Assembly (NCBI GenBank): GCA_035084275.1
Contig: CM068769.1
Location: 744,001-808,000, forward strand
Origin: Hydrolagus colliei
Taxonomy: Eukaryota
Length of the DNA: 64,000 bases
Direction of reading: 5' to 3'
The position numbers and the translations under genes are program-made. Numbering within the stretch: position 1 is the stretch's first letter; each line of letters starts with the position of its first letter. Positions 1-64,000 of this stretch are shown in pieces. The notes beneath the pieces were generated by a model that was given only the letters and a program-made list of their open reading frames with translations, searched no databases and was not told the origin of the DNA.

Positions 1-404
1 GCGACAGACATAGCGGCGACACTTAATATTATTCATATGTCTGATATTTGATATTACTTCCTGTTTTAACGATGAGGCAACTTTAAGCGCTCCACACAAA
101 ATACTGTCAGGTTTAATGACTTTAGAAATTATTTGTGTGTTGTCATATGTTATATTGAACGACTAACAGTTGAGGCACTTATGCTCGACGACATGTGGAC
201 TGGATACCAATGGATCTGGGCTGGAATCAGAGCAAAAACCCGTAGAGTCGCGAAACGCGGCAGCCAAATTGCGCACAGTCGTGTCCCACAAACAGTCATG
301 GCAGTGGGTTTAGGGCAAAATGGGGGCGAAAATGGCAAGGGGAGGGGTCGGGGTAGGGAGAATGAGAGCAAGACCCGAAATCCTGACTCGATTTTCTTTA
401 CTCC

Positions 405-490
405 ATAGTTGATGCCTGGTCTGCTAATTGTTCCCAGCCATTTCTGTTTTTCTTTCAGATTTCCAGCCTCTGCAATATTTTGCGTGTTTA
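405..490 (+). mobile_element. 3' tail of an HE1/HER1-like SINE or LINE
   Basis: The string tttctgtttttctttcagatttccagcctctgcaatattttgc resembles, from memory, the common elasmobranch HE1/HER1 tail. Not verified by search. Confidence 0.4.
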
Positions 491-1186
491 TTCAGGCAGA
501 ATCTATTGATGGAAGTTCAGCTAGTTGGTCTCACATATTGTGTAGCTATTACTGAATATAATCGGCTACGACTTAAGCGCTCGAGACACCGTCTGGCATG
601 AAGGACGCTATGTAGATTCAAGTTGTTGTTGTTGATCTCTTCGTTCATGTCAATTGTGGTCAGCCTCAACTGGGATTTTGGACGTATGTGGAAACCCATG
701 ACCTTGCTCAAGCATATCCAAACCAGATAGAGCATTCAATTTATACCATCATTACTGAAGGATTACTCGACAGTTATTAAGAGGCATGGGTTTGCCTCAG
801 AGCAACGCAAATGTTGGACACGTTGATTTACTCCTCTGTTTTTGCCTCTGTTTAATCAGCAATAAAGTGCAACCATGTTGTTAGTCGATTGGCCGATCAC
901 TAATTACGGATTCATAACCACTCAATATAGAACAATGATGGAAGCACTGAATCCATAATTGCTCATAGTACACTGCTATGCTCATTTGGCTGCTGCGTTT
1001 CGCTCAAAAAAGTTGCAGTCAATTCATATTATTGTGTATTCCGTGTTCCGTTTTGGTGGGTGCCGAAGACGTTATCAGTCGCTATTCGAAACACAAGCAA
1101 TATTATTGTTGTCATTAATTCTGCGAGACGTCTCAAACGACTTCGCAAAATACAATGTAATGCGCATCGACAATATCAGTTTTAAA

Positions 1187-2716
1187 CCCTAGGTTACTAA
1201 GTGAGGCACGGTAGCAAATAGCAGGGACTCTGGCCACGATCTTTCAATCTTCCTTGGACACAGGGGTCGTGCCAGATGCCAGCAGGATAGCTAATGTTAC
1301 TCCCTTGTACAAAATGGGGCAGAAGGACAAGCCAGATAACTACAGACCAGTCAGTCTAACGTCGGTAGTGGACAAACTTCCAGAGTCCATAATCAGGGAC
1401 AAGGTAGATCTTCACTCAGAAAGATATAGGCTAATAAAGGACAGTCAACATGGATTTGTTAAATGCAAATCTTGCCTTACAAATCTGATAGAATTTTTTG
1501 ATGAGGTAACGGAATGGGTCGATAATGGTGGCGCAGTTGATGTAGTTTACATGGACTTTCAAAAGGCATTTGACAAAGTGCCACATGAGACACTTATTAT
1601 GAAATTAAAGGCCTATGGCGTAAAAGGGACAGTGGCAGCGTGGATCAACAACTGGCTGCGAGACAGAAAGCAGAGAGTTGTAGTGAGCGGCTGTTTTTCA
1701 GATTGGAGGGAAGTGAGCAGTGGTGTGTCACAGGGATCAGTTTTGCGACCATTGCTGTTTGTAATCTGCATCAATGATCTGGACTTGGGTGTACGGAGTA
1801 CAGTTTCCAAGTTTGCAGATGACACTAAGTTAGGGAGAATAGTAAATAGTGAGGAGGATAGTAGCCATCTGCAAGAGGATATAGACAAATTGGTAAAGTG
1901 GGCAGACACATGGCAGATGAAGTTTAATGCAGAGAAGTGTGAGGTGATGCATTTTGGGAGAACAAATGAAGGGAGGCAATATATGCTAGATAGTACAATT
2001 TTAAATGGTGTGAAGGAACTGGGGATTTGTGTTAGTGACTCGTTGAAGGTAGACAGGTAGACAAGGCTGTTAAGAAGGCATATGGGATACTCGGCTATAT
2101 AAATAGGGGTATAGAGTACAAAAGTCAGGAAATGCTGACTAACCTCTATAAGACTTTGGTGAGGCCTCAGCTGGAATACTGTGTTCAATTCTGGTCACCA
2201 CACTGCAGAAAGGATGTGAAGGCATTGGAAAGGGTACAACGAAGATTTACTAGGATGGTGCCAGGATTGAGGGACTTCAGCTATGAGGAGAGGCTAGATA
2301 GGCTAGGGTTATTCTCTCTGGAGCAGTGAAGATTGAGGGGAGACCTAATAGAGGTTTATAAGATCATGAGCGGTTTCGACAGGGCAAATAGAGAAAAACT
2401 ATTTCCACTCGTGGGTGAATCTGTGACTCGTGGTCACAGATTTAAAATAGTTTCAAGGCGAAGTAGAGGGGAGCTGACGAGAAGTTTTTTTCAGTCAGAG
2501 AGTTGTTCGAATCTGGAATGCATTGCCTGAAAAGGTGGTGGAGGCTGATTCGATAACAACTTTTAAAAGGGAATTAGATCTTTATTTAGGGAGAACAGAT
2601 CTATTGGGCTATGGGGAGCGGGCAGGGCAGTGGGATTGAATCGCTCTTTGCAAAGAGCCGGCACAGACTCCTTTTGTGCCGTAAAATTCTATGAATCTAT
2701 GAAACTATGAATCTAT
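1187..2716 (+). mobile_element. 5'-truncated CR1 LINE (RT domain and C-terminus), disrupted
   Basis: ORF 1254-2060 has CR1 RT motifs (YRPVSLTSVV, QHGF, DFQKAFDKVPH, FADDTKL, WQMKFN). In-frame stops at ~2058 and ~2327. Ends in a (ATTCTATG)n-type tail at 2686-2716. Confidence 0.95.
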
Positions 2717-2754
2717 AAAGTGGTGTGAAGTCAGAAAATCTACATGGTGCATTG

Positions 2755-2768
2755 TCGCCCTCTAGTGG
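2755..2768 (-). promoter_or_regulatory. CTCF-like motif CCACTAGAGGGCGA
   Basis: Close match to the vertebrate CTCF core consensus. Binding untested. Confidence 0.6.
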
Positions 2769-3708
2769 CCAGTATATGAAAATTCAACTCTATCATAATA
2801 TTTGATGCAAAACTTGAAATAATGCAATCATTGAAACAATAATATTGGGTAGTTGCCCGTGTCTTATGCCAGCTCAGAATAAGTAAAGTAGTAGCCTGTA
2901 TATTTGTTGGACGAAAGTCGGCAGCCAATTGTGTAGACTACTGACAAGCAAAGTGTAAGGGATGGAGTGAGCATTTATTATTTTTTATTTTGTGGCGAAT
3001 TCTCTACTCTGGAAATACTAGTCGACGTAGAAATGGATTCCGGCTTCCAGCTAGACACACCGAACAATGAGGTGTAAGACAATTGGGTCAACGTTTCTTC
3101 TAATCAGAGACGCAAGTCTCGGTCCCATTATTGAGGTGAAAGGGGCAGAGTTCGCCTTCAGATTGGAGAGAGCGAAGAGGTTGACGTAGATTTAATGTTT
3201 CAGAGCACACAAATTGGGAGAAAGTATAGCACGGAGGACTTTGAAACTAATAATGAGGATTTCGAATTCTGGGGAATGGGTAAGCAAAAGAGCGAGCGAT
3301 TTTCCAATGCTAGGTTTATGGAAATTGATGTGTGGAAAAACATCAGCTGTAGAGTTCTGAATGAATCACATTTTGTGCACGAAATTGTTCGGAAGGCCGA
3401 CACCCATTGAGTTAACAGAGCTGTAAATTGAAGTGATGAACACGTGGGCGTAATGTAAGAAATCTAAAATAATTATTCGTTTTATTATATTAGCAAACCC
3501 CAATCAATTAATAGCAACTGGATATGCAGCGAATAATTATTGTCTGCATTTATCGTGCAGGTAATGAATATCTGACGTGATTCAGGGAGGTGAATGTGGA
3601 CTCATCTGTGGCTTCCTTTGGCTACCTGCAGCTGACAGGGCACGAAGACTTTATCAAGCATCCAGTTGGTATTCAACCAGTGGATCAACCCATGTAAAAC
3701 GCGTAGGC

Positions 3709-3745
3709 AGTTTCTGTGAGAATTGCTACGACATCTGTCACTGTG
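3709..3745 (-). other. RSS of V0: CACAGTG, 21-bp spacer, ACAGAAACT
   Basis: Canonical heptamer at 3739-3745 and nonamer-like at 3709-3717. The spacer is 2 bp short of 23. Confidence 0.65.
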
Positions 3746-4378
3746 GTGAGTTTACAACAACAACAAAAACAACGTTACATTTGTAAAGCGACTTTCACGT
3801 CAGGAGGACGTCCCCAGGCGATTGACAGTAATTGGTTCAGATCCGAACTGAGGAAAGGTTGAGTGGGGGGTGGAGATGCCGATGGGTTCTTCGAAGAGGA
3901 GAGTCTTCAGGCGGATTCTTGAACGACGCCAGGGAGGGGGCGACGGTTGTGCCTGAGAAATGGAGTTCCAGTGTTTGGATGGCAGAGTGGCTGACGGCTA
4001 GCCCGCCAATGCTTGTGCGGATGGGGCATGGGTGGTGGAGCAGATCAGAGCCATCTGAGTGGATGCGTCGGGCAGTTTGGTTGTGGGATAACAGGTCAGG
4101 GACGTAGGCTGGGGCGAGATTTTAGGGGACTTTAAATGCCACAGTGTTTCGCAGCAGTGGATCAGAGATAACCAAAGTAAGTGTTGGAAGTATCAGAGAT
4201 GTATAACTGAGCACAGAAACAATTTCGAAATCCCATGGCATTAACTTGATTGTTTCCCCGCAGAATATCCACGAATTGTAAATTCCTGCAGCTTTTCTCG
4301 CTACCAAAAGAGATTTTAATAGCTAACAGGAGTAGAATAAAAAATATTAGTAGTAACACCAAATATTATCCTCTCCAG
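3746..4378 (-). pseudogene. V0: heavily decayed TCR V, split by an L2 insertion; same family as V2
   Basis: Three-frame mosaic GEDNIWCYY...LFW*R...FTIRGYSAGK...GFRNCFCAQLY...TLVISDPLL aligns to V2 (FIFRLFSAG...GFGNRFSAQIY). An RSS lies on the far side of the L2 insert. Confidence 0.6.
3755..4130 (-). mobile_element. L2 LINE 3' fragment with (CAA)n tail
   Basis: Tail matches the L2 at 29947. ttta occurs on both sides (3751-3754, 4131-4134), a possible target-site duplication. Confidence 0.8.
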
Positions 4379-4930
4379 AAAGAAACGCAATAATCAAATT
4401 GGTCATTTAAATCCGTGACAGTCTGTGGGACGCTGCTGTGCAAAACTGGCTGCTGCGTTTCACCCACAAATTTAGTCATCAAACTACACAATACTTTATG
4501 TGAAGCGCGTTTTGACGTTACAGAAGACGTGAAAACCGCTATGACAAATGCAAGAAATATTACTACCATGTCTGCGTTAACAGTCATGGCACGGCTAACG
4601 AAAATTATTTTCCAGAGCGTATGTTTAAGGGAGTTGACTCGATAGTCTTGTTGTACAACATGCGAGCATTGTCTCAAAAACGAAGATTCTTGGTGCAATT
4701 ATTAACTCGGAAAAAAAGCAGCAAAGTTTTGTTATTCTGTATTATTCACCTACAAAATGTACATTCAAGTCACTTTAAGTAGATACTTTGCAGCCCTTTG
4801 GGACGTTTCTGGAAGTCATAGGCAGTATATTAAATACAAGTATAATTACCGTTTTATAAATGCGGATTACTTTTCTCTTTCGTTTGACACAACGGCGCCT
4901 CTTGTGGTTTCACTGCATTGGTACAGTTGA

Positions 4931-4969
4931 CGTATTTGTACGATGCCCCCATGCCATGCCTACAAGGTG
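4931..4969 (-). other. 23-RSS of V1: CACCTTG, 23 bp, ACAAATACG
   Basis: Directly follows the YYCAKLP codons. Exact 23-bp spacer, degenerate heptamer. Confidence 0.75.
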
Positions 4970-5272
4970 GGAAGCTTGGCGCAGTAATAGAGGGCACTGT
5001 CATCGATCAGGACGGTGTCAATTCTCAGTTCAATATATTCTCTTATTCTATGGACGGTGGAGTGAAACCAAGCTGGAAAGTCAGGATTCCTGTCATCCTT
5101 CCCTGCAATGGGAGACAGTATGTAGACGGCAGCGTTCCTTGATGCGTGTCTGTACCAGAAGAGGCTATAGGGATCATTTATTTTCTTCAAGGTGCAGGAT
5201 ATTGTAATGTCTTCTCCCTCTTGTATCAACAGATCAGCAATGGAGTGTTTCCCGTGTTCTGCAGGCTGTTAC
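4970..5272 (-). pseudogene. TRAV/DV: V1: TCR V exon with a 1-nt frameshift near its 5' end
   Basis: Acceptor ccacag|GTAAC gives GNSLQNT, then the frame shifts into KHSIADLLIQEGEDITISC...LFWYRH...DDSALYYCAK. The exon is 303 nt, one short of in-frame. No intact leader found. Confidence 0.8.
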
Positions 5273-5689
5273 CTGTGGCGAAATTGAACAGCCTAGTTGA
5301 GCCGCAATCTTGTATTAGTTGATATCCTGCATTATATTGCTCAGAGCTCTAGTTTCTCAAGCGAGTGGACCTGCGTTCATTTCTCTGGCATGGCTAACCA
5401 TAGCTAAATTACCATGCAACCTTTGCCTCAAGCAGTAAGTATAAATTATTTGTGTCAAGCAGTAAGTAGAAGTTTTTTCTCAGATTATCTTCCTGGAGCA
5501 ATTATAACTTCAGCAATCAATCAATTGCTGCCACGCCCACAATAAAATAGATACTAACGCAGTTACTAAATCCAATGTTATTCTTGTAAAACTGCTCTAC
5601 ACAGTTGGCTGTTGTGGTTCAACCCTGAGTTATACAGCCAATCCATTTCTTCAATGTAATACACTTGAAGACATTTGAGACGTCTTGAA

Positions 5690-5965
5690 TAGGTTGAACG
5701 TCTTGACCCTGGCTCTACACTCTGGAACACCATCCCTCAATCCCTTGGCCTCGCTTCCTACCTTTCTTCCTTCAATGCCGGTCTCAAGAACTTCCTCTTC
5801 GACCTTGCCTTCTGCTCCCATCCTAGCTCTTTACCCTTTCCTACTCTCTTTCTCCCTACCCGACACTTGCCCCACCCCCACTCGGTTCCTCACTTAACGT
5901 TTCAGCACCAAGGGACGTCCTGCCGACCTCAATGGCGCAATTTTCATATAATGTTGTTGATTTTC
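5690..5965 (+). mobile_element. L2 3' fragment
   Basis: Ends agggacgtcctgccgacctcaatggcgcaattttcatataatgttgttg, a degenerate L2 tail. Confidence 0.55.
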
Positions 5966-6269
5966 TTGTGATAAAGAACGATACGATATGCAACGATTAT
6001 TAACATGATACTTTTGTAAAAAGAATAAATAAGATATTACAAAATCTATTTTTTGAAATGTCTTACCGCAAAGCAAAGCGAGCGTTATTGAAAGCATAGT
6101 CCACATCTCCCACAGAATCATTGTGATCCTTTGTCTGACATTATCTCTCTAGCTCACGGCTGTTCATTCTGAATGTTGATGAAATGGAGAGACTTGCAGA
6201 CATTGCTCCTCCCACACGGAGCCTCGCTTACCCAATCACTGCTCCGACCATGCAAAGTCACGCCCAGAA

Positions 6270-6760
6270 AGTCATTGTACCAAACACACAGAGCTCCGCC
6301 CACTCAGACACTTCCCCGCCCACACAGCGCCCCGCCCATCAGTCACTGCCAAGCACACACAGAGCCCCGCCCTCTCAGACACTGCCCCGCGCACAAAGCG
6401 CCCCGTCCACTCAGTCACTGCCCCACCTACACAGAATCCAACATACACAGCAACTTCACCGCTCACACAGAGTCCCGCCCACTCAGTCACAGCACCGCCT
6501 ACACAGAGCCCCGCTCACTGAGTCGCTACCCTGCCTACACAGCGTCCAGCCTACTAAGCAACTTCCCCTCCCACACAAAGCCCCGCCCACCTAAAACCTC
6601 GGCCACCCTCTCACTGTCAGATGGAGAGACAGCCCCTCCCACCCAGAGCCACGCCCACAGAATCTGCGCCGCGATCACGTAGCGCCGCCCACACAGACAG
6701 TTCCACGCCCTCACGTAGCCCCGCCCACACAGACAAGGCCACGCCCTCACAGAACCCCGA
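6270..6760. repeat. Degenerate GC-box-rich minisatellite
   Basis: At least 7 CCGCCC copies in agccccgcccac(t/a)cag-like units. A 39-bp unit is repeated at ~6676-6753. Confidence 0.75.
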
Positions 6761-7077
6761 CAACAGACTCGGTTCCTCACAGGTCCTGCCCAATAAATTG
6801 CTGCCACGCCCACAATACGTTGAGCACCTTCTGTTGTTTCCACAGACCTGACTAACACCAATTGCAGGTTTTTTGCGAAACCTCCGGTTTATTGACACGT
6901 CCTCTCCTCTCCGCTGCCCCGGGTTCTCTTTGTTTTCCTTGCCCTGTCTCCCCCCATCTCTGTCAGAGCAGCATCTACCTCGCAACACGCTACAGTTCTC
7001 ACGATGCGTGGCTGACATGAAATGCAGGCTCACATTACTTAGCTCCTCAGATATTGCCTGATTATTATTATTATTAA

Positions 7078-7331
7078 ACTGGTGGAAGTGTTGGTTTTGT
7101 ATATCTGAGCAGAGAATCGATTGCCAAACCCCAATACTGTGATAAGATTACCAATCCCAGCAGAGAATAACCGAAATATAAACCCTGGTTGGCTGTTTGG
7201 GTGATGTATGTTCCAGTAAAGATAATAACTGTTTCCAGTGTTGGGATAGGGAATCTCTAAAGTTGCGGAGTCTCCTTCTTTGTGAACCACCACAGCAGCT
7301 TTGTGACCGACAGTGTCGCCAGCCGAGAGTT
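7078..7331 (-). pseudogene. V2: 3'-truncated TCR V exon
   Basis: Acceptor ttacag|AA, then ELSAGDTVGH...EGDSATL...YLYW...RFSAQIYKTNTSTSL. Cys23 is absent. The sequence breaks off at (AAT)5 with no YYC and no RSS. Confidence 0.7.
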
Positions 7332-8051
7332 CTGTAATAGAAAATGAAGAGTAGGTCAATATATTATCCACTACTTGCCTCAATTATTTTTCCATAGTTT
7401 GGGAAACTTTCCCCACTTGAATCTATGAATAAATCATTGATTAAAAATGAAATAATTATTAATGTTGAATTATAAGTAGCGTATTTTTACGAATTTGTAT
7501 CGTCTGAATTTGCAGCACAGAATATGCTGTCTAGTGAATTCCAATGTATTATTGAGTAGGAAACACGGCAGCCAATATTTTACTGCAATCAACCGTGGAT
7601 TGAGTATTCAATTATTTTTTTAGTTTGTTGAAGGGTTGATTGCCCTAGGAAATCACAGCTGCCAATAGACTCAAAGTATTCGAGTGGACAATTTTTTATT
7701 AATAATCTTTTTATACAGCGAATAAAGGAACCGTATTCCTACTTTCCGCTGGTAGTCTTGCCTACAATAACCCCCCCACACCCCTACCCAAGAATCCAAA
7801 TTTGTTTATCTCGCTTGTGAGTCGAGGACATTTATCACTCGACTACATTTGTCCAGTAATTGTTCAAATTTAGCTGGCAATCCGGTAGGAACAGTATCTC
7901 AGCCAAACAGCACCCCATCTGAAATAAAGGTTGCCAGCATTAGACAGACAGCAAACAGCCCCATTCTTGGTCTCCAGCCTCTGTGGTTATGTCTGAGGCC
8001 TCAGCTGGATGATATCGCACTATGCCTTGTCGACATTGGTAGAGCCCATCC

Positions 8052-8074
8052 ACTCACGTCATCTCATTGACGTC
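8052..8074. promoter_or_regulatory. Paired CRE-like sites (TCACGTCA, TGACGTCT), possibly the V2 promoter
   Basis: Sequence ctcacgtcatctcattgacgtctc. A similar TGACG pair lies upstream of V4 at ~12715-12735. Confidence 0.35.
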
Positions 8075-9232
8075 TCACACACTTTACACACGAACAATGA
8101 CCTAATGCTTTCACACAGCGCCAGCGCCTGGAGAGGCGAATCCTTCCACTCTGATCCAGATTACAATTCAAACCAAAGCCTCAACGTGAAGGCTGGCCAT
8201 GTTAATAATATCATCACAATCCATCCAGTTCTGATAGCGCCTTTTCTTTTGTGGTCCAGACATCACAAAATGCAGTGGGGTCAGTTAACTCTATGATGTG
8301 AGCGAATTGCCAGTCAATTGATGCACAGCAGTGTCTGGTGAACAATCATGGATCCAGCGTTGTCAACCAAATTGCCACATTATCGCCATTGTTTTTCTTG
8401 AAGGAATTACTTCATGTGTGTCCACCTAACGCTAGATAAACAAACTTCTGTAGGGGACGGAAACTTGCCCAACAATTTCCCCTTCTGGAAATCGAACCCA
8501 GGATACTCAATTGCGGGTCAAGTGCTTTTTTAAGCTACTACTGGATAAGAGGTTTTGCTTTGCTTGTTTCCCTCATGGGATCATCGAGCTGATTGTTTGA
8601 CTGTTAGATAATAGTTCAATGTGATGTTCACATCGTGTCTTTGTCTTCTATCCAACAGGAAAGCGCTGCTGACAACTTTGTAGAGATACAAATACCAATC
8701 CATTGGACACTATTCGTTTGCGTAGTAGTTTCTCACTGTTACCCAGGCTGTTGTGGTTGTACAGTATTGTACAGCGTTAAAGGAGCATTAGCATATTGTC
8801 GACAACAGAATCGAATACATTTGTTTTACCGAAGTGAGATCCACCAAATGGCAGCTGCTGTTTGTGAGACAAAATGAGCAATAAAAAGGGATAGATAAAT
8901 TATTTTTTGAAAGCAATAGGTTAGTCCTGCTTGAGAAATAGTGGTACATTTGTGACTGGATCAGATTATGAGCAAGAATGGTGATTGCCAGAGCATTGAA
9001 CTGTTTCTTCAAGTCGTGGATCTACCTGTCCATGTCAGAAACAAGTGTGAATATTTTTGCATATTGTCCCAGTGAACTGATATGCCAAGCGACCACCAAA
9101 GTATGTTCCTTGCTGTTAATACAGAGGCGTGTGTATTAACGAATGGCTATTTTGTTCTTCCATGGCTGAACCCAGGTGCTCTCACTTGCACAGCAACTGC
9201 TGTAACAACTGAGATTCAGGCCTCAGTCTGTG

Positions 9233-9271
9233 AGTTTGTGTATGGCAGAAACGCTGATCTGTGCCTTTGTG
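9233..9271 (-). other. 23-RSS of V3: CACAAAG, 23 bp, ACACAAACT
   Basis: Follows DSAVYYCELS. Spacer is homologous to those of V7 and V9. Confidence 0.8.
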
Positions 9272-9953
9272 GGGCTCAATTCACAATAATACACAGCAGA
9301 GTCTGGAAGTCTCACTTGGGATATAGTTAATGGCACGGTTCACTCCGCTTTATCCACCTTCGTTGAACAACGTTCTTCTGGGAATTCTGCATGACGATGG
9401 TCTTTGCTGCTGGAGTGTATCTGAACGATATATCCTGGAATTTTGTTGGGATAGAGACGATACCATATCAGGTAAGGATAGCTGTCGCTTGTCGTGAAAT
9501 TACGCTGCAGATGCACATCTTCGCCTTCGTCCATTGCCACAGTTGATTGGGGCTGTGTTACACTATCTCATCCACTCTGGAAACCAGACACACTTGAACG
9601 TTCAGCAAAATAAGAACAATAATAAAATTTGAACATGTGGATGTGGCATCTCACTTCTTCTAGACCACTCAAACTCGCGGTTCAATAAAAACACCAATGA
9701 GTGTGGTGTAAGTAAACTCGCCTCACGAATCACCTTGTTTGACCCGTGAATGGAACCCACATAATCATGCTTGTGAGGCTAATACTCTAACTTTTTACGT
9801 ACAGGACTCGACAAATCCATGAGTGATGACACGTATTGGTTACTTTGTACAGGAAAAGATGGGGCGGATAATATATCTTGTCAGCAACATTATATAATTC
9901 GTGTGTGTCTTACCTGACAAGGTAATGAAGAATGATACCATGTATATGTACAT
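9272..9953 (-). pseudogene. TRAV/DV: V3 (family B): leader 9953-9914, V exon 9576-9272
   Basis: Leader MYIYMVSFFITLS-G|gtaag. The exon is 5 nt shorter than V7/V9, has two TGA stops and Cys23 to Arg, and retains WYR and YYC. Confidence 0.9.
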
Positions 9954-10129
9954 TGCCATATGTATTTAATGCCCGGAGTGATAAGAGAGTGATGATGCTG
10001 TCGTTGGAAATGTTGGTCGGGAAGTAGTGAGACGCTGTGAGGAGGGCTGAACAGTAAATTACTTACGCAAGTTGCCATACACTGTGATGGAGCAGGTCTG
10101 CGGTTTACGTGTAACAAGGTTTTCTGTGT

Positions 10130-10180
10130 CATTAAGCGTCAGTTGCTCTGCTCTGCCATCTCGCTCCTCCATTGTTTCTC
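10130..10180 (-). promoter_or_regulatory. Family-B V promoter module, copy 1
   Basis: gcgtca...ctctgctctgccatctcgctcctccattg is conserved at ~20025-20070 and ~27721-27768, about 150-230 bp upstream of each ATG. Confidence 0.6.
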
Positions 10181-11934
10181 CTCCAACCCTGACATGTCTT
10201 TGATCAACCAGGTGTCTGACACATGCACCAACTTACACCAATAATCCTGTTACAATTCGTCCAAACACATATATAGTATTAACGCAACTGTACTACCTGC
10301 GGATTCCGATAGCTTAGTGGTATCAACGCTCACCTCACAAGGAACGTGTCTGGGTTAGATTCTTGCAGGGCGAATTCTTCGATAAGTTTCCTAACTCTAC
10401 CCACACAATTCTGTTTGCACAGCAATCAGTAGCAGTTCGATTATTTCGCGATTGATCTGGTTGTGTTTCATTGTTAATAATCATTCATAAAATACGCTAT
10501 TGAATACAACACTGTTTGTGTGACATTCCGTGCACAATTGGTTGCCTGGTTTCGCCTGCAAATCGCCGAGTCACAATATTTTACAATATAGTATGAAGCG
10601 ATTAGTGATGTCTCAAATTCAGTGGAATACGCTAAGTGTATACACAGGGCTAGATAGTGAAGTAATCTGTGATGGTTTGACGTTCCCTGGGGCAGCTGGC
10701 AATTTGGTAAAGAGGTGAAACAATCCTTTGAGTGTGAGTTAGGTGGTGGTGGGGGTTTCAAAGCCAACGGGGAGGAGCCATGTGGCGTCAGCATTTTCTC
10801 AGATGTCTCTGCCCCAGTTAGTTGAACTTTGCCTTCTTGCCCCGTTTCCGCTCCAAGCTTCTGGGTGTGGGCAATAAACGTATTTTTCTAGCATAACTCG
10901 TGCGTGCAATATAAGTTCTGTGCATTTTAGTTCGCTGAATTCAGCTTCATATATTAACATCACCAATTGCAAACGGTGGCTCTGAAGCATTGGGAAAGCC
11001 ATCCAGATGCTTGTGAGTATTCAGATCAAACTGTGTTCTGTATTTATGACCGTATTTGCTAAAGCAGCTTATTATGGAATAGCGTCTAAGTGTTTGATTT
11101 GATGTAACGTAAAGTCTACCGATGGTGTATTTTGTACCAGAGAATTCCACATCACATCATCTTGCAAACATTAATGCATAGAAGGCCATCCACCAATCGA
11201 TTATCAACCAGAATCCAACTTGCTTCTCGGCAGAGAAACCCCAATAATGCTAATCATTGCTTTTTATATAGTGCTTTTGACATTATATTAACGTCCCAAA
11301 GCGCTAATCAGTTTATACCGTTAAGTGAAATGAACACAGAAGTTACTGGGAAACGCAGTTGGTTAGGAACATCAATGGAGAAAGGAAAATGAGTCGAGCT
11401 TTTGGGTAAACGACCCTTCGGTTGAATTTTGCAGTTTTTTTTGTTTGTATACAGTAAAGTGAATTGACTGCATATTTGTGGGCAAAACCCGGCAGCTGAT
11501 TGAACACAGAAGTGTCCCTCGAAGCGTCGTGGGTTGAAAATGACCAATATATATTACTATTGTGGTTTATTTGTCGGCCGGATTATTATTGGGCAATTAG
11601 GACAAGGAAGTTTGCCCCAGGTTTCTCCCTGGTCAGCCTAGTCTCACGCTTGTAAGGTGAGTGTTCTAACCGCAGAGCTCAATGAGTAGTTGGAACTAAT
11701 CACGTCTTCCAGATGCTACTAAATCTCTGCTGATTGTACAGTGATGTGGAATGACTGTGTATGTTTCCTGCTGAATGTAGCAGCCACACTTGCACAGCAG
11801 TGTCCCACAAACAGTCATCGACTGAAGAGGAACACTTTTTAAAATCAATAATTATTCCGATGAAAGTGATCCGCCATTCGACGAAAAACTGTATTCCTAC
11901 TTGATGCTATGTAAATATGTGTATGTGTTTGTAC

Positions 11935-11942
11935 GTGTGTGT

Positions 11943-11985
<43 letters not shown>
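11935..11985. repeat. (TG)n microsatellite
   Basis: Read directly from the sequence. Confidence 0.95.
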
Positions 11986-11986
<1 letters not shown>

Positions 11987-12089
11987 AGTAATGTAGCACG
12001 TCTATTATGTCGCCATGTGTCGAATGAAACTCAGGTCGGCTTGTTTACGAGGCGAGTGATCTGAATGTTGAGCTACAGTAACGTCAGCA

Positions 12090-12128
12090 TGTTTTTGTAC
12101 AGGATCCTCTTAGACACGCAGCACTGTG
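12090..12128 (-). other. 23-RSS of V4: CACAGTG, 23 bp, ACAAAAACA
   Basis: Near-consensus RSS. Confidence 0.95.
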
Positions 12129-12585
12129 CTCTCTGCTGCACAGAAGTACGTGGCGGTATCTGTCACTCGCGCGTCTCTCATTGTCAGTGTGCTGTTCTTC
12201 TCTTTTGTATCAGCCAAAGCACTTATCCTCTCCTCCACCTTGATCTCTCTGCTTCCCTTCACCAGCAAATGGATGGAGCCGTTTTTATACTGTTTGTACC
12301 ATTGGAAGGCTTGGGTGAGCAGAGTCGTGTTGCAATCGATGGATACATTTTCGTTTTCATTCCCTCTCAGTACCTGAGGACTCTGTGACACTTCTCTTTC
12401 AGCCACGACACCTGGGGAATTGACATGGACATTCTTGGAAACAAATTCGGAAAATATCTAGAACAAAACTTGTCATTATTTTGGAGTAAAACAAGTATGT
12501 ATTTATCCAAACGTGCACTCAACTTACAGAAGAGCAAAATCATGAAATTAAAAGTAATATGTGTTGCTTGGTAACTTGGCTTCAT
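12129..12585 (-). CDS. TRAV/DV: V4 (family A), apparently functional: leader 12585-12528, V exon 12411-12129
   Basis: MKPSYQATHITFNFMILLF-C|VVAEREVSQSP...IDC...FQWYKQ...DTATYFCAAE. GT-AG phase-1 intron, open frame, Cys23, Trp41 and Cys104 all present. Confidence 0.9.
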
Positions 12586-13714
12586 TCTCAATCCTTGTCG
12601 TTTCATGTCAGACTCTCCGGGTGAAAAGCAAGGAGACACCAGCTAACTGCTGATAAACGTTCATGAATGTTTGTCGAGTGCTGCTAACTGTGTAGTATAT
12701 AACTATACTCTCGGTGACGCCACGACTGACGTCTCATTTCCTGTATGTTTGCTTGTTTGACATTCATTCCCCAATCGACTACAAGCCGCGTTCGTTCAGT
12801 CCAGAAGATAGGAAGTGACTGCACTTTTCAATATAGTCTTGCAATCGCTTTGAATCAGTTGAATTACGTAATCTGTGGCTGCATCTCATGCAGCAACAGA
12901 TTCAGCCACAAATATATACAGTCAATACACTTTACAGTGTAATCTATCAAGCGCTATGGGACGCTGATAATATGTGGAAAGCGCTATATCAAATGCAAGG
13001 ATTATTATATTATATATTATATAAGCAAACATAGCTATTACTGTTCGTAATATTAGTTTAGGATCTAATTGGAATGTATTATCGGAAGAACTGTCCATAG
13101 ATGCATTTATTTAGCGATAAAAGTTACTTCCATGCATTACTATGTCAAGTTATTGAACCATCTCATAGGTCTGCATAGATTTTACTCTCGAGGGCAGAGA
13201 CAGAATATTTGGCAAACTCAGCTTAGTTTGTGTAACACAAAGTCCCACGATCACATGTGAAGTGACCGTACAATTGTGCTGGAACAATGTCTGCCACGGC
13301 ACCAGTAGAAACTCTGTTCATCCTGGAGCAAAGCCATGAAATCATTATTGCCTCTTGTTTCAAGCCACGTGAAAATCCCTTTCATGTCTCCTTGGATTGA
13401 CAGGTTCTCCGACACTGCAGCCACCGCCAGGAAAAGCGACCCGCTAACTGGCTAACAGACAGGTCACAATGTACTGCTGTAACCTGCTGTAAACGTGTAT
13501 TTGTATGCCGAGTATGGGACCATGCATAAGGATTTGGGACTCGGACAGGGAATCCAACTCAGGTCCACTCGGTTGCAAGGTGAATACTCAATCCACTGCC
13601 CTCCTGGAATCCGCAGACTCTGCACAACATCCCCTCTGTTGTACTCGTCTAATCACGTAAAATTACTGAAAGCGCCAAGTTCGATGTGTGATAGGAACTC
13701 ATGAGTATCTAGTG

Positions 13715-13753
13715 AGTTGTTGTACGAGCACTCTGCCCTTCTGTAACAGTGTG
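13715..13753 (-). other. 23-RSS of V5: CACACTG, 23 bp, ACAACAACT
   Basis: Follows YLCAVE with an exact 23-bp spacer. Confidence 0.85.
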
Positions 13754-14670
13754 GTCTCCACGGCACAGAGATACACGGCGGTGTCACTCACAACCATCCT
13801 GAGAATCTGCAAGTTAATTAGTTTCTTCCCCTTGTTCACCTCGGCAGTGAAACGGTCAGCAATTCCAACAGCTTTATCTACCTTTCCCGAGGCATATATC
13901 CTGAGGACATACTGAAGAGCTCCATCGGGATATTGCCTGTAGCAGAAGATAGTGTCTATTTTTGAAACGTTCATTCTTATTGTCACGTTTTGTCCTTCAA
14001 GTTCTGTTATCTCAGGGGGGGTTTGGTACATGACACCACTCCCATTGGCCACTGGAAAAACAATACATTTCTAATTAAAAATATGAGTTAAAATTCTCTT
14101 TACTATGTATATTATGGAGAGCTTGTACACGTCTAAAATGTCAATATGAAACGCAAGAGTTGCTGTTATTACTGTAACTTTGCTGGGGAACGGTAAACGA
14201 TCACTAGTGTTTTGGTGCTGATAGATTTTCTGTCTGTGTTTGTAAATGTTAGAACTGCTTATAATTGCGAAGTTGTTCCATTCAACTTTTAACCTTGATT
14301 TTCTGTAGCTCGTGAAATAATTAATTAAAAGCTACTTCCAAATTAAAAATACACATGTCTTGGGGTTGTGTGTTTGCATTATCTCGTCTTGTCGCCGTCT
14401 CCAATCGCTTCAATGATGTGAAGCGAATTTAATGTATGTTCTGTTGGAGGAAACTTGGCATTCAACTGTGTGTAGCCGTATCCCAAAGTCATTCGTGGAT
14501 TGATCGATCAAACTAATATTATGTAAAAACTCTTTTTCGAAAGCGATTCATTAATTCACTAACAACAACGAAAACATTAAACCGATGTGCGCAGCATGCA
14601 TTGGTCATGTCCAAACATACTTACTGTTTAGAGTGAGAATTACTATCAGTAACTGGTAGTGGGCTGCCAT
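13754..14670 (-). CDS. TRAV/DV: V5: open-frame V with Cys23 absent and Trp41 to Cys; leader 14670-14625, V exon 14051-13754
   Basis: Leader MAAHYQLLIVILTLN with A|gtaagt and acceptor ttccag|TG. Exon reads ANGSGVMYQTP...VTIRMN...IFCYRQ...DTAVYLCAVE with no stops. Confidence 0.8.
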
Positions 14671-14869
14671 GCTGGCTGCTCAGGTGTGGACAGATAATAG
14701 AGTTTCTTCCTGTATAAATGGCTGCTTTGCTGCTTCAGTTTAATGTTGTGAGGCAGCAGTGGGTCTGACGTGTGAAGTGGGCTATTGTCTACATGTGTAG
14801 GCGTTGCCCACTAACTAGTGGATCTTGAACTTGATCCACCGCAACTTGGGACTTCCTCCCGACGTGCGA

Positions 14870-15195
14870 CCTCTGCTGCACAGTGGTTAGAGCTCTCTGC
14901 TTACAAGCGTGAGACCTGTGTCTGAATCTAGGCACATCAGGGCGAAACCTTGAGCAAGTCTCCTAACTCCACACACACACACACCTAATAATATTCCGTT
15001 CAAAAGTACACAATAATAAAAATGGGTCTTTTCAAGCCACGACTGTTTGTGAGGATGATGCTTGCTGTGTACAATTGTCTACTGTGGTTTGCCCACAAAT
15101 ACACAGTCACTTGCTTGGCAGTATATTGTGTGAAACGCTTTGAGACGTCGAGAAAATGTGAAAAGCGCTAAATCAAATGTAAATATTATTAATTT
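14870..15195 (+). mobile_element. Full-length tRNA-derived DeuSINE (SacSINE1-like)
   Basis: tRNA-like head, central gactgtttgtg...gctgtgtacaattg Deu-like core, L2-type tail aaacgctttgagacgtc...gtgaaaagcgct. Many degenerate copies occur across the window. Confidence 0.75.
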
Positions 15196-16143
15196 AAAAT
15201 ATGTAATGTTTTCTTTTGCTGCTGTACCGGTGATTGGAAGCTGATGTATCTCGGAAAAGAATGGAGAGTGGACTTGCAGTTAGCATACAAACAAACTGTT
15301 ATAGATGAACGCAACTCACAAGTGAGCCGACTTGTGTTTGATTCCCAGGCAGGGCGATACTTTGGGCAAATGTTCTTAATCTACACACGCAACTGCGTGT
15401 CTCTGACAATGAGTCGGATCGTGTAAATTAGTATATTGGTGGAACGCGTTGATGTCGTCTTCAACCCTTCAAAGTTAATTATTAATAATAATAATAATGA
15501 TTTTGTATTTCCTTCCCTGTCTGTTTTGGGGAACATGTTGCGTCCGCGGTGTTTCCCGCACAAAATATACAGTTACTAATTAATGCAGCAGATCGTGTGT
15601 TGTACTATCAATTGTCTGGGTGATGCGATAATACACTGTATCGAAATCACAAATTATAATTTTTTATAACTCACAAAAGAGTGTAATCTGTAAGCACTTT
15701 GAGATGTGTGGAAGATTTGAAACTGTATTCCCCTTTGTTGGAAATACATCTAAGCAAATAAGCTGTGAACTATGATTTCTAACGTGAGAAAAATAGGCCA
15801 GTATTAAAAGTGTTCCCAAATGAAACCAATAAAGAAAAACAGATTGCTGTTATCGAAATATAACACCTTGATCAAACCAATAAGATCCACGGAAGGGCGG
15901 ATGCTTGTTTGTGAGAAGTACAACAAAACATATGGATACATTGTTCATTAGTCAACCGAAGCCTTGCGTTAATCAGGCTTTAGACAAACATTTGTACATT
16001 TCAGCTGAGCCAGCTATAGTGTATAGCAGGGAAACAGTGTCAACTGTAACAGGAAGCACCTGCTGTGGCTGCCAAGCAAGTTGTTATAGAAAGCAACGTG
16101 GGAAGTTATGTCAGTTGCTGCTGATGTTATAGGTGTGTTTGTA

Positions 16144-16157
16144 TCGCCATCTGTTGG
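16144..16157 (-). promoter_or_regulatory. CTCF-like motif CCAACAGATGGCGA
   Basis: Lies in a block paralogous to 24960-25550, which carries the motif at 25261. Confidence 0.5.
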
Positions 16158-16914
16158 TTGATTGCAGCTAGAACACGTGTACTGCAGAGACAAATGATTG
16201 CAAATTGATTTCGACCCACCATATCTTTCCTGTTCCTATCCTATCCTTTGGATACTTACACCTTATTCCCATTTCCCTGCTCGTTTCTCATATTGCCTAT
16301 GCCTCAATGGGACATTCGACTCCAACCTCATTCACACTCTCGTATTGCGACTTGCCTCTGCTGGTACGTGGCACAGACTATTTAATTTTTTTCCTTGTAC
16401 TTCTCTTGTATTTGGTAATGTTACATTTCGTAACGTTGACATTAAGAATTTACATTGCTGAATCATAAGCTTGATATGGATATACATTTATATTACTTTT
16501 CTACAGCGACTCCCACATTGATGGCTCAAGGTGCTGTATTCCCTAGAGGAAAAGTGACAACTAATCTGGGTACTTGTTAACTATAACCGTCTCTTCTCAC
16601 TGTCCCATACAACAACAGTTATGGTGGTTGAAGGTGTGTTTGCTTAAGCGTTGATTTAGTTTGTTCTAACTGCACACCCAGAAATGTGTTCAGCTGTATT
16701 TTCGGCCGGATAAGTCGGGTTTTCTAACTACTGAGCTACAGGAGCTAATTATAATCGCATGAAAAGTGGGTTCTCACTTACAACAAGGTAATCAGAGACG
16801 TGTGGATTAAGGAAACTTGCCGAACTACAAACACTTGTAATTAGATAACGCCTTCTACGCATCTTAGAAAGATACTCCCTCAATAGGAATCGAACCCAGT
16901 TCCTACCGAGTTGA

Positions 16915-16949
16915 GTGGCGTTATGTGCCAATATGGCACATAACGCCAC
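16915..16949. repeat. Perfect 16-bp inverted repeat with a 3-nt loop
   Basis: gtggcgttatgtgcca-ata-tggcacataacgccac. Confidence 0.95.
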
Positions 16950-16952
16950 AAG

Positions 16953-16990
16953 GGTTTTTGTACGGGTGTCTCGGGGATGCCTTCGCTGTG
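16953..16990 (-). other. RSS of V6: CACAGCG, 22 bp, ACAAAAACC
   Basis: Consensus nonamer with a 22-bp spacer. Confidence 0.85.
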
Positions 16991-17285
16991 GGCTTCAGTG
17001 CACAAACATAGGCAGCGCTGTCGCTGAGCTGGAGGTTGTCGATCTTGAACTGGAAATGTTTCTTAGAGGAATCCATCAGGGCAGAGAAGCGTTCCTGACT
17101 GATATTCTTCCCGTAGGAATGCCTTTGGATGAGGAAAGCGGGCCCTTCACTGCGGCGCTGGCGGTAAAGCAGCACTGAGATGCTGTCACTAGTCGTGGAG
17201 ACATTACAGCTGATAGTCAGTGAGGCGCCTTCGAAACGCCAGTCTGCTTTCGGGCTCTGCCTCACCGAATCTCCATCACTGATTC
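16991..17285 (-). CDS. TRAV/DV: V6: open-frame V exon with Trp41 to Leu; leader not located
   Basis: Acceptor ctgtag|GA, then ISDGDSVRQSP...LTISC...LLYRQ...DSAAYVCALK. Possibly an ORF-class segment or a young pseudogene. Confidence 0.75.
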
Positions 17286-17379
17286 CTACAGGAAACAATT
17301 GTGCAATTCAGTGTTGAAACGATCAATACTAAGTTAGAAAACAAACTCTATTGTGGGCCACATTTCATAGAGTATATGT

Positions 17380-17700
17380 AGTTCCTGTAGCTCAGAGGTT
17401 GGAGCACTCGCGTTACAAACGTGAGACCTTTGTTCATATGCAGGCAGATCAGGAAGAGACTTTGGGCGAGTTTCCTTACTCCACATGCGCGACTAATAAT
17501 AATCCCTCCGAAAAAACAAAATATTGTGATGAAAACTGGTCATTTTCAACGCACGACTGTTTGTGGGAACGCTGCGGTGTGCAATTGGCTGCCACGTTTC
17601 GCCAACAACTATACAGTCAATTCACTTTAATGTATAATCTGTGAAGAGAATCGAGACGCCGATAAGATGTGAAAAGCGCTATATCAAATCAACGGTTATA
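17380..17700 (+). mobile_element. Full-length DeuSINE
   Basis: Head gttcctgtagctcagaggttggagcactcg, core gcaattggctgccacgtttcgcc, tail gtgaaaagcgctatatcaaat. Confidence 0.8.
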
Positions 17701-18843
17701 ATTACTGTATACTATGTCACACTTTCAGACGCTTTGAGAATGTCTTCACACACGGGGATATTTTGTTCTACAAGATGAATGTCTGTAAGAATTTGTCAGT
17801 CATTTGAAAATTAAATTGCACCGTCCTTCAAATAGAAACCTCTAATAATAATCATCTTTAAAACTTATATAGCGCTTTGCACGTTTTCTAGACGTCATTA
17901 AGCGCTTCACAGAATATACTCTGAAGTGAATTAACTGCAGATTTGTGGGTGAAACGTGACAGCGAATTGTGCACAGCAATGTTAAAGTAACCAGGGTTAA
18001 AGGAGACTCTGTTTAGAGATGACCCGTGGTACGAGCATTGACTTGGATGGCTGTCGGTAATGATATCTAGATTAACTAACCATGTAGTGAGAATGCGATG
18101 GCTGCGGAGAGCAAATATCCCAACTGCATTGCGTTCAGACACCACAATCAGCGTTTACGTCTCTGCTGCTCTTGACACCGTGTGACACTGAGGCCACAGA
18201 TATAGCTGAGAACCCTTTGTGATGTTGTCTCTTATCTGTGCGTCACTATCTCGTACCTCGAGCTGCTGTGGGCGTGTTGGACTGCTCCAATCAGATTCAG
18301 GCTTAAACGTGTACATTTGATCCTGAGTATACACACCCACAAATTACACAGTCAATTCATTTTACAGTATAGTCATTGAGAAATATTAATGGTAAGGCGA
18401 TTGATCAGATGGAAGGATCATTATAATAACGACTTATTTCCTCATTCAAACGCTCTCGCCTTCAGTCTTCATTCCAAACTTGAAACTTTATATGATCTTA
18501 TATTTAGTGTAATACCAATATATCCGACCCACCTTTATATCTCAACAATACATGTAAAAGTTCCATAAATACAAGCAACATTGACTCAAACCTCAGTGTT
18601 TCTTTGAATTCAGTTAGTAATTCATTATTAATACTAAACTTATTTTGAAGGAATTATATCTACTGTAGATGAATTCATTCACGAGTCACCAAAAAGGGGG
18701 TTGCTACTGACTCCTGTCTCAATAGAGGTATACATATACTAAGAAAACTTGTCCAAAGTTTCGCGCAGCACGTAGTCGAACCCAGGTACTCTCGCTTCCG
18801 AAGCGACTTGCTCTCACTTCTGAGCTAGAGGACACGGCATGAT

Positions 18844-18882
18844 AGTTTTTGTAGGGCGGTAACGCTGTTCTGTGTCTCTATG
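18844..18882 (-). other. 23-RSS of V7 with a defective heptamer: CATAGAG, 23 bp, ACAAAAACT
   Basis: The essential CAC is changed to CAT. Confidence 0.85.
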
Positions 18883-19842
18883 GAGCTCAGTGCACAGTAA
18901 TACACCGCCGAGTCTGTGACTCTCACTTGGGATATATTTAACGGGATGGTTCTCGCCGCTTTATCCACTGTTGTTGAGAAACGCTCTTTCGTAAAGTCTG
19001 CGTATTTGTGCTTGTTCCTGGTTGATGTGCTGAGGGTGTATTCTGGGGGTTTGTAGGGGTATTGTCGATACCAAAACAAATATGGATCGTCGCTGATTGT
19101 CACTGTTTAATTGCACTGCAGATACACATTTTCCCCTTCATTCACTGTCACAGTCGCTGGGAGCTGTGTCGCCGAGTCTCCTCCACAATGCCCTGGGAAA
19201 CACAAACACATCAGCGTTTAATGCAATAATAACGTAAACATACTTGTGTTTGATACAGCATCGTATAGAGTGATCGTGCCATCTCCAAGCGTTTGTTTCA
19301 CTGACTAGATATAGACTCCATTTTGTGGGTGAAAGCGGCAGGCAGTTGAGTGCATCTTTCCAGCACAAACGGTCATGGAATAATAATGATAATCCTTGCA
19401 TTTAGTATAGCGCTTTTCACTTATTGGAGTCGTCTCAAAGCGTTTCCCAGTGTATACTGTGAAGTTTAATGACTATATTTTCTTCAGCAGCTGCATTTAT
19501 CAAGGGATCAATAGCGTAGTAAAGTGATCTGCCCATCGACTAATAGATCGAGTCCCTAATCACTGCTCGGTAAGCAGATATATATGTGGGTCTGTGGAAA
19601 ATGTACATTTGTAATTTCGTCCACTCCCACCGGGAATCGAACTCAGATCCTTCAGCATGCGAGGCGAGTGTTCTAACCACTAGCTGTGGGAAACCACTTA
19701 TCCACAAGTGGTATAGTATGTTGCTTATTCCATGCAATAAAACTTTGACTTTGAAGAACATGTAAAGGAATTGCATCCATATGGAGTAGTTGTTTGGCTT
19801 ACCTGCGAAGGTAATGATGGCGGCTGCCACATATATGTACAT
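18883..19842 (-). pseudogene. TRAV/DV: V7 (family B): leader 19842-19803, V exon 19192-18883
   Basis: Leader MYIYVAAAIITFA-G. The exon is intact except for TAA at 19109-19107 (C-N-stop, Tyr in V9). Confidence 0.9.
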
Positions 19843-20499
19843 TGTCATCTGTGTTAATGGCACCCTGTGTTGTGGAAGCGCTGGTGGTTTAGTGGGAGAA
19901 TGTTGGCTGGGAAACTTTATGATACCATGAGGAGGACTGAACAGGCAATGACATAAACAGGTTGCCATACACTGTGAGTGAGCTGGTCTGTGGTTTATGT
20001 ACAACCTTTGGTTCTCTGTCACTGGGCGTCATCTTCTCTGCTCTGCCATCTCGCTCCTCCATTGGTTCTCTTCTAACACTGACATGCCTTTTATCAAATG
20101 GATGGCAGACACCTGCAGCAAGATAGATCGATAGATGCATTACATGTCGTCCAAACACATACATGAGTTCCACACATCTGTACAATCTGTGGACTCATGT
20201 AGTTTAATGGTATCAACACTCGCCTTACAAGCACTTTGCATGCGTTTGATGCCTGCCAGAGCGACACGTTGGTCAAGTTTACTTACTCCACACACCGACC
20301 GTGGTTTACCGAGAGTAAGTAGGATTATGGTTGATAATCGCGTAAAGAGCAGCTTTCCAGGGAAACAATCTCTCCCAGCATAGGGAACTCGATCCGTGTC
20401 TGTTTATAGGACAATGCTGTGCCGAACTGAATGCCTCGTTTCGCCAGCAAAACGAAAAGTAAGAACATTTTACGTTGTACACTGTGAAGTGATTTATAT

Positions 20500-20570
20500 C
20501 TATCTATCTATATATCTATATATATATATATACATCTATATATAATCTATATATATATATAAACTATATG
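20500..20570. repeat. (TA)n/(TATC)n microsatellite
   Basis: Read directly from the sequence. Confidence 0.85.
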
Positions 20571-20982
20571 TATATTACAAAATAGGTAGGAGGAGGTGCT
20601 CAGAGGAACTCCCACAGTGTGTGTGTATGGGGTTAGATAATTCCTTTATTTGTGTTGATCCCGGTCCTCACATCAAAACACTCAAGAATCTCGCACCATC
20701 CTACATTCGTGACTTCCTATCCCTCCCATCTCTTTACCAACATGCCCGCACCCTTCGTTCGGCTGGACCTGACCTGCTCTACGTCCCCCGATCGACCCTC
20801 CCAACCAATCGCGGGCGAACCTTCAACCACTCTGCCCCCAACATCTGGAAATCCATCCCGAATTCATTCCGCCACAGTTTGTACTGAGAAGTGAATTGAC
20901 TGTATGCGCTACTGTATAAACGTGGCAAGCCACTTCCTCTATTTTGCAACCCTAGTACTCTAACCATTGGACTGCAGTCACC

Positions 20983-23793
20983 TGGGCAGACACATAGCAG
21001 ATGAAGTTTAATGCAGAGAAGTGTGAGGTGATGCATTTTGGGAGAACAAATGAAGGGAGGCAATATAGGCTAGATAGTACAATTTTAAATGATGTGAAGG
21101 AACAGAGAGACCTGGGGATTTGTGTTAGTGACTCGTTGAAGGTGGCAGGACAGGGAGGCAAGGCTGTTAAGAAGGCATATGGGATCATAGAATCATAGAA
21201 TCATAGAATCATAGAATTTTACGGCACAAAAGGAGGCCATTCGGCCCATCTAGTCTGTGCCGGCTCTTTGAAAAGAGCGATTCAATCCCACTGCCCTGCC
21301 CGCTCCCCATAGCCTAATAGACCCGTTCTCCCTAAATAAAGATCTAATTCCCTTTTAAAAGTTGTTATCGAATCAGCCTCCACCAACTTTTCAGGAAATG
21401 CATTCCAGATTCGAACAACTCGCTGAGTGAAAAAATTTCTCCTCAGCTCCCCTCTACTGCGCCTTGAAACTATTTTAAATCTGTGACCACGAGTCACAGA
21501 TTCACCCACGAGTGGAAATAGTTTTTCTCTATTTGCCCTGTCGAAACCCCTCATGATCTTATAAACCTCTATTAGGTCTCCCCTCAATCTTCTCTGCTCC
21601 AGAGAGAATAACCCTAGCCTATCTAGCCTCTCCTCATAGCTGAAGTCCCTCAATCCTGGCACCATCCTAGTAAATCTTCTTTGTACCCTTTCCAATGACT
21701 TCACATCCTTTCTGTCGTGTGGTGACCAGAATTGAACACAGTATTCCAGCTGAGGCCTCACCAAAGTCCTATAGAGGTTAGACAGCACTTCCTGACTTTT
21801 GTACTCTATACCCCTATTTATAAAGCCTAGTATCCCATATGCCTTCTTAACAGCCTTGTCTACCTGTCCTTACACCTTCAACGAGTCACTAACACAAATC
21901 CCCATGTCTCTCTGTTCCTTTACACCATTTAAAATTGTACTATCTAGCCTATATTGCCTCCCTTCATTTCTTCTCCCAAAATGCATCACCTCACACTTCT
22001 CTGCATTAAACTTCATCTGCCATGTGTCTGCCCACTTTACCAATTTGTCTATATCCTCTTGCAGATGGCTACTATCCTCCTCACTGTTTACTATTCTCCC
22101 TAACTTAGTGTCATCTGCAAACTTGGAAACTGTACTCCGTACACCCAAGTCCGGATCATTGATGTAGATTACAAACAGCAATGGTCCCAAAACCGATCCC
22201 TGTGGCACACCACTGCTCACTTCCCTCCAGTCTGAAAAATAGCCGCTCACTACAACTCTCTGCTTTCTGTCTCGCAGCCAGTTGTGGATCCACGCTGCCA
22301 TTGTCCCTTTTACGCCATGGGCCTTTAATTTCATAATAAGTCTCTCATGTGGCACTTTGTCAAATGCCTTTTGAAAGTCCATGTAAACTACATCAACTGC
22401 GCTACCATTATCCACCCATTCCGTTACCTCATCAAAAAATTCTATCAGATTTGTAAGGCAAGATTTGCCTTTAACAAATCCATGTTGACTGTCCTTTATT
22501 AGCCTATATCTTTCTAAGTGAAGATCTACCTTGTCCCTGATTATGGACTCTAGAAGTTTGCCCACTACCGACGTTAGACTGACTGGTCTGTAGTTACCAG
22601 GCTTGTCCTTCTGCCCCTTTTTATACAAGGGAGTAACATTAGCTATCCTCCAGTCCTCTGGCACGACCCCTGTGTCCACGGAAGATTGAAAGATCGTGGC
22701 CAGAGTCCCTGCTATTTGCTCCCGTGCCTCACTTAGTAACATAGGGTGCATCGCATCCGGACCAGGTGACTTATCCACCTTGAGCGACGTCAACCTTTTT
22801 AGCACATCCTCTCTGGTTATAATTATTCTATCCATTTCTCCTACCCTCTCCTCTCATACCATGGCATTGGCTGTATCCTTTTCTTTTGTGAAGACAGAGG
22901 CGAAGTACTCATTCAGTACATCAGCCATGCCCTCTGCCTCCACAATGAGATTTCCTCCTAGGTCCCTAATTGGCCCCACCCTCTCCTTGACCAACCTTTT
23001 ACTCTTAATATGTTGGTAAAAAACCTTAGGGTTCCCCTTAATCTTACTCGCTAATTGTTTTTCATGCAGTCTCTTTGCCCCTCTAACTTCCTTTTTTAGT
23101 TCTATCCTACACTTCCTATATTCTGCTTTGTTCCCCTCTGAATTTTGAGCCTGACACTTATCATAAGCCTCGGATACTATGCTTTATAAATAGGTGTATA
23201 GAGTACAAAAGTCAGGAAGTGCTGACTAACCTCTATAAGACTTTGGTGAGGCCTCAGCTGAAATACTGTGTTCAATTCTGGTCACCACACTACAGAAAGG
23301 ATGTGAAGGCATTGGAAAGGGTACAACGAAGAAGTACTAGGATGGTGCCAGGATTGAGGGACTTCAGCTATGAGGAGAGGCTAGATAGGCTAGGGTTGTT
23401 CTCTCTGGAGCAGAGAAGATTGAGGGGAGACCTAATAGAGGTTTATAAGATCATGAGGGGTTACGACAGGGCAAATAGAGAAAAACTATTTCCACTCGTG
23501 GGCGAATCTGTGACTCGTGGTCACAGATTTAAAATAGTTTCAAGGCGAAGTGGAGGGGAGCTGAGGAGAAATCGTTTCACTCAGCGAGTTGTTCGAATCT
23601 GGAATGCATTGCCTGAAAAGGTGGTGGAGGCTGATTCGATAACAAGTTTTAAAAGGGAATTACATCTTTATTTAGGGAGAACAGGTCTATTAGGCTATGG
23701 GGAGCGGGCAGGGCAGTGGGATTGAATCGCTCTTTTCAAAGAGCCTGCACAGACTAGATGGGCCGAATGGCCTCCTTATGTGCCGTAAAATTC
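20983..23793 (+). mobile_element. Outer 5'-truncated CR1 (20983-21185 plus 23172-23793), interrupted by a second CR1
   Basis: The WQMKFN...KKAYG segment resumes in register at 23172. ggat is duplicated at both junctions. Confidence 0.9.
21186..23171 (-). mobile_element. Inner antisense CR1 with RT domain and (ATTCTATG)n tail
   Basis: ORFs 21870-22835 and 21282-21788 carry CR1 RT motifs. Tail at 21186-21216. Confidence 0.95.
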
Positions 23794-23837
23794 CTGTACA
23801 AAAACCTGTACAAAATTCCTGTACAAAAACCTTAGCA

Positions 23838-23876
23838 TGTTTTTGTACAGGTCCTTCGTAAACACACAGCACTGTG
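23838..23876 (-). other. 23-RSS of V8: CACAGTG, 23 bp, ACAAAAACA
   Basis: Near-consensus RSS. Confidence 0.95.
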
Positions 23877-24320
23877 CTCTCCGCACAGAAGTAAGTGGCG
23901 GAGTCAGACACTCGCACGTCTTGGATCGATAACGTGCTGTTTTTTCCAACAGTCAAAGCATTTATCCTCTCCTGCTGCTTCATCTTTCTCGATCCCAACA
24001 CCAAGTAAGTGATGGAGCCGTTTCCATGCTGTTTGTACCATTGAAACCCTGGGCTAGACACTGTGGTGCTGCATTCCATAATTACATTCCGATTTTCATT
24101 CTCTGTCAGAGCTTGAGGTCTCTGTGACACTTCACTTTCAGCCAAGACACCTGGGGACATAGAATATTCTTGGATAGTATTTCATAAAATGTCTGCAATA
24201 AAATTTATAATTATGTACCAGGAAAACCAGGATGCGTGTGTCCAATCTGATACTCTACTTACACAAGATTGTTGCAATTAAATAAAAAATTATATATGGT
24301 GCATTAAAATCCTGCTTCAT
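23877..24320 (-). CDS. TRAV/DV: V8 (family A), apparently functional: leader 24320-24263, V exon 24150-23877
   Basis: MKQDFNAPYIIFYLIATIL-C|VLAESEVSQRP...MEC...FQWYKQ...DSATYFCAE. Open frame with canonical splice sites. Confidence 0.9.
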
Positions 24321-25260
24321 TCTCAAGTCTTTTCTATTCGCGTCAAAATGTCTTTTTGATGTACAGTGGGAAATCAGCTACAGGCTGATAAATGTTTGCA
24401 AATTTTTGTGGAACGCAGTTAGCCATGCAGATTATAAGTAGATTCTCAGTGACACCTTCACACACTTCTCACTTCCTGTGTGTTTGCTTCTGCAGAATTC
24501 ATTCGCCAATTGGCTAGCCACTTGCTGCTGGTTAGCGGAGGTTTGCATGTGTGTGAAGTTAGCAAACGTGACTAATGTTTCTCCCACCCTAATTGGTTCC
24601 CAATCAGGCGAGATTTTGGACAAATATATTTACTCCATACACACACACCTTATTTAAGTTTAGAATAAGGAGGAAACCGCAGCTTAGTCCATTGGTGGTT
24701 CACTTTGCTGGGGATAATATTCCCCATCTCCAAAATGTTCTACATCAAAGGCAAGCAACACTAAAGTAATCATTAATATTGATAGTATAATTACTACCAT
24801 TATTATTAATATCGCTGTCCAGTCATCTATGTAATTATTCGGACGCCTTGAAGCATGTAAACAATATAATTCTTCTGCACCTAAGTTTAATTAATTGTTG
24901 TCAGTTTTGTCGTGTTCCCAATCTACACTGAAACAATCTACCTTACAGTAGTTACCAAAATCTAATGCAATTGTTAACAAAGTGAGATCCGCTAGAATGC
25001 GGATGCTTATGTTGGAGAAAGACAATAACATGAATATATGACATCCCCATTACCTTTTCGAGCAACCTAAGCCTTGCGATTGTCATGGTTACGATTTAGA
25101 CAAACCTTTGAACATTTCAGCAGAAGCAGCAATAATACGCAGGATTTAACCAATGTGGACTGTAATAGGAAGCACCTGTTATAGCTGTCAAGGTAGATTG
25201 ACACAGAATAGAACGTGGCAAGCTGTGTCAATTGCAGATGGTGTTATATGTGTGTTTTGT

Positions 25261-25274
25261 CTGCCATCTGCTGG
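25261..25274 (-). promoter_or_regulatory. CTCF-like motif CCAGCAGATGGCAG
   Basis: Strong match to the CTCF core consensus. Confidence 0.6.
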
Positions 25275-25664
25275 TGAACTGTAGCTACTGCACGAGCATA
25301 ATTTAAAAGCAAGAGTTTTTTTTTGGGCCCTACATAAAGTTCCTGGTCCTATTGTCTCCAATGGAAATTGACAGCTTAGTTCCATTTACTTGCTTTTTCC
25401 TCGTATTGTCTGTGCTTTAATGGGACACTCGAATTCATTCTCATTCACAGTCTCTTACTATGACATATCCCTGATAATTGTTTCTCCACTTTAATTCTAT
25501 TCCTTGCTCTGATCCTGTAAACGTTGATTATATTCTGCTTCACCTTGAGCTGGCATTCACCGTTTACATGACAGCAGCACAATAGTTACATGTGTGTGGC
25601 ACTATTCATTTCGCGATGATGTCACAATGCAGTGTATTTACTACTACATCAACAAAAGAATCAC

Positions 25665-26170
25665 ATTTGAGACGTCCTCCCGATGTGACAGGCGCTATGT
25701 AAGTACAATTTTGTTGCTGTTGTTCACGTCGGATGGACGTCCGAAGCCGCTGACCAGTCAGCTCGAGAACTGAGCAATGGAGAGTGCAGCGTCTTGGGGA
25801 GGGTTGTGAGAGAGGTGACACTGGAGGGCGAGAGTTAGCAGCGAATGGACAGAGCGAGTAGGGCAGGAGAAGGCACGGTCGAAGAGTAGCGTCTTGAGAC
25901 CGACATTGAAGGAGGCTATGGAGGTAGGGAGCTAGTCAGTCGAAGGGACTGTGGGAAGGAGATCCAGAGAGCAGCGAATGAAAATCCGTCCATCGATAAT
26001 AGGGCGGGTCAGGCGGGGGACAAGGAGCAGATCAGATCCCACTGAACGGAGGGGGAACGGAGGTTAATAGGAGGACAGCAGATCGGCGAGTTGGTGGTGG
26101 GTAGGGGTGGCTAGGGGTTGGATCGTGAGGCTGGCAAGGCCGTGAATGGCCTTAAAGGTGTGGAGGAGGA
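25665..26170 (-). mobile_element. Degraded L2 3' fragments
   Basis: L2-type tail and 3' region similar to 29950-30400. Confidence 0.5.
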
Positions 26171-26690
26171 TTTTGAATTCGAAAACTTCATGCTAATTGA
26201 CAAACAATCTGCATTTTTATTTTTGTGACATAAATAATAACCTTTGTCCTCAAATCCTATTGCCTCGTGGACCAACACAATCATGTCTTCAGTGACTGTT
26301 CTTTTTCGAACCATTGATTGAACCTTTTGTATCTGCACGTCCAGATCTGGTGTCACCTCTAAGCCACAGATGTCAAGCAAAGCATTGTTCATCGAACAGC
26401 CCAACAAACCAGGACCTTTGAAGTTATGTCAGTGACAATAATATGATTATGCTTTATACACAAATTAATGCTAGCGTTTGACTACGCACCATATCACATA
26501 TTTTACAGTAATGTTTACCAATGGAAAAGGAATGTACAAGTCAACTAACAAACAGGTTTGAACTTAATACTGGGTAAACGGTGCAGATTAAGAAAACTTC
26601 AACAAAGATTCGTTCTGCATGGAATTGAACCCAGGTTCCTCGCTGGCGATATGAGTGCTCTAAAAACTGAGCTATATGATTACACTTGGC

Positions 26691-26729
26691 AGTTTTTGTA
26701 AGTCGGAAGCGCTGATCTGTGTCTCTGTG
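26691..26729 (-). other. 23-RSS of V9: CACAGAG, 23 bp, ACAAAAACT
   Basis: Follows YYCAMS. Confidence 0.9.
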
Positions 26730-27574
26730 GGGCTCATTGCACAGTAATACACCGCCGAGTCATTAACTCTCACTTCAGTTATATTTATCGGTACAGTTCT
26801 TCCCACTTCATCCAGCATCGTTGAGAATCGTTTGTTTGTAAAGTCGGCATATTGTGGTCTATTGCTAGTGGACGTCGAAAGGATATATTCTGGGGCTGTG
26901 TTTGGATAATGACGGTACCAGAACAGATAAAGAAAGCTTGTGCCTGTAGCTGTGTAATTACACCTCAGATACACATCCTCCCCTTCCTTCACTGTCACGG
27001 TAGATTGGAGCTGCGTCACAGAGTCTCCTCCACAATGTCCTGGAAATCAGACACACGTCAGCGTTCAGCAGAATAACAGCAATAACAAGAATAATGTCGG
27101 CATATGACAAAACTACATCTTGCGTCTTCATGTTAATTGAACGTTAACTACTGATTGTAGTTTAACGTATACTGTCGGTTTACTTTACGGTCGAAACGTA
27201 GTAGACATTTGTACACAAAAGTGTTCCACAAACAGTCGTGGATTGAGTAACTGTTTTAACATTATCAGTTTCACATATTGACAGATAATTACCCCCCAAT
27301 AAAGCAATCGGCGAACGGACCATATTCGAAATTACTTCCCAGGAATCACAGCAATGCATGATGAGTGACAAAATTTGCCTAATGTTTCGCGCTGTCCCGG
27401 CCGTGGAAGGATCCCAGATACTCTCGATTGTGACAGCTCTGTAAAGCTTGTTGTGTATTCATTATGTTAAGCAATAAACACTGGGCTGGATAATAAGTGC
27501 AGTTGGCTGACTATACAATGAGTGTATGGCTTACCTGACAAGGCAATGATGGCTGCTGCCACGTATATATACAT
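26730..27574 (-). CDS. TRAV/DV: V9 (family B), apparently functional: leader 27574-27535, V exon 27039-26730
   Basis: MYIYVAAAIIALS-G|HCGGDSVTQLQS...YLRCNY...LFWYRH...DSAVYYCAMS. Open frame with all core residues. Confidence 0.92.
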
Positions 27575-27854
27575 TGCCGTGTATATGTAAAGGGCGCTGA
27601 TAGTTTAGTTGGAGAATGTAGGCCGGGAAGCGGTAATATACCGTGAGGAGAGCTGAACACTAAATGAAAAAGAGGGAGCAGGTCTGAGGTTTATGTACAA
27701 ACCTTGTGTCTCTGTCAATGTGCGTCATATTCTCTGCTCTGCCATCTCGCTCCTCCATTGGTTCTCTGCCATCACTGACATGTCTTTGATCCACCGGGTG
27801 TATGACACGTAGCAACATGGTTATTATTCAACCAGTGAGTACCAGTTACGTTGA

Positions 27855-28165
27855 CTCCATGCTTCAACTCGGTGTTCAGAGCACTAGCTTTTCAAGTGTG
27901 TGTTCGAATCCACGCAGATCAGGGCGAAAGCTTGGACAAGTTTCATTACACCACACACACGCCTAGTACTAATCCGTGCAACAAAACCCACCACAATAAT
28001 AGAATTGGTGATTTCAATCCACGATTGTTTGTGGGTCTGGCAGCCGCATTTCGCCCGCAAATATACAGTCAGTTCACTTCACAGTGTACTCTGTGAAGCA
28101 CTTTAAGACTTCGATAAGATGTGAAAAGCGTCTGTATCAAGTGCAATAATTCTTCTTATTATTAT
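27855..28165 (+). mobile_element. Full-length DeuSINE
   Basis: Head with gttcgaatcc B-box, Deu-like core and L2-type tail. Confidence 0.75.
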
Positions 28166-28738
28166 TAATTAATGTTTCCTTTCCAGCGACATCATTATCT
28201 TGTTAAATAAGTGACTCGAAACACGTCTGTCTGTGGGACAATGCTGTTGTGTACGATTGGTTGACAATCGAGTGATAATGTTTCTTGAATGGATTACCAT
28301 CCTACAAAAGGCGACATGCTAATTGACTATTAAATGGGTCCCTATTCACACTTCGGCAAACAGACAACAATACTAATAATCTATGCGTTCGATATAGTGC
28401 CTTACCACGTCATCGAGACGTCGAGGAGCGCTTCCCTGGTTGTAATGTGCTTTGCGTTTTACTTTATATGTTATCGGATAAATGCGGCACATACCTGCGC
28501 ACAACAGTCTCTCACAAAAAGTCGTTGATTGAAGTGATCATTTTAATTTGGAATTATGACACGCGGAAAAGCCATCGACTATTAGAATAATAAACTGATT
28601 CCTATTCAATCCTATGTACTCAGAAGCGTGTGGTGCTAGAAAACAATGACCGAGTTTTGTGCCTGCTGGGATACGAACCAGCAAACTTATCGTTTGTGAA
28701 ACGAGTGCTTTAATCATTGAGGTACAGCAACCTCAGCA

Positions 28739-28777
28739 TGATTTTGTACAGGCTCCTCTCGGACACCCAGCACTGTG
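28739..28777 (-). other. 23-RSS of V10: CACAGTG, 23 bp, ACAAAATCA
   Basis: Follows YFCAAG. Confidence 0.9.
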
Positions 28778-29240
28778 TTCCCTGCTGCACAGAAGTAATT
28801 GGCCGTGTCTGTCACTCGCACGTCTCTGATTGTCAGTGTGCTGTTCTTCTCTTTTGTATCAGCCAAAGCACTTATCCTCTGCTCCGCCTTTACGCCTCTT
28901 TTTCCCAACACAAATAACCCTATGGAGCCGTTTCCGTACTGTTTGTACCATTGGAAGTTGCGGACTTCTATATTGGTCCTGCACTCTATAAACACATTTC
29001 CAATTTCGTTCTCTGCCATTGCCAGAGGTGTCTGTGTCACTTCGCTTTCAGCCAAAACACCTGGGAAGTACAAATGAAGAATCTAGGAGAGCAATTTGGG
29101 GAAAACAAACACCACCATCGACAAAATTTATGGTTTCGCACTAAAGCAAAGGTATGATTCTCCCAATAAATAGTTTACTTACATAGCAGTGTTGTCATTG
29201 AATTTACAAATATATATAATGGATTGAAATTCGGCTTCAT
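28778..29240 (-). CDS. TRAV/DV: V10 (family A), apparently functional and the most upstream V seen: leader 29240-29183, V exon 29060-28778
   Basis: MKPNFNPLYIFVNSMTTLL-C|VLAESEVTQTP...IEC...FQWYKQ...DTANYFCAAG. Confidence 0.9.
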
Positions 29241-29339
29241 TCTCTGGTTGAAAGGTAACGAGCGTTCGGCAAGGTTGACTGGATTCTTTAGCTGTGCAGA
29301 TGGTAATTATATTCTCGATCACGCCTTCACCCACAGCTG

Positions 29340-29357
29340 ACTTCCGGCATGTTTGCT
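29340..29357 (-). promoter_or_regulatory. Family-A promoter module: ETS site plus forkhead-like TGTTTGC
   Basis: acttccggcatgtttgct here, acttcctgtgtgtttgct at 24471 and atttcctgtatgtttgct at 12736. Confidence 0.6.
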
Positions 29358-29946
29358 TGTTGTAAATTGTGCATTCATTAGTAGACTTTCATCAGTGCTC
29401 ATGCTTACTGCTGGGTAAACAGTGCCATGTCTGTGGATGAAAGTAACCCAGTCTTTCTGCTTAGTCGAGCAGGGAATACAAGTCCATATATGCACTTACC
29501 AATGCCAATCTCTGGGTGAGCGTCACGACAGTTGGAATTCAAAACTTTCCTATTGCTATAACCACCCCATTCGTCAGGGTTTTGGCTTGCAGGATTAATA
29601 GGAGCAGAGTGGAATGACTCCACGTCAATTCTGACTTGTCTGCTCGTCGAGGTCCTACTGATGAACCAGCCTGGTCTACCCTGTCATCCGCAGTATCGTG
29701 AAGTACTGCGAACCTGTCTACCTAAACAACATGTCTACCACTGCAACTGGACTAGAGACCGTCACAGATAGTTGGATAGATTCTGATATTCCGTTACAAA
29801 ATTCAAGATAATCTGCCGTGAGAACTGCTTCCCTCCCACAAGTAGGAGAAGTGATTTTACTCAGAACATTGTGGACGTTTACATAGTGCAACTGCACCCT
29901 CTTTCGGCAGTAAAGCGCTACTAGGCATTTTCATTTTTAATTGAGT

Positions 29947-32900
29947 AACAACAACAACAACAACAAATTACACTTATAAAGCGACTTTCACGTCGGGGAG
30001 ACGTGCCAAGGCGCTGCACAGGAGGCGTGTGATCGGAGCTGGCAGGGGATTGCACGAGGAGGGGTGAAACACTTAGGGGAGGTCGAAAAATTCTGGGTGG
30101 AACAAATGGAACGGTCGAAGAGGAAAGTCTTCAAACCGGTCTTGAAAGAGGAAAGGGAAGAAACGAGACGGAGAGATTGAGGGATGGAATTCCGTAAGCT
30201 GGGAGCGGAAAAACTGAAGGCCCGGCCTCCGATGGTGGGGCGTTTCGGGCGGGGGGCTTTAAGCAGGCCAAGTCCTGCTGAACGGAGGGTCCGGGTGGGC
30301 TTGTTGGAGGAGAGTAGGGTCGTTAATTAGGGCGGGGCAAGGCCATGTAAGGACTTGAAGATGAGGACGATGATCTTGAATTTGATCCTCTGGAGGATGG
30401 GGAGCCAGTGGATACGTCGAGGGTGGGGGTTATATGGTCGCGAAGGCGGGATAATACACGGGCTGCAGAGTTTGGGATGACGTGCAGCCTATGAATGGAG
30501 GACCTGGGGAGGCCGACGAGGAGAGAGTTTCCGTAGTCCTGCCTACAGGTGATGTATGTGCTCACGAGTAATTCGGCAGCGTGGGGGTTAAGATAATTGC
30601 GGAGCCTGGCAATACTGCGCAGGTGGAAATAAGCGGTGCCGGTCAAGGCACGGATGTGGGGGAGGAAGCAGAGTTTTTGGTCGAACGTGATGCCGAGGTT
30701 TCTGACTGGCTTTGTGAGGTGGGGAGTACAGCCTTGGAAGTTGAGGCTGGCAGCGGCCAATATGCGGAGGCGCTGGCTTGAGCCAATCAGGAGGGCCTCG
30801 GTCTTGCTCACGTTCAATTGCAGGAAGTCCAGGACTCGATGTCGGACAGACATGCTGTCAGAATATCGATGGTCTGGGGGTTGAGGGATGAGGCAGACAG
30901 GTACAACTGGGTGTCGTCCGCATACATGTGGAAATTTACCCCATGTTTGCGGATGACATCGCCCAGAGGGAGCGTATAAATGGTGAAAAGGAGGGGGCCG
31001 AGGACAGAGGCCTGAGAGACGCCGTGAGAAAATGTGCGGAGGTTTGAGGAAAAGCCATTGGAAGATACAAAGTGTAAACGGTGCGTCAAATAAAAATGGA
31101 ACCAGTCAAGGACTATGCCTTGAAGGTTGAGGTGGGAGGAAAGACGTTGGAGGAGGATGGTGTGATCGACTGTGTCGAACGCAGCAGATAGGTCAAGGAG
31201 GACGAGGAGGCAAAGGGAGCCCTGGTCACAGGCGGTTAGGATATCATTTGTAACCTTAACTAGGGAAGTTTCTGTGCTGTGAATAGGGCGGAAACCTGAT
31301 TGGAGGGGTTCAAGAATTGAGTGAGTTGAAAGGAAAGAGCGGCGCTGGGAGGCAACCACTCTTTCAAGGACCTTGGATAAAAACGGGAGGTTGGAGATGG
31401 GTCGATAGCTTGATGGTTGCGACGCATCAAGGGATGGTTTCTTCAGGATACGGGTGATGGTGGCGGTTTGAAGGGAGCTAGGGACGGTGCCTGAGGAGAG
31501 GGAAATGTTGATGATGTCAGAAATGAACGGGTACAAAAAGTGGAGCTGGGTGTGGAGGAGGGGAGTTGGGATGTGTTCCAGTGAGCACGTGGTGGGTTTC
31601 ATGGAGGTGATTATTTTCGTGATTAAAGACGGGGAGTGGGGTTTAAAGTATGAAATGTTTGGTGGGTGTGTGTTGAAGTAACGGATGGAGGGGCGGAGGT
31701 GCAGGAGAGGTGGGTGGTGGAAAACGCTGAGCGGATTTTCTCTATTTTGGACTCGAGGAAGTCCATCATCTCCTCACAACGTTCGTTTGAGGAGAGGATC
31801 TGCAAAGCGAGACGGGGGGGGTGGAGGAACTGGTTGGTGGTGGCGAAGAGGATGCGGTGATTGTCCTTCGCATCCAGGATTATGCTGCAGTAGAAGGCTG
31901 ATTTGGCGATGGCTAGGGCGGAGCGGTAAAATTTGATGCGGTCCAGCCAGATTTGCCGGTGGACCATTAGGCCAGATTTGAGCCACGTGCGTTCACCTGC
32001 TCTCACTTGGATTTGAGTGAGCGGAGGTGAGTTGTGTACACAGTGATGATCGGGAGTGGGAGACGGTTCTGGAGGTGAGGGGGGCCAGGTGTCGAGGGTA
32101 GTGGAGAGGGTGTTATGGAGGGCGGTGGTGGCGGAGCAAAAAGAATGCCACTTTGGGAGGAGTTCGGAGGTTTCGAGGGCAGAGGTGAAAGTTTGAGGGG
32201 GAATCTTCTTCCAGTGCCGGCAGAAGATGGTGGTCGGTTTGGAGGTAGAGTAGGGAGGGATAGAGGTGTTGAAAGAAAGGAAAAAATGGTCTGAAATGGC
32301 CTTGTCGGTGATGGTGACGCCAGCGACGTTGAGGCCTCGGGTGATCACCAGATCGAGCGGATGGCCGTGGGTGTGGGTGGCAATGTTAATGTGAAGGGAG
32401 AATTTGAAAGACGAAAGTATAGAGGAGAATTCAGAGGAAATGGGGCAGGAGGGAGTGAAATGGAGGTTGAAGTCGCCAAGAATGATCAGGCGATCAGAGG
32501 AGGCACGGAGGGAGGTTAAAAGTGAAGAAACGTCTGAAATGAAAGTGGGGGAGGGTTTGGGGGGGCGAAAAACTAATAGGATATTGAAGGAATTATGGGA
32601 GGAGTGAGAGAGTGTGAGCTGTTCAAAAGAGGGGAAGGAACCGGAGGAGTAGGGCGAGGGTTGACTTTGAAATAAAGGCAACACCACCGCCACGACGGCT
32701 GGGTCGAGGGGCATGGTGGAATGTGCGTGTGGCTTCAACGATGGGGAAAGTGTCGCCTGGGGTGATCCAAGTCTCCGTCAGGGCCATGATGTCAACGCTC
32801 TCATCAAGGATGAGATTGTTGATGGCCAGGGTCTTGTTGCAGACAGAGCGGACATTTTGGAGGCGGATGCGGAAAAAACAATTGGCCGAGGGGTGTGAGG

Positions 32901-33940
32901 GGGGACTGGGTTGGTCGGCGGGGAGGGTTGGGATCTGGATAAGGGAGGAGTGGTTGACCCCCCGGGTTTGTGTCTAGTGGGGATGGCGCTGATGGTGGGG
33001 GGCAGGGCACTTGTTGTGGCTGCTGTTGGACAGCCAACGCCGAGTGCCACGGTGAGCCCGATGGAGAATTCCAAAACTGGAACAGAGGGAAGCGGTGGGA
33101 GGGTCGAGCAGGGACAGTAGGCGAGGACTGCGAAGAGAAAGAAGGGTAGAGAAGGAATAACGGAGAGTGGGGGTTGGGGGGAGAAACTTGAGGAGGGGGA
33201 GGGAAGCTCGGGTCATGGTGGCAGCTATATTGAGCACGCGGGAGACAAGGAGCGAGGGATTAATAGGGCGTCATCATCCCAAGGGATGTGAGGCCGCGGC
33301 GGGGGGCTGCAGAGGCGCTGTGGTCGGGAGCCTGGCCGGGACTGAGACCGAGACTGGGGCTGTGGGTTTCAGGGCCAATTGCCGGGGCTGCGTGGGCCCG
33401 GGCCAAGGGTCGCCGGGTAGGCTGGAGCCGTGACCGGAGCCGTAAGTCTCGGGGCTGTGGGTCTTGGAGACGGTCTTGGAGCCGGGGCTGCGGGTCACGG
33501 AGCCGTTGGTCACGGGGCTGGAGCCGGGGCAGCGGGTCCTGGGGCTGTGGCTGGGTCCGGGGCTGTGAATCTCGGGGCTGGAGCCAAGGCTGTGGCTTTG
33601 GGTCCTGGGGCTGTGGCTGGGGCCGGGGCCGGGGCATCGAGTCCTGGGGCTGTGGCTGGGTCCGGGGACGGGGCTGTGGTTCCTGGGGCTGTGGCTGAGG
33701 CCGGGGCAGTGGGTCCTGGGGCTGTGGCTGGAGCCGGGGCTGTGGGGCTTGGGGCTGTGAGTCTCGGGGCTGGAGCCACTTCTGTGGCTGTGGGTCTTGG
33801 GGCTGGGGCTGGGGCCAGGGCCGGGGCTGCGGGTCATGGGGCTGTGGGTCCGGTCGAGCAATCTCCGCCATATGGAATTCTTAAACGTTTGCTGCACAGA
33901 GGCAACTCTAGACCTGTGTGTCCCTCTCGCCGCCATCTTA
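29947..33940 (-). mobile_element. Near full-length L2-clade LINE (~4 kb): APE endonuclease plus RT, frameshifted, with a GC-rich tandem-repeat 5' region
   Basis: EN motifs (LGDFNLH, GHPLDLVIT, SDHF) in 31623-32738. RT motifs (YRPISNLPFLSKVLE, QSGFR, LDLSAAFDTVDH, YADDTQLY) in 30814-31602. (CAA)n tail at 29947. Confidence 0.95.
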
Positions 33941-33949
33941 AAAATATAC

Positions 33950-34104
33950 NNNNNNNNNNNNNNNNNNNNNNNNNNNNNNNNNNNNNNNNNNNNNNNNNNN
34001 NNNNNNNNNNNNNNNNNNNNNNNNNNNNNNNNNNNNNNNNNNNNNNNNNNNNNNNNNNNNNNNNNNNNNNNNNNNNNNNNNNNNNNNNNNNNNNNNNNNN
34101 NNNN
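33950..34104. other. Assembly gap; others at 34841-35029, 39431-39566, 50621-50754 and 57309-57752
   Basis: Runs of N. Confidence 0.99.
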
Positions 34105-35173
34105 CACAAACACACACAGACTGCGAGAGAGAGACACACACACACACAGACTGGGAGAGAGACACACACATACACACACACACAGACTGGGAGAGAGACG
34201 CACACTCACAGGGAGTGGGAGAGACTGTGGGAAAGAGAGAGTCACACACACACAGAATGGGAGAGAGAGAGACATACACATACAGACTGAGGGAGAGAGA
34301 GGAGAGAGAGAGACACACACGCAGACTGGCAGAGAGACACACACAGACTGAGAGAGAAAGACACACACACATAGAGACTGGGAGAGAGAGACACACGCAG
34401 AGACTGGGAGAGAGAGGGTGACACACACACACAGAGACTGGGAGAGAGAGAGTCACGCACACATGCACACACACAGAATGGGAGAGAGAGGCACACACAC
34501 ACAGACTGGGAGAGAGAGAGTGAGACACACACAGACTGGGAGAGGGACACACACAAAAGAAGTAGGAGAGAGAGTACCGCACACATACACAGACTGGTAG
34601 AGAGAAAGTGGGACACACACATAGACTGCGGGAGAGAGACACAAACACAGATACTGGGAAAGAGAGACACACACACACGCACACAGAGTGGGAGAGACTG
34701 TGGGAGAGAGAGAGAGAGACACACACACAGACTAGGAGAGAGTCACACACAGAGACTGGGAGAGAGAGAGTCAGACACACACACACACACGGAATGGGAG
34801 AGAGAGACACACACACACACAAACTGAGAGAGAGACACACNNNNNNNNNNNNNNNNNNNNNNNNNNNNNNNNNNNNNNNNNNNNNNNNNNNNNNNNNNNN
34901 NNNNNNNNNNNNNNNNNNNNNNNNNNNNNNNNNNNNNNNNNNNNNNNNNNNNNNNNNNNNNNNNNNNNNNNNNNNNNNNNNNNNNNNNNNNNNNNNNNNN
35001 NNNNNNNNNNNNNNNNNNNNNNNNNNNNNGACTGGGAGAGAGAGACACACACACAGAGACTGGGAGAGACACACACACACACACAGACTGGGAATGAGAG
35101 ACACACACAGACTGTGAGAGACTGGGAGAGAGAGAGACACACACACACAGACTGGGAGAGAGACACACACACA

Positions 35174-35857
35174 TGTGAAGTTGTAAGTTTTTTACTCGTT
35201 CCCAGAACCGTTGTCTTACAAACAGACCATACACCGTGGATAGGGAAATGTAAAGTTTATTTACCGACAAGAGCTAATTCCCAGAAGTCAACAGTCTCCA
35301 AGTAGACCATTGGACACTCACGAGAATGAGCTGCAGTGATCAGTAAATGCAGCCTTTTTATACATAAAAAGCAGGGGTGTGCTACAAGTACACCCAAAGG
35401 CAGTTGCAAAAATATTATCAATCACTTGGCTCCAACACACACACACAATCACTCCATGTCTCTCTAACAAGGTTAAATGTTATCTATTGATTAGTTCTTC
35501 ACATACCAAGCATTTGTCGGCTATGGTTTAGAAAAATATAATATAAAGGAGTCCCAGTTTGGAACGATTCAGGCGAAAACAAGCTTATATCCAGGTGGCG
35601 TTTGGACTAGACAACGTCACAGTTTCTTCAAGGTTTGCAGGAGTTACTGTTCCCTGTCCTGTAAAATGCTTAGATAAGGAAGCGACTGGCTTGGTGCCAA
35701 TCTGCATTCCCCAGGATTTGCCTTTTTCATTTTGTTAGTGGGTTAAAAGTATAGAAATTACATCTAGGCATAAAATGGCTAATTTCACATTTTGTTAGTG
35801 GGTTAAAAATATAGAAGTTACATCTAGGTATAAATGGCTAAATTTTACAATTTCACA
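35174..35857 (-). mobile_element. Retroviral 3' LTR (684 bp)
   Basis: Termini TGTGAAATTGTAA...TTACAACTTCACA are near-perfect inverted repeats. PPT AAAAGGAGGGAA at 35869-35858. TATAAAA at 35362-35356, AATAAA at 35261-35256. 60-bp U3 duplication. Confidence 0.85.
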
Positions 35858-35968
35858 TTCCCTCCTTTTATCATATCCCATATGATAACACCAATTATTC
35901 ATTTTTGACACTCATTTCATTTATCCCCTGCATTTCATTTTCCTCTTCCCAATATTTCTTCTCCTTTC

Positions 35969-36355
35969 TTATTTTCGTTCTACTAACTCTCTTTTTATTG
36001 CCTCTTTACTGCATGTTATTACACAACCATAAACTACTTTAATTATCAATAGAAATGCCAAAATCCACAATATCCATTCCAGTATTTTAGCTCCCCATCC
36101 TTTACCCAAAGTGCCAATCTAGCAAAACGTTGACCATCCACAACCTCCTTTATTTTTATCAATGTCCCCTGCCTCATCACCTGCTCTCTTAAATTTGTAA
36201 ATTTCGTCTGTAATATTTGATGAATAATCATTTATCCATGTGCAGCATTCTGAACCAATTATTGCACATACTCCTCCCTGTGTTGCCAAAATCATATCTA
36301 ACGCCATCCTATTTTGCATTTTCATTCTTCTGATGGCTTGTTGTTCTTTATTTAA
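35969..36355 (-). pseudogene. env: ERV env transmembrane subunit, 3' part, with one in-frame stop
   Basis: QNRMALDMILATQGGVCAIIGSECC gives the immunosuppressive domain and CX6CC. After TAG (36121-36119) come the TM helix ILEWILWILAFLLIIKVVYGC and a short tail. Confidence 0.9.
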
Positions 36356-36720
36356 CAACAACAATCAACAAACAAAACTTACATTTATATAGCGCCTTTC
36401 ACGTCGAGAGAACATCCCAAGGCGCTGTACAGTCAGGTAGGACAAGAGCAGGGTGGGAAGGATCAGGGCAGGATAACGCTTAGTAGGAAAAGTAACTGTA
36501 TATTAGTGGGCGAAACGTGGCAGCCAAATTGCGCACAGCAGTGTCCCACAATCAGTCACGGGAGTGAGACTATGGGCAAAAGGGGGTAAAGAAGCAAAAG
36601 GGGGAGGGGTCGAGGCAGGGGGAAGAAAGGCAGGAAAGTCGACTGTATACTTGTGGGCGAAACGCGGCAGCCAAATTGCGCACAGCAGTATCTCCACAAA
36701 CAATCGCGAAAATGGGGCCA
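36355..36720 (-). mobile_element. L2-type tail plus two tandem Deu-core SINE fragments truncating the ERV
   Basis: (CAA)n tail, and gggcgaaacg(t/c)ggcagccaaattgcgcacagcagt occurs twice (~36508, ~36656). Confidence 0.7.
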
Positions 36721-39700
36721 GGGGAGAAAGGGGGAAAAGAGGTTAAGGGGGGAGAGGGAGGGAAAGGTGGGATGGGTTAGGGTTAGGGAGGAAGAGGGGG
36801 GAGAAAGGGGGCAAGGAAGAGAGGGAGGGAAAGATGGGTGGGGGCAAGATCAGGAAAGATGGAAGAGGGAGGGAATGGGAAAAGGGAGGAGAGAAAGTGG
36901 GGAAAGGGAGTGAGGGAAGAATAAGATGGGGGCAGGGGTGGGAGGAATCAAACAACAACAACAACCCACAAAAGCAACAATACCAACAACAAAAACAGCA
37001 ACAAACAACAACCAACAATCGTCCAGCAACCACTCCCTGTCCTCGCCGCCCGCCCGGAAGATCCCTGAGATGGCGGGAAAAAAGGGCACAGTGTGGTGTC
37101 AGGCACCAAAACCGACCGGCTCCTCAGTCGGTGAACAGAGATTGGGAGAGCGACACACACACAGAGATTGGGAGAGAGAGACACACACAAAGTGAATGGG
37201 GGAGAGAGAGCCACACACACACACAGAGAGACTGGGAGAGAGAGACACACACATACAAAGACTGCGAGAAAGACACACACACACAGACTGAGAGAGACAC
37301 ACACACCCAGAGAGATAGGGAGAGAGAGACACACACACACAGAGACTGAGAGAGAGAGACATACACACAGAGACTGGGAGAGAGAGACACATACACAGAG
37401 ACTGGGAGAGAGAGACACACACACAGAGACTGGGAGAGAGAGACACACACACACACATACTTGTAGAGAGAGAGAGACACGCACACACACAGACTGGGAG
37501 AGAGAGACACACACATAGAGATTGTGAGAGAGAGACACACACATACAGAGAGAGACTGGGAGAGAAAGAGACACACACATACAGACTGGGAGAGAGAGAC
37601 ACACACACACACAGACTGAGAGAGACACACACACACACAAAGATTGTGAGAGAGAGACACACACACACAGATACTGAGAGCGAGAGACACACAAACAGAG
37701 ACTGGGAGAAAGATAGACACACACACACACAGACATGGAGAGAGAGACACACACACAGACTGGGAGAGAGACATACACACACACAGAGATTGGGAGAGAG
37801 ACGCACACACACAGAGATTGGGAGAGAGAGACACACGCACACACACAGCCTGGGAGAGAGAGACACACACATACACAGACTGTGAGAGAGAGAGTGAGAC
37901 ACACACACAGAGATTGAGAGAGAGAGAGAGACACACACGCAGAGACTGGGAGAGAGAGACACATACGCACACACACAGAATGGGAGAGAGAGACACACAC
38001 ACACTCACAGCCTCGGAGAGAGAGACACACACACACACACACACACACACACCGAAAGACTGGGAGAGAGACACACAGACAGACTGGGAGAGAGAGACAC
38101 ATACTCACACAGAGTGGGAGAGACTGTGGGAAAGAGATATACACACACACAGACTGTGAGAGAGAGACACACACAACGACTGAGAGAGAGAGAGACACAC
38201 ACAGATTGGGAGAGAGACACACTCACACAGACTGGGAGAGAGACACAATCACACAGACTGGGAGGGAGAGAGACACACACACACACAGACTGGGAGAGAG
38301 AGACACACACACACACTCAGAGACTGGGAGAGAGACACACACACAGACTGGCAGAGAGAGACACACACACACAGACTGTGTATGTGGCTCTCTCTCCCAG
38401 TCTCTGTTTGTATGTCTCTCTCGCTCAGTCTCTGTGTGTGTGTGTGTCTCTCTCTCTCTCTCTCTCTCCCAGTCTGTGTGTGTGTGTGTCTCTCTGTATC
38501 CCAGTCTCTGTGTGTATGTCTCTCTCCCTCCCAGCCTGTGTGTGTCTCTCTCTCTCCCAATCTTTGTGTGTGTGTGTGTGTCTCTCAGACTGTGTGTGTG
38601 TGTGTGTGTATTTCTCTGTCTGTGTGTGTGTGTGTCTCTCTCTCCCAGTCTGTGTGTGTCTCTCTCTCTTCCAGTATGCGTGTGTGTCTCTCTCTCTCTC
38701 TCCCAGTCTGTGTGTGTGTGTGTGTGTGTCTCTCTGTATCCCAGTCTCTGTGTGTATGTCTCTCTCCCTCCCAGCCTGTGTGTGTGAGTGTGTGTGTCTC
38801 TCTCTCTCTCCCAATCTGTGTGTGTGTGTGTGTCTCTCTCAGTCTGTGTGTGTGCCTTTCTCTCAGTCTGTATGTGAGTGTGTGTGTGTCTCTCTCTCTC
38901 CCAGTCTCTGTGTGTGCGTGTGTCTCTCTCTCCCAATCTCTCTGTGTGTGAGGCTCTCTCCCAATCTCTGTGTGTGTGTGTGTGTGACTCTCTCTCCCAG
39001 TCTGTATGTGTGTATGTCTCTCTCCCAGTCTGTGTGTGTGTGTCTCTCTCTCCGTCTGTGTGTGCGTCTCTCTCCCAGTCTCTGTGTGTCTGTGTGTGTC
39101 TCTCTCTCCCAGTCTGTGTGTGTGTCTCTCTCTCTCCCAGTCTGTGTGTGTGTCTCTCTCCCAGTCTCTCAGTGTGTATGTGTGTCTCTCTCTCCCAGTC
39201 TGTGTGTGTGTGTGTCTCTCTCCCTCCCAGTCTGTCTGAGTGTGTCCCTCTCCCAATCTGTGTGTGTATGTGTGTGTCTCTCCCAGTCTGTGTGCGTGTG
39301 CGTGTGTCTCTCTCTCTCTCAGTCTTTGTGTGTGTCTCTCTCTCCCAGTCTGTGTGTGCATGTCTCTCTCTCCCAGTCTGTGTGTGTGTCTCTCTCCCAG
39401 TCTTTCTGGTTGCGTGTGTGTCTGTCTCTCNNNNNNNNNNNNNNNNNNNNNNNNNNNNNNNNNNNNNNNNNNNNNNNNNNNNNNNNNNNNNNNNNNNNNN
39501 NNNNNNNNNNNNNNNNNNNNNNNNNNNNNNNNNNNNNNNNNNNNNNNNNNNNNNNNNNNNNNNNNNTCCCAGTCTGTGTATGTGTGTGTGTCTCTCTCTC
39601 CCAGGCTGTGTGTGTGTGTCTCTCTGGCCCGGTCTGTGTGTATGTCTCTCTCTCCCAGTCTGTGTGTCTGTGTCTCTCTCTCGCAGTCTGTCTGTCTCTC

Positions 39701-42700
39701 TCCCCGTCTGTGTGTGTGTGTGTGTCTCTCTCTCTCCCCCAGTCTGTGTGTGTGTGTATCTCTCTCCAAATCTCTGTGTGTGTATGTGTGTATCTCTCTT
39801 TCCCAGTCTCTGTGTGTGTGTCTCTCTTTCCCAGTCTGTGTGTGCGTGTCTCTCTCTCCCAGTCTGCGTGTCTCTCTCTCCCAGTCTGTGTGTGTGTGTC
39901 TCTCTCTCTCTCCCAGTCTGTGTGTGTGTCTCTCTCTCTCAGTCTGTGAGTGTGTGTTTCTATCTCTCCCAGGCTCTCTCTGTGTGTGTGTGTCTCTGTC
40001 TCCCTGTCTCTGTGTGTGTGTCTCTCTCCCTCTCAGTCTGTGTGTGTGTGTGTGTGTGTGTCTCTCTCTCTCTCCCAATCAGTGTGTGTGTGTGTGTGTG
40101 TCTCTCAGTCTGTTTGTTTGTGTCTTTCCCTCAGTGTGTGTGTGAATGTGTGTGTGCCTCTCTGTCAGCCAGTCTCTGTGTGTGTGTGTGTCTCTCTCCC
40201 AATCTCTGTGTGTGTGCGTCTCTCTCCCAATCTCTGTGTGTGTGTGTGTCACTCTCCCAGTCTGTGTGTGTGTGTGTGTCTCTCTCCCTGTCTGTGTGTT
40301 TGTTTGTCTCTTTTTCTCCCAGTCTCTCCCAGTCTGTGTGTGTGTGTGTCTCTCTCAGTCTATGTGTGTGTCTCTCTCTGTCTGTTTGTGTGTGTGTGTG
40401 TCTCTCTCTCTCTCAGTATGTGTGTGTGTGTGTGTCTCTCTCTCGCAGTCTCTGTTTGTGTGTCTACCTCTCCCAGCCTCTGTTTGTGTGTCTCTCTCTC
40501 TCAGTATCTGTGTGTGTGGCTCTCTCTCCCAAGAGAGAGAGACACGCACACACACAGACTGGGAGAGAGCGACACACACACAGAGATTGGTGGAGAGAGA
40601 GACACACATACAGAGAGAGACTGGGAGAGAGACACACACACATACAGAGACTGGGAAAGAGAGATACACACATAAACACACAGAGACTGAGAGAGAGATA
40701 CACACACACACAGACTGGGGGAGGGAGAGACACACACACTCACACAGACGGGGAGAGAGACAGACAGACTGGGAGAGAGAGACACAGACACACAGACTGG
40801 GAGAGAGAGACACACACACAGACTCGGACAGAGAGACACACACACACAGCCTGGGAGAGAGAGACACACACATACACAGACTGGAAGAGAGAGTGAGACA
40901 CACACACACAGACTGGGAGAGAGAGACACACACACTCACAGCCTGGGAGAGAGAGACACACACACACACACAGAAAGACTGGGAGAGAGACACACACAGA
41001 GACTGGGAGGGAGAGAGACACAGACACACACAGACTGGGAGAGAGAGAGACACACACACTCAGAGACTCGGAGAGAGAGACACACACACACAGACTGCGA
41101 GAGAGTGACACACACACACAGACTGCGAGAGAGAGAGACACACACACAGACTGGGAGAGAGACACACACACACACACAGATTGGGAGAGAGAGACACACA
41201 CAGAGAGATTGAGAGAGAGAGACACACGCACACACAGACACTGGGAGAGAGAGACACACTCACATACAGACTGAGAGAAAGACACACACACAGACTGAGA
41301 GAGACACACACACACACACAGATTGGGAGAGAGAGAGAGAGACACACACACACAGACTGGGAGGGAGAGAGACACACACACATAGACTGGGATACAGAGA
41401 CACACACACACACACACACAGACTGGGAGAGAGAGACACACACACACACACACACAGACTGGGAGAGAGAGAGAGAGACTCACACGCAGACTGGGAGAGA
41501 GAGATACACACACACACAGACTGGGAGAGGGAGAAACACAGACTGGGAGAGAGAGACACACACAGACTGAGAGCGAGAGACACGCACACACACAGAATGG
41601 GAGAGAGAGACACACACACACACAGAATGGGAGAGAGAGACACACACACAGACAGGGAGAGAGAGAGACACACACACACATACACACAGAGACTGGGAGA
41701 GAGATACACACACACAGAGACTGGGGGAGAGAGGGATACACGCAGAGAGACGGGGAGAGAGTCAGACAGACTGAGAGAGAGAGACACAGAGACACAGACA
41801 CACAGACTGGGAGAGAGAGACACGCACACACAGACTGGGAGAGAGACAGACACACACACACACACTGACTGGGAGAGACACACACACACAGATTGGGAGA
41901 GAGACACACATACAGACTGGGAAGGAGAGAGACACACACACACAGACTGGGAGAGAGAGAGACACACACACACTCAGCGACTCGGAGAGAGACACACATA
42001 CAGACTGTGAGAGAGAGTCACACAAACACAGACTGCGAGAGAGAGACACACACACAGAGACTGGGAGAGACACACACACACATAGACTGGGAGAGAGAGA
42101 CACACACACACACACAGAGATTGGGAGAGAGAGACACACACACAAATACTCACAGAGACTGGGAGATAGATACACACACAGAGAGACTGGGGGAGAGAGG
42201 GACACACGCAGAGACACGAGGAGAGAGACAGACAGACTAGGAGAGTGAGACACACACTTACAGACTGGGAGAGAGAGACACGCACACACAGACTGGGAGA
42301 GAGAGACACACACTCACACAGAGTGGGAGAGACTGTGGGAAAGAGAGAGAGACACATACACAGACTGGGAGATAGAGAGACACACAGACTGAGAGAGAGA
42401 GAAACACACACACAGACTGGGAGAGACACACACACACACAGATTGGGAGAGAGAGATAGACACACACACACAGACTGGGAAGGAGAGAGACACACACAGA
42501 GACTGGGATACAGACACACACACACATACTGAGAGAGAGAGAGATACACACACACAGAGTGGGAGAGAGAGACACACACAGACTGGGAGAGAGAGACACA
42601 CAGACTGGGAGAGAGAAAGACACACACACACACAGACTGTGAGAGAGAGACACACACACACACACACACGGAGACTGGGAGAGAGAGAGACACCCACACA

Positions 42701-42716
42701 TGCACACACACAGACT

Positions 42717-44485
42717 ACAACAACAACAACAAATTACACTTAACAAGCGCCTTTCACGTCTGGAGGACGTCCCAGGGCGCTGCACAGGAGGCGTGTAACC
42801 CGAGCTGGGAGGGGAGTGTAAGCGAAGGGGTGAAACACGTTGGGGAGGTCGAAGAATTCTGGGTGGAACAAAAGGCACAGTCAAAGAGGAAAGTCTTCAA
42901 ACCGGTCTTGAAAGAGGAACAGGAAGAAACGAGACGGACTGATTGGGGGATGGAATTCCATAGGGTGGGAGCAGAAAATCTGAAGGCCCGCCCTCCAATG
43001 GTGGGGCGGTTCGGGCGGGGGCATTGGAGCAGGCCAAGTCCTGCTGAACAGAGGGTCCGGGTGGGCTTGTAGGGGGAGAGTAAGTTGGTTAAATAGGGCG
43101 GGGCAAGGCCGTGTAAGGTCTTGAAGGTGAGGACGAGGATCTTTAACTTGAGGCCTCCGGTGATCACCAGATCTAGTGGATGGCCTTTGAAGCCTCGGGT
43201 GGTCACCAGATCTAGTGGATGGCCGTGGATGGCGATCAGTGGAGGCGTAAAGGGAGGTTAAAAGTGAAGAAAAGTCTGAAATGAAAGTGAGGGAGGGTTT
43301 GGGGGGGCGATAAACTAATGGGATTTTGAAGGAATGATGGGAGTAGTGAGAAAGAGTGAACTGTTCAAAAGAGGGGAAGGAACCGGAGGAGTAGGGGGAT
43401 AGGGCGAGGGAAGTCTTTGAAATGAAGGCCACACCACCGCCACGACGGTTGGGTCGAGGGGAGGGTGGAATGTATGGTTGGGTGGTGTGGCTTCAACGAG
43501 GGGGAAAGTGTCGCCAATGGTGATCCAAGTCTCCGTCATGGCCATGATGTCAACGCTCTCATCAAGAATGAGATCGTTGATGGCCAGGGTCTTGTTGCAG
43601 ACAGAGCGGACATTTTGGAGGCCGATGCGGAAAGAGCAATTGGGGGTGGGGTGTTGAGGGGGGGGGGGGGGGGGGGGGGCTGGGATGGTCGGCGGGAGGA
43701 TGGGGATCTGGATAAGGGAGGAAAAGTTGACCCACCGGGTCTGTGTCCGTTGGGGCTGGCGGTGATGGTGGGGGACAGGGCACTTGGTGTGGCTGCTGTT
43801 GGACAGCCAACGCCGAGTGCCACGATGAGCCCGACGGAGAACTGCAAAACTGGAACAGAGGGAAGCGGTGGGAGGGTCGAGCAGGGACAGTAGGCGAGGA
43901 GGGTGAAGAGAAAGAAGGGTAGAGAAGGAATAACGGAGTTGGGGGAGAAACTTGAGGAGGGGGAGGGAAGCACGGGTCATGGCGGCAGCCATATTGCCCA
44001 CGCGGGAGACCAGGAGGGAGGGATCAATGGGGCGGCATCATCCCAAGGGATGTGAGGCCGCGGCTGGGGGATGCAGAGGCGCTGTGGTCTGGAGCCTGGC
44101 CGGAACTGAGGCCGAGGCTGGGGCTGTGGGTTTCAGGTCCAATTGCCGGGGCTGCGTGGACCCGGGCAATGGGTCGCCGGGTCGAGGCTGGAGCCGGGAC
44201 CGGGGCCGTGAGTCTCGTGGCTGTGGGTCTTGGAGCCGGGGCTGCGGGTCACGGAGCTGTTGGTCACGGGGCTGGAGCCAGGGATGCGGGTCCTGGGGCT
44301 GTGAGTCTCGGGGCTGGAGCCGGGGCCGTGGGTCCTTGTCCTGTGGCTGGGGCCGGGGTTGCGGGTCCTGGGGCTTTGGGTCTCGGGGCTGGAGCCAGGT
44401 CGAGCAATCACTGCCATGTGGACTTCCCAATCTCATGCTGCACAGAGACAGCTCTAGACCTGTGTGTCCCACTCGCCGCCATTTT
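42717..44485 (-). mobile_element. Internally deleted sister copy of the 29.9-33.9 kb L2
   Basis: Colinear with both ends of the long copy but lacks ~1.95 kb including the RT. ORF 43315-44001 shows the EN start (FRIGLQNVRS...MAMTETW). Confidence 0.9.
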
Positions 44486-44834
44486 GCTCCATACCATAGA
44501 GTGATTGTAACCAGCAGACATTTAGAAATACACATCGCTAAAAGCAGAGTTCCTGACAGAGTGAGGGGCGTGGGTATGTGTTTGAGGTGGGGTTGTTATG
44601 GAGAATAACGCGAGACACATATACATGAAAACGCACAGACGCAAGTAATAGAGGCAGGGATACTTCAGATCGAGAGAGACATGCATAGATAGATTCACAC
44701 TGAGAAGCAAATGTAGACAGAGACACAGAGAGTTGCACTCATAGGCACAGGATACAAAGAGATAACACATAGATACACGAGAGAGATGCACAGATATGTG
44801 CATTCAAACAGAAACAGAAACTCCCACAGACGTG

Positions 44835-45240
44835 CTTGCGACACACAGCCCGAGACAGGCAGTGCATAAAGTATAGAGGAGGGGTGTGGGGATGTCCTCC
44901 CTTCTGCAACGTTCGGCACGGACAAAATGCAAGGCGTTTTCATTGAACATCTGAAGTGCGGGCTTTTGCTCTGCATCCGCCACATTGTTTGTACAGAATG
45001 ACAGCAAACTAGGCGCTGAGATATATAACTATAGAGGAATGCAAAGCTGAACTCACAGTGTTTTCTTACTCTCAGCTGCTGACAGTCACAGCTCGAAAAC
45101 AAAGTGCAAAAATAACATGGAAATGAAACACAGCTAAAATATACCTTAAACGTACAGCAACGGGATAAACAGGACTAGTTTGTTTCTCTGACTATTGGAC
45201 AGTTTAGAATGCAGAATTATAAATCCAGTAATTTCAGCCG
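44835..45240 (-). repeat. Unclassified ~400-bp dispersed repeat, copy a (others at 59640-59965 and 61445-61840, plus strand)
   Basis: Shared colinear blocks gctgtgactgtcag, tctg(c/t)acaaacaa and ctgcctgtctcgggctgtgtgt. Confidence 0.7.
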
Positions 45241-47554
45241 TAAAGTCATTTATTGAGCTCCTTGGATAACCAGAATCAGGGCGTTATCCACAAAACAGGG
45301 AACTACCGACTGTAACGTTGGCAACAGGAAAAACAGCGGCGTAACAAACAATTTCCTGTGGGCCCCAGTGAGTTTCATTAACCTGTAGCTGACTGGAACA
45401 AAGTGAAATATACTAGCAGCCAGTGAAATCAATGCAGAGACTTACTCACACACACCCAGACAGTCAGGGATACACAAAGACCGAGTGACATGAACGCAGA
45501 CGCAAAAATATCATTGTGTATCAAGCTCACTTGTGTAATATTAATCAGGGTGTTACCCAAACAGCTCGAAATTGCAGATTATGTCCTTATCTTCTTAGCA
45601 AAATACCCAGAAAAGGGCTAGCACATGTATGGGTAAAACGACATTTGGATACTGCTCAAGGATACTGAGGCCACGTAAAGCTTGTTCTGAGACAGCACCT
45701 CCATGTCTCAACAAACGCAGACAACAACGGATTCGATCAACGGATGGCATCTCAGAGCGCTTCAAATACACAGATACCCACACGCATATACACATAACAA
45801 AATGCACACATTTGAGACAGAGAGAGAGAGGGAGGGGGAGAGAGAGAATCGTAGGAGAATAAAGTGGGAGGGAGTCACAGTTACACAGTGAGAAATATAT
45901 ACTGGCATAAATGTACATGTGCATGGAGAGATAAATAGAGAACCACACATATGGAAATCAATACATAGAGACAGAGATATACACACAACTGTATGAGCAC
46001 AGTAAGTTAGATAGTGATAAATGTGAAAGAATATAAAGAGAGTGGTAGCGAGAGAAGGATCCAGGCAGAGAGATGTACTCACACACACAATGACTAACAT
46101 GCACATCCAGTCATACATACGGAGTGGTAGGGATACACATACAGATATATAAAAACACAGACACAATGACACTCCTGGAAAGAGAAGGCACACACATACC
46201 TGCAAACAAAGATGCAAAAGAAAAACCTTATATATACAAAAATAGAGGCAGTTACACACATATTCAGGATTTTTTTATACAAACAGTCACCAATAGATAC
46301 AAACACAAATACTCAGCAGCAGATTGATAGTCAGAGAGAAACATAAAGACATGGTGATTTTCAATGACACACACAAATTTAGAATTAAATACACAGACAC
46401 ATAGAGAGCGATTGACACAGACAGACATAACGGAATACTTAGGAACAGAGAACTAATGACAGACAGAGTGTACAGACAAACACAAATATACACACAGATG
46501 CATATCACGGAGAGATAGGGACACACCATGACAAAGAGAGAGAGTCAAACGCAGACACATGCAGATATATACATACACTCTCATAAAAACAGAGGGAAAG
46601 TCAGAGACACAGCGAGATACACAGCCAAGCACAGTTTGATGGAGAGTTTTAGTAGATATGCATGTAGACAATACGGCAGAGAGAGAGAGATAAAGATCCA
46701 CATAGAGAAAATACTTGAAGTTAAATAGTGTATAATCACATTCTCCGCAACACTAAAAATGGTTGTCACAGGCCGGGTACCGCATGATGTCTGCTCCAGC
46801 CACCGAGGCCTATTAAACCAGAATGCACGCTAGCACATCCATATCTTCACATACACGCATCGACACAAAAAACAATTAGGCGCACACATAAACATAGGTG
46901 CACACAGAGATACTGTCAACACACATAAATGCAAGTGTATGACCAAATGGGAACTGTGGTCCATCAATTGATTTACAACCTGGCTCCAACTTACTGCTAT
47001 GTAAAGAATGATGTGAAGAGAGAGAGATGAATAGAAATACTCAGTCAGAAGCAATGCGGTAGTGAGAGAGATACAGAGATGCATAGTGACAGAGATATAT
47101 ACAAAGAAACACACATATAGAGATTGCTACACAGAAACACTTGGATAGTTTGACACTGGCAGATGTAGGAAAATACAGCCAGATATAAACAAGGAGAGAC
47201 AAACGCACAGAGCAATATACACACGTGCACTTGCAGAGAGCGAGAGATACACAAGTTTACATATACCCAGATACAGGAGAGAGATACACATATATGATCA
47301 CCGACAGATACAGAGACCACACACATACTGGGAGATTGACAGGTATGTAGGTGTGCGGGAGTGCAGGCAGGCATGCAGAGAGGCAGCAAACTCGAAGTTT
47401 ACTCTCGTCACTGAAGCCTGGTAACGTCTGGTGCATGGAAGCACATCCACATTTCCCCGCCACATCTATGCCCCCACCCAACTCCACCCGCTCACCCACA
47501 CACACAGACACCCCCCCCCCCCCCATTCATATGCACAACAGAATGAAACAACAA

Positions 47555-48300
47555 CAATAAAAATACATTGGTAAAGCACCGTTCAAGTGGGGACCATTTT
47601 CACTGGCGCTAGACAGTCAGTGTTTCAGACTGGAGGAATTGTCGGGATAGGGTAGATTGGAGGAAATGGAACGCGATTTGAGATGAAGGATGGGAACGTC
47701 GAAGAGGAGGGCCTGGGGCCTTACTTGAAGTAGGCCAGCGAGACGACGAAGCCCAGGGATTTCAAAATTGAATTGTAGAGGTTGGAGGTAGTCCAGCTGA
47801 AGCCTCGCCTGCCGATAGTGGAGTGGCTGGATCGGGTGTCATGGAGCAAAGCAGAGACCCCTGAGTGGGTAGTGGGCAGGTTGGTAGACGGCTGGTTGGT
47901 CGTAGAGATAAGGTGGAGCAAAGCCATGGAAGACGTTAAAGAGGTGAACTAGGATCTATAATTGAATCCTTTGGGTGATGTGGAAGAAATGCTGTTAGGT
48001 GAAAATGGGGGAGAAGGATTCCAGAGATTGTTTTGTGGAACACTTTGTGTAAAGATCTGGAAGATCTTTTGTCTATGGAGGATGGGATTGGGAAAGCTGT
48101 CAGCAGGTTATGGGCTTAATTTCTACTGTTCGTATATCTTGAACCTGAGGGCTGAGATAGTGGCGCGGTTAGGCAAAGCTGCGGATTTGAGGAAAGGCAG
48201 AGTGTGTCATGGTTTGGATGTGGGGTAGTAAACACAGTTGAAGATCGATGATGACACCAAGTTTCCTGACTGGCTTCTGACGTGTAGTTTCCAAACATGG
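47555..48300 (-). mobile_element. Old L2 fragment (RT C-terminus and 3' region)
   Basis: Remnant VRKLGVIIDLQL motif and an L2-type tail near 47555. Confidence 0.6.
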
Positions 48301-49471
48301 AGGCTTACAATGCCTAATTCTTGAAGGCGCACACAACATTAAACCTCTCCGAATTTCTCTCCAGCATGCTGCTGATGCTTGGAAAATAGATTACATGTAA
48401 GAGCAGCTGATTGCATTCAGCCAAAATGTTACATGAAGAATTCCAGGAGACTAGAATCCTTTAGCTCAGTGTTTAGAACATAAACTTTGCAAGCGATAGA
48501 TATCAGCTTAATTCTAAGCAGAGCGAAATGTTGAATCAATTTCTTCACTCCATATACAACCATCTGTTCAGCCGACTGGAAGATCTTGATTCTATTGCGA
48601 ATATTTGCTTCAAAAAGATTGTAAAAATGGTCATTCATTCCATGAGAGACGTTGCGATGTTGTAGCTACTTTTCGCCCAACAACATATATAGTGAATCCA
48701 CTTAATATTAAATTATTTAAAGTACTTTGAGAGATCTGGAAGACGCGACGAATTCCTATATTAAATGCACGGATTATTACTGACTTATCGAAATACAGGA
48801 TCCTAACACACTTGGCTTTTAAGATAATTCCCAATAACTGTATTTTAAGGAAATCGCACATATGGTTAATTGAATTTTCCTACTGAGTATTCTCGATAGT
48901 CTGCATTGCAGAGACTGCCAGCGGAAAGGGAGTTCCTCTCTCTCAGTTTCCTGGCCGACAATTTTCCAGATAAAATCCTCAAATGTTTATTTGTGCAAAA
49001 TTGCCTGAGCGAAATGAAAAGCGTGGCGAAATTTGCGAAAATTGCTAATATTTTGGATATGCCTACAGAGGAATTTTGTACAATTTTTTGGAGCCAGCGG
49101 TTTCCATGTCCCAGGAAGAAGCCTGTTTCCCCCCCATCAACAATAGAAGGAAAATACGATCAGCAACAGACTGGGATGCTGGAGGTACTGCCATCAGGCC
49201 CGGGATTAATAAACGAGACATCAATAACCAATATTAGCACCAAGCAACACTGCCACACTGATAAGAGACACAGCTGCAATTTTGAGCGAATAGTCATACA
49301 GCACACGTTTGAAGGGTTGCAATCTGTACTGTCTTTTAACGAGATTGCGACTAACTTGCAAAGAGTACAAACGTACATGGAAGTCGTAGTCAGGAATCAG
49401 AACCAAATTGACAAGAAAGCCTCCAAGGCAGATGTGTGCAGCACGTCAATAAGCAAACTCTGTTTCGACTG

Positions 49472-49620
49472 GTGGGCGAATCTGACTCATGGTCACAGAT
49501 TTAAAATAGTTTCAAAAAGAAGCAGTGGGGAGATGAGGATCATTTTTTTCACTCAGCGGGTTGTTCGATTCTGTAATCCATTGCCTGAGTGGGATTGAGT
49601 TGCTCTTTTCAAATGCCCTC
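49472..49620 (+). mobile_element. Short CR1 3' fragment with an internal deletion
   Basis: gggcgaatctgactcatggtcacagatttaaaatagtttca matches the other CR1 copies. Confidence 0.8.
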
Positions 49621-50439
49621 CTATTGTGCTGTAGAATTCTTTGATTTCATTTGAATGCAGCATGTGTTTGTCATTGCTGCAAGATAGTGTAAGGAGTGCT
49701 CTCGGGGACTGAGAAACAGGGAAATTTCCCGACTGGATATCAGATCAACATTTAAGACAGTGGCTATCAGATGAAAATAACCTGTGTCGGAGATGTGGGA
49801 GACTAACGTTGAATGAGATACCATACGGCTCACAAGAGTCAAATGCGGATCGCTTGAGTGCGTACTCACTATGTCGTGCTTTGAAAAACAAACAGGGTCC
49901 CAGTTGTATATGTTGGGCTCGATCAGAATAATGCAAGACACGCATTTCACCCAATACATCATACCCCCACACTTCGTGGCCCTGCGGGATGATTCCTCGA
50001 CAGACATAGATGTGTCCTCATGTACTAACGGGGCACGTCATGGTTGAGTCCCACCGACCCCACCTGCCCCAACACTATCATTTTGCTCCATCCGCACTTT
50101 CCAGCCCTCCAATCTTTCAAAACAATATCAACTCTTTGACTGAGCTTATCGTCACCTTTGCCTCATTCCCACCTTCCTCGGTTCCCTCCCCCAGCTCGGG
50201 TGTTAAGTTCGCAGAATCCTGATGTAAAACGGGTGTCATGTCAATGTTGTCATGCTGTTGCAAGACAAACACATCACTGATACGGCCTGCAGACGTCTCT
50301 CAAATAAGAAATCCAACCTTCGGCAGCCAAATCGTTAGAGCTCCATTGATACAGATTCAAACTCCCTCTGCGCTTTATACCTCAGTCAATCTCTTGTAAT
50401 GCTGTCTTGGCCTACATCTGAGTCTATGAATTGCGGAAT

Positions 50440-50800
50440 AATTAATCGTAATTATTAATTGCAACTAATAAAAATTAATTATGATTAATTATCATAATAT
50501 AACTTATTATCTTAAATATAATGGAAAACATTAAATTATATTGAATATAATTTAATATATATATTGAATATAATTTAATATATTATATATTAAATATATA
50601 ATATATCAAATTATTATGAANNNNNNNNNNNNNNNNNNNNNNNNNNNNNNNNNNNNNNNNNNNNNNNNNNNNNNNNNNNNNNNNNNNNNNNNNNNNNNNN
50701 NNNNNNNNNNNNNNNNNNNNNNNNNNNNNNNNNNNNNNNNNNNNNNNNNNNNNNTGTATATGTAGGTATATACATATATATGTATGTATATTTATATACT
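50440..50800. repeat. AT-rich low-complexity tract spanning an assembly gap
   Basis: Read directly from the sequence. Confidence 0.85.
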
Positions 50801-51774
50801 TTGATATGGTCACCTCAGTTTAACCTCTAATTTCGGATGAAGATTATGTCTTTTATCTTTAGGTTCCTCAGATGAGCAAGTTTATGAAAATGGGCAATGT
50901 ATTCCATGTCAGTGCCTTTACTATTAGTTATGGTAACCTTATAGCAACAACAAAAATACGTTTGTTTAGCGGATTGCACGTTGGGATGATGTACAATACA
51001 GTAAACATTGTTAGTGCCTTTCCAGTAAGATACAAAACGTCATCAGTACAAAGATTAATATACCCTCCCAACTACTCTCCCTTCCGCCCTTACCATCAAC
51101 AGCACGCAAATTATTATCACTCTGCACGCTACAATTTAGTATACCTGCCCCCACAGCCAACAAAACCCTTTCCCCTGATATACACATTAATATCCCTCAC
51201 GTACACATCTCTTGCCAAATGTACATATATCACCCGCCGGCAACACTAACCACCATCCTACACCAACACACACAGTCCAATTCCACCGTTAGAAACAAAA
51301 AAATGTTGATTGATATTAAGCTGGTAAACTGTTAACTGGTTGGTAAGAAGCCTGTAGACATACACCATTCTGCTGGCAATCAACTGGGAGAGGTGACTTT
51401 TAGCCTACGATTGATAGTTAAGTGATATGAGCTATGGTAATGGAATCACATCTAGTGTCAGTGGGACACACTGTCTCTCACAACTCCCTGAACCACTTTG
51501 TTATGTTGCCCAGCATGTGCTAATCTGACAGGTGCACAACAGTCAGTTGTGTGTAAGAAACTGTGGGACATTCCCATTCCAAGTTGAGGATAGAAAAGTA
51601 CAAACTGTCGTACCAGTGTTTTAAACGTGAGTATGCAAGAAAGTATTACACACTGTGGTATTTTATATGCAAAAAGCAGATATTTTTGTGGTTTTGAACT
51701 GTAACTTCTCCTGGAATGTTTTCAAGTTGGATAGGCATCTCTCAGTGCATTTGTGATTTTTCTGCTGATCAGAC

Positions 51775-52067
51775 AAAATGTCTTTGCACAATCCGCACAT
51801 TTATATAGTCTCTCATGTGTGTATTCGCTGGTGACTTCGGAAGTAACGTTTTCCTTTGAAACTCTTTCCACATTCAGCACATTCACATTGTCTCTTTGCT
51901 GTTTGTTATCGATAGTATACTTGGAAATTATCTGCTCTTGTGAAACTTTTTCCACATTGATTACATTGATACGGTCTATCTGATGTGTGTGACCGATAGT
52001 GTACCTGGAGTGTATCTGGTCTTGTGAAACTTTTTCCACATTCAGCACATATATATGGTCTCTCCCC
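51775..52067 (-). pseudogene. Kruppel-type C2H2 zinc-finger array fragment (3.5 fingers, with a stop and a frameshift)
   Basis: [53 protein letters not shown]...[22 protein letters not shown], then after a frameshift ERLYKCADCAKTF. Confidence 0.9.
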
Positions 52068-52623
52068 AGGCCTCAGCTAGATTACTGTGTTCAATTCTGG
52101 TAACCGCACTATAGAAAGGATGCGAAGGCATTGAAAAGGGTGCAAATGAGGTTTACTAGAATGGTACCAGGAGTGAGGGACATCGGTTATGAGGAAATGC
52201 TAGATAGGCTAGGTTTATCCTCTATGGAAGAGAGAAGGTTGAGAGGAGCCGTAATATAGTTTATAGAATCATGAGGGGATTTGACAGGGTGAAGAAGCAA
52301 AAACTGTTTCCACTGGTAGGTGAATCAGTGACTCGTTGTCACAGAAACGAAATAGTTACAAAACGAAGCAGAAAGGAGCTGAGGAGACATGTTTCGCTTA
52401 GCGGGATGTTCGAATTTGGAATGCATTGCCTAAAATGGTGGTGGAGGCCGATTCGATAACAGCTTTTTAAAGGGAACTAGATCTTTATTTATGCAGATTA
52501 GTTCTGCTAGGTTACGGGGAACTAGCGGGGCAGTGGGATTGAGTTGCTCTTTTCAAAGAGACGTCACCATCTAGATGGGCCGAATGGCCTCATTTTGTGC
52601 CGTAAAATTCTATGATTCTATGT
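52068..52623 (+). mobile_element. Diverged CR1 3' fragment abutting the ZNF remnant
   Basis: From aggcctcagctagattactgtgttcaattctgg to ccgtaaaattctatgattctatg. Confidence 0.85.
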
Positions 52624-55444
52624 GGTAGGTGCTCGAGTGGGAATCCCCAGTTGAAGCTAAGGTTCATCCACGTGTCCCATTGATGATATGGACCCACAAC
52701 TCCTCGACTCTATGTGGGACACTTCTCTGGGCAGAGTTGCCACGTTACATCCACAAATCGTCACTACCTTTTTATATTATCTCCATTGGAGTGCATTTTG
52801 ACATGTGGGTGGATAAGGAGTTACCGATTACGATAAATCATTGAAGAAGATGGTCTTGAGGCGGGATTTGATCTAGGCCAGGGAGAGGGCGGGATGAAGT
52901 TCCTGGAGTTGGGGGCAGAGTGGCTAAAGGCTCGCCTGGCAATCGTGGGGCGGGTGGATCGGGGGACATGGAGCAGTTAAGCTTGTTGAGTGCTGGGGGC
53001 GGGAAGTTTGGTAGGGGATCGAACGTCACGCATGTAGAGTGGGGTCTGTAAATTCGGGGATCAGGATCCTGAATTGGATCCTCAGTGAGTATCTGTGTCT
53101 GACACTAACCAGGTTGATTTGAGGCTACATTTGTGCCTCTGATGACATTAACAGCACCGGGTTCAGAGGGGAAGAAAGCCCTTTTCCCCAAATACAAACT
53201 AGCTGTTAGTGCATTGCGACTGATTGCCTTGATTCTAACTATCCTTAAATATCCGGAGACTAGGGATGTCCTCTCAACTTCAGAGGGAATGAGAAAATCA
53301 CATAGGCTGTGCGGTTTCTGAGTCTTGGCTGGGAATTAACTGGAGAACGTCTTGACCAGAAGTGCCTTGTAGATTAGGGACATCTCCAAACTCCAGAGTC
53401 ACTACCGCGAGCAACATGCCACCTGACACAGATTTGGCGCTTGCTGCCTACTGACATGGAGTTTTTGGACCAACAGTGTAGTCGGATCTGGAAATGCCAT
53501 GCACTGACTTGACTGCCGATGTGTGTGTGGGGGTGTGGGTGGGAAGGGGGGGTGGGGGAGAGTGCGGCGGGTTAGGCACAAGTAAAGCTGGTGCCCAATG
53601 AACAGTGGTTGTTCCAGCAGTTGGGTACATGACAGGTGTGGACCGAATCTTCCATTGACTGTTCCCATTCACTCCTCGGTTATTTGTTTTCCATTGCTTT
53701 GTATACTTATTGTGACAGATTAGCTGCAGTAGAATTAGAAAACATATTAGCTGGGTAAGAAATAAGGAATATGATTATTAAGACAATCTATTGGGTACAC
53801 ACACCCATTAACAGTCAGGTTTCTGCGGGTGCCCCTACTTGTTGCACACACTAGCTAATTTTTGAACAGATGAGAATAGTTCAATAAATACTTCAGCTTT
53901 AGTTCAGTTTCAAGTAGTCTTGAATTATTGTGGATCTATGAATAAAACGAAAGCAAGATCACACATTGAGACTAGTACAAGTTGAGTTGGATAGGATAAC
54001 AGGAGGAGTTGAATCAGAACTCCCCACAACCCTGGCCTGTAGATTGTCTGGTTTCTTGACATTCCTTCTGGACAATGTCCTAGTGATCAACTGGCTGAGT
54101 TAGTTATGATGAGGCTGGTGGATAAGTACGATGATAGGAGTGAAAGAGTGGCTGCTCACAAAGGTTGGCGTATATCACAAGCTGGAAACAGAGATTACCA
54201 GCCTGCCACTGTTATCCAGAACAACTGGAACGGATAATATGGTTCCAGGTATTCTTACGAATAGCGAAAGGACAGTTACAGTAGCAATCGTATACTAGTA
54301 TTTTTCTGTTTCCTCTTTGTAATGCCTTGCAGTGTATTGAAACACCCGTCGAACGCAACTTTGTCGGCTGCGGCGCATCCTGATGGGCAAAGCCGTGAAT
54401 GGCCTTGAAAGTGAGGCTGAGGATCTTGAATTCAATCCTCTGTGAAATGCGGAACTAGTGGAGCCAGGCGAGCGGAGGGGTGATGGGGTTAGAGGTTCAA
54501 GCATGTAGGATGGGGGCATTAAATGTGAGGACCAGGATCTTGAATTGGATCCTTAGTGAGTATCTGGGTCTGAGACTCACCGTGTTGAATTGAGGCTCCT
54601 CCTGTGCATCCGATGACTTTAGCACCATCGGGTTAAGAGCAGAAGAAAGCCTATTTCCTGAAATAAAAACCAGCTATTAGTGCATCGTTACACTTTGGGT
54701 AGCCTATGGATGGATATTTATTAGTTTTATTTTGCAATAAATTGAAAATTGTCAATTCATTATGTTTAGTTTTTAGCAGTCAAGTGACAAAATGTAGGTT
54801 GGCAGTGAAATGTACCTAAAGGTGACCAATCAAGTTCCTGCAAGTTTCTGCAAAATTTGACCAGAATTCTCCTGCAACTTTTAAGAGACATTTCCTAGGT
54901 ATCCAGCTAGATTTTAAAAATATTTCCTCACTTATTTGTTGGCCCAGGCGATGTTCCACTAATAAACAAGGGAAGTGTTTATCCTGAGTAATGTCGGCCA
55001 GGAAACCAGTTACGTGGAAATCCCTTCCCCTGAGTCGCTGACTATGAACAGCATTGAGAAAACTGATTCTGTTACGGAAAGTATCTGTGGGATTTATTCC
55101 CTGCAAAAAAATCTCTTTTTGGGAATGATTATAATGCACAAGTGTATTTGGTTACTGGAACTCCTCGCTATATATTGTCTCGATATAAGTTGTTACGATT
55201 ATAAGTCATAGCCGAATTAATAAATGTTAGAAAAAGAGATATTGTCGGATTCCAATGTATACCCGTTGTTTAGGAAATATAATAATAAGATAATAAATAA
55301 AATTAAGTGAATTCTTACTCAAGATGGTTGATGTGGTCAATGAGTGAGAGGGGGTAGAGTCATTAAGATGGCGGGATGTCTTGCCTCCTGTACGGATCTC
55401 CAGAGGGGATCACAACATGACCACATAAACCATATCCAGTAAGT

Positions 55445-56652
55445 GTTATAGATTCATAGATTCATAGATTCATGGAATTGTTCGGCACAAAAGGAGGCCA
55501 TTCGGCCCATCTAGTCTGTGCCGGCTTTTTGAAAAGAGCGATTGAATCCCACTGCCCTGCCCGCTCCCCAGAGCCTAATATACCTGCTCTCCCTAAATAA
55601 AGATCTAATTCCGTTTTAAAAGTTGTTATCGAATCAGCCTCCACCACCTTTTCAGGCAATGCATTCCAGATTCGAACAACTCGCTGAGTGAAAAAAATTC
55701 TCCTCAGCTCCCCTCTACTTCGCCTTGAAACTATTCTAAATCTGTGACCACGAGTCACAGATTCGCCAACGAGTGGAAATAGTTTTTCTCTATTTGCCCT
55801 GTCGAAACCCCTCATGATCTTATAAAACTCTATTAGGTCTCCCCTCAATCTTTTCTGCTCCAGAGAAAATAACCCTAGCTTATATAGCCTCTCCTCATAG
55901 CTGAAGTCCCTCAATCCTGGCACCATCCTAGTAAATCTTCTTTGTACCCTTTCCAATGTCTTCACATCCTTTCTGTAGTGTGGTGTCCAGAATTGGACAC
56001 AGTATTCCAGCTGAGGCCTCACCAAAGTTTTATAGAGGTTATTCAGCACTTCCTGACTTTTGTACTCAATACCCGTATTTGTAAAGCCTAGTATCCCATA
56101 TGCCTTCTTAACAGCCTAGTCCAGCTGTCCTGCCTCCTTCAACGAGTCACTAACACAAATCCCCAGGTCGCTCTGTTCCTTCACACCATTTAAAATTGTA
56201 CTATCTAGCCTATATTGCCTGCCTTCATTTCTTTTCCCAAAATGCATCACCTCACACTTTTCTGCATTAAACTTCATCTGCCATGTGTCTGCCCACTTGA
56301 CCAATTTGGCGATATCCTCTTGCAGATGGCTACTATCCTCCTCACTATTCACTATTCTCCCTAACTTAGTGTCATCTGCAAACTTGGAAACTGTACTCAC
56401 TACACCCAAGTCCAGATCATTGATGTAGATTACAAACAGCAATGGTCCCAAAACTGATCCCAGTGGCACACCACTGCTCAATTCCCTCCAATCTGAAAAA
56501 CAGCCGCTCACTACAACTCTCTGCTTTCTGTCTCGCAGCCAGTTGTGGATCCACTCTGCCACTGTCCCTTTTACGCCATGGGCCTTTAATTTCCTAATAC
56601 GTCTCTCATGTGGTACTTTGTCAAATGCGTTTTGAAAGTCCATGTAAACTAC
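55445..56652 (-). mobile_element. 5'-truncated CR1
   Basis: ORFs 56116-56643 and 55462-56049. (ATCTATGA)n tail at ~55445-55475. Confidence 0.95.
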
Positions 56653-57269
56653 TTGTTCTCTTAGTTGTTCCGTTATATTTTGTATCGACTGTATTTATTC
56701 AACATTAATTTTAATTTTTAATACTAGTGGTGTTGGTTTTGGTTTTAATAAATATTACATGAGAAATGTACTGCAGGTACGTAATTGACAGCATTAGGGT
56801 CTATGGTAATTTATGAACCGCTACAGGTTGTTTCACTTACAACCGCACTTTTCAAGAACATGTCCACGACGTGAATATCGAAGTACCAGTACTCATTTAT
56901 AATAATTAAGTAATATTCCATGAATTTAATATAAAACTTTGTCACATCTTCGAGATGTCTCCATGCATTTCACAGACAACACCATTACCCGGTTTGACTG
57001 TATGTGTTGTGGAAGAAAAGCAGCAGTCAGTTGCCTACCAAAGTGACAATAATTCGTCATGTATTCAGTGAAGGGGCTACACATATTGAAAAAGTGTTCT
57101 GGGAGTCGACTAATTACCAGGATCCTGATTACCGCTGGGCTAAACCTAATATCAACAACAAAGTTACATTCACAAAGACCTTTTCACGTCGGGAGTATAT
57201 TAGGGAAAGTTACGTATCGCGACAAAGTCAGTGAGTTGTGGTGGGAGGTGGCGGATCGGAAAGCCTCCC

Positions 57270-58050
57270 TCCATCACTCCATGCCTCCGTCCCTCCGTCT
57301 CTCCCTCCNNNNNNNNNNNNNNNNNNNNNNNNNNNNNNNNNNNNNNNNNNNNNNNNNNNNNNNNNNNNNNNNNNNNNNNNNNNNNNNNNNNNNNNNNNNN
57401 NNNNNNNNNNNNNNNNNNNNNNNNNNNNNNNNNNNNNNNNNNNNNNNNNNNNNNNNNNNNNNNNNNNNNNNNNNNNNNNNNNNNNNNNNNNNNNNNNNNN
57501 NNNNNNNNNNNNNNNNNNNNNNNNNNNNNNNNNNNNNNNNNNNNNNNNNNNNNNNNNNNNNNNNNNNNNNNNNNNNNNNNNNNNNNNNNNNNNNNNNNNN
57601 NNNNNNNNNNNNNNNNNNNNNNNNNNNNNNNNNNNNNNNNNNNNNNNNNNNNNNNNNNNNNNNNNNNNNNNNNNNNNNNNNNNNNNNNNNNNNNNNNNNN
57701 NNNNNNNNNNNNNNNNNNNNNNNNNNNNNNNNNNNNNNNNNNNNNNNNNNNNCTGTCTGCCTCCCTCCCTCTCTCCTTGCCTGCCTGCGTCTCTCGCTTC
57801 CTCCCTCCCCGCCTCCCTCCCTCTCTCGCTGCCTGCCTCCCTCTCTCGCTGCCTGCCTCCATCCCTCCCTCTCTCCCTCTCTACTTGCCTGCGTCTCTCC
57901 CTCCCTGCCTCCCTCTCTCCCTGCCTGCCTGCCTGCCTCCTTGCCTCCCTCTTTCCCTCCGTGCCTGCCTCCATCTCTCCCTCCGTGCCTGCCTGCCTGT
58001 TTCCCTCTCTCCCTCCCTGCCTGCCTCCTGCCTGCTTCCCTCCCTCCCTT
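57270..58050. repeat. (CCCT/GCCT)n polypyrimidine tract spanning an assembly gap
   Basis: Read directly from the sequence. Confidence 0.9.
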
Positions 58051-59923
58051 GTTGTTGAAGTGGGGACAGTCTTGACTGAGCATCAAGCGGGGACAGACTT
58101 AAGTCAACGAAAGGCGGGGACAGTGGAATCAGTGAGACGGGGGACAGTCGTGAGTCAGTGTGAAATGCCGACAGTTGTGATAAGAACAACATTGAAGTTT
58201 CTAGAGCGCCTTGAGACTGGCCTTCAAGCAGCGAAGAGAGAAAGTGAGGCATAGGGATTGTGGGATGGAATTCCAGAATGTGGGTGCAGTGAAGATGAAA
58301 TCCCGGCCACCGATGTTGGAGCGGTACGGGCGGTGGACATGGAGCAAGACGGAGTTCACTGAATGGAGTTCACTGAATGGAGGCGACAAGCAGCCTCACC
58401 CTGTGTGTGTGTGTGTGTGTGTGTGTGCATGTATGTTGTGTGAGTGAGTGAGTGCGTGCGTGCGTGCGTGAGTGAGTGAGAGAATGAGTGTCCGTGCGTG
58501 AAATAGTGCATCTGTGTATCTGTCGGTGCCTGTGCGTGTGTCTCTATGTGTATACATGTGATGGTGCGTGAAAGTATCTGTGTCTGTGTGTCTGAGTCTG
58601 TTTCTTTGTGTGTGTGGGTGTGAAGTAAGTTAACGTGCCCAAGGTTTTTCCCTGACCTGCCATTTATTTACCATAAATCACCCAGGCTTGTGAGGCGCGT
58701 GATTGTGTGAATGAGCAATTGCGTGTGTCAGCGCTCTAACGACGGAGCTACAGTAGCTAATGTTCATAGTACAACTTTCCCAACAGTGATCAAACGCTAA
58801 AGGAATTTGAGACAATCAAACAACGATTTGCTGTTCAGGAGTATTTTTCGCTGCGTTAACTTCCTCATCGTTTCCAAGAATAGCACATAAAACCTAATTC
58901 GATAGAATATTTAAACCGTCAGAAATTTAACAAATTGTCCACTAGCAACTCGCTCCATTCCCTAACTCTCGCAAAATCTCTCTTCCTTTCACACTCACCC
59001 CATGCCCTGACTCCCCCCAAGTCTCTCTCCATCTCTCAATCATTCCATCTCCTGACGCCCGGAGTCTCTATCCCTCACCATTACTCCACTACCTGACTCA
59101 CCCCAAGTCTCTCTCTATCCCTCCCCCTCACACTCTCTCCATCCACTGAATACCGGAGTCTCTGTCCCTCACCCTCTCGCACTCACTCGATCCCGTAACT
59201 CACGCCCACTTCTCTCTCTCTACCTCTCACAATCACTCGATCCCCTGGGTTAAAATGGGACTTTACTTTTCAAAGGCAGTTGAGGAAAGATTGTAAAATT
59301 CTGAGCTGTGTGTAGGTGAGTGAGGGAGTCTATGTGTGAGATTGTGTATGAGTCTTCTGTGTCGATGAGTGTAAGCATGAGAGTGCGAGTGGGTGAGTGT
59401 GTGGGTGAGTCTAGTTGCGTGTATCTCAATCTCTGTGTGTGGAGTTTCTGCTGAAACCAGGATTTTTCATCTCTCAGTTATTCACAGAAAGCCCAGTGAT
59501 GCCTAGAGCCGACACTTTCTTTTCAGTGGGCCGGTGACATCTATTTGGAGGGTTGGTTTTTCTGTAAATAAAGATGCATTTCTGAACTGTGCGAGTAATG
59601 CAACAACTGTGGTCACCACATGACATCTCATTAATACATGGTCTTACAGCTCAAATTAACATGATTTTACACCAATTGTACTTCTGAACCGCACGTTTGT
59701 CATTTACAGAAACCAGCCCAGTTTGAGCGGTTGATGCATTTGATTTCAAATTTGCTTTTGCCCGTTGCTCTCGTGCTGTGAGCAGCATAAAGGAACAAGA
59801 GACTATGAGCTCAACTCAGCTCAGCACATCTTCTGTGGTTATATATTTTAGGCCTGATTTCCTGTCTTTCTGCACTGCAGTGAGACAGGACAAGAAGCCT
59901 GCTGATTGAAAATGTTCTGACTT

Positions 59924-59977
59924 CAGCCCTCCCTGCTCCACAGTTGGCCACAGCCAACTGTGGAGCAGGGAGGGCTG
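59924..59977. repeat. Perfect 25-bp inverted repeat with a 4-nt loop
   Basis: cagccctccctgctccacagttggc-caca-gccaactgtggagcagggagggctg. Confidence 0.95.
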
Positions 59978-60011
59978 TGTTCACATTATGTAATCTGCCG
60001 GTTAACGCCCG

Positions 60012-60290
60012 GTATTCTGAAGGTTCATTAGTCTGAAGCTTCCTCTAAACCTACACCTAACCGTAACCCTAACTCTAACCCTGATCCTAACCCTAACCCC
60101 AACCCAAACACTAACCCTAATATTTGGTCTAATGAACCTTCAGACTATCGCAATAAATGTTCGGATTAACGAACCTTATTTTCGGAATATCAAGCGGTAA
60201 CCACAGTAACCGTCCCGGGTGTAGTAAATTTGTGTGTTCGGAATATCGAACCTTCGAACTATCGAACTTTCGGACTATCGAGTGCCCCCC
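60012..60290. mobile_element. Non-autonomous DNA-transposon-like element with internal telomere-like repeats
   Basis: A 15-bp inverted repeat (60017-60031 and 60129-60143) flanks degenerate (CCCTAA)n, followed by ~6 ttcggactatcgaacc-like repeats. Confidence 0.55.
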
Positions 60291-62959
60291 GCTGTATCCA
60301 TGCCTGTGACAACTATGATAGTTAACGATTAGCCATGGCAAACAAAACATATTCGGAAACCTTCTGTCTTTCATTGCCTGTGTGTGTGTGTGTGTGTGTG
60401 TTTGAATCTTTCTGCCTCTCTCCCTTTCTCTTTCGCCATGTATGTGTCAGTGTGGGAGTGAACTCCTCTGCATTTGTTTTAGTGTGTGATTCCCTCTCTG
60501 TATATGTGCATCTGTGTTTCATTGTTGACTATATTTCCACATTTGCATGATGTGAGCGTGTCTCTGATTCTTTCCACCATTGTTCTGTCAGAAAGTTTCT
60601 CCTTTCGCCTGTGTGTAATTCTCACGTCCTGTCTGTGCGAATCAATTTCACTCATTGTGTATCTTTCTCTTTCTGTCTGAGTGTGCGCTTATATCTCACT
60701 CAGTCTTTACATATCCCCTTATCTCTCTCTTTGTCTGCTTATTTGTCTGTGAGTGTGTATGTGTGTGCATGTGCGTGTGTTTATTTATCTCTGTCTGTAT
60801 CTCAGTCTGTCTCATTCCTTCTCTGTTGCTCAGTGTCTCCCTATATGTGTGTGCCCCGTCTCTGTATATGTGTATGTCTGTTCGTTTGTGTATCATTCTC
60901 TGTGTGACTATGTTTCTGTGAGTGCCTCTAATAACCGTGCGCCACGGCACATCTTTGTTCATGCGTGTGTGTCACTCTGTCTGACAGACTTTCTCTCGGA
61001 TTATTCTTTTTTATTTCTCTCTTGCTCAACACATATACCCGTGTACACTGTATCTGCATCTCTGTCGATTTTAGTCTGTTTGTGGCCCTGAATCTTTCTT
61101 TGTCTCTATATACCTGTGAATCTATGCCGCTCTTTTTACCGGTGTGTATTAATGTTTCTCTCAAACTGAATTTCTTTCTAAGTCTTTCTCTCTCTCTTCA
61201 GCTCGCTGTCGTGTCCTCTTTACTTCTAAACTGTGTGTGTGGCTATCTGTGTAGGTGTGACTGTGAAGAGTTCCTGGCTCACATCAAGCTTCTCCTGGCA
61301 TCGGTCGAGAGTAGACATTGAGTTTAACGCAGGCCTGAGAAATGCATTTTGAATACATCTTTCTCTGTAAATAAAGATGGAGAACTGAGGTGTGTAGGAA
61401 ACGACCAATTGGAGTCAGAAAATGGAAGTGGATACTATATGGTATTACAGCTGAAACTAACCGTATTTACACCGGTTCTACATTCTCATACGCATAAGTT
61501 TAGGTGAAACAAACCAGCCCAGTTTCCGAATTTACCGTTTATTGATGATGTATTTGAGCTGTGTTTGATTTTCAATGTAGGTTTGCCCTTTCCTCACGTG
61601 CTGTGACTGTCAGTATCTGAGAGGAACAAGAGGCTGAGTGTTCGGCTCTGCACGTCCTCTGAGGTTAGTTACCCCTTCGCCTGGTTTCCTCTCTTTCTGC
61701 ACAAACAAGCGGACAGAACAGGAAGCCTGGACGCTAGTTGTTGATTGAAAATGCCTTGATTTGGCTGAACTTTGGCTGACTGTGGAGCAACGATCGATGT
61801 GCTCCTCCCATACTGTGTGCTCTGCCTGTCTCGGGCTGTGTGTGTGTGTGTTTAGAGAGTGTGATGCCTCTGCATACTGTCTCTATCCATCTCCCTCTCA
61901 CACATCAATCCATCCCCTCAGTGAGGGTTAGACAATTTTGAAATGATATTGCCTTGGAAGGAGATGTCTCAGAGGAGACCCTATAGGTCCTGATACAGAA
62001 CGTCTTGCTAAAGTGCAAGTGCCCAGGATGAATGCCACTTGTTGCTGTACAGAGCACTTTGATTGGGATTCAAGAGTTAATCCCTGAGCAGTACTTTCGG
62101 TGGCACCAAGACTGGTGGACACAGAACGGATTTATGTTTCAATGACAATCTTCAGACAGACATTTTTATTATCTGTCTGTCACAAGTGGAAACCCAAAAA
62201 CTTGTTTAGGATTATAATAAACCAACAGAAAATTCCATGCATCCCATCTCAACATTGGAAATGCAAGATATAGATTTTTGGGATGAACACACTATCTCGC
62301 TCTCTCTTTCACCTCATCTTGGAGAGCATTAGATGCAGGTTGGGAAGATCCAAGGCTTGAGGACTACAGATTGTGGTTTGGAGGTAATTACTGGAGTCTG
62401 TCCAGCTAAAGCCGCCAGGCTTAACGTTGAAGTTACTGTCTGGCCAAGCTTTCCCTTTGCTTGTCCAGCTCGGGTCAATTAGGAAGCTCAATTAGGAATT
62501 TAACATTACGTTTATTGGGAGCCGTGTGGGAAGATTCGCTGCCTCAATGACTGGCCTTACTGGTCCTGGCAATGCGACATCTTGGCCTATGCTATCATCA
62601 GCAGTGTGAGAGAGAGTGCGAGAGAGAGAGAGAGAGAGAGAGAGAGCCCCGGGGTACTGTGGTACCTCATGACTCGGGGTCCCGACGAGAAACGATCACG
62701 GAGTCTGCTGGCTCGATTCCCACATCCCATTTCCTGGCTTGGCTGTCACCTCAGGGGCAGTTGCGCTCCTAGGAGATCTCATGTAATTAGACACAAATTG
62801 TTTTTTCAGGACTGAAAGGATAAGAAGCATCAGGAATACTATAAGTGGAGGAGAGGTGGTTGTTGGAAGACCTGGATTCTGAGGCAAATCCGGCTCTGCA
62901 CTGTGATGGTAGGTTCTCTAAAAATGGCAGTTAGTCTAATGGGTGTTCATCCCTCAAAT

Positions 62960-63375
62960 GATAGAATTCAAGACCCTCGTCTTCACTTTGAAGGTTGTCC
63001 ACGCCATGCCCTATCCTGTCTCTCTGACTCGCTCATCACCAAAGAAGCTGTTCGCTTCTTCAATTCAGGAGACTCTGGCATACGCCATTCCTCCCGTGCA
63101 ACCCACCCTACGATCAGCGACCCGGCTTTCAGCCCCCCTGCCGCTTTACTTTGGAACTGCATCCCTCAATCCCTTTGCCTTGACCCCTCCCTTTGCGTCC
63201 TTCAAGACACATCTCAAGAACTTCGATCGTGACTTCAGCCGCCCTCCTACCCTTATCCCAACCCTACGCCCTTCAATCTCCTTACCCGGATCGGGTCCTG
63301 ATATCTGACTGTTCAGTGACTTGGAATGTTTTCGAACGTGAAAGGCGCTTTACAGGTTTGATTATTTTGTTGTTT
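62960..63375 (+). mobile_element. L2 3' fragment
   Basis: FKTLVFTLK remnant, ending gtgaaaggcgctttacaggtttgattattttgttgtt. Confidence 0.65.
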
Positions 63376-64000
63376 GCGACGTCTTTGTTTCGTGTTCAGT
63401 GATTTTCCCCTCTCGGGCATAGGGAGCCAGTGAAGTCTGGCAAGGACTGGGGTAATGAAGGAGCGAAGTTCCTCCATTTGGTAAACGATTTGGTAAAATC
63501 TTTACAAAGATATACTGAACAATAGAGATAGTTTCAATTTGATTGGAGTGATGGGGTAAATGAAAATCACAAATATACAACGGTTAGCTGTGCAGTCTGC
63601 CTTTAGCACAGAAGCACATATATGTTCAGCCACATACAAAGACTCACAGATGTTCACACGCAGATACACTCCACTCCCAACCACACATACACACACCAAC
63701 ACACACAGGTTGACATATGTTTTTGAATCATTTAAAGTTGTGTTGAGTAAGGATTCATTACAATAGGTTCAACACCGTGACCAGCACAGTCATTGATTCT
63801 AATCAATCGCAATCCCGACTCGAAGCTGGTATTACAATCAAGGCCAGTGAGCATGTGCAGCTGACACAAAGGGATCCACAATTATCAACGATGGAACCGG
63901 AATTAAATATTGCTTCAAAAAATCTTGACAGTGATGTGATTCGCGGTTGGATGTGACTGAACGTTATTTTTAGTTTGGTTTATTTGATACCAGACTAATC

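What the first reader, a model, noticed from the sequence alone, without database searches (positions are those of the whole stretch)
9160..28740. A co-oriented tRNA-derived SINE head sits directly behind the RSS of most V segments
Seen: a Pol III-type SINE head on the V strand starts about 12-20 bp beyond the nonamer for V3 (A-box 9213-9203, B-box 9173-9164), V4 (from 12078), V7 (from 18830; GGGTTCGAC 18783-18775), V9 (from ~26677; GGGTTCAATTCC 26632-26621) and V10 (from 28727; B-box 28681-28668). V6 has a GGGTTCGATTCC B-box at 16897-16886. V8's head survives but was displaced to ~20980 by the CR1 insertion. This spans three unrelated V families. Known: B-boxes bind TFIIIC and can act as chromatin boundaries, and CTCF sites just 3' of mouse proximal VH RSSs control V usage. 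Inference: a SINE-derived RSS-proximal element may have been co-opted to set RSS accessibility, or RSS-proximal DNA is a preferred SINE target. Caveat: cassette duplication reduces this to about three independent events, and SINEs are dense here.
Basis: partly seen in the sequence, partly recalled or inferred. Interest (0 to 1): 0.72.

Follow-up and report, generated by a model that had tools for sequence, protein, structure and literature searches.

The report
SINE copies abutting V-gene recombination signals
In this chimaera T-cell-receptor V cluster, old copies of the genome's commonest SINE sit in the V orientation a few bases behind the recombination signal in three ancient V families, far more often than chance allows, but nothing shows the SINE promoter boxes are being preserved for a function.

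Summary
All ten V segments lie on the minus strand, and nine keep a 22/23-bp-spacer RSS. Six of these (V3, V4, V6, V7, V9, V10) have a co-oriented copy of one old tRNA-headed SINE family. Its conserved head begins 9-11 nt after the nonamer where it can be aligned; in V6 the start is placed from the B-box spacing. The B-box GGTTC lies 56-61 nt after the nonamer in five of the six; V4's is broken by an indel. V8's head remnant was moved 2.85 kb by a CR1-containing insert.

A triplicated Vb-Vc cassette reduces these copies to three lineages: Vb, Vc and V6. These families look older than the split of cartilaginous and bony vertebrates. Vb is closer to a rat V, and Vc to a salmon V, than to each other. 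The three insertions are therefore independent. By permutation, three of five RSS lineages hit gives P of about 1e-6.

The RSS-adjacent copies are no better conserved than the other copies, in overall identity or in the A and B boxes. V8 keeps an open frame and a consensus RSS without the adjacency. Co-option is therefore unsupported.

My best reading is an integration bias of the CR1-type machinery for the RSS flank, followed by cassette duplication. The mechanism is not shown: no target-site duplications were found, and bare nonamer-like motifs elsewhere carry no SINE. Other first-stage notes report the same pattern across this locus.

The parts
9233..9271 (-). V3 23-RSS (heptamer CACAAAG, nonamer ACACAAACT at 9241-9233). 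V3 has an in-frame stop and is a pseudogene.
9066..9221 (-). SINE copy behind V3 (Vc lineage). Model positions 1-~170; degenerate B box GGTTCAGCC starting at 9172.
   Evidence: nhmmer
12090..12128 (-). V4 23-RSS (CACAGTG / ACAAAAACA)
11696..12080 (-). SINE copy behind V4 (Vb lineage). It carries a (CA)n expansion, and its B box is broken by an indel.
13150..13608 (-). Co-oriented SINE copy 106 nt beyond the V5 nonamer (13723-13715). Not RSS-adjacent.
16953..16990 (-). V6 RSS with a 22-nt spacer (CACAGCG / ACAAAAACC)
16745..16952 (-). SINE copy behind V6. Perfect B box at 16896-16886, core at about 16824-16753, and a short (ATT)-like tail. The head region holds a 13-nt-arm palindrome at 16949-16915.
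18844..18882 (-). V7 23-RSS (mutated heptamer CATAGAG, nonamer ACAAAAACT). V7 has an in-frame stop.
18651..18832 (-). SINE copy behind V7 (Vc lineage). B box GGTTCGACTAC at 18782-18772.
23838..23876 (-). V8 23-RSS (CACAGTG / ACAAAAACA)
20986..23828 (.). Insert of about 2.85 kb, starting 10 nt after the V8 nonamer. A CR1 3' end on the plus strand abuts the RSS side through inverted copies of the nonamer region. A second, opposite CR1 3' end with (ATTCTATG)4 lies near 21214-21180. Short AGGTK repeats flank the insert.
20940..20984 (-). Displaced remnant of the V8 SINE head (A-box part only, no B box). It is followed by the SINE 3' half to about 20873.
26691..26729 (-). V9 23-RSS (CACAGAG / ACAAAAACT)
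26377..26679 (-). SINE copy behind V9 (Vc lineage). B box GGTTCAATTCC at 26631-26621.
28739..28777 (-). V10 23-RSS (CACAGTG / ACAAAATCA)
28369..28729 (-). Full-length SINE copy behind V10 (Vb lineage). B box GGTTCGTATCC at 28679-28669. The head scores 25.2 bits on the Rfam tRNA model (gathering score 29).
4931..4939 (-). V1 nonamer ACAAATACG. No SINE head follows it, so it serves as a negative case.

Best explanation
The elements are ordinary, old copies (about 30% diverged) of the genome's dominant tRNA-derived SINE, which is mobilised by a CR1-type LINE. The family is probably the one named SINEX-1_CM / SINE2-1_CM in elephant shark.

The link with the RSS is real and non-random. The same SINE family inserted in three V families (Vb, Vc, V6), each apparently older than the split of cartilaginous and bony vertebrates. 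Each insertion is independent, is in the V orientation, and has its 5' end within about 0-11 nt of the nonamer. A later triplication of the Vb-Vc cassette multiplied these three insertions to six or seven of the nine RSSs.

I take the cause to be an integration-site bias of the retrotransposition machinery for the DNA just beyond the RSS. I do not think selection for the SINE's Pol III boxes explains it.

Shown here: the family identity, positions, orientation, enrichment, cassette paralogy, antiquity of the V families, and the lack of extra conservation.

Inferred: that the bias arises at integration, and what directs it. Candidates are RSS DNA structure, an RSS-bound factor, or chromatin in germ cells.
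For: - One family with 31-46 hits in the window. The full copies behind V4, V7, V9 and V10 run from model position 1-3 to 174; the V3 copy ends near 164.
- The family is extremely high-copy in public DNA runs of this organism and two others. The loose-end consensus in those runs equals my 3' end.
- Cassette homology is 70-78% and runs through the V exon, the RSS and the SINE head.
- Permutation: three of five independent RSS lineages hit within 12-20 nt, P about 1e-6 to 4e-6.
- Independence of the three lineages. V10 is 39% identical to a rat V cluster but 24% to V9. V9 is 46% identical to a salmon V. Between families, third-codon identity is 0.25-0.49 and the RSS spacers are unrelated, while SINE pairs average 0.53.
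- The nonamer-to-GGTTC distance is 56-61 nt in all three lineages.
- There is no excess conservation of the adjacent copies.
- An unrelated CR1 insertion sits 10 nt after the V8 nonamer, at the RSS/SINE junction, with copies of the nonamer region templated into its tail.
- The two lineages without an adjacent head (V1, V5) are also the two whose nonamers lack the A5 run.
- Population-genetic argument (inference): fixing a SINE at one precise spot behind each of many V genes by selection would need an implausibly large benefit per V.
Against: - No target-site duplications were detectable for any adjacent copy, so the nick site is unknown.
- None of 10 non-RSS CAAAAAC motifs in the window is followed by a SINE head. 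A bare nonamer motif is therefore not a sufficient target.
- Most non-RSS SINE copies have no nonamer-like 5' flank.
- Only three positive and two negative lineages are available in this window.
- B and A boxes show a weak, non-significant trend towards better preservation in the adjacent copies. In the Vc trio the head aligns better (63-71%) than the SINE body (40-61%).
- The true SINE 5' end is uncertain by about 8 nt.
Confidence: 0.5

Rival explanations
1. Co-option. RSS-adjacent SINE heads were retained by selection because a TFIIIC-bound B box, or Pol III promoter activity, sets nucleosome positions or chromatin boundaries and so tunes RSS accessibility. This would work like the CTCF sites behind mouse proximal VH RSSs.
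For: - Enrichment is RSS-specific rather than motif-specific: 3 of 3 A5-nonamer RSS lineages against 0 of 10 other CAAAAAC motifs.
- Spacing from nonamer to B box is uniform at 56-61 nt.
- V6 and V9 have perfect or near-perfect B boxes.
- There is a weak trend to better-kept boxes (B 8.8 against 7.5 of 11).
- The head aligns better than the SINE body in the Vc trio.
Against: - Box conservation does not differ significantly from other copies (p=0.12 and 0.20), and overall divergence is the same.
- The V3 and V4 B boxes are degenerate.
- V8 lost the B box and the adjacency but keeps an open frame and a consensus RSS.
- The pseudogenes V3 and V7 carry the element just as the open V segments do.
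- Selection strong enough to fix a precise insertion behind many individual V genes is implausible (inference).
- No paper linking TFIIIC or SINEs to RSS function was found.
Confidence: 0.17
2. Hitch-hiking only. One or very few chance insertions behind an ancestral V were copied along with V genes as they duplicated, across families as well as within them. This is the reading an earlier follow-up gave for another window of this locus.
For: - Within families this is clearly what happened (cassette homology).
- SINE-SINE pairwise identities cannot separate paralogous pairs from independent pairs: 0.57 against 0.53-0.545.
- Offsets are nearly the same in the three lineages.
Against: - Vb, Vc and V6 are each closer to V genes of bony vertebrates than to one another. 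A shared insertion would therefore have to predate that split.
- The copies are nevertheless only about 30% diverged from the family consensus, like every other copy.
- RSS spacers and third-codon positions are saturated between families.
- Even a single event at this position has P of about 0.02-0.04.
Confidence: 0.1
3. Deletional compaction. SINEs inserted at varied distances downstream of the RSS, and later deletions removed the neutral DNA between the constrained RSS and the SINE until the two abutted.
For: - The V cluster is a dense pile of SINEs, many abutting each other head to tail.
- V5 shows a co-oriented copy at +106.
Against: - Deletions that stop exactly at the SINE 5' end in three lineages would need the head to be constrained, which the data do not show.
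- Unconstrained deletion should leave 5'-truncated copies in either orientation.
Confidence: 0.08
4. Chance in a SINE-rich region, plus pattern-seeking by the reader.
For: SINE coverage is 27.8% in the V cluster, and the heads were noted after the fact.
Against: Permutations that use the observed head density and strand bias give P of about 1e-6 for three lineages. Other first-stage notes report the same pattern over more than 1.3 Mb of the locus; these notes are unchecked leads.
Confidence: 0.03

Closest known systems
Major tRNA-derived SINE of the elephant shark (SINEX-1_CM / SINE2-1_CM, partner LINE CR1-2_CM; PMC1845163, PMC3747384)
   Same: It has a tRNA-like head with A and B boxes. It is by far the most abundant repeat here and in related DNA runs. 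The host is a chimaera, and a CR1-type LINE is present in the same window.
   Different: Identity with the Repbase entries could not be checked, because no repeat library is available here. The partner LINE's 3' end was not found in the window. The CR1 3' end at V8 ends in (ATTCTATG)n, whereas the SINE ends in (ATT)n.
CORE-SINEs / MIR (tRNA head, conserved core, LINE-derived tail)
   Same: The architecture is the same, and the core motif GGGCAAGTTTCCTTAC resembles the MIR core (my recollection of the MIR consensus, not a database test).
   Different: No formal alignment to a CORE consensus was possible. The 3' half is family-specific.
CTCF-binding elements just 3' of proximal mouse VH RSSs
   Same: Both are a recurrent non-coding element a short, fixed distance behind V RSSs.
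   Different: Those elements are conserved, bound by CTCF and shown to control V usage. Here there is no evidence of conservation or binding, and the element is a decaying transposon.
Position-specific retroelement integration (Ty3 at Pol III start sites, Dictyostelium TRE elements near tRNA genes, site-specific LINEs such as R2)
   Same: Orientation and distance to a defined genomic feature are reproducible across independent insertions.
   Different: In those systems the targeting factor or sequence is known. Here the feature is an RSS, the motif alone is not sufficient, and no target-site duplications could be recovered.

Membership tests
tRNA-derived SINE (SINE2 type) | Internal Pol III A box and B box at tRNA-like spacing in the 5' head | tested here: met
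   The consensus head is TCCTGTAGCTCAGTGGTTAGAGC...GGTTCGATTCC.
tRNA-derived SINE (SINE2 type) | Head recognisable as tRNA-like by a tRNA model | tested here: inconclusive
   On the Rfam tRNA model the V10 head scores 25.2 bits and another copy 22.5, both below the gathering score of 29. ARAGORN finds copies (tRNA-Ala-like) only at relaxed thresholds. This is as expected for decayed heads.
tRNA-derived SINE (SINE2 type) | Dispersed multi-copy family with a common consensus, on both strands | tested here: met
   There are 46 nhmmer hits on both strands. Word depth over the SINE parts is very high in DNA runs of three organisms.
tRNA-derived SINE (SINE2 type) | 3' end shared with a partner LINE | not testable with these tools
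   No LINE with this 3' end lies in the window. PMC1845163 reports 41 of 46 shared bases for the elephant shark SINE/LINE pair.
tRNA-derived SINE (SINE2 type) | Target-site duplications flanking copies | tested here: inconclusive
   No flank match beat shuffles (P 0.37-0.98). The copies are about 30% diverged and often nested.
TFIIIC-type boundary element (ETC / tDNA-like) | B box maintained by purifying selection | tested here: not met
   Adjacent against other copies: B box 8.8 against 7.5 of 11 (p=0.12). The V3, V4 and V8 boxes are degenerate or lost. The test is underpowered.
TFIIIC-type boundary element (ETC / tDNA-like) | Occupancy by TFIIIC or Pol III in lymphocyte precursors | not testable with these tools
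   Needs CUT&RUN or ChIP in thymus.
Site-directed non-LTR integration | Same position and orientation relative to the target in independent insertions | tested here: met
   In three ancient V lineages the gap is 9-11 nt (placed for V6 from the B-box spacing). All copies are co-oriented, and the nonamer-to-GGTTC distance is 56-61 nt.
Site-directed non-LTR integration | Target motif sufficient outside its native context | tested here: not met
   None of 10 non-RSS CAAAAAC motifs is followed by a SINE head.

The most novel reading that the evidence does not exclude
The flank just beyond V-gene RSS nonamers is a directed integration site for CR1-type retrotransposition in chimaera germ cells. Direction would come from RSS DNA structure, an RSS-bound protein (cartilaginous fishes are thought to have RAG activity in germ cells), or chromatin reading by the LINE proteins. 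SINE heads would therefore accumulate behind RSSs throughout the antigen-receptor loci. A secondary possibility is that the resulting tDNA-like heads now influence RSS accessibility.
Probability: 0.35. Interest if true: 0.8.

Novelty: new variant of a known kind. Interest (0 to 1): 0.55.

Why it matters
The elements themselves are ordinary. The interesting part is their placement.

Independent, co-oriented insertions at nearly the same offset behind RSSs of ancient V families point to one of two things. Either RSS flanks are a retrotransposon target in a basal jawed vertebrate, or a recurrent transposon-derived element sits next to the sites where RAG acts.

Either would bear on how antigen-receptor loci and mobile elements interact. 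That question is of long standing, because the RSS/RAG system is itself of transposon origin. Both readings are directly testable with a locus-wide count, with orthologous loci, and with chromatin assays.

If the pattern is only an integration bias with no consequence, it remains a useful marker for dating V-gene duplications.

Tried and rejected
1. Target-site duplication search. I compared the 22-nt 5' flank of each adjacent copy with the 150-520 nt downstream. Nothing beat shuffles. By-eye candidates behind V7 and V9 were therefore dropped.

2. V5 as a fourth lineage. The 106 nt between the V5 nonamer and its SINE looked by eye like a 5'-truncated SINE 3' end. Neither nhmmer --max nor a shuffled local alignment supports this.

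3. A decayed V with RSS upstream of the SINE at 8542. Translation shows no V relic.

4. CTGTACAA motifs upstream of some non-RSS heads looked like Vb RSS relics. They are part of the SINE's own 3' half.

5. SINE phylogeny by pairwise identity to separate shared from independent insertions. There is no resolution: true paralogues average 0.57 against 0.53 for random pairs. The shuffled control for profile-alignment bias gave too few aligned columns to use.

6. Orthologous loci. The Callorhinchus V proteins found come from UniRef only. The one I looked up (P0002) has no contig on record.

7. Laying contigs of three organisms at 80% likeness. The result was swamped by repeat copies and gave no orthology.

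8. The Rfam gathering-threshold scan and default ARAGORN find nothing.

No N run was touched.
Full report
**What is in the window**

Ten V segments lie on the minus strand, with their exon 3' ends near 4969, 7102, 9271, 12128, 13753, 16990, 18885, 23876, 26729 and 28783.
- Nine keep an RSS with a 22/23-nt spacer; nonamer coordinates are. V2 is a partial V without an RSS.
- V3 and V7 carry in-frame stops and weakened heptamers.
- By protein identity, V3/V7/V9 form one family (Vc, 52-65%) and V4/V8/V10 another (Vb, 60-65%). V1, V5 and V6 are singletons at 16-38% to everything else.
- Earlier notes of this scan place the window in a chimaera TCR locus next to a NAR-TCR cassette.
- The best database relatives of V9 and V10 are Callorhinchus milii Ig-like domains at 58-70%. 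This fits a chimaera, and suggests the species may not be C. milii, though a missing annotation would give the same result.

**The elements are one real SINE family**

I started from the DNA behind V9 and iterated nhmmer on the window.
- A 176-nt profile gives 31 hits and a 298-nt profile gives 46, on both strands.
- The consensus has a tRNA-like head (TCCTGTAGCTCAGTGGTTAGAGCACTCGCC...CCTGGGTTCGATTCC).
- It has a MIR-like core (GGGCAAGTTTCCTTAC).
- It has a 3' end ...GTGAAAAGCGCTATATCAAATGCAAGGATTATTATT.
- The longest copies run about 345 nt (V10's is 361), because some carry an extra internal segment.
- The V10 head scores 25.2 bits on the Rfam tRNA model, just under the gathering score. ARAGORN calls two other copies tRNA-Ala-like at relaxed thresholds.
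- Public DNA runs of this organism and two others show enormous word depth over the SINE parts. Their loose-end consensus equals my 3' end.
- The elephant shark's most abundant SINE is tRNA-derived, covers 7-8% of the genome and shares its tail with a CR1-like LINE (PMC1845163). It is listed as SINEX-1_CM/SINE2-1_CM with partner CR1-2_CM (PMC3747384). This is probably the same family, but I could not test that.
- The family covers 27.8% of bases 1-30000 and 2.8% of the rest of the window.

**The observation**

Co-oriented copies that start with the head lie directly behind these V segments:
- V3: 9221
- V4: 12080
- V7: 18832
- V9: 26679
- V10: 28729

The conserved TCCTGTAGCTC start lies 9-11 nt after the nonamer.

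V6 has a perfect B box at 16896-16886 and a strong SINE core (z=19). Its first ~45 nt hold a 13-nt-arm palindrome and cannot be aligned to the head.

GGTTC lies 56-61 nt from the nonamer in V3, V6, V7, V9 and V10, which cover all three lineages. V4's box is broken by an indel.

Several independent copies share a further 5' leader (yTGyGGAT). If this belongs to the SINE, its 5' end comes to 0-6 nt from the nonamer.

At V8 an insert of about 2.85 kb begins 10 nt after the nonamer.
- A CR1 3' end on the opposite strand is joined to the RSS side through inverted copies of the nonamer region.
- A second, opposite CR1 3' end with (ATTCTATG)4 lies near 21200.
- Beyond the insert, the first ~45 nt of the SINE head survive at 20984-20940. 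They match the V10 head (z=5.1) but have no B box.

V5 has a co-oriented copy at +106. V1 has none.

**Paralogy**

The three Vb-Vc cassettes align at 70-78% through the V exon, the RSS and the first ~100 nt of the SINE. They also share an intergenic block. The copies therefore collapse to three lineages: Vb, Vc and V6.

**Are the three independent?**

- V10 is 39% identical to a V cluster that includes rat proteins, but only 24% to V9.
- V9 is 46% identical to a Chinook salmon V.
- V6's best match is that same salmon V, at 35%.
- The three families therefore look as if they separated before cartilaginous and bony vertebrates did.
- Between families, third-codon identity is 0.25-0.49 and the 23-nt spacers are unrelated.
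- The SINE copies are each 65-77% identical to the family consensus, like all other copies (62-75%). SINE pairs average 0.53.
- Within cassettes the V exons diverge no faster than their flanks, so this comparison is fair.

A single insertion inherited by all three families is thus very unlikely. Pairwise SINE identities alone cannot settle the point.

**Is it more than chance?**

I placed the observed number of independent heads at random in the 26-kb V cluster, with the observed strand bias.
- At least three of five RSS lineages with a co-oriented head within 12-20 nt: P about 1e-6 to 4e-6.
- At least two lineages: P about 1.5e-4 to 4.6e-4.
- At least one lineage: P about 0.02-0.04.

Other first-stage notes describe the same pattern in at least seven other windows across more than 1.3 Mb of this locus. 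Those notes are unchecked leads. One follow-up elsewhere read the pattern as a single old insertion copied with the V genes. That holds within families here but not between them.

**Selection or integration bias?**

Tests for constraint are negative.
- Overall divergence is equal.
- B box: 8.8 against 7.5 of 11 (p=0.12). A box: 8.2 against 6.5 (p=0.20).
- The V3 and V4 boxes are degenerate.
- V8 lost the box and the adjacency while keeping an open frame and a perfect RSS.
- In the Vc trio the head (63-71%) is kept about as well as the V exon (70-74%) and better than the SINE body (40-61%). That comparison depends on the alignment.

Three features are what a mechanistic bias would give: strict co-orientation, a uniform offset, and an unrelated CR1 inserted at the same spot behind V8. 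Selection would need a large benefit per V gene to fix a precise insertion repeatedly (inference).

Evidence against a simple sequence target:
- None of 10 non-RSS CAAAAAC motifs carries a SINE head.
- Most non-RSS copies have no nonamer-like 5' flank.
- No target-site duplications could be recovered.
- The two lineages without an adjacent head are the two whose nonamers lack the A5 run. This is suggestive, but it rests on three lineages against two.

**Verdict**

The elements are ordinary decaying SINE copies.

The best-supported reading is repeated integration just beyond the RSS, followed by cassette duplication. What directs the integration is unknown. The co-option reading has no support from sequence conservation, but it cannot be excluded without binding and usage data.

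I found no paper that links SINEs or TFIIIC to RSSs.

Noticed in passing
window 23793-23837 (and 20986-23828 as a whole): A CR1 3' end on the plus strand is joined to the V8 RSS flank through two or three inverted copies of CCTGTACAAAA(A), the end of the RSS spacer plus the nonamer. The whole 2.85-kb insert holds a second, opposite CR1 3' end with (ATTCTATG)4 and is flanked by AGGTK. Another first-stage note covers this (s1-139129).
   Followed up: partly
window 16915-16949: A near-perfect palindrome (GGCGTTATGTGCC ATAT TGGCACATAACGCC) occupies the A-box part of the SINE head behind V6. It may be a templated or snap-back repair product.
   Followed up: no
window 27150-27433, 19382-19681, 9668-9806: Each Vc segment (V9, V7, V3) also has a co-oriented SINE copy ending within about 90-200 nt upstream of the V exon, where the leader and promoter should be. 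Only 27433 and 9806 scored as likely paralogues.
   Followed up: no
window 11940-12005: A long (CA)n microsatellite has expanded inside the SINE behind V4, at the family's own short CACACA stretch.
   Followed up: no
window 30001-64000: SINE coverage drops tenfold (2.8% against 27.8%) outside the V cluster. The region 37-42 kb is full of CA-rich simple repeats that give spurious miRNA-model hits.
   Followed up: no
window 9271-9567 and 18885-19181: V3 and V7 are pseudogenes, with in-frame stops and heptamers CACAAAG and CATAGAG. They retain the nonamer and the SINE like their intact paralogue V9.
   Followed up: partly
window 28307-28364 and 11180-11236: In both the V10 and V4 cassettes the full SINE is followed at once by a 5'-truncated co-oriented copy starting near model position 100. 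This tail-to-body pile-up is older than the cassette duplication.
   Followed up: no
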